The translations under genes and the position numbers were made by a program. From Patescibacteria group bacterium (GTDB lineage Bacteria > Patescibacteriota > Patescibacteriia > UBA2591 > UBA6264): 43,498 nucleotides of DNA. The notes beneath the pieces were generated by a model. That model was given only the letters and a program-made list of their open reading frames with translations, was not told where the DNA came from and searched no databases. Shown here one piece after another: positions 1 through 43,498 of this stretch. Positions within the stretch are counted from its first letter, which is position 1. Each line of letters starts with the position of its first letter. The stretch spans positions 1 through 43,498 of the forward strand of contig JAHIMV010000081.1 of assembly GCA_018896315.1 (NCBI GenBank), given 5' to 3'.

Positions 1-1
1 G

Positions 2-760
2 GAAGCCAAAACCTTAGCAAAAGAAATTTTAAATCGGTTAAAGAAAGTTAAAAAGAAAGAAAAAAAGTTAATTGATTTTGATTTAGTCTTATGCCCCCCA
101 TTTATGAGCCTGCCAGAAGTTTCTAGAATTTTTGGACCAAAAAAGGATATACTTTTATGTGGAGCACAAGATTGTTTTTGGGAAGAAAGAGGTGGATTTA
201 CAGGAGAAGTTTCACCTAAGAGTTTAAAAGAATTAGGATGTACCCATGTCATTATTGGGCATTCAGAAAGAAGGCAGATTTTAAAAGAAACAGACGAGAT
301 GGTTCATAAGAAAGTCAAAGCTGCTTTAAGAGCAGGTTTGATTCCAATAATATGTGTTGGCGAGACTAGAGACCAAAGAGACAAGGGACTAAAGGAACAG
401 ACAGTAATTAATCAGGTTTCAAAAGCTTTAGATGGTATTAGTTTAAAAGCTAATCAAAAAATTATTATTGCCTATGAACCGGTTTGGGTTATAGGTTCTG
501 GTTGGGCAATTGAACCAGCCGAAGCCGGATATATGTGTAAAATAATTCATCAAAGAATGATTGATTTATATGCCCTGCCACTTGTTCGCAATAATATCCG
601 TCTTGTTTATGGTGGAAGCGTTGATTCAACAACAATTAAATCATTTGTTGATCAGGAAATAATAGATGGAGTTTTAGTCGGGGGAGCAAGTTTAAAGGTA
701 GATGAGTTTGTAAAGATGTGTGAATTGATGGTGCAAGAAACAAGAAACAAGAAACAATAA
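2..760 (+). CDS. tpiA: triosephosphate isomerase, 5' end cut by window edge
   Basis: Frame is open from nt 2 (EAKTLAKEIL..DLVLCPPF) straight into ORF 104..760. TIM motifs IIGHSERR, AYEPVWVIGSG, VYGGSV. Confidence 0.9.
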   Translation, partial: EAKTLAKEILNRLKKVKKKEKKLIDFDLVLCPPFMSLPEVSRIFGPKKDILLCGAQDCFWEERGGFTGEVSPKSLKELGCTHVIIGHSERRQILKETDEMVHKKVKAALRAGLIPIICVGETRDQRDKGLKEQTVINQVSKALDGISLKANQKIIIAYEPVWVIGSGWAIEPAEAGYMCKIIHQRMIDLYALPLVRNNIRLVYGGSVDSTTIKSFVDQEIIDGVLVGGASLKVDEFVKMCELMVQETRNKKQ

Positions 761-846
761 CCAAACAATAATCAATAATCAATGACCAAACAATCAAACA
801 TTTGTATCTTGTTTCTTGGTTATTGGTTATTGAAGCGAAGCGATTT
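761..846. repeat. structured spacer (tpiA-fba) ending in the gaagcgaagcga..ATG motif
   Basis: aagaaacaaga/tcttgtttctt and caataacc/ggttattg complementary segments. 3' end tgaagcgaagcgatttATG. Confidence 0.45.
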
Positions 847-1716
847 ATGTTAGTCCATATTAAAAAACTTATTCAGCAGGCTAAAAAAGAAAAATACGCC
901 ATAGGGGCTTTTGATACTTTTAATTTAGAGATAACATTGGGCATTATACAGGGGGCTAAACAAGCTAAAAGACCTATTATTCTTCAGGTTACCCCAACAA
1001 CGCTTAAATATGCAGGAATAGAATCAATGTCTTACTTAATGAAAACTGTTGCTCAGAATCAAGCTAAAAATATTCCGATTGCTCTCCATCTTGACCATGG
1101 AAAAACATTTTCTGATATAGTAGAATGTATTAAAGCTGGTTTTTCTTCAGTAATGATAGATGCTTCTAATTTGTCTTTTGATAAAAATATTGCTTTAACA
1201 AAAAAAGTTGTTCAATATGCGCGTCAACACAATGTTTGGGTTCAGGGAGAACTTGGTAGGGTAGTCAAAGGTAAACAAGGGTATGATAAATTAATTATTG
1301 AACCAGAAGAATTTTTAACTGACCCAGATCAGGCGCAGGAATTTGTTAAAAAAACAAAAATTCATACTTTAGCTGTAGCTATTGGAAATATTCATGGGCT
1401 GTATAAAATGAGACACGGCGTTCCTCGCCTTTTTTTATCAAGATTAAAGGAAATCCAAAAAAGGGTTAACGTTCCATTGGTTTTGCATGGAGCCTCAGGC
1501 ATATCATCGGCTCAGATAAAAAAAGCAATTTCTTTGGGTATCAGGATTATTAATATTGATACAGAAATAAGAATGGCTTTTAAACAAAGTTTAATTCAAT
1601 CCTTAAAAGTCAACAAAAAGGAATATGACCCAAGAAAGATTCTTTTTCCAACAATTAAAAATGTCGCGAAAATAGTTAAGAAAAAAATATTAATTTTTGG
1701 TTTTTCTAAGAAATAG
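847..1716 (+). CDS. fba: class II fructose/tagatose-bisphosphate aldolase
   Basis: Track ORF 802..1716 starts at a TTG inside a repeat. First ATG at 847 gives MLVHIKKLIQQAKKEKYAIGAFD. Motifs LHLDHG and LHGASG. Confidence 0.85.
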   Translation: MLVHIKKLIQQAKKEKYAIGAFDTFNLEITLGIIQGAKQAKRPIILQVTPTTLKYAGIESMSYLMKTVAQNQAKNIPIALHLDHGKTFSDIVECIKAGFSSVMIDASNLSFDKNIALTKKVVQYARQHNVWVQGELGRVVKGKQGYDKLIIEPEEFLTDPDQAQEFVKKTKIHTLAVAIGNIHGLYKMRHGVPRLFLSRLKEIQKRVNVPLVLHGASGISSAQIKKAISLGIRIINIDTEIRMAFKQSLIQSLKVNKKEYDPRKILFPTIKNVAKIVKKKILIFGFSKK

Positions 1717-1747
1717 TTTTATAATTAAATTACTTTATTGTTTGTAT

Positions 1748-1802
1748 AATTAAAATTTAATTTCAAGGTTCTCGACGAGCAGAACGAGGAGAGGTTCTTA
1801 TG
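1748..1802 (-). repeat. family F element (agaacc direct-repeat module), inverted copy
   Basis: Its reverse complement, cataagaacctctcctcgttctgctcgtcgagaaccttgaaattaaattttaatt, matches 6112..6165 at both ends. Confidence 0.65.
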
Positions 1803-2147
1803 CTAATAAACATCCTATTATTAATGGTTATTTTTTTATCCCTAATTGGTGTTGCTGTTATTATCAGAAGGAAATTTTTTTCATTGACTAATATTAATTT
1901 AGAACAGGTTCCCGAGGAAAGGGCGGCAAGGATAAAAAAAGATTTATTGGAAAAAAAATTTATTCGTCAGATTGGAGAGTTAAAAAATAAACTAAAAGAA
2001 AGAAAAAATAATTTGAAAGTTTATTTGAAAATAGGGATAGATTTTTTTAAAAAAATAAAAGAAAAAATACAGTCAAACACAAAATTGAACTTGATTTTTT
2101 TGAAAAACAAGCTAAAATTTATTAAAAATAAGATAATGCCCAGGTAG
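1800..2147 (+). CDS. hypothetical small protein, N-terminal TM helix plus Lys-rich tail
   Basis: ORF with GGAGAGG-like SD 5 nt upstream and a hydrophobic N-terminus (LINILLLMVIFLSLIGVAVII). No recognisable family. Confidence 0.4.
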   Translation: MLINILLLMVIFLSLIGVAVIIRRKFFSLTNINLEQVPEERAARIKKDLLEKKFIRQIGELKNKLKERKNNLKVYLKIGIDFFKKIKEKIQSNTKLNLIFLKNKLKFIKNKIMPR

Positions 2148-2238
2148 CCTTCCTACGCCAAGGCTTCGGATGGGCGATAAAAATTGTTTTAACTAGTATT
2201 TAAATCGAAAATCTTAAATCTTAAATTTTAAATTGTAT

Positions 2239-2312
2239 GCCCAGGTAGCTCAGTTGGCCAGAGCACAAACATGGTAAGTTTGGGGTCAGCGGTTCGAATC
2301 CGCTCCTGGGCT
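2239..2312 (+). tRNA. tRNA-Thr (anticodon GGT)
   Basis: Hand-folded cloverleaf: acceptor gcccagg/cctgggc, anticodon stem caaac/gtttg with loop atGGTaa, T arm agcgg-ttcgaat-ccgct. Confidence 0.85.
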
Positions 2313-2315
2313 TTT

Positions 2316-2398
2316 GGGTAGGTGGCAGAGTGGACAAATGCCCGGGTCTGTAAAACCCGTGCCTTATGGCTACGGAGGTTCGAATCCTCCCCTACCCA
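2316..2398 (+). tRNA. tRNA-Tyr (anticodon GTA), long variable arm
   Basis: Acceptor gggtagg/cctaccc, anticodon stem cgggt/acccg with loop ctGTAaa, long variable arm, T arm ggagg-ttcgaat-cctcc. Confidence 0.85.
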
Positions 2399-2401
2399 TT
2401 T

Positions 2402-2472
2402 GCCGGGATAGCTTAGTGGAAAAGCAGGGGTTTTGTAAACCTCGGACGGGGGTTCGATTCCTCTTCCCGGCT
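2402..2472 (+). tRNA. tRNA-Thr (anticodon TGT)
   Basis: Acceptor gccggga/tcccggc, D stem gctt/aagc, anticodon stem ggggt/acctc with loop ttTGTaa, T loop ttcgatt. The Thr-Tyr-Thr order echoes the thrU-tyrU-(glyT)-thrT cluster of other bacteria. Confidence 0.75.
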
Positions 2473-2497
2473 AGTTAAAATTAAAAAGTTGAAAATT

Positions 2498-2656
2498 ATG
2501 TCAATCAAAGATAAGTTGGTAAAATTAGAATGTACTGAGTGTCATCGCATTGGCTATTACACCCAGAAGAACAAGAAAAAGCTTAAGGACCGCTTGGAAC
2601 TTAAAAAATATTGTCGTTGGTGTAGAAAACATACACTACACAAAGAAACAAAATAG
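2498..2656 (+). CDS. rpmG: 50S ribosomal protein L33 (zinc-ribbon C+ form)
   Basis: Not in the ORF track (52 aa): [52 protein letters not shown], with CxxC..CxxC. Lies between tRNA genes as in many bacteria. Confidence 0.85.
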
Positions 2657-2726
2657 GGGGCGTGGTGAAGTGGTATCACAGGAATCTCCAAAATTCTAGT
2701 CGGGGGTCCGATTCCCTCCGCCCCCG
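2656..2726 (+). tRNA. tRNA-Trp (anticodon CCA)
   Basis: Acceptor gggggcg/cgccccc, anticodon loop ctCCAaa, discriminator G. T loop reads tccgatt (C at position 55). First base overlaps the rpmG stop codon. Confidence 0.75.
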
Positions 2727-2791
2727 CTTTTTTAAAAGTTGAGAGTTGTAAGCCGCAAGATTAAAGTTAACTTAAATCTTAAATCTAATTT

Positions 2792-3946
2792 ATGGCTGAT
2801 TATTATAAAATATTAGGGATTAAAAAAGATGCTTCTGGCCAAGAAATTAAAAATGTTTTTCGTCGTTTAGCTCATAAATATCATCCCGATAAAGCTGGAG
2901 GAAATGCTGAGAGATTTAAAGAAGTTAATGAAGCTTATCAAACACTTTCTGATCCAGAAAAAAGAGCCATGTATGATCAATATGGGCCTGCTTTTAGTCA
3001 AGCTCAAGCAAAAGGGGGTGTTGGGGGTTTTGATAATTTTCGCGATTGGGCCACTTATGCTGAAGCCATGAAAGGACAGAAAACAAATATTGATTTTGAG
3101 GATATTGGCTTTGGCGATTTGGGTAATATTTTTTCAGATTTTTTTTCCGCCGGAGGCGGATCCGCCTTTGGCAGAGGTTTTGGTCAATCTCGGGCAAATT
3201 CGAGAGTTCAGAGAGGAGAAGATATTGAAATACAAATGGCCATTGATTTTCAAGAGGCCGTTTTTGGCGCAGAAAAAGAAATTAAATTAGAACGATATGT
3301 AAAATGTAAAAGATGTGAAGGGGAAGGAATAGAACCAGACAGTAATCTTATCATTTGTCAGACTTGTCAGGGTCAGGGGCAGATTGCCCGGGCATTAGGA
3401 CCTTTTCAGACTACTACAATTTGTCCAGAATGTCATGGAGAAGGAAAAATTCCAGAGAAAAAATGTAAAAAGTGTCAGGGACAGGGTCGTGAAAAAAGTT
3501 TCTCAAATATAAAGTTGAAAATCCCTGCTGGAATTAATCATGGTCAAACAATCAGATTAAGCGAACAAGGTGGCGCCGGACAAAGCGGAACCCGCAGTGG
3601 TGATTTATATGTAACTATTTTAGTTCGACCTGATCCTAAGTTTAAACGCCAAGGAAATAATATTTTTTCAGAAGAAGAAATTTCTATTTCCCAAGCTGTT
3701 TTAGGAGGTGAAGTTGAAGTAGAAACGATTTATGGACCAGTAAAATTAAAAATTCCTTCAGGAACTTCAGACGGACAAGAAATTCGTTTAAAAGGAAAGG
3801 GCGTTTCAAAGGTTTCTAGTAATATAGGATTTAACAGGGGAGGTCAAAAAGGAAATCAAATTATTAGAATTAGAATTAACATTCCCAGACACTTAAATAA
3901 AAAACAAAAGAAATTATTGCAGGAATTAGAAGAACAAGGTTTGTAG
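2792..3946 (+). CDS. dnaJ: molecular chaperone DnaJ
   Basis: J domain with YHPDK, G/F-rich linker, four CxxCxGxG repeats (CKRCEGEG, CQTCQGQG, CPECHGEG, CKKCQGQG). Confidence 0.95.
   Translation: MADYYKILGIKKDASGQEIKNVFRRLAHKYHPDKAGGNAERFKEVNEAYQTLSDPEKRAMYDQYGPAFSQAQAKGGVGGFDNFRDWATYAEAMKGQKTNIDFEDIGFGDLGNIFSDFFSAGGGSAFGRGFGQSRANSRVQRGEDIEIQMAIDFQEAVFGAEKEIKLERYVKCKRCEGEGIEPDSNLIICQTCQGQGQIARALGPFQTTTICPECHGEGKIPEKKCKKCQGQGREKSFSNIKLKIPAGINHGQTIRLSEQGGAGQSGTRSGDLYVTILVRPDPKFKRQGNNIFSEEEISISQAVLGGEVEVETIYGPVKLKIPSGTSDGQEIRLKGKGVSKVSSNIGFNRGGQKGNQIIRIRINIPRHLNKKQKKLLQELEEQGL
3147..3172 (-). repeat. GC-rich double-hairpin motif inside the dnaJ G/F region
   Basis: ccgccggaggcggatccgcctttggc is the reverse complement of 26423..26448 in rplD. 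Confidence 0.75.
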
Positions 3947-3954
3947 CTTGAATT

Positions 3955-3983
3955 TTGACTTGTTATTTTTAAAATGTTAGAAT
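3955..3983 (+). promoter_or_regulatory. sigma70-type promoter, TTGACT-17 nt-TAGAAT
   Basis: ttgact (3955..3960), 17-nt spacer, tagaat (3978..3983). The ATG at 3995 lies 11 nt after the -10 box, so the leader would be very short or absent. Confidence 0.55.
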
Positions 3984-3994
3984 AATATTGTCAC

Positions 3995-5353
3995 ATGAGC
4001 TTTACTATTGATTTAAATTTTCTGTCTTTCTTGTTTGAAGGGAATATTTTTTATTTTATTCGCCAATTTTTAATTCTAATAGTTATCCTTTTAGTTTTAT
4101 TGATTATTTTGCGAATCTGTTGGAAACATTGGTTAGATCATATAAAAAAACAATATTTAGCTATTCAGAAATATGTTTTATTATCTATTGATGTTCCTAG
4201 AGACAATGAGCAAGGCCCAGAAGCAATAGAAAGATTTTTTTCACATTTGGCTGGCATAAAAATTAAGCCAACTTGGCGGGAAAAATATTTTGAAGGCCAT
4301 GCGCAATTGGATATTTCCTTAGAAATCGTTAGTTTGGAAGGACAAATTCGTTTTTTAATTTATACTCCAATTCAATTCCGTGATTTAGTTGAGGCGGCTA
4401 TTTATGCAACTTATCCCGGAGTAGAGATTTCTGAATTTGATGATTATACTAAAAAAATTCCTGACGAATTTCCCAATAACGAATATGACCTTTGGGGGGC
4501 AGACATTGGTCTGTATAATAAAAATCCTTTTCCAATCAGGACTTATCCTAATTTTGAGCATACATTAACCAAAGAATTAAAAGATCCAATAATTGATCTT
4601 TTAGAAATTTTAGGAAAATTACAAAAAGGCGAGCAGGTTTGGATTCAATTTATTATCAGGCCAGCAGGGATTGAATTTAAAAAACAAGGAGAAGAAATTG
4701 TCAAAAGTATGATGGGCGAAAAGGCTGATCAATCCGAGAATATAGTTGATAAAACATCTCATACTGTAGTTAAAATAGGACAAGGTATTTCTGATTTTAC
4801 AGCAGATGCCTTGGGAGTACTTTTTCCCACTGAAGCAGAAAAGAAAAGGGAAGAAAAAAAGATTATTTCACCAGGAGAAAAAAGAGTAATTGAGGCTATT
4901 CAGAATAAAATATCTAAAATTGCCTTTGAAACAAGGGTTAGATTAATCTATATAGGCGAAAAACAAGTCTTTAGTAGGGACAGAGGGGTAATCGGAGTTT
5001 TAAGCGCTTTTAATGCAGTTAATACCCTGGATATGAATGGTTTAGAGCCGGAAAAAAGAACAGTAATTCCTCAGCGACCTAAGAGAGTAGAGAAGAAAAA
5101 GACAGCTATTAAAAAGGCTTATCAAGAAAGAGCTCGTTATTGGAGGAGAGAACCAAAAGGATTAACAAGAATTTTAAAAACTATAGCTAAGTTTTTAGCT
5201 ATTGATTTTAAAGGATACAGAAAAAAGAATATTTTAAATATTGAAGAATTGGCCACTCTTTATCATTTTCCAGTGGTTGGTATTAGTCCTCCTTTGATTA
5301 AAAAAACAGGGAGTAAAAGAGCAGAACCGCCGTTTAGTTTGCCAGTTAAGTAG
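3995..5353 (+). CDS. hypothetical membrane-anchored protein (N-terminal TM, C-terminal EELATLYHFP motif)
   Basis: 452-aa ORF with a near-consensus promoter directly upstream and one strong N-terminal TM segment. No family assigned from sequence alone. Confidence 0.6.
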   Translation: MSFTIDLNFLSFLFEGNIFYFIRQFLILIVILLVLLIILRICWKHWLDHIKKQYLAIQKYVLLSIDVPRDNEQGPEAIERFFSHLAGIKIKPTWREKYFEGHAQLDISLEIVSLEGQIRFLIYTPIQFRDLVEAAIYATYPGVEISEFDDYTKKIPDEFPNNEYDLWGADIGLYNKNPFPIRTYPNFEHTLTKELKDPIIDLLEILGKLQKGEQVWIQFIIRPAGIEFKKQGEEIVKSMMGEKADQSENIVDKTSHTVVKIGQGISDFTADALGVLFPTEAEKKREEKKIISPGEKRVIEAIQNKISKIAFETRVRLIYIGEKQVFSRDRGVIGVLSAFNAVNTLDMNGLEPEKRTVIPQRPKRVEKKKTAIKKAYQERARYWRREPKGLTRILKTIAKFLAIDFKGYRKKNILNIEELATLYHFPVVGISPPLIKKTGSKRAEPPFSLPVK

Positions 5354-5441
5354 ACGCGATACCAATATGCCAATACATACGAATAATACGAATAAAGCAT
5401 TAGTATAATTAGTATTAATTCGTATATTAGCATCAATTTTT
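5354..5441. repeat. family D 'acgaat' long imperfect inverted repeat, copy 1 (before rsmI)
   Basis: Left arm cgataccaatatgccaatacatacgaataatacgaat. Right arm attagtataattagtattaattcgtatattagcatca. Runs from the stop codon to the ATG. Confidence 0.8.
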
Positions 5442-6116
5442 ATGTTATATATCATCGCTACCCCAATAGGAAACCTTAAAGATATTACTCTGCAGGCGTT
5501 AGAGATTTTAAAAAGCGTGGATTTAATCCTGTGCGAAGATACGCGAAAAACAAGCAGGCTTTGCGCTCATTATCAAATAAAAAAACCTTTACTTAACTAT
5601 CATCAACATTCAAAAGTTAATAAAGTTAATCAAATTTTTAAATTATTAGAACAGGGAAAAAATTTGGCTTTAGTTTCTGACGCCGGCACACCAGGTATTT
5701 CTGATCCAGGTAATAAATTGGTAGAGATGGCTCAAAAGAAATTTAATGATTTAAAAATAATTCCTATTCCTGGACCATCAGCCGTTACAACCGCCTTAAG
5801 TGTTTGTGGTTTTCCTGCAGATAAATTTATTTTTTTAGGATTTTGCCCGCAAAAAAGGGGAAGAAAAAAGTTTTTTCAACAAATTGTTCAGGCAACATAT
5901 ACAGTTGTTTTTTATGAATCACCTCATCGAATTTTAAAGACTTTGACAGAATTAAATGAATTTCTTAAATTAGATAATCAACAAATTTTTGTTGGACGAG
6001 AAATGACAAAGAAATTTGAAACTATTTATCGAGGAAATATTGGCCAAGTCTTAGATAGTATAAAAAAAGATAAATTAAAAGGAGAGTTTACAATTGTCGT
6101 TAGAAGAAAAACATAA
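5442..6116 (+). CDS. rsmI: 16S rRNA (cytidine1402-2'-O)-methyltransferase
   Basis: LYIIATPIGNLKDITLQALEILKSVDLILCEDTR, SDAGTPGISDPG, FYESPHR: typical RsmI tetrapyrrole-methylase fold signatures. Confidence 0.9.
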   Translation: MLYIIATPIGNLKDITLQALEILKSVDLILCEDTRKTSRLCAHYQIKKPLLNYHQHSKVNKVNQIFKLLEQGKNLALVSDAGTPGISDPGNKLVEMAQKKFNDLKIIPIPGPSAVTTALSVCGFPADKFIFLGFCPQKRGRKKFFQQIVQATYTVVFYESPHRILKTLTELNEFLKLDNQQIFVGREMTKKFETIYRGNIGQVLDSIKKDKLKGEFTIVVRRKT

Positions 6117-6178
6117 GAACCTTTCGCTTCGCTCAAGAACCTTGAAATTAAAAGACATTTTAATTATAAAATAGAAAT
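6112..6178 (+). repeat. family F element (rsmI-metG spacer)
   Basis: cataagaacctttcgcttcgctcaagaaccttgaaattaaaagacattttaattataaaatagaaatATG. Confidence 0.7.
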
Positions 6179-7684
6179 ATGTCTAAATTTTATATCACCA
6201 CTCCAATATATTATGTTAATGCCAAACCTCACTTAGGCGGGGCTTATACTACTTTAGCCGCAGATGTTTTAGCTCGTTGGCATAGAATGAAAGGGGAGAA
6301 TACATTTTTTTTAACAGGGACAGATGAGCATGGAGAAAAGATTGCTAAAGTGGCTAAAGAGAAAAAAATTACTCCACGACAATTATGTGATCAAAATGCA
6401 GCTAAATATGAACAAGTTTGGGATACTTTAAAGATTTCTTATAATAAGTTTATTAGAACAACTGATCCTGTTCATGAAAAAATGGTTGCTAAGGTTTTTC
6501 AACATCTCATTGACAAAAAATTAATTTATAAAGGGATTTATCAGGGTCTTTATTGCGTTGGTTGTGAAAGGTATTATACAGCCAAAGAATTAGTTGACGG
6601 AAAATGTTCGATTCATCAAAAAAAAGCAATTACTCTTTCAGAAGAGTGTTATTTTTTTAAATTATCTAAATTTCAAAATCGCTTGCTTAAATTAATCAAA
6701 AATAATAAATGGGTAATTGAGCCAGAAGAAAGAAGAAATGAGGTGCTGGGATTTTTAAGAACAGAGAAACTAGAGGACTTAGCCTTTTCTAGAGAAAAAG
6801 TTGAGTGGGGTATTGCAGTACCTGGGGACAGCTCTCAAACAATTTATGTTTGGATAGATGCTTTGTTAAATTATTTGTCAGGAATTGGCTGGAAAGGCCA
6901 GGAAGGAAAATGGCCATTGAATTGGCCCCCAGAAATTCAATTAATTGGTAAAGATATTCTAAGATTTCATGCTATTATCTGGCCTGGTGTTCTTTTAAGT
7001 TTGGGAGCTCCTTTGCCAAAGAAACTTTATGCTCATGGCTTTTTTACAATTGGCGGGAAAAAGATGAGTAAGTCTTTAGGTAATGTTCTTGATCCTGAAG
7101 AGTTGGCAATGACTTTTGGAGCAGATGCGCTTCGCTGGCTAATGCTTTCTGCTTTTCCTTTTGGGCAAGATGGTGACATTTCACAGTCCAAGTTTTATGA
7201 TAAATATAATACAGATTTATCTAATGGTTTAGGCAATTTATTAAGAAGGGTTTTAACTTTAGCTTTAAAAAATAAAAAGAAATTTTTACCACCTAAAAAA
7301 GTTGATACAAACTTTAAAAAACAGATAGGCTTGGTTTGGCAAAAATATGAAAGATCTCTTAATCAATTGAAATTTGAAACCGCTATAGCAAGCATTAATG
7401 ATTTAGTCAGTTTTTGTGATAAATATATTGATAGCAAACAACCTTGGCGGTTATTTAAGAAAGATATTGCTGAATATCAGATAGTCTTGTATAATCTTTT
7501 AGAAGGGCTACGTCACCTTGCTTGGTTGACTCAGCCTTTTATGCCAGAAAAAAGTAATCAAATTTTTCAAAGTCTGGGAATTTTAGGACAGGAAAAGAAA
7601 AACCCCTTAGCCAAAGGACAGGTGTGGGGAAAAACAGAGTTTAAAGAAATTATTTTAGGTGAAATATTATTTCCAAAATTATAA
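6179..7684 (+). CDS. metG: methionine--tRNA ligase
   Basis: Class I aaRS motifs (PHLGG HIGH variant, KMSKS), Cys knuckle CVGCERYY..C.IH, anticodon-binding C-terminal region. Confidence 0.95.
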   Translation: MSKFYITTPIYYVNAKPHLGGAYTTLAADVLARWHRMKGENTFFLTGTDEHGEKIAKVAKEKKITPRQLCDQNAAKYEQVWDTLKISYNKFIRTTDPVHEKMVAKVFQHLIDKKLIYKGIYQGLYCVGCERYYTAKELVDGKCSIHQKKAITLSEECYFFKLSKFQNRLLKLIKNNKWVIEPEERRNEVLGFLRTEKLEDLAFSREKVEWGIAVPGDSSQTIYVWIDALLNYLSGIGWKGQEGKWPLNWPPEIQLIGKDILRFHAIIWPGVLLSLGAPLPKKLYAHGFFTIGGKKMSKSLGNVLDPEELAMTFGADALRWLMLSAFPFGQDGDISQSKFYDKYNTDLSNGLGNLLRRVLTLALKNKKKFLPPKKVDTNFKKQIGLVWQKYERSLNQLKFETAIASINDLVSFCDKYIDSKQPWRLFKKDIAEYQIVLYNLLEGLRHLAWLTQPFMPEKSNQIFQSLGILGQEKKNPLAKGQVWGKTEFKEIILGEILFPKL

Positions 7685-7705
7685 ATTTTGTTTGATATTT
7701 TCAAT

Positions 7706-7719
7706 CCGCCAGTTGGCGG
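7706..7719. repeat. ccgcc-NNNN-ggcgg mini hairpin after metG
   Basis: ccgccagttggcgg, the same stem as the rplD/dnaJ motif. Confidence 0.5.
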
Positions 7720-7746
7720 AGTAGAAAATTCAATTCCAAAATTATA

Positions 7747-7876
7747 ACCCAGCACTTATTTTGCGAAACAGAAACAAAATTTTATATATATAACAAGGTA
7801 AAATAAGTTTATTTTTCGCGAAAGAGCGTTAAAACACTCTTTCGCCAAGACATACCTAGCAAAATAAGTGCTGGGT
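7747..7876 (+). repeat. family B 130-nt palindromic element, copy 1 (metG-cvpA spacer)
   Basis: 16-bp terminal inverted repeat acccagcacttatttt / aaaataagtgctgggt and inner hairpin gcgaaagag..ctctttcgc. By eye identical to copy 3, including the following gctcaaa. Confidence 0.9.
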
Positions 7877-7936
7877 GCTCAAATTTCTAATAAAATTTAA
7901 TTCGCTACGCTTTAAAATTTTAACAAATTTGGCACT

Positions 7937-8437
7937 ATGAGTTTTTTTGATTTAATTTTATTATTACTTTTGTTCGGTTTTGTTTGGTTTGGTTTTTGGA
8001 ATGGATTGATTCGAACACTCGGGGGAATAATCGGACTTGTCTTAGCAGTTTTTGTTGCTGGACAATGGTATGAAACTGTAGCTTTAAAATTGCTGCCTTT
8101 TTTAAGTGATAATTTAAGTTTAGCTCGTCTACTGTCTTTTATTCTTGTTTTTATTATTACTCAGTTTATTATTATTTGTTTACTCAAAGTAGTAAACAAA
8201 ATTTTTAATCTTCCTGTTTTAAAAATTCTTAATCGTCTAACTGGTGCAATCTTTGGCTTGATTGAGGGAGGATTAATTTTGGGCTTGGTTTTATACTTTT
8301 CAACTAAATTTACTCTAGTGCCCAACTGGGCAGAGATTTTAAACAGTTCAAGTATTGCCCCGACTTTGATCTCTTTTGGTAAAATTTTGCAGCCTCTTTT
8401 ACCCCAAGTTTTAAAACAAATTCAGTCATTAATATAA
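7937..8437 (+). CDS. cvpA: CvpA-family small membrane protein
   Basis: 166 aa with about four hydrophobic helices and an N-terminal FDLILLLLLFGFVWFGFWNGLIR pattern like colicin V production protein family members. Confidence 0.55.
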   Translation: MSFFDLILLLLLFGFVWFGFWNGLIRTLGGIIGLVLAVFVAGQWYETVALKLLPFLSDNLSLARLLSFILVFIITQFIIICLLKVVNKIFNLPVLKILNRLTGAIFGLIEGGLILGLVLYFSTKFTLVPNWAEILNSSSIAPTLISFGKILQPLLPQVLKQIQSLI

Positions 8438-8552
8438 ACGTAATACTAATCTACGAATGACATACGAATACTACGAATATTAGTATAATTAGTATCAATT
8501 CGTCCTAGACCCGTTCGGGACGGACTAGGGTATATTGGCATTGATTTTTTTT
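8438..8552. repeat. family D copy 2 (before nrdD) with a nested 27-nt GC hairpin
   Basis: ctacgaatgacatacgaatactacgaat / attagtataattagtatcaattcgt[..]atattggcattga. Insert at 8504..8530. Confidence 0.8.
8504..8530. repeat. 27-nt GC-rich hairpin nested in family D copy 2
   Basis: cctagacccgttcgggacggactaggg interrupts aattcgt|atatt, which is continuous in the other D copies. Confidence 0.7.
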
Positions 8553-11500
8553 ATGAAGCAACAAATAATTAGAATAAGAAGAAGAAACGGTCGTTTAGCT
8601 AAATTCGATCAAGAAAGAATTACCACAGCAATTTATCAGGCCGTTACAGCTGTTTCTGAAGAAGACGGCAAATTGTCCCAAAAATTATCTAATCAAGTAG
8701 TTAAAATAATTAGTAGGCGCTTTAAAGAGAGGGTTCCAACCGTAGAAGATGTTCAAGACGTTGTTGAAGAAGTTTTAATTCGTGCTGATTTAACAGAAAT
8801 TGCCAAAGCTTATATTATTTATCGCGAACAAAGGAGGAAACTTAGAGAAACAGTTAAGGTTACCAATGAAAGCTTGGGCATGGTGGATCAATACTTAAAA
8901 GAAGTTGATTGGGAAGTAAAGGAGAACGCCAACATGACATATTCTTTACAAGGGTTAAATAACTATATTTCTAATGGCGTAACAAAAAGATATTGGTTTG
9001 AAAAAGTTTATCCTTCAGAAATTAGAGAATCAGCTGAAGGAGGGGATTTTCATATTCATGACTTGGGGATTTTAGCGCCGTATACTTTTTTTGGCAAAGA
9101 AACAGTTGTTATTAAATTGAATGGAAAAATTAAGTTAGTTTCTTTAGAAAGTTTATATAACAATATAATTCAAAAAGAAGATTTTCTTAATAAAAAAGAT
9201 CAAGTTTTCGCTAAATATCCTCGTAATTTATTTATTTTAGATAAAGAAGGTTGGACCAAGGTTTCCCGATTAGTAAAAAAGAAAAAACAAAGAGAAATGC
9301 GTTTTATAAAGTCAGAACAGGGAAGGAGTGTTATTGTTACCGATAATCATCCTTTTATTGTAAAAAATCAAAAAAATGGGAAACAAAAAGAAATTTTGGC
9401 AAGTGAGGTTCAAGAAAAAGAACATTTATCTTTGAGTTGCTTTTTGCCTTCTTTACTTTCTTCTGAAAAATTATTTACTAAAAAAGAGATATATTTAGCT
9501 CAAGAATTAATAGATAAAGATTATCAAGATTTCTTTTTAGAAGGATATAAGTGGCAGGATTTTATAGAAAACTGGGGAGGATCTCTTAAGGTAAAAGGAA
9601 CCTTAAGTGTTTCTAATAAATCTAATAGTTTAGATAATTATTTTGAACTTTCTGAGGATTTTGGTTATTTGGTAGGAATTTTTATTGCAGAGGGCCATTA
9701 TCATAGCTGGCGGATGGAAATAACCTTAGGAGAAGAGAAAATAATAAAAAAGGTACAAAAAATTTGTTCCAATTTAGGAATAAGAACTTATATTAACAAG
9801 CACGAACAAACTAAGCGAATATCTATTAATTGCAGCACTTTAAAACTTGTTTTTGAAAAAGTCTTCCAAATAAAACCTTTTAGCCAAAATAAAACTTTAC
9901 CAATAGATATTCTAAATTACAATTTTGATTTTATAAAAGGGCTAATTGCTGGAATTATTGACGGAGATGGTAATGTTAGTACCCAAGGAAGCCAAATTAT
10001 TATTAGGACAGCTTCAAGAACGATGTTAGAACAAATGGCCATTTTATTGCAATTTTTTGGCATTATTTGTCGAGATAGAGCTATTGAAGGAGTTGGCAGT
10101 AAAAGGGTTTATAATGGCAGGGAGATTATTCAAAAATTTCCTCTTTACGGAATATCTTTTTCTAAAAAAGAAAAATTAGATTTACCTTCTTTTAAATATC
10201 AAAAAGCTAATGTAGCCCAGAAAAATTGGCGTGTAGAAGAATATGGTTGGAATAAAGTTTTAAACAATAAATCCACCTCTATAGCAGATGATTTTATTTA
10301 TGATATTACCACTGATTCACATACATTCCTTTGTAATGGCTTATTGGTTCATAATTGCGTGGGGTGGAGTTTAGAGGACATATTGCGCAAAGGATTCACT
10401 GGTGTTTATGGTAAAATTTCTTCAAAACCAGCCAAACATTTAAGAGTAGCTTTAGGCCAGTTAGTTAACTTTTTTTACACACTTCAAGGGGAAGCAGCAG
10501 GAGCAATTGCTGTTTCTTCTTTTGATACTTTTTTGGCTCCTTTTATTCGTTATGATAAATTAACTTATTCTCAAATAAAACAGGCCATGCAGGAGTTTAT
10601 GTTTAATTGTAATGTGCCAACTCGAGTTGGGTTTCAATGTATGTCAGAAGATACAGAAATTTTAACTAAAGATGGGTGGAAAAATTATCGTCAGGTTAAA
10701 AAAGGAAGCATTATTGCTACCTTTAACATTGAAAAGGGTTTTATTGAATATTTGCCAGTTAATAATGTTTTTACTAAGAAATACAAAGGAATAATGTATA
10801 ACTTAAAGAATAGAATTAGCGATCAATTAATTTCTCCAGAGCATAGGGTAGTGAGAAAAATGTTTAATTCAGAAAGCTATACTTTAGAAAAAATAGAAAA
10901 AGTTTTAAGCCTAAAATCACCGTTTATGGTGCCAGTGGGAAGTGAAGGAAATGTTTTAGGAGATGATAAATTAGATGAAAATATAGTTAAATTAACAGCT
11001 TGGTTAATAGCGGAAGGAACAATAGACAAAGGTAGACGAGGGAGTGGAAGAATTAGTATTTACCAATCAAAAGAAAAAAACCCTGAAAATTATGAAGAGA
11101 TTAATTTTTTGTGCCATAATTTAGACTTAAAATATACCGAAAGAATGCAAAGAGGATTAGGTGCTGATTGTAATGTTATTCGATTTAACGCAAATAGCAC
11201 TAGAAAAATTTTAAATTATTTTAATAGCAATAAAAATAAAGGTATTAAATTTATTCCAGACAGTATACTTAATTCAGATGTAGAAACTTCAAGATTGTTT
11301 TTAGAGACATATATTAAAGGTGATGGACATGATGGATGTAAAATCACCACTACTGAAGAAAAAATCAAAGATGGTTTGCTTCAAGTTATAGTTAATGCTG
11401 GTTATGGCGCTACGGTTTTAGTTCGCAATCCTGATAATGATCTGTCAAAAAAAGATAGATATATTATTAGACTCATTAAACATAAAGATACTTATATTAA

Positions 11501-14500
11501 TCAAATTAAAAAAGTTAATTATCAAGGAATTATTTGGTGTCCCAACACTAAAAATGAGACAGTTGTCGCGAGAAGAAAAGGAAAAGTATTTATTACTGGA
11601 AATACGCCTTTTACAAATATTACACTTGATTTAAATCCACCTAAAAATTTAGCTAAATTACCAGTGATTGTCGGAGGAAAAACTAAAAAAGAAAAATATG
11701 GAGATTTTCAAAAAGAAATGGATTTATTTAATAAAGCTTTTTACGAAGTAATTATGGAAGGAGATGCCACTCAAAGGGTTTTTACTTTTCCAATACCGAC
11801 CATCAATATTACCAAAGACTTTGACTGGGATAATCCTAATTACAAATCAATATGGGACGCAACGGCTAAATATGGGATTAATTATTTTTCTAACTTTATT
11901 AATTCAGAGTTAGATCCAGAAGATATCAGAAGTATGTGTTGCCGGTTGCGCTTAAACAATAAAGATCTTCATCATCGAGGGGGTGGGCTTTTTGGCTCAG
12001 CTCCATTAACAGGTTGTTATGATAAAGAAACAGAAATTTTGACTGAAAGCGGTTGGAAGTTTTTTAAAGATTTAACTAAAAACGAGAAAGTGTTTACCTT
12101 AGCTGAAAATAACGAAATTGAGTTACACAAGCCAAGAAAAATTTTCAAATATGATTATAAAGGGGAAATGTATCAATTTAAAGCTAAATCTTTGGATTTA
12201 TTAGTTACCCCAAACCACCGGATGGTGATAGACCAAAGATATAAAGATAAAAGAAGGTTTGTTGAAGCTAAAGACTTAAAGCCAGCTAATCATCGGATTC
12301 CTAAGCAGGGTGTATGGAAAAGAGATGAGATAGAACACTTTATTTTGCCTGGGATTGAATTTACAAAATACGGGAGACAAGGAATAACTCCTTATCAGGT
12401 ATTCAGAGAGGCTTTAAAAATAGAAATGGATAATTGGCTTGAATTTTTTGGATTTTGGTTGGCAGAGGGCTGTGCTGACAATAAAAATATTGCTAAACGT
12501 CATGGTTATAGGGTGATAATCACACAGGTTAATAAGAAGAAAAATAGAGAAATCCAAAAAGTTTTAGATTGTTTACCCTTTAATTATTATATAGAAAGAA
12601 AGATAAATTTTGTAATTTGTAATAAACAGCTTTGGACTTATTTACGGCAATTCGGAAATAAATATCAAAAGTTTATTCCAAAGGAGATTAAAAATTTAGG
12701 TAAGAGACAATTGAGAATTTTGTTTAATTGGATGGTTAAGGGCGATGGCCATATTAGAAAAACTACTGGACAGATTAATTATTGGACGTCTTCCGAAAAA
12801 TTAGCCGATGATTTGCAAGAAGTAATTCTAAAAATAGGATGGCTTGGCACTATAAGTGCTCGAAAGAGAAATATATCTCAAATTAGAGGCAGAAAAGTAA
12901 AGTCGGGCATTGTTTATACAATAGGAGTACAAAAATCAAAACATTATAGGTTAAGAAAAAATAGCATAAAAAAGATTTATTATAAGGATAAAGTGTATTG
13001 TTGTGAAGTAAGAAATCATACTGTTTTCGTAAGGAGAAATGGAAAAGTTAGTTGGTGCGGGAATTCAATTGGGGTAGTAACCATAAATCTTCCGCGAATT
13101 GGCTATTTAACCAAAACAAAAAAGGAATTTTTTAACAAATTGGAAAATTTAATGGATTTGGCCAAAGAAAGCTTAGAAATAAAAAGAAAAACTTTGGAAG
13201 ATTTTATTGAAAAAGATCTTTATCCTTATTCAAAATTTTATTTATCTGATATTAAGAAATTAAGAGGACAATATTGGGCAAATCATTTTTCAACCATTGG
13301 TCTGGTGGGAATGAACGAAGCTTTACTTAATTTTTTAAAAAAAGATATGATTTCAGATGAGGGGCAGAAATTTGCTCAAGAAGTTTTAGATTTTATGAAT
13401 CAACGTTTACTTGATTACCAGAAAGAAACTAAAAATATTTATAATTTAGAAGCAACACCGGCAGAGGGCACTAGCTATCGTTTAGCTAAAAAAGACAAAG
13501 AACATTATCCTCAGATTATTACGGCCGGAAAAGATGTTCCTTATTATACTAATTGTGTATCAGATGATACAGATATCTTAACTAAAGAAGGATGGAAAAG
13601 ATATAACGATGTAAAAGTCAGAGACGAAATTCTTACATTAAATATGGATAGGAAAATATTAGAGTATCAAAGGATATTAAATATTCATACTCAATATTTA
13701 GATAATAAACCAATGTTTAATATCAAATCTCAAAAACAAGATCAACTAATAACCCCAAATCATATGGTTGTATATGATGGAGACAGAAAAGGAAAATATA
13801 GTTTAGCAACACCTAGAAATTTACCTTGGAGAATAATTATTCCAATGGCAGGGAAAATAAATCAATACACTAAAGAGATAGATGATGACATTATAAGGAT
13901 GATAGGATGGATAATTACTGAAGGACATTTTGAAACAGATTGTAATGCAATTAGAATAACACAAGCTGAATGGTGTAATAAAAATAAATTTAAGGAGATA
14001 GGAGAGATATTAAAAAAACTTAAAGTTAAATTTAAAATACATGGAGATAAGAGAGGAAGATCAATTTTTAGAATTTCAGCTTCTGATGGAATAAAAATAA
14101 GAAGTAAGTATATATCAAACAAGCATATCCCAAGATGGTGCTTAAATGAATTAGACTATAGACAACTGAACATTTTATTGGAAACCATGATGAAAGGAGA
14201 CGGAAGTATAAGTAAACACTCTAAATATTTTTGTTCTGGTGATAAACAATTAATAGACGAATTTCAAGAACTATGCATTAAGACATGCAGAAGAGCCGTT
14301 ATATGTGATTATAGAGAAATGACTGCTTGCTATCATGCAGTTCCTTCTGATTTCCATCATACTGAAATAAATAAAAATAATATTAAAGAAATAAAACACA
14401 CAGGCATTGTTTGGTGTCCAGAAGTGGAGAACCATACTTTTGTAGCAAGAAGAAACGGGAAGCCGTTTATAACAGGTAATTCAACCCAATTACCAGTTGA

Positions 14501-16115
14501 TTACAATGGAGATTTATTTAGTGCTTTGGCCTTACAAGATAATTGTCAGACAAAATATACTGGAGGATGTATTGAGAAAGGGAATAAAGTTTTAACCAAC
14601 AAAGGGTTGTTGAATATAGAATATATAGTGAAGAATTTTAATAAACTCAAACCAATTAAGGTTTTAGGTTATAATATTAAAAAAGGAATCAGTGAATGGG
14701 ACAGCGTTGTTGATGCTGTTTTTGTTGATGTTAAGAAAAAAAATAAGATAAAAATAAAAGCAGAGAGAGGTTTAGATATTATTACTTCTGATTGGCATCC
14801 ATTCTTTGTTTTAGAAAGAATTAAAGTTAATTCAATTTGTCCTGTTTGTCAGCAAAAAGTAGAAAACATTAAAGGTTTTGCTAGCCATCTGGGGCGTAAC
14901 CCAAAGTGTAGGGAAGAGTATTTGTTAATGTTTAAATATCAAGTGTTAGAGAAAAGGGCGGATGAATTGAAAAAGGGCGACTATATTTTACAAAATTTTG
15001 ATAATTTATATCCAGAGAAATCTACGGCGTTAAATAACGATTTGATGTGGTTGATAGGTTTTTTCATCGGCGATGGGTGCATTTCAAAGTTTATAGATAA
15101 TAGAGGTGGGCACAATTTAGAGAAATATAGAGTTCGTTTTCATAGCGAAAACCAAAGAGCATTACAAAAAATTGTTAGGATAATTTCAGAGCATTTCCAT
15201 ACAGAAGTTAAAGTTATAAAAAACGACAAAAGAAGTAAATCTCTGAGAGAGGTTACTATATCTAAAAAGGTTGTTTTAGATTTTTTCTTCAAATATGGTT
15301 TTAATTCTGGCAAAAAGGTTTATAATATTTCTGTCCCTCAAAAAGTAAGGGAAAATTTTAACAAAAGTAATGTTTTTGCTTTTTTGTCTGGTCTAATAGA
15401 CAGTGATGGACATATTAGTAAAAGAGATGGTGATTTTGAATATCAGACGGTTTCTGATAAATTAGCCGAAGACATCTTAGAGATTTCTACTCGAGCAGGA
15501 TTAATGATTAGTAAGAGCCTAAAAGCAAGTAAAAGAAAAAATGAAGTTAATATATATAGATTGAGAATTCCGCGATACCAAATGACGAGGATAAAAGATA
15601 AGTTGAATGATTCAGTTAATTGTTCAAAAATTAAAACGAAGTTGTCGGATAGAAAAAAGCGTCAGCTTCCGGTAATAAGAGTAACACAGATTTCAAAAGT
15701 TGATATGAAAGATAACCAATTCTACGATTTAACAACAAAAAAGAATCACAATTATTTAGCAGGTAAAAATACTTTAGTTTTTATCCATAATACTGTTTTT
15801 CATGCTTTTTTAGGGGAAAGAATTTTTAATTCAGAATCAGTTAAAAGTTTAATTAAAAAAGTCTTTGTAAAATTTCGTCTCCCTTATTTTACTTTAACTC
15901 CTACATTTAGCATTTGTCCAACTCATAATTATATAAATGGCAAACATTTTACATGTCCTGAATGTGGAGAGAAAACAGAGGTTTATTCAAGGGTTGTTGG
16001 ATATTTACGTCCTATTCAACAATGGAATAAAGGCAAACAAGAAGAGTTTAAACAAAGAAAAGTGTTTGACGTAGAAAATAAAAAGAATCTGATTTCGTCA
16101 GAACTCCAAAATTAA
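8553..16115 (+). CDS. nrdD: anaerobic (class III) ribonucleoside-triphosphate reductase interrupted by five inteins
   Basis: First ATG at 8553 (the track start 8535 is a TTG inside a repeat). Exteins carry an ATP-cone N-terminus, FHIHDL, CVGWSL, TPFTNITLD, MCCRLRL, SIGVVTINLPRIG, YYTN-S-TQLPV, YTGG-TVFH, C-terminal CPECG and the glycyl-radical motif RVVGYLRP. They sum to about 707 aa. Confidence 0.95.
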   Translation: MKQQIIRIRRRNGRLAKFDQERITTAIYQAVTAVSEEDGKLSQKLSNQVVKIISRRFKERVPTVEDVQDVVEEVLIRADLTEIAKAYIIYREQRRKLRETVKVTNESLGMVDQYLKEVDWEVKENANMTYSLQGLNNYISNGVTKRYWFEKVYPSEIRESAEGGDFHIHDLGILAPYTFFGKETVVIKLNGKIKLVSLESLYNNIIQKEDFLNKKDQVFAKYPRNLFILDKEGWTKVSRLVKKKKQREMRFIKSEQGRSVIVTDNHPFIVKNQKNGKQKEILASEVQEKEHLSLSCFLPSLLSSEKLFTKKEIYLAQELIDKDYQDFFLEGYKWQDFIENWGGSLKVKGTLSVSNKSNSLDNYFELSEDFGYLVGIFIAEGHYHSWRMEITLGEEKIIKKVQKICSNLGIRTYINKHEQTKRISINCSTLKLVFEKVFQIKPFSQNKTLPIDILNYNFDFIKGLIAGIIDGDGNVSTQGSQIIIRTASRTMLEQMAILLQFFGIICRDRAIEGVGSKRVYNGREIIQKFPLYGISFSKKEKLDLPSFKYQKANVAQKNWRVEEYGWNKVLNNKSTSIADDFIYDITTDSHTFLCNGLLVHNCVGWSLEDILRKGFTGVYGKISSKPAKHLRVALGQLVNFFYTLQGEAAGAIAVSSFDTFLAPFIRYDKLTYSQIKQAMQEFMFNCNVPTRVGFQCMSEDTEILTKDGWKNYRQVKKGSIIATFNIEKGFIEYLPVNNVFTKKYKGIMYNLKNRISDQLISPEHRVVRKMFNSESYTLEKIEKVLSLKSPFMVPVGSEGNVLGDDKLDENIVKLTAWLIAEGTIDKGRRGSGRISIYQSKEKNPENYEEINFLCHNLDLKYTERMQRGLGADCNVIRFNANSTRKILNYFNSNKNKGIKFIPDSILNSDVETSRLFLETYIKGDGHDGCKITTTEEKIKDGLLQVIVNAGYGATVLVRNPDNDLSKKDRYIIRLIKHKDTYINQIKKVNYQGIIWCPNTKNETVVARRKGKVFITGNTPFTNITLDLNPPKNLAKLPVIVGGKTKKEKYGDFQKEMDLFNKAFYEVIMEGDATQRVFTFPIPTINITKDFDWDNPNYKSIWDATAKYGINYFSNFINSELDPEDIRSMCCRLRLNNKDLHHRGGGLFGSAPLTGCYDKETEILTESGWKFFKDLTKNEKVFTLAENNEIELHKPRKIFKYDYKGEMYQFKAKSLDLLVTPNHRMVIDQRYKDKRRFVEAKDLKPANHRIPKQGVWKRDEIEHFILPGIEFTKYGRQGITPYQVFREALKIEMDNWLEFFGFWLAEGCADNKNIAKRHGYRVIITQVNKKKNREIQKVLDCLPFNYYIERKINFVICNKQLWTYLRQFGNKYQKFIPKEIKNLGKRQLRILFNWMVKGDGHIRKTTGQINYWTSSEKLADDLQEVILKIGWLGTISARKRNISQIRGRKVKSGIVYTIGVQKSKHYRLRKNSIKKIYYKDKVYCCEVRNHTVFVRRNGKVSWCGNSIGVVTINLPRIGYLTKTKKEFFNKLENLMDLAKESLEIKRKTLEDFIEKDLYPYSKFYLSDIKKLRGQYWANHFSTIGLVGMNEALLNFLKKDMISDEGQKFAQEVLDFMNQRLLDYQKETKNIYNLEATPAEGTSYRLAKKDKEHYPQIITAGKDVPYYTNCVSDDTDILTKEGWKRYNDVKVRDEILTLNMDRKILEYQRILNIHTQYLDNKPMFNIKSQKQDQLITPNHMVVYDGDRKGKYSLATPRNLPWRIIIPMAGKINQYTKEIDDDIIRMIGWIITEGHFETDCNAIRITQAEWCNKNKFKEIGEILKKLKVKFKIHGDKRGRSIFRISASDGIKIRSKYISNKHIPRWCLNELDYRQLNILLETMMKGDGSISKHSKYFCSGDKQLIDEFQELCIKTCRRAVICDYREMTACYHAVPSDFHHTEINKNNIKEIKHTGIVWCPEVENHTFVARRNGKPFITGNSTQLPVDYNGDLFSALALQDNCQTKYTGGCIEKGNKVLTNKGLLNIEYIVKNFNKLKPIKVLGYNIKKGISEWDSVVDAVFVDVKKKNKIKIKAERGLDIITSDWHPFFVLERIKVNSICPVCQQKVENIKGFASHLGRNPKCREEYLLMFKYQVLEKRADELKKGDYILQNFDNLYPEKSTALNNDLMWLIGFFIGDGCISKFIDNRGGHNLEKYRVRFHSENQRALQKIVRIISEHFHTEVKVIKNDKRSKSLREVTISKKVVLDFFFKYGFNSGKKVYNISVPQKVRENFNKSNVFAFLSGLIDSDGHISKRDGDFEYQTVSDKLAEDILEISTRAGLMISKSLKASKRKNEVNIYRLRIPRYQMTRIKDKLNDSVNCSKIKTKLSDRKKRQLPVIRVTQISKVDMKDNQFYDLTTKKNHNYLAGKNTLVFIHNTVFHAFLGERIFNSESVKSLIKKVFVKFRLPYFTLTPTFSICPTHNYINGKHFTCPECGEKTEVYSRVVGYLRPIQQWNKGKQEEFKQRKVFDVENKKNLISSELQN
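9084..10355 (+). mobile_element. intein 1 of nrdD (424 aa, LAGLIDADG homing endonuclease); begins with Thr
   Basis: Inserted between ..DLGILAPY and CVGWSL. Block A TFFGKETVVIKLNG, block B VTDNHPF, LAGLIDADG motifs GYLVGIFIAEGH and LIAGIIDGDGN, C-terminus LLVHN followed by +1 Cys. Confidence 0.85.
10638..11603 (+). mobile_element. intein 2 of nrdD (322 aa, LAGLIDADG)
   Basis: Inserted between ..TRVGFQ and TPFTNITLD. Starts CMSEDTEILTKDGW, block B ISPEHRV, motifs LTAWLIAEGT and ETYIKGDGH, ends VARRKGKVFITGN followed by +1 Thr. Confidence 0.9.
12015..13064 (+). mobile_element. intein 3 of nrdD (350 aa, LAGLIDADG)
   Basis: Inserted between ..GSAPLTG and SIGVVTINLP. Starts CYDKETEILTESGW, block B VTPNHRM, motifs FFGFWLAEGC and NWMVKGDGH, ends FVRRNGKVSWCGN followed by +1 Ser. 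Confidence 0.9.
13554..14480 (+). mobile_element. intein 4 of nrdD (309 aa, LAGLIDADG)
   Basis: Inserted between ..VPYYTN and STQLPVDY. Starts CVSDDTDILTKEGW, block B ITPNHMV, motifs MIGWIITEGH and ETMMKGDGS, ends VARRNGKPFITGN followed by +1 Ser. Confidence 0.9.
14568..15791 (+). mobile_element. intein 5 of nrdD (408 aa, LAGLIDADG, with extra Cys/His knuckle)
   Basis: Inserted between ..QTKYTGG and TVFHAFLGE. Starts CIEKGNKVLTNKG, block B ITSDWHPF, motifs LIGFFIGDGC and LSGLIDSDGH, ends NTLVFIHN followed by +1 Thr. Contains CPVCQQKVENIKGFASHLGRNPKC. Confidence 0.9.
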
Positions 16116-16257
16116 AAAACACTTTAATTATAGGAACCTTTCGCTACGCTCAAGAACCCTGCTATTCGCTACGTTTATAGTAAGAACCTGCTTCGCAGAA
16201 CCTTGAAATTAAATATTATTATATAGAAGTTAAAGTATTTTAATTATAAAGTATTGT
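16116..16257 (+). repeat. family F element, expanded (nrdD-nrdG spacer)
   Basis: ggaacctttcgctacgctcaagaaccctg .. gtaagaacctgcttcgcagaaccttgaaattaaat .. ttttaattataaagtattgtATG. Confidence 0.7.
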
Positions 16258-17022
16258 ATGGTTTTTAGAGGATGGCAAAAAACCTCTTTGAATGAATGGC
16301 CGGGCAAAGTTTGTTCGGTTGTTTTTCTCCAGAGTTGTAATTTTCGTTGCTCTTTTTGTTATAATTACGATCTTGTTTTGAATCCCAAAAAATTACCTTT
16401 AATTAAAGAAAAACAAGTTTTAAATTATTGCAAAAAAAACAAGGATTTGCTTGACGGAGTAATGATTACCGGCGGTGAACCATTAAAAATCAAAAATCAA
16501 AAATCAATCCTTCGACTACGCTCAGGATTGATGGTGAGCAAAGTCGAACCATCAAAAATCAAAAATAATTTATTAGAATTTATCAAAAAAGTAAAGAAAT
16601 TAGGGTTAAAAGTTGGCGTGGAAACTAATGGTTCTAATCCTGAAATGATTGATTTTTTGATAAAAAATAAATTAGTTGATTATTTAGCTATGGATGTAAA
16701 GGCTCCTTTGATTCAAGAGAAGTACAATCAGATGACCGGCGTAAAAGTTGATTTGAAAAAAATAAAAAAAAGTATTAGAATTATTATTAATTCAAACATT
16801 GAATCTGAATTTCGCACTACTGTTATTCCAGGATTATTAAATGAGGACGATATTTTAAAAATTGCTAAAGAGATAAAAGGAGGAAAAAAATATTATTTAC
16901 AGCAGTTTCAAAAGGGCGAAACATTAGGACAACTACCTAAAATAGATGTTTATTCTCAGAAATGGTTTAAAGAAATAAAAGAGAAAATCAAAAATTTAAT
17001 TGATATAGAATTAAGAATCTAA
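16258..17022 (+). CDS. nrdG: anaerobic ribonucleotide reductase activating protein (radical SAM)
   Basis: CNFRCSFCYN (CxxxCxxC) and ITGGEP, immediately downstream of nrdD. Carries an 81-nt in-frame repeat insertion at 16486..16566. Confidence 0.9.
   Translation: MVFRGWQKTSLNEWPGKVCSVVFLQSCNFRCSFCYNYDLVLNPKKLPLIKEKQVLNYCKKNKDLLDGVMITGGEPLKIKNQKSILRLRSGLMVSKVEPSKIKNNLLEFIKKVKKLGLKVGVETNGSNPEMIDFLIKNKLVDYLAMDVKAPLIQEKYNQMTGVKVDLKKIKKSIRIIINSNIESEFRTTVIPGLLNEDDILKIAKEIKGGKKYYLQQFQKGETLGQLPKIDVYSQKWFKEIKEKIKNLIDIELRI
16486..16566 (-). repeat. 81-nt in-frame repeat insertion inside nrdG (50-nt hairpin element plus aaaatc flanks)
   Basis: 16504..16553 is the exact reverse complement of 34841..34890. 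Flanked by aaaaatcaaaaatcaaaaa / aaaaatcaaaaat. Read as KIKNQKSILRLRSGLMVSKVEPSKIKN. Confidence 0.9.
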
Positions 17023-17031
17023 ATTAATTAT

Positions 17032-18321
17032 ATGAAACAAAAAAAGTTCATATTTAAAAGCTGGTCATCTTCATTAATTATAATTGCTTTGATTAGTTTG
17101 ATTATTGGCGCTTTGGCTGGAACAATTTCTGGTTTCTATGCATCTAGTTTATTAACAAATACGGAAGGGTCTTTTTTATATCCTTTATTACAACAAAAGA
17201 TATTGCATCAATTTCAAGATAAAACAACAGATACAACAAAAGACTTATCAACATCTATTCTTAATAAAGAACAAACAGTTATAGAGGTTGTAGAAAAAGT
17301 CAATCCTTCAGTGGTGAGTATTGTTGTCACTAAGTATGTAACTCAGTACTATGGATTACAAGAATTTCCATTTGATGATTTTTTTAACTCACCGTTTTTT
17401 GAATTTCATGGCCCAAGTATCCCCACTCCTGTACCAAATGAAGAAAAACAAAAACAAGAAGTAGGAGGCGGTACTGGTTTTGTTATTTCTTCAGAAAAGG
17501 GTCTTATTTTAACCAATAAACATGTGGTTAGCGACGAAGAAGCCGAATATACTATTGTGACTAATGATGGAGAAAAATATGAAGCAGAAGTTTTAGCCAG
17601 AGATCCGTTTAATGACATCGCTGTTTTAAAGGTTGCAACTGATAATTTACCGGCAATTCAATTGGGTGATTCAGATCAATTAAAAATAGGAGAAACAGTT
17701 ATTGCTATTGGAAATGCTTTAGGGGAGTATAGAAACACAGTAACGAAGGGGGTAATTAGTGGGATTAGCCGTCGGGTTGTTGCTAGCGGAGCAGGATATT
17801 CAGAAGTCTTAGAGGGTGTTATTCAAACTGATGCAGCAATTAATTTTGGCAACTCAGGGGGTCCTTTAATTAATCTTCAGGGAGAGGTAATAGGTATTAA
17901 TACTGCAATTAGTCGCCAAGGACAATTAATCGGATTTGCTATTCCATCAAATCAAGCCAAACAAGTGGTTGAAAGTGTGGAAAAATATGGGAAAATAGTC
18001 AGGCCATTTTTAGGAATAAGATATCTTATAATTAATCAAGAAATGGCCAATGTAAACAAATTACCATTTGATTATGGGGCATTAATTGTCAGAGGCCAGA
18101 CAATAACAGATTTAGCGGTTATTCCTGGTTCGCCAGCTAATAAAGCGGGTTTAGTGGAAAACGACATTATTTTAGAGATTAATAATGAAAAAATTACAGA
18201 AATAAAGTCTTTAGCAAAGGAGATTCAAAAATACCAACCTGGCGAAGAAATTGAATTAAAAATTTATCATCAAGGCGAAGAAAAAATAATTAAAGTTGTT
18301 TTAGAAGAGTATAAAGAGTAG
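17032..18321 (+). CDS. htrA: HtrA/DegP-family serine protease with PDZ domain
   Basis: N-terminal TM anchor, trypsin-like core with TNKHVV (His), NDIAVLK (Asp), GNSGGPL (Ser), and a C-terminal PDZ-like region (GSPANKAGL). Confidence 0.9.
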   Translation: MKQKKFIFKSWSSSLIIIALISLIIGALAGTISGFYASSLLTNTEGSFLYPLLQQKILHQFQDKTTDTTKDLSTSILNKEQTVIEVVEKVNPSVVSIVVTKYVTQYYGLQEFPFDDFFNSPFFEFHGPSIPTPVPNEEKQKQEVGGGTGFVISSEKGLILTNKHVVSDEEAEYTIVTNDGEKYEAEVLARDPFNDIAVLKVATDNLPAIQLGDSDQLKIGETVIAIGNALGEYRNTVTKGVISGISRRVVASGAGYSEVLEGVIQTDAAINFGNSGGPLINLQGEVIGINTAISRQGQLIGFAIPSNQAKQVVESVEKYGKIVRPFLGIRYLIINQEMANVNKLPFDYGALIVRGQTITDLAVIPGSPANKAGLVENDIILEINNEKITEIKSLAKEIQKYQPGEEIELKIYHQGEEKIIKVVLEEYKE

Positions 18322-18327
18322 AAAATT

Positions 18328-19420
18328 ATGCAGGAATTAATTTCAGAATTAGAAAATTTTAAAAAGAGGCTCCGCAAAGTCGGAGACTATCTTTGACCTT
18401 GTTAAAAATAAACAAGAAATTGAAAAAATTGAAAAAGAGATGGCTGAACCGGATTTTTGGCAGGACCGGGTTAAAGCAGAAGATAAATCAAGAGAATTAG
18501 ATAGATTAAAAGAGGATTTGTTCAAATGGGAAAAAATTCAAAAATCAATAAATGATTGTTTAGAGATTGCCAAATTAGACAAGGATGATCAATCAGTAAA
18601 CTTAAAAAAGGAAATTGAAAAACAATTTTCCATTATTGAACGTCAACTTAATGATTTTGAGAAGTTGACTTTTTTAAATAATAAATATGACAAAGAAAAT
18701 GCCTTTGTTTCTATTTTTGCCGGAGCTGGAGGAGTTGACGCTCAGGACTGGACAGAAATGCTTTTAAGAATGTATTTAAGATTTGCTGAGAAAAAAGGTT
18801 GGCAAGCACAGATAATAGATCATTCTAAAGGAACAGAGGCAGGCATGAAAAGCGTCACCATAGAGGTTAATGGTAAATACGCCTATGGATTTTTAAAAGG
18901 AGAGGCTGGTGTTCATCGTTTGGTGAGGATTTCACCTTTTGATGCAGAACAAATGCGCCATACTTCATTTGCTTTAGTAGAGGTTTTACCAGAGATAAAA
19001 GAGACTGAAATAGAAATTAATCCTGATGATTTAAGAATTGATACTTTTTTGTCTTCTGGTCCTGGTGGTCAGAATATGCAGAAGAATGAAACTGCGGTTA
19101 GAATAGTTCATTTGCCGACAAAAATTACAGTTAGCTGTCAATCACAAAGGTCACAAACCCAGAATAAAGAAAGAGCTTTGCAGATTTTAGAATCAAAACT
19201 TTTTCAATATGCCCAGGCAGAAAAAGAAGAAGAAAAAGCTCGTTTGCGCGGTGAGTTTAAATCTGCTTCTTGGGGTAATCAGATTCGTTCATATGTTATT
19301 CACCCATATCATATGGTTAAAGATTTAAGAACAGGCTATGAGACTAGTAATGTTGATGATATTTTAAATGGAAATTTAGATGAAATAATTGAAAGTTATT
19401 TTCGTTGGAAAAAAGAATAA
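18328..19420 (+). CDS. prfB: peptide chain release factor 2, requires +1 programmed frameshift (join 18328..18393, 18395..19420)
   Basis: Frame 0 reads MQELISELENFKKRLRKVGDYL and stops at CTT TGA C (TGA 18394..18396). The +1 frame continues DLVKNKQEIEKIEKEMAEPDFW into ORF 18440..19420. SPF and GGQ motifs are present. Confidence 0.9.
18381..18397 (+). other. RF2 autoregulatory +1 frameshift site (GGAG .. CUU UGA C)
   Basis: cggagactatCTTTGAC: an internal SD-like GGAG lies upstream of the slippery CUU-UGA-C, as in the classic prfB site. Confidence 0.85.
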
Positions 19421-19423
19421 TTT

Positions 19424-20911
19424 ATGATTAATCTTTCAAAGATAATATTTTATTCAATTCTTTTTTTTATTTTCGGTATTGCTTGGGGCTCTTTTTTATC
19501 AGTCCCATTTTTTATTTATCCAAGTATATTTTTATTTATTTTAATATTTTTATTCTTAATTAAGCCGAAATATTTAATTAAAAATATTTGGTTAGTTGTC
19601 TTTGTCCTATCTTTTTTTATTTTTGGTCTTTGGCGATATCAAATAAGTTTTGATCAAATAAACGAGGACCACATTTCTTTTTACAATGGAGAGAATATTC
19701 TTTTTCAGGGGAAAATAGTTAAAGAACCAGATGTTAAAGTAAATAAAACAAACTTAATTATTGATAAAATTGTTTTTAAAAATAAAAATACTAAAGGAAA
19801 AATTTTAGTTTTTGTTCCTTTATATTCTCATTATCAATTAAATGATTTGTTGCAGATTGAATGTAAATTAGAGCAACCAAAACCAATTGAAGATTTTAAT
19901 TATCATGAATATCTAGCTCGTTATGATATTTATTCAATGTGTGGTTGGGCAGAAATTAAGGTCTTAGAAAAAGGAAATAATAAAGGGGTCTATTCAAAAA
20001 TTTTATGGTTTAAAAATAAAACTGAAAATTCAATTAATATTTATTTTACTGAACCGCAAGGAAGTTTTATTTCTGCATCTTTGCTTGGCTTAAAACGCCA
20101 AGTTCCTCAAGAGGTTAGAGATTGGTTTAGTCGATCTGGAATTTCTCACATTTTAGCAATTTCTGGACTACATATATCGATTTTAGCTCAGTTGATTATG
20201 ATTTTTTGTACCAGTGTTTTATTAATTCGTCGGCAAAAAGCTTTCTGGCCCACCCTTATAATTATTATTTTATTTGTTTTTTTAGCCGGGGCTCCGGCTT
20301 CAGCTGTAAGGGCAGCTATTATGGGCTTGGGTTTAATTTGGACACAAAAAATTGGCCGACCTCAAGCAGGGAAAAGAATAATTATTTATACTGCAGCAAT
20401 AATGTTATTGATTAACCCAAAACTTTTAAAGGTTGATATTGGATTTCAACTCTCTTTTATGGCTGTTTTTGGTTTAAGCTTGCTCCCAGAATATTTTAAT
20501 CAATTTTTTCAAAAGATTCCTAATTTTAGGATTTTTCCTTTCCGTCAATATTTGTCTACCACTTTAAGCGCGCAGATTTTTGTTTTACCATTAGTTTTAT
20601 ATTATTTTGGAAACCTTTCATTAATTGCTCCCTTAACTAATGTTTTAGTTTTGTCAGTTATGCCTTTAATTATGACTTTAGGTTTTTTGTTTGCCTTAGC
20701 CGGTTTGATTCATTTTTGGTTGGCAAAAATTGTTTTTTATCCTCTTTGGCTATTATTAACCGCAATTATTTTAATAGCTAAAATAGGGGCAAATATTCCA
20801 GGTTTATCTTTTATTTTTGCTGATTTTCCTTTATTTTTAGTAATTATTTTATATATTTTAATTATTTTTTGGTTAGTTAAAATTAAGAAAAATGAGCATC
20901 AAAAAATTTAA
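19424..20911 (+). CDS. comEC: ComEC/Rec2 DNA internalisation channel (OB/DUF4131-like plus competence domain, no MBL domain)
   Basis: Polytopic membrane protein with SGISHILAISGLHISIL and GAPASAVRAAIMG motifs typical of the ComEC competence domain. Confidence 0.8.
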   Translation: MINLSKIIFYSILFFIFGIAWGSFLSVPFFIYPSIFLFILIFLFLIKPKYLIKNIWLVVFVLSFFIFGLWRYQISFDQINEDHISFYNGENILFQGKIVKEPDVKVNKTNLIIDKIVFKNKNTKGKILVFVPLYSHYQLNDLLQIECKLEQPKPIEDFNYHEYLARYDIYSMCGWAEIKVLEKGNNKGVYSKILWFKNKTENSINIYFTEPQGSFISASLLGLKRQVPQEVRDWFSRSGISHILAISGLHISILAQLIMIFCTSVLLIRRQKAFWPTLIIIILFVFLAGAPASAVRAAIMGLGLIWTQKIGRPQAGKRIIIYTAAIMLLINPKLLKVDIGFQLSFMAVFGLSLLPEYFNQFFQKIPNFRIFPFRQYLSTTLSAQIFVLPLVLYYFGNLSLIAPLTNVLVLSVMPLIMTLGFLFALAGLIHFWLAKIVFYPLWLLLTAIILIAKIGANIPGLSFIFADFPLFLVIILYILIIFWLVKIKKNEHQKI

Positions 20912-21770
20912 AATACTTGTTTTTGGCATTGGCATACTTTTATTAATTAATTTAATTGTTTTAGGTTATTGGTTTGTTTTGTTTAATGGAAATGTTTCTG
21001 AAGATAGTTTGAAGGTAGTTTTTTTAAATGTTGGACAAGGAGATGCGGCCTTGATTCAGACATCTCAACAAGATATTTTAGTTGATGGAGGTCCTGATAA
21101 AAATATTATTTATAAATTGGATAAGTATATTCCTTTTTATGATAGAGAAATAGACTTGATGATTTTAACTCATTTAGATTCAGACCACTTAACAGGTTTG
21201 GTTGAGGTTTTAAAACGTTATCCAGTTAAGAAAATTATAAGCAATGGATTAAAAAATTATGATTCAATAGCGTTGGAGTGGGAGAGACTAATCCAAGAAA
21301 AAAATATTCCTCAACAAATAGCAGATATTCCTTTAACTATTTTGTTAGATGAGCAAACCTTGATAGAATTTTTATGGCCTAGCCAAGATTTAATTAAAGA
21401 ATCAAAGGGTGATGATAATTTTACTTCTTTAGTTTTTAAATTAACTCATGGAAATAATAAATTTTTGTTTACCGGAGATGTGCCAAAAGAAGTAGAGGAA
21501 ATATTAGCAGCAACAGAGAATGATTTAAAAGCGGACGTTTTAAAGGCTGGCCATCATGGTTCAAAATATTCTTCAACTATGGAATTTTTAAGCAAGGTTA
21601 AGCCTAAATACGGGGTTATTTCTTGCGGTGAGAATAATTTTGGTCATCCTAGTTTGCGGGTTTTAAAAAATTTAGAAAATATTAGGGCGGAGATTTTAAG
21701 AACAGACCAATTAGGAGATGTTATATTTTTAAGTGATGGACAAGAATTAACATTGACATCTAAAAAATAA
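20892..21770 (+). CDS. membrane-anchored metallo-beta-lactamase-fold hydrolase (stand-alone ComEC C-terminal domain)
   Basis: N-terminal TM, then LNVGQGDA, THLDSDH, AGHHGS motifs. Overlaps comEC by 20 nt. Confidence 0.8.
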   Translation: MSIKKFKILVFGIGILLLINLIVLGYWFVLFNGNVSEDSLKVVFLNVGQGDAALIQTSQQDILVDGGPDKNIIYKLDKYIPFYDREIDLMILTHLDSDHLTGLVEVLKRYPVKKIISNGLKNYDSIALEWERLIQEKNIPQQIADIPLTILLDEQTLIEFLWPSQDLIKESKGDDNFTSLVFKLTHGNNKFLFTGDVPKEVEEILAATENDLKADVLKAGHHGSKYSSTMEFLSKVKPKYGVISCGENNFGHPSLRVLKNLENIRAEILRTDQLGDVIFLSDGQELTLTSKK

Positions 21771-21833
21771 ATTGTTATCCTGTTTTTAATTGTAGTTTAT
21801 TTTTAAAATAATATAATAAAAATATATCTGCCC

Positions 21834-21978
21834 ACACCCCAATTTTGCGAGATATGTCATGGCAACGCACTCGCTTCGCTCGGGCTTATTCAGCCACTGC
21901 GTTGAGAGGACTAAACAAGAGATGTTAAAATAATAAAAAATGTTAGCAGAGTTTAAGGTGGCAAAATTGAGGCGGGGT
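21834..21978 (+). repeat. family C ~145-nt element with ACCCC..GGGGT termini upstream of the atypical kinase gene
   Basis: acaccccaattttgc ... ggcaaaattgaggcggggt outer pairing, inner caacgca..tgcgttg stem, followed by the same gctcataattgtaacg leader module as at rplE. Confidence 0.6.
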
Positions 21979-22030
21979 GCTCATAATTGTAACGAAATTT
22001 TTTTCGTTACACTCATAAATTTCGACAATT
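21979..22030 (+). promoter_or_regulatory. leader module L2 (gctcataattg + gtaacgaaat hairpin + caattATG) before the atypical kinase gene
   Basis: gctCATAATTGtaacgaaatttttttcgttacactcataaatttcgaCAATTATG. The 5' cataattg is complementary to caattatg, which contains the start codon. Confidence 0.75.
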
Positions 22031-23122
22031 ATGGCAAAAGAATTTGAAAAAGATTTTCCTTGGTCTTTATCTAAAACTAAAACAGAAGGCTTGAATAAAG
22101 AATTTAATTTAAGCCAATTGTCCAAACGTCATCAATATTTTAAAGCCAAAGTTGGAAAAGAAATTGAAGGACTAAAGCAATATCTTGATAAGAATACTTT
22201 TATTGCTTATTGGTTAGGTAAAAAGAATTCAGGAAAAGGCACTTATTCAAAATTAATGTTAGAAATTTTTGGCAAGGATAGAATTAATCATGTTTCTGTT
22301 GGAGACGTAGTGAGAGAGGCGTGTGAAAAACTAAAAGATCCGAAACAAAGAGAAGAGATAGTTGATTATTTGAAAAAAAATTATCGGGGATATATTTCTG
22401 TTGATGAAGCAGTAGAAAGCATCTTAAATAGAGACACAAAAAGCCTTTTACCCACAGAATTTATTCTTACTTTAGTTAAAAGAGAAATTGATAAAATGCC
22501 CAAAAAGAGCCTTTTTATTGATGGTTTTCCTCGTAATATGGATCAGGTCTCTTATTCTTTGTATTTCAGAGATTTAATCAATTACAGGGAAGATCCAGAT
22601 GTTTTTATTGGAATTGATATCCCTGAGCAAGTAATTGATCAAAGAATGAAATCAAGAGTTGTTTGTCCTAAATGTCATACGCCAAGGAGTTTGAAATTAT
22701 TGCCAACTCAAGAGGTCGGTTATGATCCAGAAAAAAAGGAATTTTATTTAATGTGCGATGATCCAGATTGTGATAAAGCAAGAATGACTGCTAAAGAAGG
22801 AGATAATTTAGGCATTGAATCAATTAGAGAAAGATTAGAGTTAGACGAAAAATTAATAAATAAAATATTTTCTTTACACGGAGTACCAAAGGTTTTATTA
22901 AGAAACGCTTTACCTGTTTCTGAAGCAGAAAAATTAGTAGATAAGTATGAAATAACACCAGAATATGATTATGAATTAATTGAAGAAAATAAAGTACAGA
23001 CGAAAGAAAAACCATGGACAGTAAAAGATGATCAGGGAAGGGAAATTTATAGTCTTTTGGCTCCGCCAGTAGTAGTTTCTTTAATTAAACAGTTGTATAA
23101 CATTTTTGTTGAAAAGAATTAA
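22031..23122 (+). CDS. atypical adenylate-kinase-fold nucleoside monophosphate kinase (363 aa)
   Basis: P-loop GKKNSGKGT, DGFPR motif, Zn-type LID CPKCH..CDDPDC, plus N-terminal (~60 aa) and C-terminal (~100 aa) extensions absent from the canonical adk at 38128. Confidence 0.6.
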   Translation: MAKEFEKDFPWSLSKTKTEGLNKEFNLSQLSKRHQYFKAKVGKEIEGLKQYLDKNTFIAYWLGKKNSGKGTYSKLMLEIFGKDRINHVSVGDVVREACEKLKDPKQREEIVDYLKKNYRGYISVDEAVESILNRDTKSLLPTEFILTLVKREIDKMPKKSLFIDGFPRNMDQVSYSLYFRDLINYREDPDVFIGIDIPEQVIDQRMKSRVVCPKCHTPRSLKLLPTQEVGYDPEKKEFYLMCDDPDCDKARMTAKEGDNLGIESIRERLELDEKLINKIFSLHGVPKVLLRNALPVSEAEKLVDKYEITPEYDYELIEENKVQTKEKPWTVKDDQGREIYSLLAPPVVVSLIKQLYNIFVEKN

Positions 23123-23149
23123 AAGGTTAATTTATTGTGGAAAAGGGCC

Positions 23150-23177
23150 TTGTCAAAGAAAATAAGTATGTTAGAAT
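23150..23177 (+). promoter_or_regulatory. candidate tuf promoter, TTGTCA-16 nt-TAGAAT
   Basis: ttgtca (23150..23155), 16-nt spacer, tagaat (23172..23177). Followed by a tcacgg..ccgtga hairpin and a GAGG Shine-Dalgarno sequence. Confidence 0.45.
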
Positions 23178-23273
23178 TAATGCACATTTAAATAGTCTAC
23201 TTATTAAAATTAATTGATTCACGGTTATAATAATTTGTTAATAAATAAGCCGTGATGAAACGAGGTAATTAAT

Positions 23274-24479
23274 ATGGCAGTAAAAGAAAAATTTGAAAGA
23301 GACAAGCCGCACGTAAATGTTGGTACTATTGGTCATGTTGACCATGGAAAAACTACTTTAACAGCGGCTATGTTAAAATGCTTAAAAGCATCTGGTAAAA
23401 AGGCCGAAGAAAAATCTGTTGATCAAATTGATAATGCTCCAGAAGAAAGAGAAAGGGGTATTACAATTGCTTTAGCTCACTTGGAATATACAACTGATAA
23501 ACGTCATTATGCTCACATTGATTGTCCTGGTCATGCAGACTATATTAAAAACATGATTACTGGGGCGGCACAAATGGATGGCTCAATTTTGGTTATTTCC
23601 GCTACTGACGGACCAATGCCGCAAACAAGAGAGCATATTCTTTTAGCTAGACAGGTTGGAGTTCCGGCAATGATTGTTTATTTAAATAAAACTGACCAAG
23701 TGCAAGACAAGGAATTAATTGAATTAGTCAAAGAAGAAGTTAAAGAATTGCTTAAGAAGTATGAATTTCCTGGCGATGAAATTCCTATTATTGAAGGATC
23801 AGCTTTAAAAGCTTTGGAATGTGGTTGTGGTAAAACAGATTGTCCACATTGCGGTTCAATACTTAAGTTGGTTGAAGTCCTTGATAGCTATATCCCTGAG
23901 CCAAAAAGAGACACTGATAAACCATTTTTAATGCCTATTGAAGACATCTTTACTATTGAAGGCAGAGGAACCGTAGTTACAGGTAAAATTGAAAGAGGAA
24001 TTGTTAAATTAAATGAAGAAATAGAAATTGTTGGATTAAGACCTACTCAAAAAACCGTAGTTACTGGAATTGAAATGTTTAGAAAGTCTTTAGAAGAAGG
24101 AATGGCTGGCGATAACGCCGGTATTCTTTTACGCGGCACTAAAAAAACAGACGTAGAAAGAGGTCAGGTTCTTGCCAAGCCAGGTACGGTTAAACCTCAT
24201 ACTGAGTTTGAAGGAAAAGTTTATATTCTTTCCAAGGAAGAGGGTGGCCGTCATACCCCATTTTTTAAAGGGTATAAGCCACAATTCTATATCCGGACTA
24301 CTGATGTTACTGGTGAAGTAACCTTGCCCGAGGGAACAGAAATGGCCATGCCAGGTGATACACTTAATATTAATGTTAAATTGAATAAGGAAATTGCTTT
24401 AGAAGAACAACAGAGATTTGCCCTTAGAGAAGGTGGCAAAACTGTCGGGGCAGGCGTAGTAACAAAACTCATTAAATAA
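23274..24479 (+). CDS. tuf: elongation factor Tu
   Basis: [23 protein letters not shown] GTPase motifs. GAGG Shine-Dalgarno sequence 8 nt upstream of the ATG. Confidence 0.97.
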
Positions 24480-24604
24480 AAATGCGATACCAATATACTA
24501 ATACATACGAATTATACGAATAATTTGAAGTATTAGTGTGTCGTAATGTTAAATTTGTATTATTAGTATCAATTTGTATATTAGCATTGATTTAGTTCTT
24601 TGTA
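24480..24604. repeat. family D copy 3 (tuf-rpsJ spacer)
   Basis: gcgataccaatatactaatacatacgaattatacgaat ... attagtatcaatttgtatattagcattgat. Confidence 0.8.
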
Positions 24605-24964
24605 ATGACGAAAGAAAAAATTAAGACACAAAAATCAATTAAAAAAGAAGAGGCTAAATACCAGCCGAGAATTCGGATTAAAATTAAATCATATGACCAT
24701 CGAGTTATTGATGAAGCTTTAAAAGGAATTATTGAAGCGATTTCTCGGTCTGGCGCCAAGGTAATTGGCCCGATTTTTCTCCCTACAGAGAAAAAAAAAT
24801 ATACGGTCCTTCGTTCCTCTTTTGTTCATAAAGATTCTCGAGATCAGTTTGAGAAAAGAATTCACAAGAGGTTGCTTGATATTACTGATTTTAATCCCCA
24901 AACATTAGAAACTCTAACTGGCCTTCATTTGCCAGCAGGAGTAGATGTGGAAATTAAAATGTAA
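24605..24964 (+). CDS. rpsJ: 30S ribosomal protein S10 (with ~20-aa Lys-rich N-terminal extension)
   Basis: IRIKIKSYDHRVIDEA..PTEKKKYTVLRS.FVHKDSRDQFE.R.HKRLLDI. First gene of the S10 cluster, after tuf. Confidence 0.9.
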   Translation: MTKEKIKTQKSIKKEEAKYQPRIRIKIKSYDHRVIDEALKGIIEAISRSGAKVIGPIFLPTEKKKYTVLRSSFVHKDSRDQFEKRIHKRLLDITDFNPQTLETLTGLHLPAGVDVEIKM

Positions 24965-24974
24965 AGAGTTTTTT

Positions 24975-25018
24975 CAAAAATTTTAAAGTTGAGATTAGCG
25001 AAACTGCAGAAATTTTTG
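24975..25018 (+). repeat. H1 hairpin module, copy after the rpsJ stop
   Basis: caaaaattt ..agcgaa.. aaatttttg (9-bp stem). Preceded by taa-agag and followed by ttagaaaaccttt plus core A. Confidence 0.7.
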
Positions 25019-25031
25019 TTAGAAAACCTTT

Positions 25032-25089
25032 ACCCTGTTAAATAATTTCGCTTTTAGCGAAATTGCCGCAAGGCGGCATTTAACAGGGT
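25032..25089 (+). repeat. family A Y-shaped 58-nt core, copy a (rpsJ-rplC spacer)
   Basis: accctgttaaat[aatttcgc-tttt-agcgaaatt][gccgc-aag-gcggc]atttaacagggt: a 12-bp outer stem enclosing two hairpins. Confidence 0.9.
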
Positions 25090-25337
25090 TCTCGAAAATC
25101 TAACAAAATTTTCATCGTTCCCTAAACTCGAAAATTTTGAGATTTTCGGAATAATTTGATCAGGGGAAAGCAAGGTTAAAAGTGAACTCTTAAGTTTCAT
25201 AAGAGTTATTGTTTAATCAAACTTTTTCTTAATTTTGAGGTTCAAAATTCTCTAAAGAGATGACAATTTAGTCAAATTTTTCACAGCCAGGCTTAAGGTC
25301 AGAGAAATTTGGTCTCAAACCTGGTTTTTTAATACCT

Positions 25338-25955
25338 ATGAAATTCATTCTTGGGAAAAAAATAGAAATGTCCCAAATTTTTAAAGGGGACAAGGTTATT
25401 CCGGTAACAAAAATTCAAGCCGGCCCTTGTTTGATTACTCAAATTAAAACACAAGAAAAAGACGGTTATGAGGCTATTCAGATTGGATTTGCTAAGAAAA
25501 GAAAGAATACTAAATCATTATTAGGTCATTTAAAAAAGGGTTTAGCTGACAAAGAGTATAATCGATATTTAAAAGAATTTAAAACAGAAAGGGGTGATTT
25601 AAAAATTGGAGATAAGATAAAAGTTGATATTTTTCAACCTGGAGATAAAATAAAGATTGTTGGTACCTCTAAAGGAAAAGGGTTTCAAGGAGTAGTTAAG
25701 CGACATGGTTTTCATGGAGCATCAGCTACACATGGAACCAAAGATCAAGAAAGAATGCCTGGTTCAATTGGAGCCACTGGTCCTGCCAGAGTTTTTAAAG
25801 GAAAAAAAATGCCTGGAAGAATGGGAGGCAAACAAGTTACAGTTAAAATTTTAGAGATTATAGAGGTTAATCCAGAAGAAAATTTATTATTAGTCAAAGG
25901 ATCTGTTCCTGGGGCAAGGAACTCATTATTAGAAATTACTCAAGTAAAATATTAA
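25338..25955 (+). CDS. rplC: 50S ribosomal protein L3
   Basis: ILGKKIEMSQIF.., GKGFQGVVKRHGF, conserved cluster position. Confidence 0.93.
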   Translation: MKFILGKKIEMSQIFKGDKVIPVTKIQAGPCLITQIKTQEKDGYEAIQIGFAKKRKNTKSLLGHLKKGLADKEYNRYLKEFKTERGDLKIGDKIKVDIFQPGDKIKIVGTSKGKGFQGVVKRHGFHGASATHGTKDQERMPGSIGATGPARVFKGKKMPGRMGGKQVTVKILEIIEVNPEENLLLVKGSVPGARNSLLEITQVKY

Positions 25956-26650
25956 TGTTAAAAGTTTCAGTTTACAATCAAGAAGGAAAAGTAATTGGAC
26001 AAGAAGAATTAGATCCTGAAATTTTTGGATTGGAAAGTAAACCTGATTTAATTCATCAAACCGTAGTATCTCTTATGGCTAATCAGCGCCATGCTTTTGC
26101 TCATGTTAAAACTCGTTCAGAAGTACGGGGAGGAGGAAGAAAACCTTGGAGACAAAAGGGGACTGGTCGGGCTCGAGCAGGCACAATTCGTTCACCTTTG
26201 TGGCGGGGCGGTGGAATCACTTTTGGTCCAGATAAAAATAGGAATTATTCTCAGAAAATTAATAGAAAAGCTAAAAGACAAGTGCTTTTTATGTGTCTTT
26301 CTGATAAAGTTAAAGAAGAAAGAATGTATGTTTTGGATAAGTTAGAAATGCCTGAAATCAAAACCAAAAAGTTTACTCAAATTTTATTTAAGTTGATTCC
26401 TGAATATAAAGACAAGACTTCCGCCAAAGGCGGATCCGCCTCCGGCGGAAAAAAAATCCTTTTTGGCTTGCCTGAGAAGGATTTAAATATAATTAGATCT
26501 GTACGAAATATTAAAGGTTTAAAAACTATGCCGATTATTAATTTAAATATTTTAGACTGTTTAAAGGCAGACTATTTATTAACCACTTTAGACGGTGTAA
26601 AAAAAATTCAAGAACATTTTAAAATAGATGGCTCACCATTAAATAAATAA
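25955..26650 (+). CDS. rplD: 50S ribosomal protein L4
   Basis: RSEVRGGGRKPWRQKGTGRARAGTIRSPLWRGGG. ATG overlaps the rplC stop by 1 nt. Contains a GC-rich hairpin pair in frame at 26421..26448. Confidence 0.93.
   Translation: MLKVSVYNQEGKVIGQEELDPEIFGLESKPDLIHQTVVSLMANQRHAFAHVKTRSEVRGGGRKPWRQKGTGRARAGTIRSPLWRGGGITFGPDKNRNYSQKINRKAKRQVLFMCLSDKVKEERMYVLDKLEMPEIKTKKFTQILFKLIPEYKDKTSAKGGSASGGKKILFGLPEKDLNIIRSVRNIKGLKTMPIINLNILDCLKADYLLTTLDGVKKIQEHFKIDGSPLNK
26421..26448 (+). repeat. GC-rich double-hairpin motif inside rplD
   Basis: ccgcc-aaa-ggcgg at ccgcc-tcc-ggcgg, translated SAKGGSASGG. GC-rich island in an AT-rich gene. Confidence 0.75.
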
Positions 26651-26735
26651 AACATGGGAATTTTCACCCAGTTTAGAAATTTAATGGGGTAAAAGAAGTA
26701 ATTGATTGAAAATTAGATATATTAAAAATACTTTT

Positions 26736-27218
26736 ATGGCAGAAAAAAGACTTAAAAAATTTCTAACGGGGTTTAAAAGAAAAATAAAGCCAGCGGTTAA
26801 GAAAGAAGAAGTTAAAAAGGAAAAAGTGGAAAAGGCAAAGGAAATAGAAAAAGATGAGAAAATAGAAGATAAAAAGCAACAGAAATCTAAAACAGAAATA
26901 AAAAAAACTGTTAAAAAATTAATACAAAGACAAGGAGTTGATATCTCAATTTTACTAAGACCAATTATTACAGAAAAAGCAACTGACCAAGAGGTCAAGG
27001 GATGCTATATTTTTGAAGTTAATTCAAAGGCAAACAAAATTTCAATAAAAAAAGCAATTGAACAAATTTACGGAGTCAAACCCTTAAGAGTAAATATTAT
27101 TCGAGTACGTGGGAAAAAAGTAAGATATGGGCGTTCAACAGGTAAAACAAAGGCATGGAAAAAAGCTTTAGTTTTTCTAAAAAAAGGAGATAAGCTGCAG
27201 TTTGTGCAGAAATCCTAA
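26736..27218 (+). CDS. rplW: 50S ribosomal protein L23 with ~70-aa Lys/Glu-rich N-terminal extension
   Basis: L23 core ILLRPIITEKA..FEV...ANK..IK.A.E..YGVKP..VN begins about residue 75. First ATG is at 26736 (track start 26706 is TTG). Confidence 0.85.
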   Translation: MAEKRLKKFLTGFKRKIKPAVKKEEVKKEKVEKAKEIEKDEKIEDKKQQKSKTEIKKTVKKLIQRQGVDISILLRPIITEKATDQEVKGCYIFEVNSKANKISIKKAIEQIYGVKPLRVNIIRVRGKKVRYGRSTGKTKAWKKALVFLKKGDKLQFVQKS

Positions 27219-27395
27219 ATAATAAATAACAAATAACAAACAATATCCAATGACCAAAATCCAAATGACCAAAACAAATACGTTTAGAATTTAGAATTTT
27301 GCCCCGGCCTTCGTAGCCGAAGCTACTTCGGCGGAGTAGGCAATTTGTTTAGAATTTGGTGCTTGGTGTTTGGAATTTGGAGCGAAGCGACTATT
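27219..27395. repeat. structured spacer (rplW-rplB) ending in the gagcgaagcga..ATG motif
   Basis: ccaaaatccaaatgaccaaaacaaat versus atttgtttagaatttggtgcttggtgtttggaatttgg arms, GC hairpins in the centre. 3' end ggagcgaagcgactattATG resembles 830..849. Confidence 0.55.
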
Positions 27396-28238
27396 ATGCT
27401 TAAAATATCTAAACCAACAACTCCAGGTAGGAGAAAAATGAGCGTGGTTGATACTAGTGGACTATCAAAAGTGAGACCATTAAAGAAATTGGTTAGTATA
27501 AGAAAACAAAAAGCAGGCCGAAGCAAAGGAAAGATTACTGTTCGTCACCAAGGCGGGGGAGAAAAAAGATTTTACAGAAAGATTGATTTTAGGCAAGATA
27601 AATTTGATATCCCGGCGAAAGTTAAAACATTGGAATATGATCCAAATCGTTCTGCTTGGATTGCTTTATTACATTATACGGACGGAGAAAAGAGATATAT
27701 ACTTGCTCCGCACAGTCTTAAAGTAGGTGATGAGATTATTAGTTCAAAAAAGAAGATTGATGCAAAATTAGGCCATCGCATGCCTTTAAAATACATTCCA
27801 GTGGGCATGGCCATTCACAATATAGAATTAATGCCAAATCAAGGTGGAAAAATTGTTCGTTCGGCTGGTAATTCAGCTATTTTAATGGTTGTGAATGATG
27901 GGTTTGCGCAAATTAAACTGCCCTCATCTGAAAGAAGGCTTGTTAAAGAAGATTGTTTAGCTAGTTGCGGTCAGGTTAGTAATCCAGAGTGGCGATTTAT
28001 TCGCTGGGGAAAAGCTGGTAGGATGCGTCATAGAGGAATTAGACCTTCAGTTCGCGGTAAAGCAATGGCCCCAGTGGCTCATCCACACGGTGGAGGAGAG
28101 GGTAATTCACCTATTGGTTTAAAAAATCCTAAAACCCCTTGGGGAAAACCAGCCTTAGGGCCAAAGACTAGAAAAAAGAAAAAATGGACTAATAAATATA
28201 TTGTCCAAAGAAGAATTAAAAAAAGAAGAAAAAAGTAA
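27396..28238 (+). CDS. rplB: 50S ribosomal protein L2
   Basis: MLKISKPTTPGRRKMS.., HPHGGGEG. The track ORF start 27345 lies inside the upstream repeat, so the internal ATG at 27396 was chosen. Confidence 0.93.
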   Translation: MLKISKPTTPGRRKMSVVDTSGLSKVRPLKKLVSIRKQKAGRSKGKITVRHQGGGEKRFYRKIDFRQDKFDIPAKVKTLEYDPNRSAWIALLHYTDGEKRYILAPHSLKVGDEIISSKKKIDAKLGHRMPLKYIPVGMAIHNIELMPNQGGKIVRSAGNSAILMVVNDGFAQIKLPSSERRLVKEDCLASCGQVSNPEWRFIRWGKAGRMRHRGIRPSVRGKAMAPVAHPHGGGEGNSPIGLKNPKTPWGKPALGPKTRKKKKWTNKYIVQRRIKKRRKK

Positions 28239-28248
28239 AGGGCTTTCT

Positions 28249-28282
28249 TAAAAATTTCAAGTTGTAGACGTAGAAATTTTTA
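28249..28282 (+). repeat. H1 hairpin module, copy after the rplB stop
   Basis: taaaaatttc .. gaaattttta (10-bp stem, different sequence, same position). Preceded by taa-agggcttt. Confidence 0.7.
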
Positions 28283-28295
28283 TTAGAAAACCTTT

Positions 28296-28353
28296 ACCCT
28301 GTTAAATAATTTGTAAAGCAAATTAAAAATCAAAAATTTTTGTTTAACAGGGT
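28296..28353 (+). repeat. family A core, copy b (rplB-rpsS spacer), divergent inner hairpins
   Basis: Same outer stem accctgttaaa..tttaacagggt. Both inner hairpins are replaced by different self-complementary sequences (aatttg-taaag-caaatt; aaaaat-caa-aaattttt). Confidence 0.85.
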
Positions 28354-28383
28354 GCTCGAAAATTAATAAATTAATTTTTTCGC
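28354..28383 (+). promoter_or_regulatory. leader module L1 (gctc + AT palindrome + ttcgc-ATG) before rpsS
   Basis: gctcgaaaattaataaattaattttttcgc then ATG. No SD-like purine tract. Confidence 0.8.
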
Positions 28384-28680
28384 ATGGGAAGAAGTTTGAA
28401 AAAAGGACCTTGGGTTGACCCAAGATTACTCAAAAAAATTTCCAATTTAAAAAGAGGAGATAAAACAATAATTAAAACCTGGTCACGTAATTCAACAATT
28501 ACTCCGGAAATGATTGGTTTTACAATTGGGGTCCATAATGGTAAGACACATTTATCAGTATTTATTGTTGAAAATATGGTCGGGCACAAGCTTGGAGAAT
28601 TTTCTCCGACCAGAAAATTTGTCAAACATGGAGGTAAGATGCAAAGAGGATTAGAAGCAGCCGTTAAGAAATCAAAATAA
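28384..28680 (+). CDS. rpsS: 30S ribosomal protein S19
   Basis: [34 protein letters not shown]. Confidence 0.95.
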
Positions 28681-28883
28681 TCCCTCACCCTTTGGCGATA
28701 ATACTTCGCATTAGTGCTTCGCATTTTTAAACAAGTGTATTTAAAATTAAAAATAAAAAATCAAAATGCAAAATTTAGGTATCAAAAATTTTTCTTGAAA
28801 ATTTTTGATGATTGTATTTTATTTAATTTTAACATTTTTAATTGTCATTTTGATATTTGATATTTACATTTTACATTTATATT
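28681..28883. repeat. AT-rich long-hairpin spacer (rpsS-rplV), E-like
   Basis: Central 11-bp hairpin atcaaaaattt/aaatttttgat (28781..28809) flanked by an A-rich left arm and a quasi-complementary T-rich right arm (..ttttaattgtcattttgatattt). Confidence 0.6.
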
Positions 28884-29438
28884 ATGCAAGTAAAAGCTAA
28901 AGGAAAATATTTAAGAATATCCAGTAAAAAGATGAGGCTGGTAACAGACCTAATTAGAGGAATGGACTTAAAAGATGCCTTAGATTCTTTAAATTTTGTT
29001 CCTAAAAAGTCAGCCCGTTTTATTAACAAGGTTTTAAAGTCAGCTTTAGCTAATGCAGAACATAATTTTGATTTAAAAAAAGAAAATCTTTTTATTAAAG
29101 AAATTTTTGTTAATGAAGGGCCTACTCTTAAGAGATGGAGGCCAAGAGCTTTTGGTCGGGCCGGACAGGTTCGTAAAAGAAGCTCACATTTAGAAATTAT
29201 TTTAGGGGAAAAAATTCCTAGTTCAGAGACCAGATCTGTTAAAACAAAAATTAAAGAACCAATAATTGAATCTATTTCTAAAGATAAGATTGAAGAAAAA
29301 AAGCCGGTGGAAGAAACAGAAGAAGAAACGTTAAATCGACTTCAAGGAAAACATCAATCTAAACCAAATTATTACCAAAAAAAGGGTAAAGGGTTTAGAG
29401 GGAGTTTAAAAAAGATTTTTAGAAGAAAAACTATATAA
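28884..29438 (+). CDS. rplV: 50S ribosomal protein L22 with ~70-aa C-terminal extension
   Basis: MQVKAKGKYLRISSKKMRLV.DLIRG..V..AL..L.F, RA.GRA..VRKR.SH. Internal ATG at 28884 chosen over the track start 28857. Confidence 0.88.
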   Translation: MQVKAKGKYLRISSKKMRLVTDLIRGMDLKDALDSLNFVPKKSARFINKVLKSALANAEHNFDLKKENLFIKEIFVNEGPTLKRWRPRAFGRAGQVRKRSSHLEIILGEKIPSSETRSVKTKIKEPIIESISKDKIEEKKPVEETEEETLNRLQGKHQSKPNYYQKKGKGFRGSLKKIFRRKTI

Positions 29439-29448
29439 AGAGCTTTGT

Positions 29449-29481
29449 CTGAAATTTGGAGAACTAGCGAACAAATTTCAG
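29449..29481 (+). repeat. H1 hairpin module, copy after the rplV stop
   Basis: ctgaaatttg ..agcgaa.. caaatttcag (10-bp stem). Preceded by taa-agagctttgt. Confidence 0.7.
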
Positions 29482-29494
29482 TAACAAAACCTTT

Positions 29495-29622
29495 ACCCAG
29501 CACTTATTTTGCGAAGCAAAAACAAAATTTTATATATAACAAGATAAGATAGGTTTATTTCTCGCGAAAGAGCGTTAAAACACTCTTTCGCTAAGACTCA
29601 CTTGGCAGAATAAGTGCTGGGT
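29495..29622 (+). repeat. family B element, copy 2 (rplV-rpsC spacer), diverged
   Basis: Same termini (acccagcacttatt / aataagtgctgggt) and the same inner gcgaaagag hairpin, with several substitutions and indels. Confidence 0.85.
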
Positions 29623-29687
29623 GCTCAAATTTGTAACGAAATTTCCTTCGTTACTTCGTAACTCGTAAATTTAGACAAATTTAGCAT
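29623..29687 (+). promoter_or_regulatory. leader module L2 variant before rpsC
   Basis: gctcaaatttgtaacgaaatttccttcgttac...gacaaatttagcat then ATG. 5' caaatttg and 3' caaattt co-vary relative to the other copies. Confidence 0.7.
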
Positions 29688-30332
29688 ATGGGAAGAAAAG
29701 TAAATCCAAAAATTTTCCGTATTCCCTTAATCAGAGATTGGGAATCAAAGTGGTTTGCAAAAAAGCACGAATTTAAACGATTCTTAAAAGAGGATATACA
29801 GATTAGAGAGTTTTTATCAAAAAGACTAAAGAATTGTGGTATTTCTAATATTAGTATTGAAAGGTTGGCTAATATTATAAGAATCAGCATATCCACTGGT
29901 AAGCCTGGATTAATTATTGGTCGAGGAGGTCTTGATATTGAAAAATTAAAAAAAGAATTAAAAGTTTTTGTCAGCGATGGAATTGTTTTAGAAGTTAATG
30001 TTATTGAAGAGAAAAAACCAATGCTTTCCGCTGATGTGATTTTAGAAGGAGCAATTGCTGATTTAGAAAAAAGGTTTCCTTTCCGTCGAGTGATGAAAAA
30101 AGTTATTAGACAGGCTAAAACAAGCGAGGCCAAAGGAATGAAAATCATCCTTAGCGGACGTTTGGGGGGAGTTGAGATTTCTCGATCAGAAAAATTGATT
30201 TGGGGGAACTTACCGCTTCATACTTTGCGAGCAGACATTGATTATGCTCGTGGCACAGCCGCAACAACATATGGTTCAATCGGAGTTAAAATCTGGGTTT
30301 ATCGAGGAGAAAAATTTAGTAATTCTGTCTGA
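29688..30332 (+). CDS. rpsC: 30S ribosomal protein S3
   Basis: MGRKVNPKIFRI..W.SKWFA, KH domain GKPGLIIGRGG, GRLGG.EI.R.E. Confidence 0.95.
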   Translation: MGRKVNPKIFRIPLIRDWESKWFAKKHEFKRFLKEDIQIREFLSKRLKNCGISNISIERLANIIRISISTGKPGLIIGRGGLDIEKLKKELKVFVSDGIVLEVNVIEEKKPMLSADVILEGAIADLEKRFPFRRVMKKVIRQAKTSEAKGMKIILSGRLGGVEISRSEKLIWGNLPLHTLRADIDYARGTAATTYGSIGVKIWVYRGEKFSNSV

Positions 30333-30378
30333 TATTTTTAAGTCCAGAGGACGTAGAAAATTCAGCTACAGAATTGCT

Positions 30379-30508
30379 ACCCAGCACTTATTTTGCGAAA
30401 CAGAAACAAAATTTTATATATATAACAAGGTAAAATAAGTTTATTTTTCGCGAAAGAGCGTTAAAACACTCTTTCGCCAAGACATACCTAGCAAAATAAG
30501 TGCTGGGT
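30379..30508 (+). repeat. family B element, copy 3 (rpsC-rplP spacer)
   Basis: Reads identically to 7747..7876. Confidence 0.9.
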
Positions 30509-30539
30509 GCTCAAAAATTAATAAATTAATTTTTTTCGC
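30509..30539 (+). promoter_or_regulatory. leader module L1 before rplP
   Basis: gctcaaaaattaataaattaatttttttcgc then ATG. Confidence 0.8.
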
Positions 30540-30959
30540 ATGTTAATGCCCAAGAAACAAAAGTATAGAAAGAGCCACAAAGGAAGAAGGAGAACAAAAA
30601 GTCAAGCAACAAGGGGAACTACGGTTAGTTTTGGTGATTTTGGATTAAAAACATTAGAGCATCGTTGGATCACTGCTCGTCAAATTGAGACGGTGCGCCG
30701 AACACTTACCCGAGTATTTAAAAAAAGAGGAAAGATTTGGATTAGAATTTTTCCTAATAAACCAGTTACGGCTAAAAGTTCAGAGATTCCTATGGGCGGG
30801 GGTAAAGGAGCGGTTGACCACTATGTCGTTGCGGTAAAACCAGGAATGATTCTTTTTGAGGTCACCGGAATTGATAAAGAATCGGCCCAAAAAGCGTTTA
30901 AAGCAGCTTCATATAAATTGCCAGTGAAAACTAAGTTTGTTAGCAAAGATAATATTTAA
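30540..30959 (+). CDS. rplP: 50S ribosomal protein L16
   Basis: MLMPKKQKYRK.HKGR.., RWITARQIE..RR.LTR, MGGGKG. Confidence 0.95.
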   Translation: MLMPKKQKYRKSHKGRRRTKSQATRGTTVSFGDFGLKTLEHRWITARQIETVRRTLTRVFKKRGKIWIRIFPNKPVTAKSSEIPMGGGKGAVDHYVVAVKPGMILFEVTGIDKESAQKAFKAASYKLPVKTKFVSKDNI

Positions 30960-30962
30960 AAA

Positions 30963-31148
30963 ATGAAGACAGAGGAACTTAAACCAAAAACAAAAAAAGA
31001 ACTGGAAAGATTGTTAGAAGATTCTAGGGAAAAACTACGTAATCTACATTTTGATATTCAAATGAAGCAGTCAAAAAATGTAAGGGAAATAAGAAAAGCA
31101 AAGAAATTAATTGCTAAAATACTTACATTTATTAATCAAAAAAATTAA
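30963..31148 (+). CDS. rpmC: 50S ribosomal protein L29
   Basis: 61 aa, LKPKTKKELERLLEDSREKLRNLHF, conserved position between rplP and rpsQ. Confidence 0.85.
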   Translation: MKTEELKPKTKKELERLLEDSREKLRNLHFDIQMKQSKNVREIRKAKKLIAKILTFINQKN

Positions 31149-31149
31149 T

Positions 31150-31401
31150 ATGGCCAAAAAAAGATTTCAAGGAGTAGTGACTAGTGATAAGATGGATAAA
31201 ACCATTGTTGTTATGATAAATCGGACAAAGGTGCATCCTATCTATAAAAAGAGATATCAGGTTAGTAAAAAATATAAAGTTCATGATCAGAAAAATGAAG
31301 CTAAAATTGGTGATCAAGTTACTTTTGAGGAATGCAGACCTTTGTCAAAAGATAAAAAGTGGAGATTAATAACGATTTTGTCTGAAAAAGCGAGCTCGTA
31401 G
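31150..31401 (+). CDS. rpsQ: 30S ribosomal protein S17
   Basis: MAKKRFQGVVTSDKMDKTIVV......HPIYKKR...SKKYKVHD..N.A.IGD.V...E.RPLSK.K.W. ATG at 31150 (the track start 31111 overlaps rpmC). Confidence 0.92.
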   Translation: MAKKRFQGVVTSDKMDKTIVVMINRTKVHPIYKKRYQVSKKYKVHDQKNEAKIGDQVTFEECRPLSKDKKWRLITILSEKASS

Positions 31402-31430
31402 AGCGAAGGTTTTTTGGTAACAAAATCGTT

Positions 31431-31488
31431 ACCCTGTTAAATAATTTCGCTAAAAGCGAAATTGCCGCAGGGCGGCATTTAACAGGGT
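31431..31488 (+). repeat. family A core, copy c (rpsQ-rplN spacer)
   Basis: As copy a, but the loop of hairpin 1 is aaaa instead of tttt and hairpin 2 is gccgc-agg-gcggc. Confidence 0.9.
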
Positions 31489-31518
31489 GCTCAAAAATTA
31501 ATAAATTAATTTTTTCGC
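31489..31518 (+). promoter_or_regulatory. leader module L1 before rplN
   Basis: gctcaaaaattaataaattaattttttcgc then ATG. aaaaattaat/attaattttt is a 10-bp self-complement. Confidence 0.8.
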
Positions 31519-31890
31519 ATGATTCAACCGGAAACAAGACTAAAAGTTATTGATAACACTGGAGCTAAAGAAATACAGTGTATTCGCGTTTTAGGCGGTT
31601 ATAGGAAGAGATATGCTCGTATTGGTGATATTATTACAGCGACAATTAAAAAAGCTGTTCCTCACACTTCAGTAAAAAAAGGAGAGGTGATTCATGCGGT
31701 TATTGTTAGAACAAAAAAAGAAACTCGTCGGGCCAATGGTGTTTATATCAGATTTGATGATAATGCCGCGGTGATTGTTGATAGAAAGACTAAAGAACCA
31801 AAAGGAGGTAGAGTTTTTAGTGTTGTTGCTAGAGAATTAAGAAAAAAAGGTTTTACCAAGATCGTCTCTTTAGCCCCCGAAGTACTTTAG
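31519..31890 (+). CDS. rplN: 50S ribosomal protein L14
   Basis: [27 protein letters not shown]...RYA.IGD.I. Confidence 0.96.
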
Positions 31891-31949
31891 TGATTTTATC
31901 TGATAAAATCGAGGCCGCCGGGCGAAGATTTTTCAGCTACAAAATCGCT

Positions 31950-32007
31950 ACCCTGTTAAATAATTTCGCTTTTAGCGAAATTGCCGCAAAGCGGCATTTA
32001 ACAGGGT
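31950..32007 (+). repeat. family A core, copy d (rplN-rplX spacer)
   Basis: accctgttaaataatttcgcttttagcgaaattgccgcaaagcggcatttaacagggt. Confidence 0.9.
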
Positions 32008-32037
32008 GCTCAAAAATTAATAAATTAATTTTTTCGC
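32008..32037 (+). promoter_or_regulatory. leader module L1 before rplX
   Basis: Identical to the rplN copy. Confidence 0.8.
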
Positions 32038-32346
32038 ATGAAAATAAAAAAAGGTGACACAGTACAAATAATTAATGGTAAAGATAAAGGAAAAAAGGGG
32101 AAAGTGATCCGATCTTTACTTAAAGAAGGCAAGATAGTTGTTGAGGGTTTAAATGTGGTAACTAAGCATGTTCGGCCAAAAAAATCTGGAGAAAAGGGAC
32201 AAAGAATCAAGATGGCTACCCCTTTGTATGTTTCAAAGGTAATGTTGATTTGTCCTCATTGCAAAAAAAGAGTTAGAGTGGGATACAAAATTTTAACTGA
32301 TAATAGAAAAAAAAGAATTTGTCGAAAATGTAAAGATATAATATAA
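32038..32346 (+). CDS. rplX: 50S ribosomal protein L24 (C-terminal CxxC..CxxC)
   Basis: MKIKKGDTVQIINGKDKGKKGKV (KOW motif). C-terminus CPHCKKRVRVGYK...RICRKCKD. Confidence 0.92.
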   Translation: MKIKKGDTVQIINGKDKGKKGKVIRSLLKEGKIVVEGLNVVTKHVRPKKSGEKGQRIKMATPLYVSKVMLICPHCKKRVRVGYKILTDNRKKRICRKCKDII

Positions 32347-32356
32347 AGGGCTTTGT

Positions 32357-32392
32357 CTAAATTTTGGAGTCCGAAGGGCGAACAAAATTTGG
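32357..32392 (+). repeat. H1 hairpin module, copy after the rplX stop
   Basis: ctaaattttg ..ggcgaa.. caaaatttgg. Preceded by taa-agggctttgt. Confidence 0.7.
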
Positions 32393-32405
32393 TAACAAAA
32401 CCTTT

Positions 32406-32463
32406 ACCCTGTTAAATAATTTCGCTTTTAGCGAAATTGCCGCAGGGCGGCATTTAACAGGGT
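32406..32463 (+). repeat. family A core, copy e (rplX-rplE spacer)
   Basis: accctgttaaataatttcgcttttagcgaaattgccgcagggcggcatttaacagggt. Confidence 0.9.
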
Positions 32464-32520
32464 GCTCATAATTGTAACGAAATTTATTTCGTTACGAGTA
32501 ACTTATAAATTTCGATAATT
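32464..32520 (+). promoter_or_regulatory. leader module L2 before rplE
   Basis: gctCATAATTgtaacgaaatttatttcgttacgagtaacttataaatttcgatAATTATG. Confidence 0.75.
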
Positions 32521-33069
32521 ATGGCAGATTTAAAGCAAATATATTTAAAAAAAGTTGTTCCAGAATTAGTCAAAAAATTTGATTATCAGAACAAGATGGC
32601 TGTTCCTAAGATAGAAAAAATTGTTGTTAATTCTGGATTAAGTCGTGGAACTACAGAGAAAAATTCTAAATATGTTGACATGGTTAGTCAGACAATTGCT
32701 AAAATTACAGGACAACAGCCAGTTAAAAATTTAGCAAAAAAATCAATTGCTGGTTTTAAAATTAGAGAAGGAATGCCAGTTGGCGTAAGTACAACTCTGC
32801 GAGGCCCGAAAATGTATAATTTTCTAGATAAATTAATTAATATTGCTTTACCAAGAATAAGAGATTTTAGAGGACTAAAAAAACAGAGTATTGATCAACA
32901 GGGTAATTTATCAATCGGTTTTAAAGAGCAGGTAGTTTTTCCAGAGATTAATCAGGAAAATCTTGAATCAACCCATGGTTTACAAGTAGTGATTACAACA
33001 ACAACTCAAAGTAAAGAAAAGGCATTAGAATTATTTAAATTATTAGGATTTCCCTTTAGAAAAGAATAA
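32521..33069 (+). CDS. rplE: 50S ribosomal protein L5
   Basis: LKQIYLKKVVPEL.KKF.Y.N.M.VPKIEKIVVN.G.., LP.IRDFRGL. Confidence 0.95.
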   Translation: MADLKQIYLKKVVPELVKKFDYQNKMAVPKIEKIVVNSGLSRGTTEKNSKYVDMVSQTIAKITGQQPVKNLAKKSIAGFKIREGMPVGVSTTLRGPKMYNFLDKLINIALPRIRDFRGLKKQSIDQQGNLSIGFKEQVVFPEINQENLESTHGLQVVITTTTQSKEKALELFKLLGFPFRKE

Positions 33070-33078
33070 ATTTGACAT

Positions 33079-33264
33079 ATGGCAACTAAAGGACAAGTAG
33101 TTAAATCAAATAAAGAGCCTAAATATCGGACACGAAAAGTACGACGTTGTTGGCGTTGCGGAAGAAGACATGGCTATATGAGAGAATTTGATGTTTGTCG
33201 CATTTGCTTTAGAGAATTAGCAACTAAGGGGGCAATCCCAGGTATAAGAAAATCATCTTGGTAA
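33079..33264 (+). CDS. rpsN: 30S ribosomal protein S14, type Z (zinc form)
   Basis: 61 aa with [23 protein letters not shown]. Confidence 0.93.
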
Positions 33265-33402
33265 GATAAAAATTCAAATATCAAAAATTAAAAATCAAAA
33301 TGACATATCAAAATCTAAAATTAATAAATAATAAAAATTATCCCGAAGGGATACCTAAATTTTGCATTTTGCATTTTGCATTTTGCATTTAACGAAACGT
33401 TT
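33265..33402. repeat. AT-rich long-hairpin spacer (rpsN-rpsH), E-like
   Basis: Left arm atcaaaaattaaaaatcaaaatgac.., central tatccc-gaa-gggata hairpin (33339..33353), right arm four tandem ttttgca units. Confidence 0.6.
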
Positions 33403-33807
33403 ATGACTGATCCAATTGCCGACATGCTAACAAGAGTTCGTAATGCTTTGGCTATTAAAAAACCAGAGATAGTTTTGCCTTATTCCAAGGTTAAGTTTAA
33501 TATTGCTAAAGTATTAGAAAAAGAAAAATTGATTGAAAAAGTGGAAATAATTGATGCGGCGAAAAGTAAAACAGGATTTAAGCAGTTAAAAATTAAATTA
33601 AAGTACAATGAAGACAATCAACCAGTTATTGGTACTTTAAAAAGAATCAGCAGCCCAGGTCAACGTATTTATGTTAAAAAAGATAAAATTCCCAAAGTTT
33701 TAAATGGTTTGGGAATGAATATTTTATCTACCTCTAAAGGCTTAATGACCGGACAAGAAGCTAGAGAGAAGGGTTTAGGAGGAGAATTAATTTGTGAAAT
33801 ATGGTAA
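33403..33807 (+). CDS. rpsH: 30S ribosomal protein S8
   Basis: MTDPIADMLTRVRNAL... Internal ATG at 33403 chosen; the track start 33376 lies in the ttttgca tandem repeat. Confidence 0.93.
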   Translation: MTDPIADMLTRVRNALAIKKPEIVLPYSKVKFNIAKVLEKEKLIEKVEIIDAAKSKTGFKQLKIKLKYNEDNQPVIGTLKRISSPGQRIYVKKDKIPKVLNGLGMNILSTSKGLMTGQEAREKGLGGELICEIW

Positions 33808-34074
33808 CGCGATACCAATATACGAATGCATGCGAATGATACGAATAAAGCACACGAATAGTAAAACATAATGCTAATCTACGAATGTATGCGAATGCTA
33901 CGAATTACGAATAAAGCGCGCAAATTATTATTCGCGTCATTCGCGTGAATTAGCGTATTAGTGTCGCTACTTTTAACACAACATGAATGCGCCCACACGA
34001 ATATTAGTATAATCAGTATCCATTCGTATATTAGCATCGATTAAATTAATTCGTATATTAGCATCGATATTATT
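33808..34074. repeat. family D copy 4 (rpsH-rplF spacer), expanded, 267 nt
   Basis: cgcgataccaatatacgaatgcatgcgaatgatacgaat ... attcgtatattagcatcgat duplicated in tandem at the 3' end. Many acgaat/attcg units. Confidence 0.8.
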
Positions 34075-34623
34075 ATGTCAAGAATTGGTAAAAAAATTAT
34101 TTCTGTTCCAGAAAATGTTGAAATAAAAGTACAAGATCAACAGATTTTAGTCAAAGGGCCAAAAGGCGAATTAAAGCAATTTTTGCCAGATTTTGTTAAA
34201 ATTGAAATAAAAGATAATCAATTGAAAGTTTTAGTTAAAAATCCTGAAGAAAAAGAACAAAAAGCTTGTTGGGGGACGTTTGCTAGTCTGATTTCTAATA
34301 TGATTCAAGGGGTAACCCAAGGATTTAAAAAAAAACTAGAATTAGTAGGGGTGGGTTATCGGGCAGAAAAACAAGGAGATAAGATTATTCTTAATGTTGG
34401 TTTTTCCCATCCAGTAGAATATTTAGTTCCTAAAAATATTGAAGCAGACGTTGAACAAAGAACAATTATTATTCGGGGATTTGATAAACAGTTAGTAGGA
34501 GAAACAGCAGCACAGATTAGGAAGTTTAGAAAACCAGAACCATATAAGGGAAAGGGAATTAAATATTCCGATGAAGTAATTCGTCGAAAAGCTGGCAAAA
34601 AGGTTGCTGGAGCAGGAACATAG
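34075..34623 (+). CDS. rplF: 50S ribosomal protein L6
   Basis: MSRIGKKIISVPENVEI......I.VKGPKGEL, GVGYRA, PEPYKGKGI.Y. Confidence 0.95.
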   Translation: MSRIGKKIISVPENVEIKVQDQQILVKGPKGELKQFLPDFVKIEIKDNQLKVLVKNPEEKEQKACWGTFASLISNMIQGVTQGFKKKLELVGVGYRAEKQGDKIILNVGFSHPVEYLVPKNIEADVEQRTIIIRGFDKQLVGETAAQIRKFRKPEPYKGKGIKYSDEVIRRKAGKKVAGAGT

Positions 34624-34911
34624 AAAAATCAAAAATCAAAAATCAAAAATCAAAATTATTTTATTAAAAAATCAAAAAAGAACAAGTTCCTCTCAAGCGA
34701 GAGTAAAATGGAAAACGTAAAAAGGAATTGCTGATTGCCGATTGTTGATTGTTTGGAAAGATAGACAAAGGTTTCAATTAGCAATTAACAATTAAGACTA
34801 GTTTTTAATTTTTACATTTTAATTTGTCATTTTACATTTTGATGGTTCGACTTTGCTCACCATCAATCCTGAGCGTAGTCGAAGGATTGATATTTAAATT
34901 TTACATTTTCT
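34624..34911 (+). repeat. family E element, copy 1 (rplF-rplR spacer), carrying a nested 50-nt hairpin element
   Basis: (aaaatc)n left arm, centre gaacaagttcctctcaagcgagag..aattgctgattgccgattg..caattagcaattaacaatt, right arm tttacattttaatttgtcattttacattttga. Confidence 0.85.
34841..34890 (+). repeat. 50-nt hairpin element nested in family E copy 1
   Basis: gatggttcgactttgctcaccatcaatcctgagcgtagtcgaaggattga. Absent from the otherwise collinear copy 2 (..ccattttga|tatttaaatt..). ttga occurs on both sides. Confidence 0.9.
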
Positions 34912-35277
34912 ATGGCTGAAGTAAAAAAACAATTGCAGAGAGAAAAAAGACATCGCCGAGTTCGCGCAAAAATTAATGGGACAAGTGAATGTCCAAGACT
35001 CTGTGTTTTTAGAAGCAATAAATATATTTATGTGCAGTTGATTGATGATCAAAAAGGGATAACTTTATTATCTGTTACAGATAATAAACCAAAAACAAAA
35101 TCTAAAACTAAAGAATCTTCAAATATAAATAGCGCCTTAGAGGTTGGAAAAATTTTAGCAAAAAAAGCTATTGAAAAGAAAATTAAAAAAATAGTTTTTG
35201 ATCGTGGAGGATATAAGTATCATGGTCGAGTTAAGGCAATAGCGGAGGGAGCAAGGCAAGGTGGACTTAAGTTCTAA
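34912..35277 (+). CDS. rplR: 50S ribosomal protein L18
   Basis: [49 protein letters not shown]. Confidence 0.95.
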
Positions 35278-35499
35278 ATCAAAAATCAAAAATCAAAAAT
35301 CAAAATTATTTCATTAGAAAACTAAATAAGAACAAGTTCCTCGCAAGCGAGAGTAAAATGGAAAACATAAAAAAGAATTGCTGATTATTCGGAAAGATAT
35401 ACAAAAATGTCAATTAGCAATTAACAATTAAGATTAGTTTTTAATTTTTACATTTTAATTTGTCATTTTCCATTTTGATATTTAAATTTTACATTTTCT
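35278..35499 (+). repeat. family E element, copy 2 (rplR-rpsE spacer)
   Basis: Collinear with copy 1 apart from a short internal deletion and absence of the nested hairpin. Ends ..tatttaaattttacattttctATG exactly as copy 1 does. Confidence 0.85.
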
Positions 35500-35988
35500 A
35501 TGACAAAAGAAAAAAGAATAAAACGTAGGGAGTTGCCAGGAGTCAAAATTGAGCCAGAGTTTATTCAGCAATTAGTTGATTTAGCTAGAGTAACTAGAGT
35601 TGTTAAGGGAGGAAAACGTTTAAGTTTTCGTGCCTGTATGGTTATTGGAAATAAAAAAGGAGAAATTGGAATGGGATTAGCTAAAGGGACAGATGTCGCC
35701 GGAGCTATTCATAAAGCAGTTCGTAAGGCAAATAAAAATTTAATCAAAGTAACAATTGTTAATGATACTATCCCTCATTGGGTTAGAGTTAAGTATGGAG
35801 CGGCTCAAGTTTTATTACGACCAGCCAGAAAAGGCCATGGAATTGTCGCTGGAGGAGCTGTTAGAACAGTTTTATCTTTATCAGGTATTAGAAATGTTAC
35901 CGCTAAAATTCTGGGGTCAAAGAGTAAAATGAACAATGTTAGAGCAACGATTAAAGCTTTACAGTCATTAAAAATTCCTAAGGTTTAA
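35500..35988 (+). CDS. rpsE: 30S ribosomal protein S5
   Basis: V.L.RVTRVVKGGKR.SFRA..V.GN..G..G.G.AK, RPA..G.GI.AGG.VR. Confidence 0.95.
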   Translation: MTKEKRIKRRELPGVKIEPEFIQQLVDLARVTRVVKGGKRLSFRACMVIGNKKGEIGMGLAKGTDVAGAIHKAVRKANKNLIKVTIVNDTIPHWVRVKYGAAQVLLRPARKGHGIVAGGAVRTVLSLSGIRNVTAKILGSKSKMNNVRATIKALQSLKIPKV

Positions 35989-35992
35989 AATT

Positions 35993-36472
35993 ATGACAGT
36001 TAAATTATCTAATTTAAAACCAGGGTCTAAGGCAAGACGCCGCTCAAGAAGAGTTGGCAGGGGAAATAATGCTTCTGATCCAGGCACTTATTCTGGCCGG
36101 GGCATGAAGGGACAAAGATCAAGATCTGGCGGAAAAAAGGGTCTTAAAATTAGAGGCCTAAGAAGAAACTTGAGAAGCATGCCAAAATTAAAGGGATTTA
36201 ATAAAAGAAAGTCTTTAAGCATTAAACCAATAAGTTTGAAAGATTTAGAAAACAAATTCAAAGAAAATGAAATTGTTGATCTTGCTAAATTGGTTAAGAG
36301 TGGTTTAATTAAAAAGAAAGACCGTCGAGTTAAAATTTTAGCTCAAGGGAAGATAACAAAAAAATTAACTATTAAAGCTCATCAATTTTCAAAAGCGGTG
36401 GAAAAGGCTGTTAAAAAAGCAGGGGGAAAGATAGTGATTTTATCTGATAAAATAGAGCTTAAAAAGCGATAA
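35993..36472 (+). CDS. rplO: 50S ribosomal protein L15 (last 12 codons lie in a repeat cassette)
   Basis: LSNLKPG..ARR...RVGRG...G.....GRG.KGQ..RSG. Follows rpsE directly, with no rpmD. Confidence 0.93.
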   Translation: MTVKLSNLKPGSKARRRSRRVGRGNNASDPGTYSGRGMKGQRSRSGGKKGLKIRGLRRNLRSMPKLKGFNKRKSLSIKPISLKDLENKFKENEIVDLAKLVKSGLIKKKDRRVKILAQGKITKKLTIKAHQFSKAVEKAVKKAGGKIVILSDKIELKKR

Positions 36473-36493
36473 TTTTTCAGCTACAAAATCGCT

Positions 36494-36551
36494 ACCCTGT
36501 TAAATAATTTCGCTTTTAGCGAAATTGCCACAGGGTGGCATTTAACAGGGT
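36494..36551 (+). repeat. family A core, copy f (rplO-secY spacer)
   Basis: Hairpin 2 is gccac-agg-gtggc, a double compensatory change relative to gccgc..gcggc. Confidence 0.9.
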
Positions 36552-36583
36552 GCTCGAAAATTAATTAACATTAACTTTCTCGC
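36552..36583 (+). promoter_or_regulatory. leader module L1 variant before secY
   Basis: gctcgaaaattaattaacattaactttctcgc then ATG. Still an imperfect AT palindrome. Confidence 0.7.
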
Positions 36584-37861
36584 ATGTGGGGAAAAATAAG
36601 ACAACTTTGGCAAATTAAAGATTTAAGAAACAGTCTTCTTTTTGTTATGGCCATGTTGATTATTTTTCGTATTGCCGCACATATTCCAGTCCCGGGAGTA
36701 AACTTAGATAATTTAAAAGATTTTTTCTCGCGCAATGAGATGTTGGGAATGTTAAATATCCTTTCTGGAGGAGCTATGTCTAATTTTTCCTTAGTGGCAA
36801 TGGGTATTGCTCCTTATATCACTGCTTCAATTATTATGCAACTCTTAACTATGATTGTTCCCCGCTTAGAAGAACTTAGCAAAGAAGGAGCAAGTGGTTA
36901 TCAAAAGATTAATCAATATTCTCGTTTATTAACAATTCCTTTGGCTATTCTACAGTCTTATGGAATGATTATGATTTTTAGCCAATCTAGCCAGCCAATT
37001 CTGGGTTCTTTATCAACTTTTGAATTAGCCAATGTTTTAATGGTTATGACTGCTGGGACAGTTTTTTTAATGTGGTTAGGAGAATTAATTACTGAAAAGA
37101 AAATTGGCAATGGTATTTCTTTGCTTATTTTTGCTGGAATTGTTGAACGAGTTCCTATTTCTATTCAGCAAACGATTGCTACTTTTTCTGCAGATCAAAT
37201 TATTAATTTTTTAGTTTTAGTAGGTTTAGCTTTAGTGACAATTGCTGGAGTGGTAATTATTACAGAAGGTCAGCGCAATATTCCAGTTACTTATGCCCGA
37301 CGCATTCGTGGTCATCGTATGTATGGCGGAACAGATACTTATTTACCGATGAAGGTTAATCAGGCGGGCATGATTCCTATTATTTTTGCCATTTCTATTG
37401 TTCTTTTTCCAGGTTTAATAGGGCAACTTTTAGCCAGATCAGGTTCAACTTTTATAGCTAAGTTTGGTCAAATTTTAATGGGAATTACTCAAAATCAACT
37501 TATTTATGGTTTGTTATATTTTACTTTAGTGGTCGCTTTTACTTATTTTTATACTAGTATTATTTTTCATCCAAAACAAATAGCTGACAATTTACAAAAG
37601 CAAGGAGGTTTTGTTCCTGGTTTAAGACCGGGCGAGCCAACAGCTAATTACTTGTCCACAGTTAGTGTTCGTATTATGCTTGCCGGAGCTTTGTCTTTAG
37701 GGCTCATTGCTGTTTTGCCCATTATTACCCAAAATGTTTTTAGACTTTCTACTTTTGTTGTTGGCGGAGCAGCTATTTTAATTGTCGTGAGCGTGGTTTT
37801 AGAGTCTGTTAAACAAATTCAAGCCCAGATTGCAATGCATGAATATGAGGGTTTAGGTTAG
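36584..37861 (+). CDS. secY: preprotein translocase subunit SecY
   Basis: 10-TM protein, LGI.PYITASII.QLL, GEL.TE.GIGNGISL.IFAGI. Confidence 0.96.
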   Translation: MWGKIRQLWQIKDLRNSLLFVMAMLIIFRIAAHIPVPGVNLDNLKDFFSRNEMLGMLNILSGGAMSNFSLVAMGIAPYITASIIMQLLTMIVPRLEELSKEGASGYQKINQYSRLLTIPLAILQSYGMIMIFSQSSQPILGSLSTFELANVLMVMTAGTVFLMWLGELITEKKIGNGISLLIFAGIVERVPISIQQTIATFSADQIINFLVLVGLALVTIAGVVIITEGQRNIPVTYARRIRGHRMYGGTDTYLPMKVNQAGMIPIIFAISIVLFPGLIGQLLARSGSTFIAKFGQILMGITQNQLIYGLLYFTLVVAFTYFYTSIIFHPKQIADNLQKQGGFVPGLRPGEPTANYLSTVSVRIMLAGALSLGLIAVLPIITQNVFRLSTFVVGGAAILIVVSVVLESVKQIQAQIAMHEYEGLG

Positions 37862-38127
37862 AAAAATCAAAAATTAAATATCAAAAATCAAAATTATTTT
37901 ATTAGAAAATTAAATAGGAACAAGTTCCTCGCAAGCGAGAGCAAAATGGAAAACATAAAAAGGAATTGCTGATTGCTGATTGCCGATTGTTGATTGTTTG
38001 GAAAGATAGACAAAGGTTTCAATTAGCAATTAATAGCTAAGAATAGTTTTTAATTTTTACATTTTAATTTGTCATTTTCCATTTTGATATTTACATTTTG
38101 CATTTGACCGAGTGTTAACGAGGAAAT
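37862..38127 (+). repeat. family E element, copy 3 (secY-adk spacer)
   Basis: Collinear with copies 1 and 2 through ..gtcattttccattttgatattt, then diverges into an SD-containing adk leader. Confidence 0.85.
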
Positions 38128-38799
38128 ATGATTAAAAAGAATTTTAATTTAATTATTCTGGGACCAGCTGGTTCAGGCAAGGGAACACAAGCTCATTTGT
38201 TAATCAAAGAGTTTAGTATGAAAACAATTGAGATGGGAGAATTGGTCAGAGGAGCAGCCAAGGAAAAAACAAAACAGGCTAAATTAATTGCTTGGATGCA
38301 TGACGTGGGCATGCATTTTTCAGATGATTTTATTTTTAATCTTTTTGAAAAAAACGTTAAAAAGCTTAATAAAAAATATAAGCTTTTAGTTGACGGATAT
38401 CCAAGAACAGCTGGACAAGCTTGGGATTTGCAAAGAATTTTAAAAAAATATTATAAAAACAGGCCAAGCTTAGCCATTTGGATCAATGTTAGCGATAAAG
38501 AATCTTTAAAAAGATTGCTGAGTCGAGCCCTTTGTTCTAAATGTGGCAAGATTTTTCCTAATCGAAAAATTAAAAAATGCCCAGATTGCGGCGGTTTAGT
38601 TAAAGTCAGGGGTTATGATAAAGACAAAAAAGCAATTCAAAAAAGATTAGATTGGTTTCATGATCATGTAGTTCCAGCTATTGAGTTTTATAAACAGCGT
38701 AAAATGTTAGTTCAGGTTAATGGAGAGCAGTCAGTAGAAAAAGTTTTTAAAGAAACTTTAAGAAAAATAAATCGATACCAATATACGAATGCATACTAA
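38128..38799 (+). CDS. adk: adenylate kinase (Zn LID); last 9 codons lie in a family D repeat
   Basis: ILGPAGSGKGTQA, VDGYPRT, LID CSKCGK..CPDCGG. GAGGA Shine-Dalgarno sequence upstream. Confidence 0.9.
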   Translation: MIKKNFNLIILGPAGSGKGTQAHLLIKEFSMKTIEMGELVRGAAKEKTKQAKLIAWMHDVGMHFSDDFIFNLFEKNVKKLNKKYKLLVDGYPRTAGQAWDLQRILKKYYKNRPSLAIWINVSDKESLKRLLSRALCSKCGKIFPNRKIKKCPDCGGLVKVRGYDKDKKAIQKRLDWFHDHVVPAIEFYKQRKMLVQVNGEQSVEKVFKETLRKINRYQYTNAY

Positions 38800-38869
38800 T
38801 TATACTAATCATTATTTGAATCATTTTTATTTGTATTATTAGTATGAATTTGTATATTAGCATTGCATT
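38773..38869. repeat. family D copy 5 (adk 3' end to the map start)
   Basis: cgataccaatatacgaatgcatactaa is read as adk codons RYQYTNAY-stop. Right arm attagtatgaatttgtatattagcattgc. Confidence 0.8.
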
Positions 38870-39631
38870 ATGATTCCCATTAAAACAGAAAAAGAAATTG
38901 AAATCATGCGTCAGGCAGGTCAGATTTTGTCTGATGTTATAAAAAAAATCGTCCCGTATGTTTGTCGGGGCGTTTCTACTTTAGAATTAGACCAATTGGC
39001 AGAGAAATTAATTTATCAAGCTGGAGCCAAGCCAGGATTTAAAGGATATAGTGACAAAAAGAAGATTTATCCGGCTACACTTTGCACTTCAATTAATGAA
39101 CATGTAGTTCATACTATTCCCAAGAGAAATAAATTTTTAAAAGATGGTGATATTATTAGCCTGGATTGCGGGGTAAAATATAAGGGATATTATTCAGATA
39201 TGGCCATAACTGTAGCCGTAGGAAAAATTCCTTATAAAACCAAAGAGTTAATTAAAACAACTAAAGAAGCATTAGAGGTGGCCATTAAAAACATAAAAGA
39301 AGGGGTTTATTTAGGCGATATTTCTCATTTGATTCAATCTTTTGTTGAAAAAAAAGGGTTTTCAGTGGTGCGCCAGCTTTCTGGACATGGTATTGGCAAA
39401 GAACTTCATGAAAAACCAACTATTTTAAATTATGGCAAAAAAGGAACAGGTCCTATTTTAAAATCAGGCATGGTTTTAGCCTTTGAACCCATGGTTAATA
39501 TGGGGGACTGGCCAGTTAAAACACTTAAAGATGGCTGGACTATTGTTACAGAAGATGGAAGTTTGTCGGCTCATTTTGAACATACTATTTTAGTGACAAA
39601 AAAAGGGGCTGAAGTTTTAACAAAAATGTAA
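38870..39631 (+). CDS. map: type I methionine aminopeptidase
   Basis: IKTEKEIEIMRQAG, VHTIP, DGDIISLDCG..Y.GY.SDMA.T, GHGIG...HE.P, FEPM, HFEHT. Confidence 0.95.
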   Translation: MIPIKTEKEIEIMRQAGQILSDVIKKIVPYVCRGVSTLELDQLAEKLIYQAGAKPGFKGYSDKKKIYPATLCTSINEHVVHTIPKRNKFLKDGDIISLDCGVKYKGYYSDMAITVAVGKIPYKTKELIKTTKEALEVAIKNIKEGVYLGDISHLIQSFVEKKGFSVVRQLSGHGIGKELHEKPTILNYGKKGTGPILKSGMVLAFEPMVNMGDWPVKTLKDGWTIVTEDGSLSAHFEHTILVTKKGAEVLTKM

Positions 39632-39639
39632 CTTTTTAA

Positions 39640-40083
39640 ATGAAATTTTTAGGTATTGATCCAGGAAAAAGATATATTGGATTAGCCATGGCTGATGACC
39701 AAGTAAAAATAGCTATGCCTTATCAGGTTTTAGATATGAATGACCATGAATCTTTGTTTAAAGAATTAGAAAAAATTGTAGCTAAGGAAAAAATACAAAA
39801 AATTATTGTTGGTTATCCAATTGGTATGTCGGGAAAACCAACAGAGCAAACCAAGATAACAGAACAATTTATAAGACAGTTAAAAAAACAGGTCAACCCT
39901 GTTAAATCCCGCAAAGCGGGAATTTCGCCAAAGGCGAAATTATTTAACAGGGTAAATATTCCAATAATTAGATTTGACGAAAGATTAAGCTCAAAAATGG
40001 CTGACAAGCTGTCATCTGGTCAGAAGCAGAATCACGCTGTAGCCGCTAATATTATTCTACAAGATTATTTAGACAAAAATTAA
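39640..40083 (+). CDS. ruvX: YqgF/RuvX putative pre-16S rRNA nuclease / Holliday junction resolvase-like
   Basis: LGIDPGKRYIGLA, IVVGYPIGMSG, FDERLSS. Contains an in-frame 60-nt copy of the Y-shaped repeat at 39895..39954. Confidence 0.85.
   Translation: MKFLGIDPGKRYIGLAMADDQVKIAMPYQVLDMNDHESLFKELEKIVAKEKIQKIIVGYPIGMSGKPTEQTKITEQFIRQLKKQVNPVKSRKAGISPKAKLFNRVNIPIIRFDERLSSKMADKLSSGQKQNHAVAANIILQDYLDKN
39896..39953 (-). repeat. family A core, copy g, inverted orientation, inside the ruvX coding sequence
   Basis: accctgttaaat[cccgc-aaa-gcggg][aatttcgcc-aaa-ggcgaaatt]atttaacagggt. Hairpin order is reversed relative to copies a-f. Translated in frame as NPVKSRKAGISPKAKLFNRV. Confidence 0.9.
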
Positions 40084-40086
40084 ATT

Positions 40087-41163
40087 ATGATTTTTATTAT
40101 TTTTTTTCTCAGTCTTGCTTTGGCAATTATTTTGACTCCTTTGGTTCGTAGTTTGGCAATAAAGTTAAATGTGGTTGATGTTTTTGGAAAATCAGAAAGA
40201 AAGATTCACAAAAAAACCACTCCTCTTTTGGGCGGTTTAGTGATATTTCTTTCTTTTTTTATTATTCTTTTTATTGCTAAACAAACTGCTTGGTGGCCTG
40301 CAGGCAAGGTTTTAGACAAACATTTAATCGGTTTGTTTTTAGCAGGTAGTTTGTTGATGATAGGAGGTTTTTTAGATGATAAATATAATTTAAAACCTGT
40401 TCAACAACTTATTTGGCCTATTTTAGCTTGTCTTGTTGTTATTATTAGTGGAATAGGCATTGAGTATATTAATAATCCTTTTGGCACTGGCTATCTGCAC
40501 CTTGATAATATAAAAATAGAGTTGATTCGATTAAAAGGAATGCCATATTATTTTACTCCTTGGGCTGATTTAGTTACTTTTTTCTGGTTAATGATTTTAA
40601 TGTATTCAACTAAATTACTTGATGGCCTGGACGGTTTGGTATCAGGAATAACAGTTATTGGCGCTTTGGTTATTGCCGGACTTTGTTTTTTTACTGAATT
40701 TTATCAGCCTGATGTTGGATTAATGAGTTTGATTTTGGCTGGAGCAGGATTAGGGTTTTTATTTTTTAATTTCCACCCAGCTAAGATTTTTTTAGGAGAA
40801 GGAGGTAGTCTTTTTGCCGGATTTATGTTAGGATCTTTGGCCATAATTTCAGGAAGCAAAGTGGCAACCACATTTTTAATTTTAGGGCTGGCTATTATTG
40901 ATTTAATTAGCGTCGTAATTCAAAGAACAGTAATTGAACGTCATTCTCCTTTTAAAGGTGATAAAAAACATTTTCATTTTCGTTTATTAGAAATTGGTTT
41001 TTCTCACCGCTTGGCAGTCATTTTTTACTGGTCTATTGCCTTGATATTTGGCTTAACTACTTTATTTTTACAAACAAAAGGTAAAATTATTTCTTTGATT
41101 ATTTTAATTGTTTTTGGCATAAGCTTGATTAATTTATATTCTTTTAGAAGAAAAAAGTGTTAA
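40087..41163 (+). CDS. MraY/WecA-family polyprenyl-phosphate N-acetylhexosamine-1-phosphate transferase (WecA/TagO-like)
   Basis: Polytopic membrane protein with GGFLDDKYNLKP, LLDGLDGL, and a C-terminal DKKHFHFRLLEIGFSHR that resembles WecA/TagO more than MraY. Confidence 0.75.
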   Translation: MIFIIFFLSLALAIILTPLVRSLAIKLNVVDVFGKSERKIHKKTTPLLGGLVIFLSFFIILFIAKQTAWWPAGKVLDKHLIGLFLAGSLLMIGGFLDDKYNLKPVQQLIWPILACLVVIISGIGIEYINNPFGTGYLHLDNIKIELIRLKGMPYYFTPWADLVTFFWLMILMYSTKLLDGLDGLVSGITVIGALVIAGLCFFTEFYQPDVGLMSLILAGAGLGFLFFNFHPAKIFLGEGGSLFAGFMLGSLAIISGSKVATTFLILGLAIIDLISVVIQRTVIERHSPFKGDKKHFHFRLLEIGFSHRLAVIFYWSIALIFGLTTLFLQTKGKIISLIILIVFGISLINLYSFRRKKC

Positions 41164-41212
41164 AAATTAATTTTTTAGTCTTTTTTGGAGTAAAAGAAAG
41201 AGAAAATTCTAA

Positions 41213-41245
41213 AAATCCCCATCTTTTTGGGGATTTTGCCTTTTA
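41213..41245 (+). terminator. rho-independent terminator after the WecA-like gene
   Basis: aaatcccca / tggggattt 9-bp stem with a 6-nt loop, followed by a T-rich tail (ttgcctttt). Confidence 0.65.
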
Positions 41246-41255
41246 AAATATTGCG

Positions 41256-41284
41256 TTGACAATCAATAAAATACAACATATAAT
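41256..41284 (+). promoter_or_regulatory. perfect-consensus sigma70 promoter, TTGACA-17 nt-TATAAT
   Basis: ttgaca (41256..41261), exactly 17 nt, tataat (41279..41284), 21 nt upstream of the ATG at 41306. Confidence 0.7.
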
Positions 41285-41305
41285 AATAATAATATATTTA
41301 AGGCT

Positions 41306-42835
41306 ATGGATAATATAAATCAAGAAAAAATACCTCAACCTGAGGATGAAATAGTGCTTTTTGCCGAGACTAATTATCGGAATATTCGGAAAAAATTTGG
41401 GATTAAGACCAATGACAGGCGTCGGCATATGTATTTAATTGGTAAAACTGGAACTGGAAAAACTACAGCCATGGAGAATATGGCGCTTCAAGATATTCAG
41501 GCTGGTAGAGGAGTGGTTTTTATTGATCCCCATGGTGAGTCAGTTGAAAAAATTTTAAATTTTATTCCTCCAAACCGAATTAATGACACTGTTTATTTTA
41601 ATCCAGCTGACGTAGAATATCCCTTTGCCTTTAATGTTTTGGAGAGCGTTGGTCCTGAGCATAAGCATTTAGTCGCTTCTGGCTTGGTTGGAGTATTTAA
41701 AAAGATTTGGGCAGATTCTTGGGGGCCAAGATTAGAATATGTTCTTAGAAATACTATTCTTGCTTTACTTGAATATCCAGGCAGTACGCTTTTGGGCATA
41801 ATGCGTATTTTGGTTGATAAAGACTTTAGGAAAAAAGTGGTTGACCGTTTAACAGATCCAGTAGTTAAATCATTCTGGGTTGATGAATATCCAAGATATC
41901 CTGAAAGATTGCGTGCCGAGGCTATTGCTCCTATTCAAAATAAGGTGGGACAATTTTTATCTACTTCGTTAATCAGAAATATTGTTGGTCAAGTTCGTTC
42001 TAAAATAAATTTGCGCGAAATTATGGACGAAGGAAAGATTTTAATCATGAATCTTTCTAAAGGAAGAATAGGGGAAGATGCTTCAGCTCTATTGGGGGCA
42101 ATGATGATTACCAAAATTCAAATGGCAGCTATGAGTCGTGTTGATATTCCTGAAGATAAAAGAAGAGATTTTTATCTTTATGTAGATGAATTTCAGAATT
42201 TTGCTACTGACTCATTTGCTGATATCCTTTCAGAAGCCAGAAAATATCGCCTTAATTTAATTATTGGCCATCAATACGTTGGTCAATTAACCCTAGATAG
42301 CACAAAAGTGAGAGATGCTGTTTTTGGCAATGTCGGAACAATGGTAGCCTTTAGAGTGGGAGCTGAAGACGCGGAATTTTTAGCTAAAGAATTTTTTCCT
42401 CGTTTTGATGAAACAGATTTAGTTGATTTAGATCAGTATAATATTTACGTTAAATTAATGATTGATGGAATTACTTCTGAACCATTTTCTGCTGTTACTC
42501 TACCACCTATTTCTAACCCGCAAAATTGTGAAGATAAAATTATTAAGATTTCTCGTGAGAGATATGCTGAGCCCAAAAAGGTCGTTGAAGAAAAAATTGC
42601 TCGTTGGAGTGGCGTAATTAAAACTGGACAAGGATTGCCTCAGCCATACCCAGATAAATATGAAGCAAAATGTGATGGATGTGGAGTTGAAATCAACGTC
42701 CCTTTTATTCCTGATGGTTTAAGGCCTGTCTATTGTAAAAAATGTTTAAAAAAAGCTCGACAAACAGAAAGACCATTAGAAAATATTTCTTTAAAACAGG
42801 CAATTAAAAAAGGCCCAGTTTCTTTTAGAAAATAG
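41306..42835 (+). CDS. TraD/VirD4-like (type IV coupling protein / HerA-FtsK class) P-loop ATPase with C-terminal CxxC-x17-CxxC zinc-ribbon motif
   Basis: Walker A GKTGTGKT, DPHGES, Walker B LYVDEFQNF, RKYRLNLIIGHQ. C-terminus CDGCGVEINVPFIPDGLRPVYCKKC. Has its own consensus promoter. Confidence 0.6.
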   Translation: MDNINQEKIPQPEDEIVLFAETNYRNIRKKFGIKTNDRRRHMYLIGKTGTGKTTAMENMALQDIQAGRGVVFIDPHGESVEKILNFIPPNRINDTVYFNPADVEYPFAFNVLESVGPEHKHLVASGLVGVFKKIWADSWGPRLEYVLRNTILALLEYPGSTLLGIMRILVDKDFRKKVVDRLTDPVVKSFWVDEYPRYPERLRAEAIAPIQNKVGQFLSTSLIRNIVGQVRSKINLREIMDEGKILIMNLSKGRIGEDASALLGAMMITKIQMAAMSRVDIPEDKRRDFYLYVDEFQNFATDSFADILSEARKYRLNLIIGHQYVGQLTLDSTKVRDAVFGNVGTMVAFRVGAEDAEFLAKEFFPRFDETDLVDLDQYNIYVKLMIDGITSEPFSAVTLPPISNPQNCEDKIIKISRERYAEPKKVVEEKIARWSGVIKTGQGLPQPYPDKYEAKCDGCGVEINVPFIPDGLRPVYCKKCLKKARQTERPLENISLKQAIKKGPVSFRK

Positions 42836-42982
42836 CAATACGAATTAATGCGAATTAAGCATACGAATACTACTAATTATTTATATACTATTCGTAATAT
42901 TCTTATGAAAATAGCATACATATTATTAGCATTGCGCCTTTATTCGTAGTATTCGCATGTATTTGTAGATTAGTATTACTAC
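42836..42982. repeat. family D copy 6 (before the flippase-like gene)
   Basis: caatacgaattaatgcgaattaagcatacgaatac ... attcgtagtattcgcatgtatttgtagattagtattac. Confidence 0.7.
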
Positions 42983-43498
42983 ATGAGAAAAATCCTTTTG
43001 TTTAGTATTTCTTTATTGTTTGGTTTAAGTCTGGCTGTTTGGATTTATACTCATATTGATTTAAGGGATGTTTTTTTGCGTTTTGGCTTTTTAGCTTGGT
43101 GGCAAATAATCGTCCTTTTTGCTTTGACATTAACCAAACTTATAATTTGGATTTTCCGGTGGAAGTTAATACTAAAAGCTATGGGCTTTGGTGAATTGCC
43201 TTTTAAGAGTTTAGCTGGAGCTCGTTTAGGTGAAATGGCTTTAAGCTATTTAACACCAGGTATTTACTATGGAGGAGAGATAGTTAGGGTTTTTGCTTTA
43301 AAAAAGAGCACAAATATTCCTATATCGCAAGGAATAGTTTCTGTTATTTCAGATAGAATAATTGAAATTTTTGCTTTTAGTATTTTTGCTTTTTTAGGGG
43401 TATTTGTCTTATTTTTTCAAAAAAATCTGTTTGGAGGCCTTTTTTTTACAATTCTTGGTTTTTTACCTTTGATTTTAGTAGCTTTAATTTTTAGGCTA
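42983..43498 (+). CDS. flippase-like / lysylphosphatidylglycerol-synthase TM-region family membrane protein, 3' end cut by window edge
   Basis: ATG at 42983, open to the window end. Multi-TM with LGEMALSYLTPG..GGE..R pattern. Confidence 0.5.
   Translation, partial: MRKILLFSISLLFGLSLAVWIYTHIDLRDVFLRFGFLAWWQIIVLFALTLTKLIIWIFRWKLILKAMGFGELPFKSLAGARLGEMALSYLTPGIYYGGEIVRVFALKKSTNIPISQGIVSVISDRIIEIFAFSIFAFLGVFVLFFQKNLFGGLFFTILGFLPLILVALIFRL

Follow-up and report, generated by a model that had tools for sequence, protein, structure and literature searches.

A compensated hairpin behind stop codons in a patescibacterial genome, probably the left end of a very small element linked to a GIY-YIG nuclease

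Closest described systems

Ssn nucleases are GIY-YIG proteins of 94 aa that are flanked by hairpin repeats (PMC11893778, Chenal et al. 2025), and they bind these repeats only as single-stranded DNA of one strand, cutting a few nucleotides upstream (PMC11893778). The hairpin described here, H1, and its element resemble the Ssn system (NTS/SRM; NTS-ssnA-NTS units) in that hairpin repeats stand on both sides of a single-domain GIY-YIG protein some 90 residues long, the repeat is also scattered genome-wide as many gene-less copies, its orientation matters, and the hairpin differs by nuclease subclade. H1 is a three-tier, AT-rich structure of 60-73 nt, whereas the Ssn repeat is about 28 nt long and GC-rich; unlike Ssn, the H1 unit fits precisely into the interval from a stop codon to a start codon, both of which it rewrites, and its copies occur almost only inside operons, co-oriented with them. 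The H1-linked nuclease also differs in that its nearest solved structures are the UPF0213 proteins 1zg2 and 1ywl, and among protein families it matches only Pfam GIY-YIG, with nothing above cut-off in NCBIfam. The SRM consensus, HGTCWYN(0-2)YYVSBRHN(0-5)WNVSBRGN(0-2)RNCYNB, matches none of 43 H1 rows and nothing in the whole 1.1-Mb genome, compared with 0-2 matches in shuffles.

Correia elements (PMC2649163), BOX and REP/BIME repeats with RAYT (PMC11893778) are, like H1, short non-coding derivatives or partners of a mobile gene and, like the H1 cassettes, they are palindromic, modular, co-transcribed with their neighbours and variably present in close relatives. The H1 cassettes differ from MITEs and these mosaic repeats in that their ends are themselves complex hairpins, their partner is a GIY-YIG nuclease instead of a DDE or Y1 transposase, and their insertion is anchored on stop and start codons, the same site being occupied in different genera.

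Other parallels come from phages. The seg genes of phage T4 are free-standing GIY-YIG homing endonuclease genes, and their products have a DNA-binding domain, cleave double-stranded DNA and co-convert the flanks. The H1 element likewise places a small GIY-YIG gene between conserved genes, at the same junction in separate lineages, but its nuclease is a bare catalytic domain, the element has hairpin ends, and the flanking codons bear no visible sign of co-conversion. In phage T7, RNase III processing hairpins lie between the early genes, and once they are cut the upstream message ends in a 3' stem. These hairpins share with H1 the intercistronic position and an asymmetric internal loop, but H1 is a dispersed, recently gained repeat and not a fixed site. 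A literature search found no published description of such repeats, or of such an element, in Patescibacteria/CPR.

Structure and conservation of the hairpin

The window, that is the whole stretch of 43,498 nucleotides analysed, belongs to the genome referred to as G000. A covariance model for H1 (R1) was built from 31 copies, and the search with it returned 38 copies in this genome at an E-value of 2.6e-5 or better, nine of them within the window. The earlier note had placed hairpins with a 9-10-bp stem after rpsJ, rplB, rplV and rplX, and all four are found there and fold as described, with z-scores of -2.7 to -4.6 against dinucleotide shuffles. The complete structure is larger than that description, being a three-tier hairpin of 60-73 nt. 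The basal helix usually starts with the stop codon of the upstream gene and ends with the linker 'aacaaaaccttta'; in this tier the stop codon and 'AG.GTTTTGT' pair with the linker 'ACAAAACCTTTA'. The 9-10-bp stem is present as the middle tier only, flanked by the basal helix and by a third, top helix of 3-6 bp above it. The stacked helices sum to about 26 bp and the asymmetric loops are conserved. What had been taken for a conserved AGCGAA loop combines the top helix's 3' strand with one side, G-N-A, of a 2x3 internal loop, and in it just this G and this A are nearly invariant; the rpsJ copy has the same letters at a non-homologous place. The copies at rplN, rplO, rpsC and rpsQ, set apart previously as a second cassette flavour, belong to the same family (47-62 bits; z -3.6 to -6.2), and the gattttatc/gataaaatc pairing noted in them is an alternative fold of the 5' half. 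The view of H1 as a separable structured module at the stop codon, with a core of family A or B behind it, is borne out. Direct reading of the sequence also reveals stop codons in all three frames of H1.

The pairing is strongly conserved. In the 36 distinct copies from G000, 90.6% of cells are paired and 22 of 26 pairs have changes on both sides, a level of pairing reached by none of 500 shuffles; when the partners are slid by 1-3 columns, pairing in the same copies drops to 40-57% of cells. In an independent set, drawn from 11 other genomes and comprising 53 distinct copies, 92.4% of cells are paired and 21 of 26 pairs are compensatory, again with no match among 500 shuffles. The co-variation of the stems claimed in the earlier note holds in both sets. 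The model-fitted alignment has 32 G.U pairs and 19 A.C mismatches (p = 0.09), a non-significant difference that stems in part from the way the bulged subclass is aligned.

H1 follows a same-strand ORF of at least 60 codons in 33 of the 38 copies in G000 and in 49 of the 53 elsewhere, and its first triplet is the upstream stop codon in 24 of those 33 and in 37 of those 49, respectively. It is always co-oriented with its host genes, which are mostly highly expressed genes of translation and transcription.

Cassettes in the window

The copy after rpsJ (24962..25032, plus strand, as are all H1 copies below; R1 75.0 bits, z -2.7) has the rpsJ stop TAA (24962-24964) as the first triplet of its basal helix. 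The whole rpsJ cassette, delimited by comparison with the empty site of the sister species G001, spans 187 nt (24965..25151, plus strand), consists of H1, core A and an inverted end hairpin, and terminates in a second TAA. Its right-end hairpin (25094..25147) is H1-like on the minus strand, where R1 scores 39 bits (E 8e-5). After rplB, H1 (28236..28296; 74.5 bits, z -3.5) is followed on the plus strand by core A (28297-28352) and then by leader L1, which extends to the rpsS ATG at 28384. The copy after rplV (29436..29495; 72.7 bits, z -3.5) precedes core B (29496-29621, plus strand) and leader L2 (29622..29687, plus strand), which adjoins the rpsC ATG at 29688. This L2 contains an R1 match on the minus strand (29626-29683) and aligns to the 3' end of the full-length element of the related genome G017; it corresponds to the last codons (TGCSNL*) of a nuclease ORF that has been lost, together with the inverted hairpin of the right end.

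In three cases H1 overlaps the end of the gene that precedes it. At rpsC (30316..30379; 53 bits, z -6.2), comparison of the C-termini in 30 genomes indicates that S3 now ends in ...GEKFSNSV, with the TGA stop inside the GTCTGA arm of H1, and these last codons of S3 can pair with the 3' arm, ACAGAATTGCTA, which is their complement. At rpsQ (31370..31431; 62.5 bits, z -5.9), the apical part of the hairpin contains the stop TAG (31399-31401). The same is seen further downstream at rplO (36431..36494; 47.1 bits, z -3.6), where, in the comparison with G001, L15 is read through the 5' arm of H1 to the TAA at 36470-36472. The copy after rplN (31887..31950; 54.1 bits, z -3.9; stop TAG at 31888-31890) continues on the plus strand into core A (31951-32006) and L1, and that after rplX (32344..32406; 78.2 bits, z -4.6) into core A (32407-32462, plus strand) and L2, which reaches the rplE ATG (32521). 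The rplX cassette can be aligned with both ends of the G017 element.

Filled and empty sites among relatives

G001 belongs to the same genus, its operon genes are 87-96% identical in DNA (about 92%), and it has no H1. Its 21 spacers from rpsJ to adk all measure 2-63 nt except the rpsJ-rplC spacer of 181 nt, compared with 14 spacers of 111-373 nt in the window. At rpsJ-rplC, the window equals G001 plus the 187-nt insert placed directly after the TAA. The rpsI junction is empty in G001 (12-nt spacer) and in G002 (9-nt spacer), whereas it is occupied by a 420-nt element in G017 and by just the outermost left and right ends of it in G012. A TAA stands at both ends of the rpsJ insert; elsewhere the insert has taken the place of the native spacer, with no visible target-site duplication. 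A simple cut-and-paste model does not account for the several cases in which the native spacer, and in S3, S17 and L15 even the final codons, gave way to the insert instead of being extended by it.

Across relatives the distribution is patchy. Of 41 related genomes, 16 contain H1, and the model finds between 1 and 42 matches in each of these (weaker opposite-strand matches included); a sample of 150 other genomes from across the phylum yielded none. Within the order, the occupied spacers differ from genome to genome. Among the genomes searched, the family is thus limited to one order of Patescibacteria. At the rpsC junction, G000 and G017 share the same H1 variant at exactly the same site while their congeners do not have it there, a coincidence that calls for either site-specific homing or a putative transfer. 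Replacement by homologous recombination over long arms was considered for the rpsC and rplV cassettes shared by these two genomes and is not supported, as the flanking codons are native-type right up to the junction.

A nuclease-bearing unit and its deleted forms

An intact GIY-YIG ORF of 84-89 aa is located 10-35 nt downstream of H1 in three relatives (G017, G022 and G002). In G017 and G022 the distance from H1 to the 89-aa ORF is 34-35 nt, and the ORF is followed by an inverted H1-like hairpin; such a hairpin, which scores with the H1 model on the opposite strand, forms the far end of the unit, right at the ATG of the gene that follows, in two of the three relatives. When 30 nuclease loci were compared, H1 was present solely beside the closest subclade. 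G000 has a truncated H1-linked nuclease copy, on contig C128, and no intact one, and its 38 H1 copies may therefore be relics or may have moved in trans. The cassettes of the window can be aligned with ~80 nt at the start and ~75 nt at the end of the 420-nt G017 element, and for this reason they are regarded as gene-less deletion derivatives of it. The relationship is that of a MITE to its coding element: both termini are shared and the gene is lacking, and there is presence or absence between close relatives with a definable empty site (14 spacers in G001; the rpsJ and rpsI junctions).

The comparisons show that H1 lies within an inserted unit, is kept by compensation, is co-oriented with its hosts and is joined to one nuclease subclade. 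We consider it likely that a family of very small mobile elements has H1 as its left terminal hairpin, that the cassettes of the window are forms from which the nuclease has been deleted, and that the ends are the single-stranded DNA sites of this nuclease. In the proposed layout, the complete element of about 420 nt begins with H1, whose first triplet serves as stop codon of the upstream gene, and continues with a short left arm (CCCTGTTAAAT...) and the gene for an 89-residue single-domain GIY-YIG nuclease, whose last codons contain the matching right arm (ATTTAACAGGG); an inverted H1-like hairpin then leads directly to the ATG of the next host gene. The gene-less cassettes retain H1, core A of 56 nt or core B of ~126 nt, and leader L1 or L2. 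By analogy with Ssn, the hairpins at both ends would be bound by the nuclease on single-stranded DNA and cut at their feet, and such cleavage would fix the borders of the element at stop and start codons. H1 is most likely a cis-acting end hairpin that would be recognised as single-stranded DNA by the element's own nuclease. Since H1 has stops in all three frames, the upstream protein would be closed wherever the element lands.

A bolder extension, which we put forward tentatively, is that these units form an undescribed class of single-strand 'stop-to-start' homing elements, with H1 and its inverted partner as their two cis sites, in which the bare 89-residue nuclease would cut both hairpin feet and the unit would then come to lie precisely between the stop of one conserved gene and the start of the next, supplying both itself. 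The same junction could then be invaded repeatedly across genera through recognition of conserved gene ends, which would also account for the gathering of copies in ribosomal and RNA-polymerase operons.

The setting makes these insertions of wider interest. A streamlined genome of 1 Mb has, within the divergence between two congeneric species, accepted fourteen insertions, each of 100-290 nt, between the essential genes of its most conserved operon, and the C-terminal residues of three ribosomal proteins (S3, S17 and L15) have been rewritten by the element. The gaps between essential genes of this ultra-small bacterium are best read as filled by a very small selfish element. A strongly compensated, 'RNA-like' hairpin tied to a DNA parasite also calls for caution in covariation-based RNA discovery in CPR (Patescibacteria). 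If the pairing of nuclease and hairpin is confirmed, the Ssn system would be extended to a new hairpin type; the elements would then also be a source of new nucleases that act site-specifically on single-stranded DNA, and a concrete example of insertion anchored on codons.

Alternative explanations

The leading alternative, although an unlikely one, is the idea raised in the earlier note that H1 is kept mainly for a role in RNA, as an intercistronic hairpin that is cut by RNase III and/or blocks 3' exonucleases and so leaves the upstream cistron with a protective stem at its end. H1 is always on the sense strand within co-directional genes and is transcribed with the operon, its ~26 bp of stacked helices with conserved asymmetric loops and its highly expressed hosts suit such a role, the genome encodes RNase III (C1:3981-4370), PNPase and RNase J, and the Correia elements of Neisseria offer a precedent for RNase III-binding repeats (PMC2649163). 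The sense strand also folds more stably than the antisense strand in 32 of 36 copies of G000 and in 36 of 53 from other genomes, a bias that fits a one-strand DNA hairpin and an RNA function equally well. Against this reading, the sister species with its about 92% identical genes has no copy, the occupied junctions vary between genomes, and H1 arrives as one end of a nuclease-bearing unit. Given the sister without H1, the patchy spread and the nuclease-joined full copies, H1 is probably not a conserved regulatory RNA; as the end of a mobile element it may have some RNA effect as a side effect, which would then be secondary.

It is quite improbable that H1 and the leader act in translation, their fold juxtaposing the stop and the next start so that terminating ribosomes are handed on without a Shine-Dalgarno sequence. 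The cassette does span exactly from stop to start and is built of abutting helices, and, with CACCTCATTT as the 16S tail, Shine-Dalgarno-like motifs are not enriched before starts (89, versus 113 in a control stretch, of 1042). However, the rpsJ-rplC cassette is followed by ~186 nt of native spacer, so that adjacency to the start is not required, and spacers of 2-15 nt suffice in relatives.

Still less probable is a REP/REPIN-type repeat mobilised by one of this genome's eight IS200/RAYT-like (Y1) transposases. Y1_Tnp matches number eight in G000 and none in G001, and H1 resembles an inverted doublet forming a hairpin; yet no Y1 gene is flanked by H1, each having its own, different flanking hairpins, and the Y1-bearing contigs are devoid of any H1 model match. 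Co-occurrence across genomes is also poor, as G022, G027 and G018 have 21, 13 and 8 H1 matches but no Y1 gene, and G012 has four Y1 genes and no H1. The Y1 link was rejected on these grounds. An intrinsic terminator or attenuator is hardly credible for a hairpin that, although stable and right behind the stop codon, has AT-rich stems with no T-run after them, coincides at no copy with a plus-strand site in a terminator scan, and precedes essential genes that rely on read-through.

Other observations

At the gathering score, Rfam recognises only four tRNAs in the window, and a permissive search (E up to 5) of 24400-38200 returned nothing relevant. A promoter scan gave 55 sites against 47.8 +/- 6.9 expected, with no excess. 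An integron attC site was considered, the arms holding GTTAAAT and ATTTAAC, and was rejected on the sequence itself, in which the order is the reverse of that of attC core sites. The ninth H1 of the window, outside the range covered by the earlier note, is located at 7679..7747 on the plus strand (R1 45.6 bits), 3' of a 501-aa ORF (6179-7684), and is followed by a copy of core B and by a third leader type.

Structure and pairing of the H1 hairpin

The S10/spc ribosomal-protein operon occupies 24.6-38.2 kb of the window on the + strand, with numerous spacers of 111-373 nt assembled from repeated modules. One of these is H1, a hairpin at stop codons which, together with a core A (56 nt) or core B (about 126 nt) and a leader (L1 or L2), makes up a cassette. 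Folding from the stop codon through the end of the 'aacaaaaccttta' linker gave a three-tier hairpin common to every H1 copy. Its basal helix pairs T(A/G)A-AG.GTTTTGT with ACAAAACCTTTA, so that the stop codon is itself paired; above it follow two bulged nucleotides in the 3' strand, a 10-bp middle stem, which is the one described in the earlier note, a 2x3 internal loop with A-R facing G-N-A, and a variable top helix of 3-6 bp with its loop. The dinucleotide-shuffle z-scores of the eight operon copies range from -2.7 to -6.2, and a ninth copy lies at 7679-7747. H1 is indeed found at all four places named in that note (rpsJ, rplB, rplV and rplX). The AGCGAA taken there for the loop instead comprises the 3' half of the top helix and the G-N-A side of the internal loop. 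The supposedly separate second flavour (rplN, rplO, rpsC and rpsQ) belongs to the same hairpin family, its basal sequence being TAGTGATTTT/AAAATCGCTA instead. In this subclass (e.g. 31890-31946), two pairings are open to the segments GATTTT / AAAATC / GATTTT / AAAATC, a single long hairpin, which has the minimum energy, or two short ones; the subclass could therefore switch folds.

A search of the 1.1-Mb genome with R1, a covariance model built on 31 H1 copies, returned 38 copies at E <=2.6e-5, with far lower scores on the opposite strand. Among the 36 distinct copies, which are paralogues fitted to the model, 90.6% of cells are paired and 22/26 pairs show two-sided changes; none of 500 shuffles matches this level, and the paired fraction falls to 40-57% of cells when the partners are slid. 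As these copies are paralogues fitted to the model, the count was repeated for 11 other genomes; their 53 distinct copies, none used in building R1, gave 92.4% of cells paired, 21/26 compensatory pairs and again 0/500 shuffles equal. The claim of compensated stems is thus borne out, as both sets pair with compensation beyond 500 shuffles; neither uncompensated drift nor shuffle-level pairing, the outcomes named as refuting it, was found. One strand folds better in 32/36 copies of this genome and in 36/53 of the others.

Position relative to host genes

A same-strand ORF of at least 60 codons lies upstream of 33 of the 38 copies, and in 24 of those 33 its stop codon is the first H1 triplet; in the other genomes, 49/53 copies follow such an ORF, the stop being the first triplet in 37. 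At out-of-frame copies, the host reading frame continues into the hairpin. Indeed, the C-terminal residues of S3 (...GEKFSNSV*; 30318-30332), S17 (...TILSEKASS*; 31371-31401) and L15 (36434-36472) are coded by H1, and these tails substitute the ancestral ones seen in the sister species G001 and in other genera. Inspection of the H1 sequence shows a stop in each of the three frames, namely the initial TAA, the TGA of GTCTGA and the TAA of CAGTAAC. Genes upstream of H1 belong mainly to the expression machinery, including 13 ribosomal proteins, IF-1, EF-P, NusG, SecE, RpoA, RpoB, PNPase, RNase J, PheT and a MetG-like gene; the rpoB-rpoC spacer on contig C78 holds an H1 + leader cassette. RNA processing or 3' protection by H1 is possible as a by-product, since the genome has genes for RNase III, PNPase and RNase J.

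Distribution among relatives

The operon genes of G001, which belongs to the same genus, are 87-96% identical in DNA, and its operon spacers hold no cassette and measure 2-63 nt, save the 181-nt rpsJ-rplC spacer. At that junction the window corresponds to G001 plus a 187-nt insert (24965-25151), which starts directly behind TAA and itself ends in TAA; most insertions substitute the native spacer rather than add to it. H1 is patchy among 40 relatives, with no model match in G001 and 1-42 in others, across six families of the order, and a model search of 150 further genomes from the phylum found none. The occupied spacers vary by genome, and several unrelated palindromic fillers accompany the cassettes. 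H1 is not a conserved regulatory RNA. A terminator role is very unlikely, as H1 lacks a T-run and received no call in a terminator scan.

The relative G017 shares with the genome under study an unusual H1 variant, located at exactly the same rpsC junction; the cassette ends are 97% identical between the two genomes, the S3 proteins 70%. The congeners G001, G012 and G020 have no rpsC H1, and their S3 tail is lysine-rich as in other genera; the codons flanking the junction are of native type right to the border. H1 after rplV and nusG is also common to the genome under study and G017, and the former shares two further H1 junctions with G002. The shared junctions point to site-specific homing or to some putative form of transfer.

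H1 as the left end of a putative nuclease unit

An intact GIY-YIG ORF (84-89 aa) lies 10-35 nt downstream of H1 in G017, G022 and G002, and a shortened H1-linked copy is present on contig C128 of the genome under study. In the G017 and G022 units, H1 is followed by the left arm CCCTGTTAAAT; the 3' end of the ORF, coding for ...LKSYLTGYSNL*, includes both the right arm of core A, ATTTAACAGGG, and 'TGCTCAAATTT', with which leader L2 starts; and 3' of the ORF a second hairpin, an R1 match on the opposite strand, ends at the host ATG. The window cassettes align with both ends of this 420-nt unit, the gene being missing. H1 occurs at only 3/30 small GIY-YIG loci, all of the closest subclade. The rpsI spacer is 12 nt in G001 and 9 nt in G002, G017 has the full unit, and G012 retains just the two extremities of the unit, TAAAGATTTTT on the left and ...AAATTTCGACAAATTTAGT-ATG on the right. 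Given the ORF adjacency, the two-end alignment, the subclade restriction and the states of the rpsI junction, H1 belongs to the inserted unit, of which it is the left end.

Among published systems, Ssn comes closest: a 94-residue GIY-YIG protein has hairpin repeats (SRM) on both flanks, recognises them solely in single-stranded DNA, on one of the two strands, and cuts a few nucleotides upstream, homologues each favouring their own repeats (PMC11893778). H1, however, fails the published SRM consensus, and no description of such elements was found in the literature on Patescibacteria. By analogy with Ssn, top-strand H1 and its bottom-strand inverted partner are predicted binding sites of the element's nuclease, and cuts at the hairpin feet would fall on stop and start codons. 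Such a role would account for gene-less copies that keep both hairpins, compensated pairing, better folding of one strand and exact borders.

Other observations

An intact 90-aa GIY-YIG gene without H1 (C100, 13834-14088, - strand), 69% identical to the H1-linked G017 nuclease, is located at a host gene start, with an apparent duplicate of the host first codons upstream (MKLLILTQKV... vs ...NILILTQRV). Eight Y1 (IS200/RAYT-like) transposase genes of 200-240 aa (C80, C123, C139, C30, C63, C94, C43 and C121), several flanked by their own hairpin repeats such as GTGTAGACATCGAGTGTCTACA, are present; G001 has none.

Six further spacers (28681-28882, 33270-33400, 33803-34073, 34617-34904, 35284-35499 and 37861-38123) are filled with large palindromes, in which A-rich AAAATC repeats stand opposite T-rich GCATTTT or ACATTTT arms. 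G001 lacks all six, its corresponding spacers being 0-21 nt, and similar fillers of several families occur in operon spacers of G002, G003, G005, G008 and G020.

The 16S tail (C62, around 20811) reads GGATCACCTCATTT, so that the anti-Shine-Dalgarno CCUCC has become CCUCA; GGAG/GAGG/AGGA is not enriched at -20..-4 before starts (89/1042, vs 113/1042 in a control stretch). Translation in this organism seems to do without Shine-Dalgarno sites. A promoter-like TTAACA-17/18-TAAATT spans the joint of the core A right arm and L1, about 12 nt upstream of the ATG, in four cassettes (28344-28372, 31479-31507, 31998-32026 and 36542-36571, with TAACAT at 36571); each is a 9/12 match, as expected by chance in such AT-rich DNA, and a promoter scan found no excess of such sites. 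A 56-nt core A copy at 39897-39952 lies within an ORF by crude gene calls, as do many other genomic copies, with flanks TTCA...TAAA or TTTA...TGAA. The window also contains a 2526-aa ORF at 8535-16115.

Follow-up and report, generated by a model that had tools for sequence, protein, structure and literature searches.

Seven copies of a 58-nt sequence recur in a 43,498-nt contig of a Patescibacteria group bacterium (the whole of this stretch is called the window hereafter), and the question is whether they serve as RNA in the transcripts that carry them or have spread as DNA. The cores look like copies of a tiny parasitic DNA element, a miniature inverted-repeat transposon that occurs in many bacterial phyla and has here entered both the ribosomal-protein operon and one gene of an ultra-small host; a role as a dedicated signal for RNA processing is far less probable. 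The interpretation first placed on them is only partly right.

Folded cores and their cassettes

The 12-mer ACCCTGTTAAAT was matched 16 times in the window (at most one mismatch, both strands) against 0.54 expected, and 14 of the 16 matches pair with one another as the arms of seven units, each 58 nt long and located where the original prediction had placed it. A covariance model (R1) recovered exactly the seven copies plus one marginal extra match. The predicted folds also bear out a 12-bp outer helix around two hairpins: for six units, and for each strand of the seventh, the prediction is this helix plus 9-bp and 5-bp hairpins at −29 to −32 kcal/mol (z-scores −6.9 to −8.0), and the three-way junction is perfect, without unpaired conserved nucleotides. 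Copy b folds less stably (−16.2 kcal/mol, z −4.0), its arm at the 3′ side carrying one mismatch (GTTTAACAGGGT) and its second hairpin, made of A-T pairs throughout, being absent from the predicted structure. The copies and related features are as follows.

25032-25089, plus strand: copy a, 58-nt T/Y-shaped core in the spacer between rpsJ (24605-24964) and rplC (25338-25955), flanking genes by Pfam; exact arms; −30.6 kcal/mol, z −7.1; 91.1 bits with R1
28296-28353, plus strand: copy b, assigned by its interior to an A+T-rich subfamily (AATTTG..CAAATT / AAAAAT..ATTTTT), rplB/rpsS spacer; 42.9 bits with R1
31431-31488, plus strand: copy c, rpsQ/rplN spacer (fold, R1, Pfam neighbours)
31950-32007, plus strand: copy d, rplN/rplX spacer (fold, R1, Pfam neighbours)
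32406-32463, plus strand: copy e, rplX/rplE spacer (fold, R1, Pfam neighbours)
36494-36551, plus strand: copy f, rplO/secY spacer, hairpin 2 being GCCAC/GTGGC (fold, R1, Pfam)
39896-39953, minus strand, opposite to the others: copy g, in frame within ruvX by translation and source of the extra NPVKSRKAGISPKAKLFNRV; 89.6 bits with R1 on this strand versus 47.1 bits on the other
39640-40083, plus strand: ruvX (yqgF), host of copy g (Pfam RuvX, 2.7e-30)
26630-26695, plus strand: candidate decayed or minimal copy (ACCCAGTTTAG-AAA-TTTAATGGGGT), with only 14.2 bits from R1 (E 0.17)

A unit of 58 nt, as originally described, holds for the core, but in copies a-f the repeat extends past it, and 137-nt units (family D1) fill entire intergenic spacers of the S10/spc ribosomal-protein operon. 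All six cores sit at one fixed point (..TTT/ACCC...GGGT/GCTC.., slashes marking the core boundaries) of this longer cassette. The cores are interchangeable there, the copy b subfamily and a larger sibling element, family D2, occupying this position too; two other genomes, L004 and L022, carry the core inverted inside this frame, relative to the window. D2 copies also lie at 7721-7883 and 29467-29629.

24965-25123, plus strand: cassette ('frame') around copy a, aligned as family D1 and gene-oriented: 5′ hairpin module, ..AAAACCTTT, core, TCTCGAAAAT..
28239-28383, plus strand: cassette around copy b, the entire rplB-rpsS spacer, terminating ..TTTTTTCGC immediately 5′ of the ATG
31386-31518, plus strand: cassette around copy c, 5′ module overlapping the rpsQ 3′ end
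31891-32037, plus strand: cassette around copy d, the entire rplN-rplX spacer
32347-32520, plus strand: cassette around copy e, with an alternative 3′ module GCTCATAATTGTAACGAAATTT..TTCGTTAC
36449-36583, plus strand: cassette around copy f, in which the 5′ module provides the final rplO codons (159 aa here versus 150 aa in the relative L121)
30353-30515, plus strand: D2 element with ACCC..GGGT tips, 18-bp arms (ACCCAGCACTTATTTTGC), an outer stem and two inner hairpins; −51.1 kcal/mol, z −9.3

Pairing pattern and occurrence in other bacteria

Within the window, the compensated changes between copies were confirmed (GCCAC/GTGGC in f, CCCGC/GCGGG in g, and a T-A to C-G exchange in hairpin 1 of g). 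Across 148 distinct aligned matches, with shuffles and slid partners as controls, 98.9% of cells are paired, versus 79.5% in shuffles and 32-50% with partners slid; 615 cells changed on both sides, versus 141 in shuffles, and among hairpin cells only about 21 show a one-side-only (G-U type) change as against about 609 changed on both. The paired positions co-change and hardly any G-U pairs occur, which is what a DNA palindrome would show, and the pairing pattern is of this type. Inner hairpins in other genomes have wholly different sequence with the pairing retained, so the earlier claim that structure rather than sequence is conserved stands for the hairpins. It fails for the outer helix, which by comparison of sequences is conserved across phyla as sequence and not only as structure; this conservation is in part an ascertainment effect, the pattern used for the search having demanded exact arms. 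The TT and AA flanks are conserved even within coding sequence, and element size ranges from 48 to 83 bp with arms of 14-15 bp.

Inversions were observed at two levels, whole cores and single hairpins. Loops of single hairpins are reverse-complemented among near-identical copies (TTC versus GAA, TTT versus AAA), and the hairpin 1 loop of copy c (TAAAA) is the reverse complement of TTTTA in the other copies, indicating a flipped hairpin. The inner hairpins of copy b had been regarded as replaced in place; its interior does differ, but near-identical interiors occur in three other genomes (L019, L023 and L091), which makes copy b, as judged from sequence, a member of an A+T-rich subfamily rather than a core rewritten on the spot.

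The arms ACCCTGTTAAAT/ATTTAACAGGGT were found by an exact-arm pattern in at least 119 genome stretches of about nine phyla, phyla being read from the record titles of metagenome bins, so the motif is not restricted to one genome. By the same titles, the listed matches include Patescibacteria, Omnitrophota, WOR-3, Desulfobacterota, Bacteroidota, Cloacimonadota, Spirochaetales, Verrucomicrobia (Udaeobacter) and Gammaproteobacteria; Desulfatiglandales contigs of 2.8 Mb and 4.1 Mb are among them, and in one Omnitrophota genome (L086) the copies likewise lie within the ribosomal-protein operon. The original prediction had not recognised the motif as a described RNA or repeat family, and no described counterpart was found: an Rfam search returned no matching family and no mention was found in the literature searched. 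Plasmid and phage searches gave no match, and 2.9 million viral contigs yielded a single one. The element looks like a new MITE-like family of unusual breadth with a T-shaped core.

Copies inside genes, empty sites and flanking repeats

RuvX is 147 aa here against 127 aa in its homologues, the difference being one clean 20-residue insert placed between helix 69-85 and strand 109-113 in a low-confidence structural model (mean pLDDT 62.8, below 50 at residues 89-102). A close relative (L121) shares the gene order and overlaps the window from rplE to a glycosyltransferase gene; its ruvX site is empty, its spacers measure 4-24 nt in place of the 111-288-nt cassettes of the window, rplO-secY (copy f) included, and the covariance model found no copy in its 16 kb. 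Nineteen copies lie in frame inside ORFs, and 15 of these copies read xPVK..FNRV; each of the ten host ORFs tested carries Pfam domains, among them those of GatA amidase, DnaE, KsgA, RmlD, Rpe and glycosyltransferases. Orientation relative to co-directional genes is unbiased (20:23 and 36:27).

Direct repeats of at least 7 nt, with a modal length of 7 nt, flank 17 of 131 copies, compared with 1.65 expected from cross-element shuffles (maximum 5) and with 1-5 when one flank was slid by 10-80 nt. Copies are thus present or absent between close relatives, stand in either orientation, in spacers or in frame in genes, and in a subset are bordered by direct repeats of about 7 bp, a type of repeat that transposases leave.

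A probable mobile element and its alternatives

Combining the co-changing pairs, random orientation, in-frame copies, empty sites in the relative and flanking direct repeats, we consider the seven units to represent a MITE-type, non-autonomous mobile DNA element, with a probability of about 0.7. At its ends stand inverted repeats, T(T/C)ACCCTGTTAAAT ... ATTTAACAGGGT(G/A)A, about 14-15 bp long and kept as sequence across many bacterial phyla. Between them lie two short hairpins, which lets each DNA strand, and likewise a transcript, fold into a T/Y shape. The arms would be recognised by a transposase supplied in trans, and inverted repeats together with target duplication suggest an enzyme of the DDE type. 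Hairpin complementarity would be kept at the DNA level, possibly by template switching or 'quasipalindrome correction', with flip-flop, both of single hairpins and of entire cores, as a second contributor, and possibly because mobility requires a folded intermediate. The seventh copy would have landed in ruvX, persisting as a 20-residue loop. Each copy, when transcribed, adds about −30 kcal/mol of RNA structure (−16 in the case of copy b) and may as a side effect alter mRNA decay or processing, such RNA effects probably being by-products.

Several observations count against the MITE reading. A clear direct repeat is seen in only about 13% of copies, at varying distances from the arms (0-4 and 0-6 nt); the ruvX insert adds 60 nt, where core + 4 + 7 would give 69 nt, and shows no duplication; conserved inner hairpins are atypical of MITEs; and cassette orientation in this lineage is strictly that of the downstream gene, which could point to a role in expression. 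Neither an autonomous element nor a transposase turned up: the neighbourhoods of the copies are not enriched in any protein family, no IS982-like ORF occurs in approximately 1.5 Mb of DNA examined, and no arm pairs far enough apart enclose a transposase-like ORF.

The mobile DNA could instead be moved as folded single-stranded DNA by an HUH/tyrosine enzyme (REP/RAYT-like, IS200/IS605-like or IS91-like), analogous to the T-shaped parvovirus ITR bound by Rep, which we regard as unlikely. The structure conserved in both inner hairpins, the existence of flip and flop forms and the lack of a clear target duplication in most copies would fit such a route, as would the asymmetric T..G at positions −1/+1, which tracks hairpin order (40 T/G versus 16 C/A), and the frequent adjoining of another, degenerate copy two bases off (..GGGT GA ACC..). 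However, the direct repeats of about 7 nt enriched at the junctions are not a product of HUH-type transposition, there is no strand bias relative to gene direction, no Y1/Y2 transposase was seen in the neighbourhoods of the copies, and the 5′ GTAG or CGTC tag of REP elements (PMC3733652) is absent here.

It is improbable, too, that the Y-shaped transcript was selected as an intercistronic signal in polycistronic ribosomal-protein mRNA, whether as an RNase III site, a 3′ exonuclease barrier or a translation insulator. The six spacer copies all lie on the sense strand about 30 nt 5′ of start codons with a common leader, the fold is very stable, covariation is strong, and both the constant co-orientation of the framed cassettes and the Omnitrophota operon copies would agree with this; moreover, the arms form a perfect palindrome giving the same outer RNA helix either way, so the missing orientation bias is not decisive. 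Against it stand the near absence of G-U pairs, the in-frame copies in protein genes of many lineages, a close relative that copes with its short spacers without the element, the direct repeats in a subset, and a junction without the unpaired conserved nucleotides that ribozymes or tRNA mimics need. For a special case, the tRNA-mimic signal for RNase P/Z that was originally proposed as a speculative possibility, ARAGORN and the Rfam tRNA model detected nothing tRNA-like at the copy sites, and a 12-bp helix that ends in a perfect three-way junction does not constitute the acceptor/T-arm stack to which it had been likened in length. Together with the palindrome-type pairing, unbiased orientation, in-frame copies, empty site and direct repeats, this leaves the proposal without support.

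A protein-binding DNA site spread by selection (a DNA-uptake sequence pair, an Xer/dif-like or integron attC-like recombination site, a nucleoid/gyrase site, or a 'mobile promoter' whose arm supplies an outward −35 box) is very improbable: the arm includes TGTTAAAT, shared with the XerD arm of E. coli dif, which we take to be TTATGTTAAAT, its GTTAAAT/ATTTAAC fits the attC core consensus letters, and at copies a, b, c, d and f its TTAACA has a TAAATT-like hexamer 17-18 nt away, but the XerD-like arms are wrongly oriented and folding yields only one arm-length of duplex, the order GTTRRRY..RYYYAAC is attC reversed, the copies are dispersed rather than forming a single dif locus or cassette arrays, the region is not enriched in promoter-like matches over shuffles (58 versus 55.7), and in-frame copies and empty sites fit insertion rather than site selection.

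The family can be compared with several known systems. The Correia/NEMIS elements of Neisseria are likewise short and non-coding with terminal inverted repeats and target duplication, scattered in operon spacers, co-transcribed, hairpin-forming and without their own transposase. They are about 100-155 bp long and confined to one genus, with 26-bp repeats, a TA duplication and one long hairpin, whereas the element here has 48-83 bp, 14-15-bp arms, a branched two-hairpin core, many host phyla and, for a subset of copies, direct repeats of about 7 bp. Rickettsia palindromic elements (RPEs) share the palindromic form, the lack of a known mobilising enzyme and in-frame entry into housekeeping genes, where they are kept as extra peptide (here RuvX; elsewhere GatA, DnaE, KsgA and others). 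By description, RPEs are 100-150 bp and limited to Rickettsia and relatives, while the present element is shorter and cross-phylum with sequence-conserved arms; we know of no reported sequence similarity between the two. The T-shaped ITR of adeno-associated virus, a replication origin of 125-145 nt at the ends of a linear single-stranded genome and recognised by Rep, offers an apparent likeness of architecture only: an outer stem, two small hairpins, a perfect three-way junction, 'flip'/'flop' forms and perfect complementarity kept at the DNA level; here, by contrast, the repeat is chromosomal and dispersed, with no linked Rep gene.

RAYT-mobilised REP/REPIN sequences are also short extragenic palindromes of high copy number in operon spacers, with conserved structure and a capacity to stabilise upstream mRNA. 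Unlike the present element, REPs are species-specific, rarely in genes and without target duplication, and one of their ends bears a GTAG or CGTC tag (PMC3733652) that is lacking here, where a subset has direct repeats. IS982 parents give rise to MITEs, such as MITECca01 of Cardinium (PMC9769881). The IS982C ends in pNZ4000 start with ACCC..(..GGGT), as do the family A arms and D2; beyond these four bases only 6 of 12 positions match, and the direct repeats here begin two bases outside ACCC, so that kinship with IS982 would, on these sequences, be a lead only.

Branched palindromes in the ribosomal-protein region

The window has a G+C content of ~32%, with all long ORFs on the plus strand; secY, adk, map and ruvX come after a bacterial S10/spc cluster of ribosomal-protein genes. 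With at most one mismatch, the 12-mer ACCCTGTTAAAT occurred 16 times in the window against 0.54 expected, and 14 of the 16 occurrences pair up as the arms of seven units of 58 nt (family A, hereafter the element), which start at the following positions:

25032, plus strand: copy a
28296, plus strand: copy b, an A+T-rich variant
31431, plus strand: copy c
31950, plus strand: copy d
32406, plus strand: copy e
36494, plus strand: copy f, in the rplO–secY spacer
39896, minus strand: copy g, in frame inside ruvX

All seven copies possess 12-bp arms, the inverted repeats by which a MITE is recognized, perfect apart from one mismatch in the 3′ arm of copy b. Each unit is predicted to fold into a 9-bp and a 5-bp hairpin within a 12-bp outer helix, with no unpaired bases at the junction, at ~-30 kcal/mol (z ~-7); the fold of copy b, which belongs to an A+T-rich subfamily present in other genomes, is weaker (-16 kcal/mol). 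The covariance model R1, derived from twelve such units, recovered exactly these seven copies in the window and one marginal remnant. The original observation of seven units at these positions is upheld. The remnant, at 26630-26695, is a weak match (E 0.17; ACCCAGTTTAG-AAA-TTTAATGGGGT) spanning the 3′ end of the ORF at 25955-26650 and the following spacer, and may be a decayed or hairpin-less form of the element.

Occurrence in other genomes and conserved pairing

A scan of one genome per species, requiring both exact arms 24-52 nt apart, matched at least 119 stretches, and the element is therefore not confined to one genome. According to record titles, the matches listed included many Patescibacteria classes, Omnitrophota, WOR-3, Desulfobacterota, Bacteroidota, Cloacimonadota, Spirochaetales, Verrucomicrobium and Gammaproteobacteria, and matched contigs included sizes of 2.8 and 4.1 Mb. 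CP179888.1 (Nealsonbacteria) and CAXXJJ01 (Desulfatiglandales) are among the complete or long-read assemblies with copies. The element measured 48-83 nt and had no associated ORF, being small and non-coding as MITEs are. Two inner hairpins, of unrelated sequence, were found in 104 of 128 copies among the matches listed, and the interiors of the window copies were 85-94% identical to copies under Sungiibacteriota and Nealsonbacteria records. In an Omnitrophota stretch (L086), copies at 2173-2230, 5375-5432 and 5837-5894 separate ribosomal-protein genes within the S10/spc cluster.

In the model-based alignment, 98.9% of the pairing cells were paired, versus 79.5% in shuffled alignments and 32-50% when the partners were slid. 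Changes on both sides were found in all 14 hairpin pairs, and a second, independent count was also made; ~609 hairpin cells were changed on both sides versus ~21 on one side, 13 of the latter at the loop-closing pair. These statistics confirm the earlier claim that stem changes are compensated between copies. G-U intermediates were almost absent at paired positions. Functional RNA helices usually contain several per cent G-U, while a palindrome obliged to pair on both DNA strands has no such content.

Insertion evidence and possible modes of movement

On the basis of its pairing pattern, orientation, in-gene copies, empty relative, direct repeats, extended arms and inversions, we read the element as mobile DNA rather than as an RNA signal. 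Its orientation relative to co-directional flanking genes was unbiased (20:23 by flank asymmetry, 36:27 by best model strand). Elsewhere, 19 copies lay inside ORFs, 15 of them reading xPVK(S/C)...FNRV, and Pfam domains confirmed ten of the host ORFs, among them those for GatA, DnaE, KsgA, RmlD, ribulose-phosphate epimerase and glycosyltransferases. Copy g of the window lengthens RuvX by exactly 20 residues relative to its homologues, which have 127 aa; the insert falls in a poorly predicted loop of a low-confidence predicted structure (mean pLDDT 62.8), which suggests that it forms a loop.

A syntenic metagenomic contig from a close relative (L121) matches the window in gene order between rplE and ruvX and at the glycosyltransferase gene; over aligned columns the two RuvX proteins are 90% identical. 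Its ruvX is uninterrupted, an empty site which provides the presence/absence at orthologous sites characteristic of MITEs. The spacers of L121 are 4-24 nt versus 111-288 nt in the window, including the rplO–secY spacer of copy f, in a comparison that covers copies f and g, the positions of copies a-e lying beyond the extent of L121. An R1 search of L121 and two sister contigs found no copy.

Direct repeats of at least 7 nt, a few bases outside the arms, were present at 17 of 131 junctions, compared with 1.65 in shuffles (maximum 5) and 1-5 when the flank was slid by 10-80 nt; their modal length was 7 nt and their usual geometry repeat-TT[core]GA-repeat. They were visible neither at most copies nor at any of the seven window copies, and the ruvX insert amounts to +60 nt without a duplication. 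Its exact boundaries are not definable: on the 5′ side the window reads KQV where the relative has EFL, and a duplication is not visible. The flanks read TT(T/C)..(G/A)AA in 77-87 of 105 copies elsewhere and were kept even within coding sequence, so the true inverted repeat is ~15 bp. Tandem copies 1-2 bases apart (..CAGGGT GA ACCCCGTTAAAT..) were frequent, as in three fetched stretches (L118 4607-4701, L005 2050-2162 and L025 4967-5060). This arrangement suggests insertion beside existing copies, and the usual 3′ flank GAAC/GAAT may partly represent where another, degenerate copy begins.

Inversions were observed at two scales. The core was inverted against an identical frame in two stretches (L004 and L022), and single hairpins were flipped, with the loop TAAAA in copy c versus TTTTA elsewhere; near-identical copies also differed by TTC/GAA and TTT/AAA in hairpin loops. 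Such inversions are a behaviour of DNA palindromes and offer a mutational path to 'compensated' changes without RNA selection.

The element behaves like Correia/NEMIS, ERIC and REP sequences, and its closest likeness is to the Rickettsia palindromic elements, with which it shares in-frame insertion into protein genes. REP/REPIN sequences are single hairpins marked at the 5′ end by a tetranucleotide tag, GTAG or CGTC (PMC3733652). This tag is absent from the element, the arms of which start with (TT)ACCC and enclose a branched core. Integron attC sites have the order 5′-RYYYAAC ... GTTRRRY-3′, extrahelical bases and cassette arrays adjoining intI, whereas the element has the order GTTAAAT ... 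ATTTAAC, perfect stems and copies scattered among housekeeping genes. Xer/dif sites consist of two 11-bp arms around a 6-8-bp centre at one locus per replicon; the arms of the element are instead 24-59 nt apart and outward-facing, with seven copies in 15 kb. Literature searches, which covered repeats of candidate phyla, MITEs and RAYT, found no description of the element, the exact 12-mers matching one unrelated primer only. BLAST gave no match to plasmids and phages, and a search of viral contigs gave one match. Bacterial MITE and REP families are usually limited to a species or genus; cross-phylum ends and a structure-conserved T-shaped core are unusual for a MITE.

No autonomous IS bounded by the arms of the element was found in ~1.5 Mb of fetched loci, and the genes next to copies showed no enrichment beyond housekeeping families. 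Five long arm-bounded candidates (L068, L070, L050, L118 and L018) were rejected, as they contained ordinary genes and no transposase. At L068 101-950, on a Stahlbacteria contig, an ORF that resembles a metallo-beta-lactamase-fold protein by eye lies between inverted CCCTGTTAAA arms 838 nt apart; two half elements may have captured a gene there, or the arrangement may be due to chance.

As to how the element would move, HUH-type single-strand mobility, instead of a transposase making target duplications, is a live alternative, because most copies have no visible duplication and the +60-nt ruvX insert lacks one; the excess of direct repeats at 17 junctions stands on the side of the transposase. 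An IS982 origin is a lead from sequence comparison: the ACCC..GGGT tips are common to the element arms and IS982C, and IS982 parents are known to give rise to MITEs (PMC9769881). The likeness extends to only 6 of 12 bases overall, the direct repeats start two bases beyond ACCC whereas an IS982 duplication would abut that tip, and tBLASTn of the IS982C transposase against all fetched DNA was negative. By analogy with parvoviral Rep/ITR and IntI/attC, the folded T-shaped form might itself be recognized and moved by a structure-specific enzyme, the hairpins and junction being not passive, which we consider unlikely.

If movement of the folded form were true, the element would represent a hitherto undescribed class of mobile DNA in bacteria. 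Near-identical copies would then trace DNA exchange between ultra-small symbionts (Patescibacteria, Omnitrophota) and large-genome Desulfobacterota and Bacteroidota, and in the window lineage the element, as part of a cassette oriented with the gene, would have been co-opted for expression between the cistrons of the ribosomal-protein operon.

Identical 12-15-bp ends occur across many phyla, against the usual confinement of MITE/REP families, in hosts that are mostly uncultivated. Several of these hosts have tiny genomes, in which mobile DNA is believed to be nearly absent. The structure-conserved branched core is also distinctive, and is tolerated in essential genes and in the most conserved operon of the cell. 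The element accounts for the 110-290-nt structured spacers throughout the S10/spc cluster of the window, versus 4-24 nt in the close relative. It is an annotation hazard, because it breaks contigs, lengthens proteins by additional segments and yields false 'structured RNA' candidates. In addition, it could mark horizontal DNA flow and provide a handle on an unknown transposase.

RNA-level readings fared less well than mobile DNA. No Rfam family was matched at the gathering score, and a permissive search with three copies (E up to 10) gave chance-level matches only, consistent with the motif not having been recognized as a described RNA family at the outset. The suggested tRNA-mimic processing signal for RNase P/Z was not upheld, as ARAGORN and Rfam RF00005 match only the four true tRNAs at 2239-2727. 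At five copies, the TTAACA of the arm and a TAAATT-like hexamer are 17-18 nt apart; promoter-like matches were no commoner than in shuffles, and hence a promoter is not claimed. A side effect of the predicted -30 kcal/mol structure on the operon mRNA is plausible.

The gene-oriented frame and other spacer repeats

Copies a-f form the centres of 137-nt repeats (family D1, the frame or cassette) that occupy whole spacers and extend beyond the 58-nt unit originally described. The cassette, and the apparent larger sibling of family A (D2), comprise:

Cassette, part 1: 5′ hairpin module, the stem of which covaries
Cassette, part 2: box ..ACAAAACCTTT or ..AAAATCGCT, then the core
Cassette, part 3: GCTC and an A+T-rich 3′ module; four of six family A cassettes (b, c, d and f) end ..TCGC immediately 5′ of the ATG
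7721-7883, 29467-29629 and 30353-30515: D2, ~160 nt, with 18-bp arms ACCCAGCACTTATTTTGC/GCAAAATAAGTGCTGGGT

The sequence GGGTGCTC occurs nine times in the window, on the plus strand every time. Unlike the core, the frame was co-oriented with the downstream gene in all cases examined, and at least three cores are interchangeable in it: family A G+C-rich, family A A+T-rich and D2. The frame would therefore be one of two things: an oriented site that insertions prefer, or a larger composite element with a leader for the downstream gene. No 'empty frame' was found in the window, and a search of metagenomes with the 16-mer frame pattern TTTCAGCTACAAAAYC returned 120 essentially random matches, none with the frame. 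D2, for which the predicted fold (-51 kcal/mol, z -9.3) has two inner hairpins on an outer stem, looks like a larger sibling of family A, because it takes the same position in the same gene-oriented frame. At 21771-22030, a third core ending ..GGCAAAATTGAGGCGGGGT precedes this same 3′ frame, GCTCATAATTGTAACGAAATTT..TTCGTTAC, with a 363-aa ADK-domain gene downstream.

Three spacer cassettes of 220-290 nt, at 34624-34911 (rplF–rplR), 35278-35499 (rplR–rpsE) and 37862-38127 (secY–adk), contain AAAAATC heptamer runs, a G+C hairpin at the centre and a periodic tail of the TTTACATTTT type; L121 has only 4-19 nt at these junctions. A further spacer family, with units CGCGATACCAATATACGAAT.. and ATTAGTATAATTAGTATCAATTCGTATATTAGCATCGAT, was found at 5354-5441, 8438-8534, 24480-24604, 33808-34074, 38800-38869 and 42836-42990. 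The spacer motif GAACCTTTCGCT..GAACCTTGAAATTAAA..TTTTAATTATA at 6117-6178 and 16116-16257, which also occurs in L121 at 851-969, may be a promoter, a leader or another repeat. Shine-Dalgarno-like sequences were absent 5′ of start codons in the spacers of both the window and L121 (e.g. tcttATG, ataaATG, TTTTTTCGCATG), and translation in the window lineage may start independently of them. At 8535-16115, nrdD, the gene for anaerobic ribonucleotide reductase, encodes 2526 aa because of at least three intein/LAGLIDADG homing-endonuclease insertions, and these insertions are a second type of selfish element on the window contig.

Follow-up and report, generated by a model that had tools for sequence, protein, structure and literature searches.

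Why several essential genes should begin behind copies of a single sequence is the question raised by this locus, which lies in a 43,498-nt stretch of Patescibacteria DNA analysed as a whole (the window). The preliminary description had placed a leader module, L1, directly ahead of five essential genes and had taken this as a sign that these genes share a mechanism of initiation or regulation. The placement holds. The sequence GCTC(A/G)AAAATTAATAAATTAATTTTT(T)TCGC lies immediately 5′ of the ATG in rpsS, rplP, rplN and rplX, as exact + strand copies at 28354–28383 (ATG 28384), 30509–30539 (ATG 30540), 31489–31518 (ATG 31519) and 32008–32037 (ATG 32038), respectively, and a variant with ~70% similarity, GCTCGAAAATTAATTAACATTAACTTTCTCGC, abuts the ATG of secY (36552–36583, + strand; ATG 36584). 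The secY variant has diverged in sequence, but it retains the GCTC...CTCGC frame and the hairpin. The 21-nt L1 core has four exact + strand matches in the window compared to 0.03 expected from dinucleotide shuffles, and GGGTGCTC, just 5′ of L1, occurs nine times, always on the + strand, compared to 0.19 expected. In the genomes compared, all 12 L1 copies point the same way as the downstream gene and adjoin its ATG with zero leftover bases.

The start codons are genuine, as L002 and L004, two compact relatives, have the same ATG and next codons at 2–63 nt past the upstream stop; for rpsS, the assigned start agrees with both of them. The A/T palindrome folds into a 9-bp A-U hairpin with GC/GC closing (ΔG −5.3 kcal/mol, z = −3.0), and the L1 variants preserve this hairpin by compensatory changes, e.g. 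TTAGT/ACTAA. L1 has no purine-rich SD, as first described. The GAGG-type motifs that had been set against it at tuf, adk and ORF 1800 are present, but such motifs are not enriched, with SD-like motifs in 5 of 42 upstream regions and 5 of 42 in-gene controls for the genes of the window. Starts without an SD predominate in this genome and its relatives; therefore, the absence of an SD is not a property of L1. In a published survey, about half of Parcubacteria were without the anti-SD motif (PMC9297842). L1 is the sole sequence on hand to act as the 5′ context of these genes, and we infer that it is a working initiation region. Across the copies, the AUG is predicted to be unpaired with a probability anywhere between 0.25 and 0.95, which gives no clear advantage for initiation, and L1 may be tolerated there without actively promoting it.

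Architecture of the repeat

L1 is the 3′ module of repeats of 110–250 nt that consist of hairpin A, hairpin B (ACCC...GGGT), GCTC and a leader hairpin, and the initiation regions of several ribosomal-protein genes are indeed copies of one repeat. A full element runs from the upstream stop codon through hairpin A, hairpin B, GCTC, L1 or L2 and (T)TCGC to the ATG of the next gene, where L2 is an unrelated leader that swaps with L1 behind the same GGGTGCTC / hairpin B. The window holds six copies of a 137-nt repeat (D1) and three of a 163-nt repeat (D2). The D1-type hairpin B at 31431–31488 (+ strand) has 58 nt and forms a Y with a three-way junction, in which two sub-hairpins stand between ACCCTGTTAAAT and ATTTAACAGGGT, with further copies at 25032–25089, 28296–28353, 31950–32007, 32406–32463 and 36494–36551. 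The D2-type hairpin B, which precedes L1 at rplP (30379–30508, + strand), has a long stem, ACCCAGCACTTATTTTGC...GCAAAATAAGTGCTGGGT, and is found again at 7747–7876 and 29495–29622 and as a diverged copy at 21836–21978.

The hairpin structure is under selection. In the hairpin B stem, 26 of 26 pairs are kept, 234 of 234 cells are paired and five pairs show compensatory changes; the copies compared are each exactly 62 nt long, and the D1 type has zero G-U pairs. The RNAfold structures of the element hairpins are stable, with z between −5.5 and −9.3 against mononucleotide shuffles, and folding is equally good on both strands, with no strand asymmetry, so that the structure may act as RNA or as DNA. 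Rfam scans, run with both gathering and E-value thresholds, gave no curated RNA match to the element, only tRNAs and chance microRNA hits.

Occupied and empty cistron junctions

The 5′ module can be followed junction by junction on the + strand of the window. In the rplB–rpsS element, hairpin A (28239–28295) begins right after the rplB stop codon, and in the rplN–rplX element (31890–31949) it opens with GTGATTTTATCTGATAAAAT at the rplN stop codon. The 5′ modules of the rpsQ–rplN (31376–31430) and rplO–secY (36434–36493) elements overlap the 3′ ends of rpsQ and rplO, and L15 has 159 aa here compared to 150 aa in L002. At the rpsC–rplP junction, which is the same in L008, the homology to L002 stops at the 5′ module (30318–30378), and the first 15 nt of the element (AGTAATTCTGTCTGA) now code for the last four residues of S3 and its stop codon. 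The rpsC gene is 87–100% identical to that of L002 per 45-nt window until GAAAAATTT, after which the element sequence shared with L008 follows. Thus, rpsC is L002-like right to the element boundary, with no co-conversion tract beside the element.

Sister elements occupy further positions, all on the + strand. One (32347–32520) with hairpins A and B as in the L1 elements carries leader L2a, which ends in CGATAATT-ATGGCA, where rplE has one extra Ala codon compared to L002 and L004. The rplV–rpsC copy (29439–29687) consists of hairpin A, a D2-type hairpin B and leader L2b. The rpsJ–rplC copy (24965–25156), with hairpin A, a D1-type hairpin B, GGGTTCTC and an L2-like hairpin, lies right after the rpsJ stop and 5′ of a conserved 181-nt rplC leader. 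It is the only copy not reaching an ATG and the only one with a possible target-site duplication, TAA being present on both sides; the other copies replace the whole stop-to-ATG spacer and duplicate nothing, and a consistent target-site duplication was not found. Outside the ribosomal operon, a D2-type hairpin B with L2b lies upstream of a CvpA-family gene (7685–7936), and a diverged D2-like hairpin B with L2a, ending in AATT-ATGGCA, lies upstream of an adenylate-kinase-like gene (21771–22030). Single modules also move on their own: hairpin B alone is inserted in frame in ruvX (39895–39954, + strand) without GCTC or L1, adding 60 nt (20 aa) that are missing in three orthologues, rplD has a 27-nt in-frame insertion of two mini-hairpins, and rplW has a palindromic insertion that brings a new ATGGCA start.

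The close relatives show the same junctions empty. With SecY identities to the window of 97% (L002 and L003) and 93% (L004), these three genomes lack GGGTGCTC, and the element is absent at orthologous positions in them and in L009, L010 and L011. The corresponding spacers in L002 and L004 are 2–63 nt long, with S3–L16 reading TAA-at-ATG, and the summed spacer from rpsJ to map is 3255 nt here compared to 454 nt in L002. In other genomes, the set of occupied sites differs, L1 being located ahead of rplB, rpsS, rplP, rplE and rplF in L005, ahead of rplF in L006 and ahead of rplP in L007 and L008. Site-by-site presence and absence thus varies among relatives, as it does for palindromic intergenic repeats. 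Furthermore, the element core is 90–97% identical between genomes, compared to 73% nucleotide identity for the flanking rplP and rplF.

Nuclease cassettes with the same arms

In L005, hairpin B contains a gene. Between ACCCAGCCCTCT and AGGGCTGGGT is a GIY-YIG ORF (1474–1683; 70 aa; Pfam PF01541, E = 3e-10), and 3′ of AGGGCTGGGT follow GCTC, L1 and the rplB ATG. The same arms flank a GIY-YIG gene elsewhere in Patescibacteria, at the pilin–pilM, rpmF–nusB, rnc–rpsP and clpB–mraZ junctions; in the first three of these cassettes, the 3′ arm is followed by GCTC or a near variant, and the cassettes end in TTCGC-ATG at pilM and rpsP, GGC-ATG at nusB and TTC-ATG at mraZ. The link to the nuclease therefore comprises one L1-bearing cassette, that of L005, and cassettes without L1 that share the arms. 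No GIY-YIG gene or remnant was found in the 43-kb window.

The family has 75 members, proteins of ~70–75 aa that consist of the catalytic domain only and have no separate DNA-binding domain. Conservation is strong and extends to the catalytic Y, G, R, H and E residues, which suggests a functional nuclease family. Among solved structures, UPF0213 proteins (1zg2 and 1ywl) and SLX1 come closest. The GIY-YIG nuclease is the only ORF found between the arms, no transposase was seen, and we know of no precedent for a single-domain UPF0213/SLX1-like GIY-YIG protein acting as a transposase. A classic homing endonuclease is ruled against by the single domain, the UPF0213/SLX1 similarity and the lack of co-conversion.

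Alternative readings and related elements

The preliminary description would make L1 a dedicated cis-regulatory operator palindrome or RNA hairpin, through which a common factor co-regulates essential genes. The identical copies, the perfect palindrome directly 5′ of each AUG and the compensated hairpin of the variants are what such a module should look like. However, the closest relatives have the same genes without L1 and express them from spacers of 2–63 nt, and in L005 the module heads a different set of genes and is joined to the nuclease cassette, so the proposed common mechanism is unsupported. In addition, the unrelated L2 replaces L1 behind the same hairpin B, L1 is itself only the tail of a larger repeat, SD-less starts are general and no Rfam family matched. 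We therefore regard dedicated regulation as very improbable. Long structured spacers could instead be ancestral, with the compact relatives having lost them by precise deletion, and in favour of this, two or more divergent genomes carry insertions at S3–L16, L2–S19, L24–L5, L22–S3 and S8–L6. On the other hand, at rpsC the element stands in place of the last 14 codons of S3, a tail that L002 and L004 conserve and that has a similar length in L005. As deletion could not recreate this conserved tail, precise loss is disfavoured. Copies within the genome are nearly identical, those in different genomes are far more alike than the flanking genes, and L002 and L004 have the same short spacers. Independent precise loss in the relatives is less parsimonious than gain and accordingly less likely, although it may have happened at individual junctions, and we consider ancestral spacers to be extremely improbable.

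Two further readings are compatible with a mobile repeat. The 3′ arm of the D1-type hairpin B and L1 may jointly form an outward promoter, TTAACA-N17-TAAATT, giving a short-leader transcript for each gene; many insertion sequences and Correia elements carry outward-facing promoters. The motif is present at 28344, 31479 and 31998, its spacer at 36542 is N18, and similar hexamers end 6–8 nt before the ATG elsewhere in the window, e.g. upstream of 3995, 6179 and 16258. The promoter remains unlikely, since a scan gave 57 hits compared to 51 expected in shuffles and thus no enrichment, the full motif occurs only behind a D1-type hairpin B, the −35 being absent when a D2-type hairpin B (rplP) or the L005 arm AGGGCTGGGT precedes L1, and TAAATT is a weak −10. 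Alternatively, the hairpins may be RNA-processing or insulator sites, with RNase III, which cuts the intervening sequences of rRNA, or another nuclease cleaving hairpin B and the L1 hairpin protecting the new 5′ end. The long, perfect and strongly selected stems would suit such a role, as would the non-intron GIY-YIG-encoding insertions of CPR rRNA genes, which need removal from the rRNA (PMC11270868). The lack of strand asymmetry and of G-U pairs in the D1-type hairpin B argues against this reading, and the chance that processing explains the hairpins is slim.

Among known systems, the Correia elements of Neisseria (CREE/NEMIS) are gene-adjacent, multicopy repeats of ~100–150 bp bounded by inverted repeats; they are co-transcribed with the adjacent gene, supply it with expression signals, form mRNA hairpins and vary between strains. 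The elements described here are similarly short, multicopy, bounded by inverted repeats and variable in presence, and they lie beside genes with which they would be co-transcribed as mRNA hairpins and to which they would supply expression signals. A TA target duplication, an IHF site and documented promoters and RNase III sites characterise the Correia repeats, whereas the elements here occupy precisely the interval between stop and start codon and have a GIY-YIG gene linked to them. REP/BIME sequences with RAYT are structured intergenic palindromes whose stems are kept by compensation, with a gene between palindrome arms that is outnumbered by ORF-less copies. The same is found here, in that the palindromes are compensated, the protein gene is flanked by the same arms and ORF-less copies are far commoner, but RAYT is a Y1 HUH transposase, and its counterpart here is a GIY-YIG nuclease with a single domain. 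REPs also mostly follow the 3′ ends of genes and give no start contexts. The ruvX hairpin B and the rplD double mini-hairpin resemble Rickettsia palindromic elements (RPEs) as in-frame palindromes inside genes; RPEs are known mostly from inside genes and, to our knowledge, come with neither a nuclease gene nor a leader module. The seg genes of T-even phages are free-standing GIY-YIG genes between essential co-oriented genes, with hairpins near their own start that limit translation. The cassettes here share the position between conserved co-oriented essential genes and the empty site in relatives. Seg proteins, however, have two domains, including a DNA-binding one, and they home to a single cognate site, whose flanks are co-converted; the proteins here are single domains of ~72 aa, insertions are spread over many different junctions and co-conversion tracts are not seen. 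Finally, CPR rRNA genes contain insertions with GIY-YIG ORFs that are scattered among sites and do not belong to the group I or group II introns (PMC11270868). By description, these are alike in host group and in their GIY-YIG ORFs, but they sit inside rRNA genes, and leader-bearing insertions at cistron junctions are not described there.

In summary, we favour, with a probability of about 0.75, that L1 is the 3′-terminal module of a family of palindromic mobile elements and a portable SD-independent leader, not a dedicated regulatory one. The repeat structure, the absence in close relatives, the exact boundaries and the link to the GIY-YIG cassette are all shown here, as is selection on the structure; the identity of the L1 copies would then stem from common descent of a mobile repeat and not from co-regulation. 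The autonomous-looking form would be the cassette with the nuclease gene between the hairpin B arms, with the window copies as derivatives without the gene, and mobility may have been through the nuclease or recombination. Elements would recently have replaced the short intercistronic spacers of the S10–spc–secY operon, exactly from stop codon to start codon. Since such an insertion parts a gene from its neighbour's stop codon, the 3′ end of the element must serve as the downstream initiation context, which would here be A/U-rich and SD-independent, with a weak hairpin ending 4–5 nt before the AUG. Carrying its own portable leader would make insertion of the element into essential operons tolerable.

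The shared leader is the 3′ end of a palindromic repeat

In the window, a contig of 43.5 kb and 31% G+C from a bacterium of the Patescibacteria (candidate phyla radiation, CPR) with a SecY 100% identical to an NCBI protein labelled "Patescibacteria group bacterium", the motif GCTC(A/G)AAAATTAATAAATTAATTTTT(T)TCGC, or leader L1, stands before the ATG of rpsS (28354-28383), rplP (30509-30539), rplN (31489-31518) and rplX (32008-32037), with a diverged variant before that of secY (36552-36583). The 21-nt core has four exact matches against 0.03 expected, and all 12 L1 copies seen abut the ATG with zero extra nucleotides. The preliminary description was right about the motif at these five genes, its positions and its contact with the ATG. 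Its start codons also hold: the compact close relatives L002 and L004 have the identical ATG and downstream codons 2-63 nt past the preceding stop, and the true starts therefore do not lie elsewhere. The A/T palindrome is predicted to fold into a 9-bp A-U hairpin with GC/GC closing (−5.3 kcal/mol, z = −3.0), which is retained in the variants TTAGT/ACTAA of L005, a relative with a GIY-YIG gene, and GAAA-UUAAU/AUUAA-UUUC at secY. We dropped the idea that L1 is a plain unstructured start context. Depending on the L1 copy, the AUG is predicted to be unpaired with a probability of 0.25 to 0.95, and such accessibility, not being uniformly high, supports neither this idea nor active enhancement of initiation by L1. 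Behind L2a, a form of the alternative leader L2, the predicted value is 0.00-0.01, with the AUG nearly fully sequestered.

A 137-nt repeat (D1, six copies) has L1 as its final 30 nt, and L1 is also found behind a 163-nt repeat (D2, three copies). Alignment and folding gave a common plan of upstream stop, hairpin A, hairpin B (arms ACCC.../...GGGT), GCTC, leader hairpin and downstream ATG, in which the leader slot holds either L1 or the unrelated, longer L2 (before rpsC, rplE and the genes at 7937 and 22031). The sequence GGGTGCTC occurs nine times in the window, on the + strand every time, against 0.19 expected, and the element-bearing spacers are far more structured than shuffled sequence (z −5.5 to −9.3). 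Hairpin B of the D1 type forms a three-way junction of 58 nt that leaves no junction base unpaired, and together with GCTC it measures exactly 62 nt in 9/9 copies from three genomes. All 234 of its 234 base-pair cells are Watson-Crick, variation being restricted to loops or to two-sided compensation (five pairs), and 0/500 shuffles reach the observed values. These comparisons demonstrate that the structure of the elements is under selection and that a repeated palindromic element has L1 as its 3′ end; in origin, L1 is ordinary, the end of a repeat. The summed folding energies of sense and antisense strands are equal (−916 and −949 kcal/mol), so selection on RNA and selection on DNA cannot be told apart by folding. 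Rfam returned no ribozyme, intron or ribosomal-protein leader match. The L005 copies contain GUGAUGAG...GAAA, which resembles a hammerhead; this candidate was dropped because its stem II is unpaired and the window copies lack it. Stop-start bridging by 5′ GCGAA and 3′ UUCGC, which would keep translational coupling, was also dropped as a general mechanism, since the end-to-end pairing is found in only some spacers and shows no compensation.

Lineage-specific replacement of short spacers

A SecY search yielded graded relatives, the closest being L002/L003 (97% identical) and L004 (93%), which share the gene order of the window but have spacers of 2-63 nt and zero copies of GGGTGCTC. Intercistronic DNA from rpsJ to map, summed over spacers with start corrections, amounts to 3255 nt in the window versus 454 nt in L002. 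The insertions span stop codon to start codon exactly, and some start a few codons earlier. Thus the window rpsC is 87-100% identical to that of L002 per 45-nt window up to ...GAAAAATTT and then switches to AGTAATTCTGTCTGA, and the S3 tail lost to the element comprises 14 residues, which L002 and L004 both conserve; the tail of L005 is about as long. The distant L008 has this rpsC junction too, and L15 is extended likewise by an element, from 150 to 159 aa. Family members are present in L005 (SecY 87%), L006 (taken as P0059, SecY 80%) and L007/L008, and absent from L009-L011 (SecY 81-85%). Occupied junctions overlap only partially between genomes, L1 in L005 preceding rplB, rpsS, rplP, rplE and rplF. 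The sole family member short of an ATG is an L2-like copy after rpsJ, directly behind the stop and with TAA on both sides, which stands ahead of a conserved 181-nt rplC leader. This leader (25157-25337) is conserved in L002 and L004, has no Rfam match and carries a stem-loop and T-run just before the rplC ATG; it is a possible attenuator-type regulator for the ribosomal genes that follow.

In the non-coding core of hairpin B and L1, the window shows 90-97% identity to L006 or L008, whereas the flanking rplP and rplF of the same genomes reach just 73% nucleotide identity. This excess fits a repeat spreading within and between lineages, and not a conserved regulatory leader. It also contradicts the view that the long spacers are ancestral and were lost in the relatives, as does the replaced S3 tail in the window. 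An assembly artefact is excluded because the same elements are shared by independent NCBI and JGI assemblies. The comparison of relatives shows the elements to be lineage-specific replacements of short spacers. Elsewhere, an L1 pattern scan of representative genomes gave one chance match in a gammaproteobacterial MAG, viral contigs scanned with the hairpin-B 3′ arm and the GIY arm gave chance matches only, with the partner arm missing, and BLAST against phage and plasmid records gave no match. One further gene-content difference was seen nearby: L002/L003 carry a SET-domain gene between map and ruvX (L002 12726-13103), which is absent at 39632-39639 of the window and from L004 and L005.

Single modules are also inserted on their own. 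A D1-type hairpin B that has neither GCTC nor L1 lies in frame in ruvX (39640-40083) at 39895-39954; its Y-shaped sequence, ACCCTGTTAAAT-CCCGCAAAGCGGG-AATTTCGCCAAAGGCGAAATT-ATTTAACAGGGT, lengthens the protein by 20 aa, which three orthologues (L002, L004, L005) lack, like the insertion of a Rickettsia palindromic element. Within rplD (26420-26449), a 27-nt in-frame insertion of two GC mini-hairpins, TCCGCCAAAGGCGGA and TCCGCCTCCGGCGGA, which resemble sub-hairpin 2 of hairpin B, lengthens L4 by 9 aa relative to its relatives. At the 5′ end of rplW (26654-26771), a palindromic insertion of ~105 nt, CCCAGTTTAGAAATTT...AAATTTCTAACGGGG, sits just past the ancestral start ATGGGAATTTT, which now opens a 12-codon dead-end ORF, and supplies a new ATGGCA start at 26736 in frame with the conserved L23 FKRK...KPAVKK. 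As L2a also ends in ATGGCA and rplE has one Ala codon more than in relatives, these few cases suggest that the start codon itself can be part of an element.

Two other repeat families occupy junctions in the window. The D3/D4 family (34624-34911, 35278-35499, 37862-38127 and partly 28681-28883) fills rplF-rplR, rplR-rpsE and secY-adk, with an A-rich 5′ arm of AAAAATC repeats, a T-rich 3′ arm and a common leader end ...TTTGTCATTTTCCATTTTGATATTTAAATTTTACATTTTCT-ATG; the leader includes TTGTCA-N17-TAAATT, and the adk copy has a terminal GAGGA Shine-Dalgarno (SD)-like motif that is absent from the empty L002 site. The D7/D8/D12 family (5354-5441, 8438-8534, 24480-24604, 33808-34074 and 38800-38869) has ACGAATA- and ATTAGTA-type motifs and likewise makes up a long, imperfect palindrome reaching from the stop codon to the start codon. 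It ends in ...ATTCGTATATTAGCATCGAT..-ATG before the gene at 5442, rpsJ, rplF and map, and is also found in L005 (L5-S14, L22-S3). Moreover, the 2526-aa ORF at 8535-16115, an anaerobic ribonucleotide reductase (NrdD), contains three inteins with LAGLIDADG homing-endonuclease domains, a further sign of a heavy selfish-element load.

A GIY-YIG nuclease gene linked to the elements

The rplW-rplB junction of L005 reads TAA ... ACCCAGCCCTCT, a 70-aa GIY-YIG ORF, TAG, AGGGCTGGGT and GCTC-L1-ATG(rplB), the ORF matching Pfam PF01541 (E = 3e-10); the remaining L005 copies have the same arms with ~70 nt in between. A homology search with this protein gave 75 proteins of ~72 aa, and the sources named among them were all Patescibacteria, Parcubacteria or a candidate phylum within, most matches being nameless. 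In this family the catalytic residues are invariant and the C-terminus is strongly conserved, and in distant lineages the same architecture recurs between co-oriented housekeeping genes: from a pilin gene to pilM in L012 (3′ end AGGGCGGGGTGCTTCACTGCGTTTCGC-ATG), from rpmF to nusB in L014 (arm, 9-bp hairpin and GGC-ATG), from rnc to rpsP in L015-L020 (AGGGCGGGGTGCTCATTACATTCGC-ATG) and from clpB to mraZ in L023-L028 (AGGGCGGGGT-TACGTAAAATAAATTTTACTTC-ATG). The 5′ arm, just before the nuclease ATG, is mostly ACCCCGCCCTCTAAGC or a near variant, and ACCCCACCCCCT in the nusB cassette, while a short hairpin right before the host-gene ATG recurs with unrelated sequences. Since the pilM and rpsP cassettes end in GCTC...TTCGC-ATG, L1 has the frame of a cassette 3′ end with the A/T hairpin mid-way. 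The physical linkage of the elements to a conserved GIY-YIG gene family is evident from these arrangements; tblastn found no GIY-YIG remnants in the window itself.

The protein is a single domain closest to UPF0213 (1zg2, 1ywl) and SLX1, and not to two-domain homing endonucleases. Directly upstream of its 72-aa cassette, L012 also encodes a 210-aa protein (2332-2964) with an N-terminal GIY-YIG domain and a similar ACCCCGC arm in front of the gene, possibly a longer relative of the cassette nuclease with two domains. GIY-YIG ORFs have been described in non-intron insertions of CPR rRNA genes (PMC11270868). We found no description of GIY-YIG cassettes at cistron junctions in the literature searched, which, given its incomplete coverage, is weak evidence of novelty.

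Probable initiation on the element and its proposed place among mobile DNA

The preliminary description took L1 for an SD-less module of common initiation or regulation. The absence of an SD from L1 stands, but it is not special to L1, since SD-like motifs occur in 5/42 upstream regions of the window and equally in 5/42 in-gene control segments. Anti-SD complementarity upstream of window genes is, if anything, weaker than inside genes, strong anti-SD pairing occurs in only 1/32 upstream regions of L002, and ancestral junctions in relatives read TAA-tatt-ATG, TAA-at-ATG and TAA-acaa-ATG. The window has no rRNA genes; a survey found about half of the Parcubacteria 16S rRNAs to lack the anti-SD motif (PMC9297842). 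A promoter-like module, ...GAACCTTGAAATTAAA...TATAAA, recurs in the window (6117-6178 and 16116-16257), L002 (3698-3760) and L004 (1553-1627), and its −10 hexamer ends only 7-8 nt before the ATG, a distance so short as to suggest that this lineage has leaderless or near-leaderless mRNAs.

That the L1 copies derive from one repeat is confirmed, but a shared regulatory mechanism, with L1 as a dedicated operator or regulatory hairpin, is contradicted, since close relatives do not have L1, the sets of genes behind it differ across genomes, and L1 and L2 are interchangeable. An outward promoter is possible, as D1+L1 copies contain TTAACA-N17-TAAATT, although the −35 element is missing in D2 and L005 contexts and a promoter scan gave no enrichment over shuffles. 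RNase processing of hairpin B is plausible by analogy with the rRNA insertions. In their behaviour the elements resemble Correia, REP/BIME and RPE-type palindromic repeats as well as free-standing homing-endonuclease cassettes, but the features defining those systems, namely a transposase, a consistent target-site duplication, a DNA-binding domain in the nuclease and co-conversion of flanks, were not found. What sets the family apart is that its members replace the spacer exactly from stop to start, bring a portable SD-independent leader and have a GIY-YIG partner of a single domain. We tentatively propose, at a probability of about 35%, an undescribed CPR mobile element that consists of an SLX1/UPF0213-like single-domain GIY-YIG gene within inverted repeats and has abundant ORF-less Y-shaped or simple-hairpin derivatives; it would specifically replace the stop-to-start spacer, sometimes inserting in frame within genes, and bring its own 5′ stop context and a portable 3′ SD-independent leader, possibly including the start codon.

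Such elements would spread via the nuclease or via recombination after breaks. A competence protein of the ComEC type (19424-20911) and, after it, a protein with a metallo-beta-lactamase fold are encoded within 19424-21770, making DNA uptake plausible, which would offer a route for element exchange between strains. The ancestral spacers of 2-15 nt probably permitted termination-reinitiation coupling, and after an insertion of 110-250 nt the downstream gene would have to initiate on sequence supplied by the element, in the case of L1 an A/U-rich, SD-free context whose weak hairpin stops 4-5 nt short of the AUG. The copies persisting in the essential operon would be those whose 3′ end permits translation of the next gene.

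For annotation and regulon prediction, the same upstream sequence at essential genes of reduced genomes need not mean co-regulation; selfish repeats that end at these genes can have the same appearance. Ribosomal proteins and SecY are evidently expressed behind L1 and L2, two natural and transplantable leaders of the SD-independent kind, which provide ready test sequences for SD-less initiation in a group with many lineages that have no anti-SD. If true, the proposed design would permit the colonisation of essential operons without polar damage. An element that fills the junction exactly and brings the initiation context of the next gene would show the entry of mobile DNA into the most conserved operon of a ~1-Mb genome, and would tie a widespread, uncharacterised 72-aa GIY-YIG family of Patescibacteria to a mobile function.

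What the first reader, a model, noticed from the sequence alone, without database searches (positions are those of the whole stretch)
39895..39954. Y-shaped repeat inserted in frame inside ruvX
A complete family A core in inverted orientation, plus one flanking base each side (60 nt), lies within the RuvX/YqgF coding sequence. It is read as NPVKSRKAGISPKAKLFNRV, between the conserved IVVGYPIGMSG and FDERLSS segments, with no stop codon and no frame shift. This parallels the Rickettsia palindromic elements that insert in frame into protein genes. I am not aware of it being described for this lineage or repeat.
Basis: partly seen in the sequence, partly recalled or inferred. Interest (0 to 1): 0.66.

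Follow-up and report, generated by a model that had tools for sequence, protein, structure and literature searches.

The report
Mobile hairpin repeat inside ruvX gene
A 56-base Y-shaped palindromic repeat has landed in frame inside the ruvX gene of a Patescibacteria genome, adding a floppy 20-residue loop, and the same element with the same 11-base arms occurs in several bacterial phyla, where it has repeatedly inserted in frame into housekeeping genes.

Summary
Window 39895-39954 is codons 86-105 of an intact 147-aa RuvX ORF and reads NPVKSRKAGISPKAKLFNRV. Its 56-nt core (39897-39952) folds as a three-way junction and has six other copies in the window, all intergenic. The closest RuvX orthologues (127 aa, up to 90% identical) lack exactly these 20 residues. 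A syntenic relative, about 84-90% identical in DNA across its aligned segments, has an empty site. AlphaFold places the insert in a low-confidence loop of a confident RuvX fold. So the Rickettsia-palindromic-element parallel holds.

The repeat is not lineage-specific. The arms CCCTGTTAAAT...ATTTAACAGGG enclose two hypervariable, compensating hairpins in more than 119 loci. These span Patescibacteria, Desulfobacterota, WOR-3, Omnitrophota, Bacteroidota and others. About a quarter of copies keep 7-12-bp flanking direct repeats, no transposase lies nearby, and about 10% sit in frame in housekeeping genes with the same xPVK...FNRV signature. It behaves as a very small MITE. I found no Rfam family or paper describing it.

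Open points:
- The ruvX copy has no target duplication.
- The 24 nt upstream of it are abnormally diverged.
- The mobilising enzyme is unknown.
- A second ruvX in the genome cannot be excluded.

The parts
39640..40083 (+). ruvX/yqgF ORF, 147 aa, carrying the insert
   Evidence: Pfam PF03652 RuvX, E = 2.7e-30, over residues 1-145. Foldseek top hits are RuvX/YqgF structures 7ess, 1vhx and 1nmn. NCBI names it RuvX, MBU4369774.1. dN/dS = 0.19 against L001 outside the insert.
39895..39954 (+). 60-nt in-frame insert, codons 86-105, NPVKSRKAGISPKAKLFNRV
   Evidence: It is absent from all 21 aligned orthologues and from the syntenic DNA of L001.
39897..39907 (+). left arm CCCTGTTAAAT (terminal inverted repeat)
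   Evidence: Invariant in all window copies. It is shared by more than 119 loci of other genomes.
39908..39920 (+). hairpin 1, CCCGC-AAA-GCGGG
   Evidence: Folds. In an 11-sequence alignment, 4 of its 5 pairs show changes on both sides.
39921..39941 (+). hairpin 2, AATTTCGCC-AAA-GGCGAAATT
   Evidence: Folds. In the same alignment, 5 of its 9 pairs show changes on both sides.
39942..39952 (+). right arm ATTTAACAGGG
39871..39894 (+). abnormally diverged 24-nt patch directly upstream of the insert (codons 78-85, IRQLKKQV versus VEGLKEFL in the closest orthologue)
   Evidence: Six of the 13 aa differences from P0002 fall in these 8 residues (hypergeometric p = 2e-5). The overlapping 27-nt windows over the patch (gene nt 226-252 and 235-261) carry 12 nt differences each, against 0-5 in windows elsewhere; the gene totals 37.
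25033..25088 (+). intergenic copy, opposite interior orientation (after rpsJ/S10)
28297..28352 (+). intergenic copy with intact arms and a degenerate AT-rich interior
31432..31487 (+). intergenic copy
31951..32006 (+). intergenic copy
32407..32462 (+). intergenic copy
36495..36550 (+). intergenic copy between rplO (L15) and secY, embedded in an 82-nt unit that is absent from L001

Best explanation
The 60 nt are a copy of a very small, non-autonomous palindromic mobile element. It is MITE-like: 11-bp invariant terminal inverted repeats, extended by about 4 semi-conserved bases, enclose two short hairpins.

Shown:
- The element entered ruvX in this lineage only, in one of the element's stop-free reading frames.
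- It lies at the junction between an alpha-helix and the beta-strand that carries the conserved D113-E114 motif.

Inferred:
- Because the copy is in frame and lies in a surface loop, the gene stays open and is translated into a RuvX with an extra, probably disordered 20-residue loop.
- The element is moved in trans by an unidentified transposase that recognises the arms and makes staggered cuts of about 8 bp.
- Most genic insertions are removed by selection. The survivors are those in an open frame and in tolerant loops. This is why the same peptide signature xPVK...FNRV turns up in unrelated housekeeping proteins.
- In ruvX the original junctions were remodelled afterwards, or the copy arrived on a short recombination patch. 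That would account for the missing target duplication and the diverged 24 nt upstream.
For: Lineage-specific insertion:
- Orthologues up to 90% identical lack exactly these 20 residues.
- L001 is syntenic (L18-S5-L15-SecY-Adk-Map-RuvX-GT4), about 84-90% identical in DNA across the aligned segments, and has an empty site.
- L001 also lacks all the intergenic repeats of this region.

Repeat identity: 7 copies in the window against 0 expected.

Mobile-element character, from the sample of other genomes:
- More than 119 loci carry the same arms.
- Flanks not imposed by the search are conserved, T-T-Y-A on the left and T-R-A-A on the right.
- Direct repeats of at least 7 nt flank 32 of 121 copies, against 6-7 in displaced controls. 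For repeats of at least 8 nt the counts are 16 against 1-3.
- No recurrent neighbouring gene and no transposase were found.

Structure is kept while sequence drifts:
- There are 63 interior clusters at about 75% identity among 129 distinct interiors.
- The median folding z-score of the interiors is -2.3.
- 147 of 215 hairpin loops are triloops.
- 9 of 14 interior pairs show changes on both sides.

Recurrent in-frame insertion: 13 of 129 copies lie inside long ORFs. Ten of these were scanned and all match Pfam families. In seven the match, or its two stretches, continues past the insert:
- class-I aaRS
- GatA
- RsmA
- GT4
- DsbD_2
- Aminotran_5
- MotA/ExbB
Of the other three, the two DNA pol III delta' matches stop at the insert, and the SAM-methyltransferase match lies wholly downstream of it and is below Pfam's cut-off. 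Most read xPVK...FNRV.

Protein tolerance:
- The insert has pLDDT <50 in a loop, while the core blocks average about 84-93.
- The fold matches RuvX structures.
- Catalytic-motif columns D7, D113 and E114 are invariant.
- dN/dS = 0.19.

Open frames: 3 of the 6 frames of this copy are stop-free.
Against: - The ruvX copy itself has no flanking direct repeat. Its net gain is 60 nt (core + 4), not the roughly 70-72 nt expected from element plus an 8-bp duplication.
- The 24 nt upstream differ from the closest orthologue far more than the rest of the gene does, and several codons differ at all three positions. The event was therefore not a simple transposition.
- No parent insertion sequence or transposase with these ends was found.
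- The insertion is known from a single contig of a single assembly. Translation and activity of the protein are untested.
- The other contigs of the genome could not be examined for a second ruvX.
Confidence: 0.8

Rival explanations
1. Recombination patch. The element inserted into ruvX of a different, more divergent lineage. A short segment (about 24 nt of flank plus the 60-nt insert) was then copied into this lineage's ruvX by homologous recombination, rather than by transposition at this site.
For: - Six of 13 aa differences, and windows with 12 nt differences against 0-5 elsewhere, are packed into the 24 nt upstream of the insert. Some codons differ at all three positions. The downstream flank is nearly identical to L001.
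- The patch IRQLKKQV resembles distant orthologues (P0018 IKKLKKQI, P0019 IQELKQQV) more than close ones.
- There is no target duplication at this copy.
Against: - No ruvX with this insert exists anywhere else among 5.8 billion proteins or in the JGI metagenome scan.
- The distant orthologues that resemble the patch have no insert.
- Local compensatory adaptation of the helix end after the insertion could also produce clustered changes.
Confidence: 0.25
2. The gene is inactivated. The ORF is still open by chance, but the insertion destroyed RuvX function, and the genome either tolerates the loss or has another copy.
For: - One in three to one in two insertions of this element would be stop-free by chance.
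- The insertion appears recent. It is unique to one contig and all 25 pairs are perfect.
- A related contig (L126) carries a ruvX disrupted by other palindromes.
Against: - There are no frameshifts or stops anywhere in the ORF.
- All invariant family residues are kept.
- The insert maps to a loop away from the conserved core.
- Insertions of the same kind persist in essential genes of other genomes. One in gatA is shared by two genomes only 81% identical in that protein.
- RuvX/YqgF is generally essential in bacteria. This last point is from my own knowledge and was not tested here.
Confidence: 0.12
3. The structure is there for a function. The Y-shaped element is a cis-acting RNA or DNA signal (processing site, terminator, protein-binding site) that the cell uses, and its presence in ruvX regulates ruvX or the downstream glycosyltransferase gene.
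For: - The fold is very stable on both strands.
- The structure is conserved with compensating changes across phyla.
- All six intergenic copies in the window follow genes of one operon in one orientation.
Against: - There is no orientation bias relative to flanking genes across the sample: 17 sense against 27 antisense in co-directional contexts, and 6 against 7 inside genes.
- No Rfam family matches.
- Conservation lies in the helix arms and not in loops or junctions, and triloops dominate. This is typical of DNA palindromes rather than functional RNAs.
- There is no terminator-like tail on the sense strand in ruvX.
- Close relatives do without any of these elements.
Confidence: 0.08
4. Assembly artefact. 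The repeat was stitched into ruvX by the assembler.
For: There is only one assembly and one contig. The exact left junction was not found in JGI metagenomes.
Against: - The insert keeps the reading frame exactly, and genuine ruvX sequence lies on both sides.
- Its sequence differs from every other copy in the window by compensating changes, so it is not a copy-paste of a neighbouring repeat.
- The same kind of in-frame insertion is seen in many independent assemblies.
Confidence: 0.04

Closest known systems
Rickettsia palindromic elements (RPEs; Ogata et al. 2000, as summarised in PMC10969869)
   Same: Both are palindromic repeats that are dispersed in the genome and found in frame inside unrelated housekeeping genes. 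Both add a conserved peptide at positions compatible with the protein fold. No transposase is linked to either.
   Different: - RPEs are about 100-150 bp and restricted to Rickettsia. This element is 43-68 nt between the outer ends of its arms.
- This element has a three-way (Y) fold with invariant 11-bp arms and hypervariable hairpins.
- It occurs in Patescibacteria, Desulfobacterota, WOR-3, Omnitrophota, Bacteroidota and others.
- About 10% of sampled copies are genic, against nearly half for some RPE families.
- Sequence relatedness to RPEs was not tested.
Bacterial MITEs (for example Correia/NEMIS, ERIC, RUP, Nezha, Coxiella QMITE1)
   Same: Small size, non-coding, terminal inverted repeats, many copies, flanking direct repeats in a fraction of copies, occasional in-frame intragenic copies, and no transposase of its own.
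   Different: - It is much shorter than most MITEs.
- The interior is two independent hairpins that vary freely while the arms stay identical across phyla.
- The interior is found in both orientations between identical flanks (flip/flop).
- No parent insertion sequence is identified.
REP / REPIN elements mobilised by RAYT transposases
   Same: Short, hairpin-forming, highly repeated, and non-autonomous.
   Different: - There is no GTAG-type 5' motif.
- The two hairpins are not inverted copies of each other.
- Copies occur inside genes.
- Direct repeats flank part of the copies.
- No RAYT gene was seen near any copy, though RAYT genes were not searched for with a profile.
Very small dispersed repeats of cyanobacteria (SDRs, Elhai et al. 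2008; cited from my own memory, not checked here)
   Same: Tiny palindromic mobile repeats that nest in other repeats and sometimes in genes.
   Different: Different sequence, size, fold and host range.
T-shaped inverted terminal repeats of parvoviruses (AAV ITR); a structural analogy only
   Same: An outer palindrome encloses two small internal palindromes, and flip and flop arrangements of the interior exist.
   Different: The parvoviral repeats are replication origins at the ends of a linear viral genome and are recognised by a Rep nuclease. Nothing here suggests replication primers or a Rep gene.

Membership tests
RuvX/YqgF (host gene) | Match to the Pfam RuvX profile above its gathering score | tested here: met
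   PF03652, 105.9 bits (cut-off 29.2), residues 1-145.
RuvX/YqgF (host gene) | RNase-H-like RuvX fold | tested here: met
   AlphaFold2 pTM 0.76. The Foldseek top hits are 7ess, 1vhx, 1nmn and 7w89, with TM-scores (normalised to the query) of 0.63-0.70 for the chains 7ess_A/B, 1vhx_A/B, 1nmn_B and 7w89.
RuvX/YqgF (host gene) | Conserved acidic residues (N-terminal Asp, and Asp-Glu after strand 5) | tested here: met
   D7, D113 and E114 are invariant columns in 22 sequences, including the window protein.
MITE | Small size (tens to a few hundred bp) and no coding capacity of its own | tested here: met
   The core is 56 nt here and 43-68 nt in the sample.
MITE | Terminal inverted repeats | tested here: met
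   The 11-bp arms are perfect. Four further semi-conserved positions, TTYA on the left and TRAA on the right, were not imposed by the search.
MITE | Target-site duplication | tested here: inconclusive
   At family level, direct repeats of at least 7 nt flank 32 of 121 copies against 6-7 in controls. The ruvX copy has none, and its net gain is 60 nt.
MITE | Multiple dispersed copies, with sites that are filled in one genome and empty in a relative | tested here: met
   There are 7 copies in the window. Empty sites in L001 were found at ruvX and at rplO-secY.
MITE | A parent insertion sequence with the same ends | tested here: inconclusive
   No transposase was found in the window. No recurrent neighbour was found in 119 loci. 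Solitary arms led nowhere. Whole genomes could not be searched.
Rickettsia palindromic elements | Sequence homology to an RPE family, with a host in Rickettsia | not tested
   No RPE consensus sequence was on hand. The host here is Patescibacteria, and the size (56 against about 100-150 bp, PMC10969869) does not fit.
Rickettsia palindromic elements | In-frame insertion into unrelated protein genes, adding a conserved peptide | tested here: met
   RuvX here, plus ORFs in other genomes with the signature xPVK...FNRV. In seven of the ten scanned, the Pfam match continues past the insert.
REP/REPIN-RAYT | A conserved 5' tetranucleotide (GTAG) plus an imperfect palindrome, in extragenic positions only | tested here: not met
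   There is no GTAG. Copies occur inside genes.
Integron attC site | Outer R'' (RYYYAAC) on the left and R' (GTTRRRY) on the right, in a cassette and integrase context | tested here: not met
   The arms contain GTTAAAT and ATTTAAC but in the reverse order. The copies lie in a ribosomal-protein operon and inside genes, with no cassettes.
Any Rfam RNA family | A covariance-model match | tested here: not met
   Only tRNAs pass the gathering threshold in the window. The best sub-threshold hit over three copies has E = 0.21, far below its cut-off.

The most novel reading that the evidence does not exclude
The ruvX insert may be one visible case of an undescribed superfamily of Y-shaped mini-transposons that spans phyla.
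- The invariant 11-bp arms would be the recognition site of a still unidentified, widely distributed transposase or recombinase.
- The two hairpins would be kept paired by a templated, intra-element process (the flip/flop arrangements and the many compensating changes point that way).
- The element would act as a general donor of short loop insertions (xPVK...FNRV) to housekeeping proteins of Patescibacteria, Omnitrophota, Desulfobacterota and others.
Probability: 0.4. Interest if true: 0.75.

Novelty: new variant of a known kind. Interest (0 to 1): 0.55.

Why it matters
In-frame insertion of selfish palindromes into proteins has been regarded mainly as a Rickettsia peculiarity, with scattered cases elsewhere. 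Here the same tiny element does it repeatedly in several phyla, including the genome-reduced Patescibacteria, where every gene counts.

If this holds, three things follow:
- It gives a simple sequence signature (the arms, or the peptide xPVK...FNRV) for finding such events at scale.
- It gives a natural experiment on which protein loops tolerate 15-20 extra residues.
- It gives a handle for identifying an unknown transposase, by asking which gene co-occurs with the arms across genomes.

There is also a practical use. Such inserts inflate and distort protein alignments and gene calls in metagenome-assembled genomes.

Tried and rejected
1. Known RNA family. Rfam at the gathering threshold on the whole window, and at E up to 10 on three copies, gave nothing relevant.

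2. Literature. I searched for the arm sequences, for MITE plus Patescibacteria, for Parcubacteria plus palindromic repeat, and for MITE plus Desulfobacterales/Omnitrophica. Nothing describes this element.

3. Integron attC or XerD-arm resemblance. TGTTAAAT matches the outer part of the E. coli dif XerD arm as I remember it, and GTTAAAT/ATTTAAC fit the attC core consensus. The order and polarity are wrong for attC, and there is no supporting context. I dropped both as unsupported.

4. An IS200/IS605-like model, with insertion 3' of TTTA, no duplication, and inserted DNA equal to core + 4. It fitted the 60-nt gain and the asymmetric flanks (TTTA...TGAA against TTCA...TAAA). It lost ground once flanking direct repeats of 7-12 nt were found in about a quarter of copies.

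5. Strand-specific RNA function. There is no orientation bias relative to neighbouring genes.

6. Linked transposase. All-against-all clustering of 1,459 ORFs from 119 loci gave only housekeeping families. There was nothing in the window either.

7. A donor flank for the diverged 24-nt patch. No similar flank lies next to any other sampled copy.

8. A protein-level census with a 40-aa probe made of two element peptides. The word index returned no candidate, although P0031 contains one of them. That search was wasted.

9. Independent observation of the ruvX junction in JGI metagenomes. No match.

10. Phage carriage. Only one hit in 2.9 million viral contigs, next to a terminase gene.

11. The mod-3 argument. 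Eleven of 13 genic copies have core length of 2 mod 3. About 59% is already expected, because each arm has a stop codon in one frame, so this is only weak evidence (my calculation).

Full report
**1. What is in the sequence**

The ORF at 39640-40083 on the + strand encodes 147 residues. It matches the Pfam RuvX profile over its whole length, with E = 2.7e-30. Codon 86 begins at 39895. The 60 bases 39895-39954 read NPVKSRKAGISPKAKLFNRV without a stop or a frameshift.

The 60 bases are AA, a 56-nt core and TA. The core has four parts:
- left arm CCCTGTTAAAT
- a 5-bp hairpin with a 3-nt loop
- a 9-bp hairpin with a 3-nt loop
- right arm ATTTAACAGGG

The core folds as a three-way junction. As RNA it gives -33.2 kcal/mol with z = -7.7. 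As DNA, either strand gives about -24 kcal/mol with z about -9.

The relaxed pattern CCTGTTAAA-N15-45-TTTAACAGG occurs seven times in the window and never in 100 shuffles. The other six copies are all intergenic, in the S10/spc ribosomal-protein operon. All six have the two hairpins in the opposite order.

**2. It is an insertion specific to this lineage**

A search of 5.8 billion proteins found the 147-aa protein only once, on this very contig. Eleven of the next 13 hits (P0002-P0014) are 127-128 aa. In the alignment of 22 sequences, every orthologue has a clean gap across the 20 residues. Identity to the window protein outside the gap reaches 90%.

The closest orthologue lies on JGI contigs with the same gene order: L18, S5, L15, SecY, Adk, Map, RuvX, glycosyltransferase 4. 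The DNA alignment shows 60 extra bases in the window. That relative is about 84-90% identical in DNA across the aligned segments. It carries none of the repeats, neither in ruvX nor in the intergenic spacers. A B. subtilis YrrK structure sequence (1vhx) aligns to residues 2-81 and 103-145 and skips the insert.

**3. Effect on the protein**

AlphaFold2 used the 22-sequence alignment and gave pTM 0.76. Most 10-residue blocks of the core have mean pLDDT of 84-93. Residues 89-104 fall below 50. They form an unstructured connection between helix 69-85 and strand 109-113, the strand that ends in the invariant D113-E114. Foldseek returns RuvX/YqgF structures first: 7ess, 1vhx, 1nmn and 7w89.

Outside the insert, dN/dS against the closest orthologue is 0.19. 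NCBI's pipeline calls the gene intact. That the protein still works is an inference. Nothing here tests it.

**4.

A scan of one genome per species (GTDB) used CCCTGTTAAAT-N20-48-ATTTAACAGGG. By record title the loci divide roughly as follows:
- about 50 are Patescibacteria of many classes
- about 30 are Desulfobacterota, including a 4.1-Mb contig
- about 16 are WOR-3/Stahlbacteria
- about 8 are Omnitrophota
- about 6 are Bacteroidota
- single loci come from Armatimonadota, Acidobacteriota, Cloacimonadota and others

Three features that the pattern did not impose show that these are related elements and not chance hairpins.
- First, 90 of 128 distinct sequences fold as the same Y. Most of the rest contain two triloop hairpins that the RNA energy model under-rates.
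- Second, four positions outside each arm are conserved, T-T-Y-A on the left and T-R-A-A on the right. There is a fixed asymmetry at the second position: TTTA...TGAA in one orientation equals TTCA...TAAA in the other.
- Third, the interiors are very diverse, with 63 clusters at about 75% identity among 129. Yet they fold far better than shuffles, with median z of -2.3. In an 11-sequence alignment of one length class, 9 of 14 interior pairs show changes on both sides. That alignment was chosen by fold, so only the compensating changes count as evidence.

Conservation sits in the helix arms. Loops are mostly 3 nt (147 of 215). There is no orientation bias relative to neighbouring genes. These traits fit a DNA-level element better than a functional RNA. 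No Rfam family matches.

**5. It behaves as a mobile, non-autonomous element**

Filled and empty sites exist between close relatives. Direct repeats of at least 7 nt lie within 20 nt on both sides of 32 of 121 copies. Mock elements displaced within the same loci give 6-7 of 121. For repeats of at least 8 nt the counts are 16 against 1-3. Clear examples are:
- ATCTGCGT|TTA...TGA|ATCTGCGT
- ACGCAGAT|TAA...TAA|ACGCAGAT
- GCAAATCA|TTTA...CAG|GCAAATCA

This is what a target-site duplication of about 8 bp looks like after some decay.

No gene family recurs near the copies except housekeeping genes. The window holds no transposase. One copy lies on a phage contig beside a terminase gene. The enzyme that moves the element is unknown.

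Copies with identical flanks but inverted interiors exist. The window and L012 are one such pair, and L102 and L110 are another. The interior can therefore flip between the arms.

In several lineages, including the window, the Y sits inside a longer repeated unit.

**6. In-frame insertion into genes is a recurrent outcome**

Thirteen of the 129 sampled copies lie inside long ORFs in frame. Ten were checked against Pfam, and all match known families.

In seven, the match, or its two matched stretches, continues past the insert:
- a class-I aminoacyl-tRNA synthetase
- GatA
- RsmA/KsgA
- a GT4 glycosyltransferase
- DsbD_2
- a class-V aminotransferase
- MotA/ExbB

In the other three it does not. 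The two DNA polymerase III delta' matches stop at the insert. The SAM-methyltransferase match lies downstream of the insert and is below Pfam's cut-off.

Most use the same frame as ruvX and read xPVK...(L/Q)FNRV. The alternative open frame reads TLLN...LTG. The third frame has TAA in each arm. With coding densities near 90%, finding only about 10% of copies in genes implies strong removal of genic insertions or avoidance of genes.

The GatA case shows persistence. L009 has the full element, reading HPVKCRFAAISRTAKLFNRV. The orthologue on L124 is 81% identical in protein. At the same codons it has only the two arms fused, CCCTGTTAAATTTGACAGGG, reading HPVKFDRV. The hairpins were therefore lost in frame while the arm-encoded residues stayed.

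**7. What does not fit a simple transposition in ruvX**

The ruvX copy has no flanking direct repeat. It adds 60 nt, which is core + 4, rather than about 70-72.

Six of the 13 amino-acid differences from the closest orthologue lie in the eight residues just before the insert (p = 2e-5). The two overlapping 27-nt windows that cover the 24 nt upstream carry 12 nucleotide differences each, against 0-5 elsewhere in the gene. Several codons are changed at all three positions. The downstream flank is almost unchanged.

Two readings remain. Either the junction was remodelled after insertion, for instance to restore the frame and adapt the helix end. Or the insert arrived with a piece of a divergent ruvX by recombination. 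The patch IRQLKKQV resembles distant orthologues more than close ones. However, no donor with the insert exists in the databases searched, and no other copy has a similar flank. I leave this open.

**8. Comparison with what is known**

In its way of working, the finding is the same as the Rickettsia palindromic elements and the occasional intragenic ERIC, BOX, QMITE1 and Anabaena MITE copies reviewed in PMC10969869. It is not a member of the RPE families by host or size. Sequence relatedness was not tested.

It meets most of the MITE definition: small, inverted-repeat ends, many copies, filled and empty sites, and duplications in part of the copies. No parent element has been found.

It differs from described MITEs in four ways:
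- its very small size
- the three-way fold
- arms that are identical across phyla while the hairpins vary freely and compensate
- the flip/flop interior

I found no description of it in Rfam or in the searchable literature. That is not proof that none exists.

**9. Verdict**

The single event in ruvX is a modest curiosity of a known kind. The element behind it looks like an undescribed, phylum-spanning family, and that raises the interest to moderate.

Noticed in passing
window 24965-38870 (intergenic spacers of the S10/spc operon): Almost every spacer holds one or more repeat units from several families. Examples are the 137-nt D1 unit, the AAAATCAAAAATC family at 34621, 35271 and 37859, and the ACGAATATTAGTATAAT family at 5353, 8438, 24480, 33808, 38800 and 42836. 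The relative L001, about 84-90% identical, has spacers of only 1-25 nt there, so the repeat invasion is recent in a small genome.
   Followed up: partly
window 7721-7883, 29467-29629, 30353-30515; also 21771-22030: A second and a third palindromic family share the outermost bases ACCC...GGGT(GCTC) and the same outer flanks as the Y element. Their arms are different (ACCCAGCACTTATTTTGC..., ACCCCAATTTTGC...). They may be mobilised by related enzymes.
   Followed up: no
window 36430-36472 (3' end of rplO, ORF 35993-36472): The last 43 nt of the L15 gene, including its stop codon, lie inside repeat family D12. L15 is 159 aa here against 150 aa in L001. A repeat unit therefore seems to have replaced the gene's end and extended the protein.
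   Followed up: partly
L009 6849-6904 versus L124 (gatA): The full Y element sits in frame in GatA of one Nealsonbacteria genome. At the same codons of an orthologue 81% identical, only the two arms remain, fused as a 20-nt palindrome that reads HPVKFDRV.
   Followed up: yes
L125 1501-1941 (ruvX homologue P0017): A different perfect 13-bp-stem hairpin, GAGGTGCGACCTC-CAGAA-GAGGTCGCACCTC, lies in frame at another position of ruvX and reads GGATSRRGRTS. The ORF's C-terminal extension runs into a copy of the AACAATAATCAATAATCAATGACCAAA repeat, which also occurs in the window at 753-790 and 27221-27258.
   Followed up: partly
L126 799-1194 (ruvX homologue P0022): GC-rich palindromes (CCTGCCTACCGG...CAGGCAGG) interrupt ruvX and shift the frame. 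The Map gene on the same contig is split in two. This is either a decaying locus or a poor assembly.
   Followed up: no
L015, L019, L023, L030, L053, L058, L066, L068, L084, L089, L113, L120 (WOR-3/Stahlbacteria): Elements of 61-63 nt in at least two interior types share the same 11-bp arms, but their interiors do not form two hairpins. In most, the flanks repeat (ACCACAGATTCA ... GAACCACAGAGA). This may be a different cargo between the same ends.
   Followed up: no
window and L012; L102 and L110: Copies with identical outer flanks have the two interior hairpins in opposite order (flip/flop). This suggests inversion between the arms or hairpin-templated copying.
   Followed up: partly
window 8535-16115: A 2,526-aa ORF encodes an anaerobic ribonucleotide reductase NrdD interrupted by inteins with LAGLIDADG homing-endonuclease domains. 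Its radical-SAM activase follows at 16258-17022.
   Followed up: partly
window 39887-39903, minus strand: The left arm pairs with the upstream AACAGG and forms a small hairpin followed by a run of T on the antisense strand. This is the only terminator-like site in 39500-40200.
   Followed up: no
window 22031-23122: A 363-aa ORF has only a partial adenylate-kinase match (residues 135-274). A canonical adk lies at 38128-38799. This may be a second, expanded kinase-like gene.
   Followed up: no
L123 889-934 (IMG/VR contig): This is the only viral-contig copy. It sits just downstream of a terminase large-subunit gene, has canonical TTTA/TGAA flanks, and is flanked by a 9-bp direct repeat CTACAGCCT.
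   Followed up: partly
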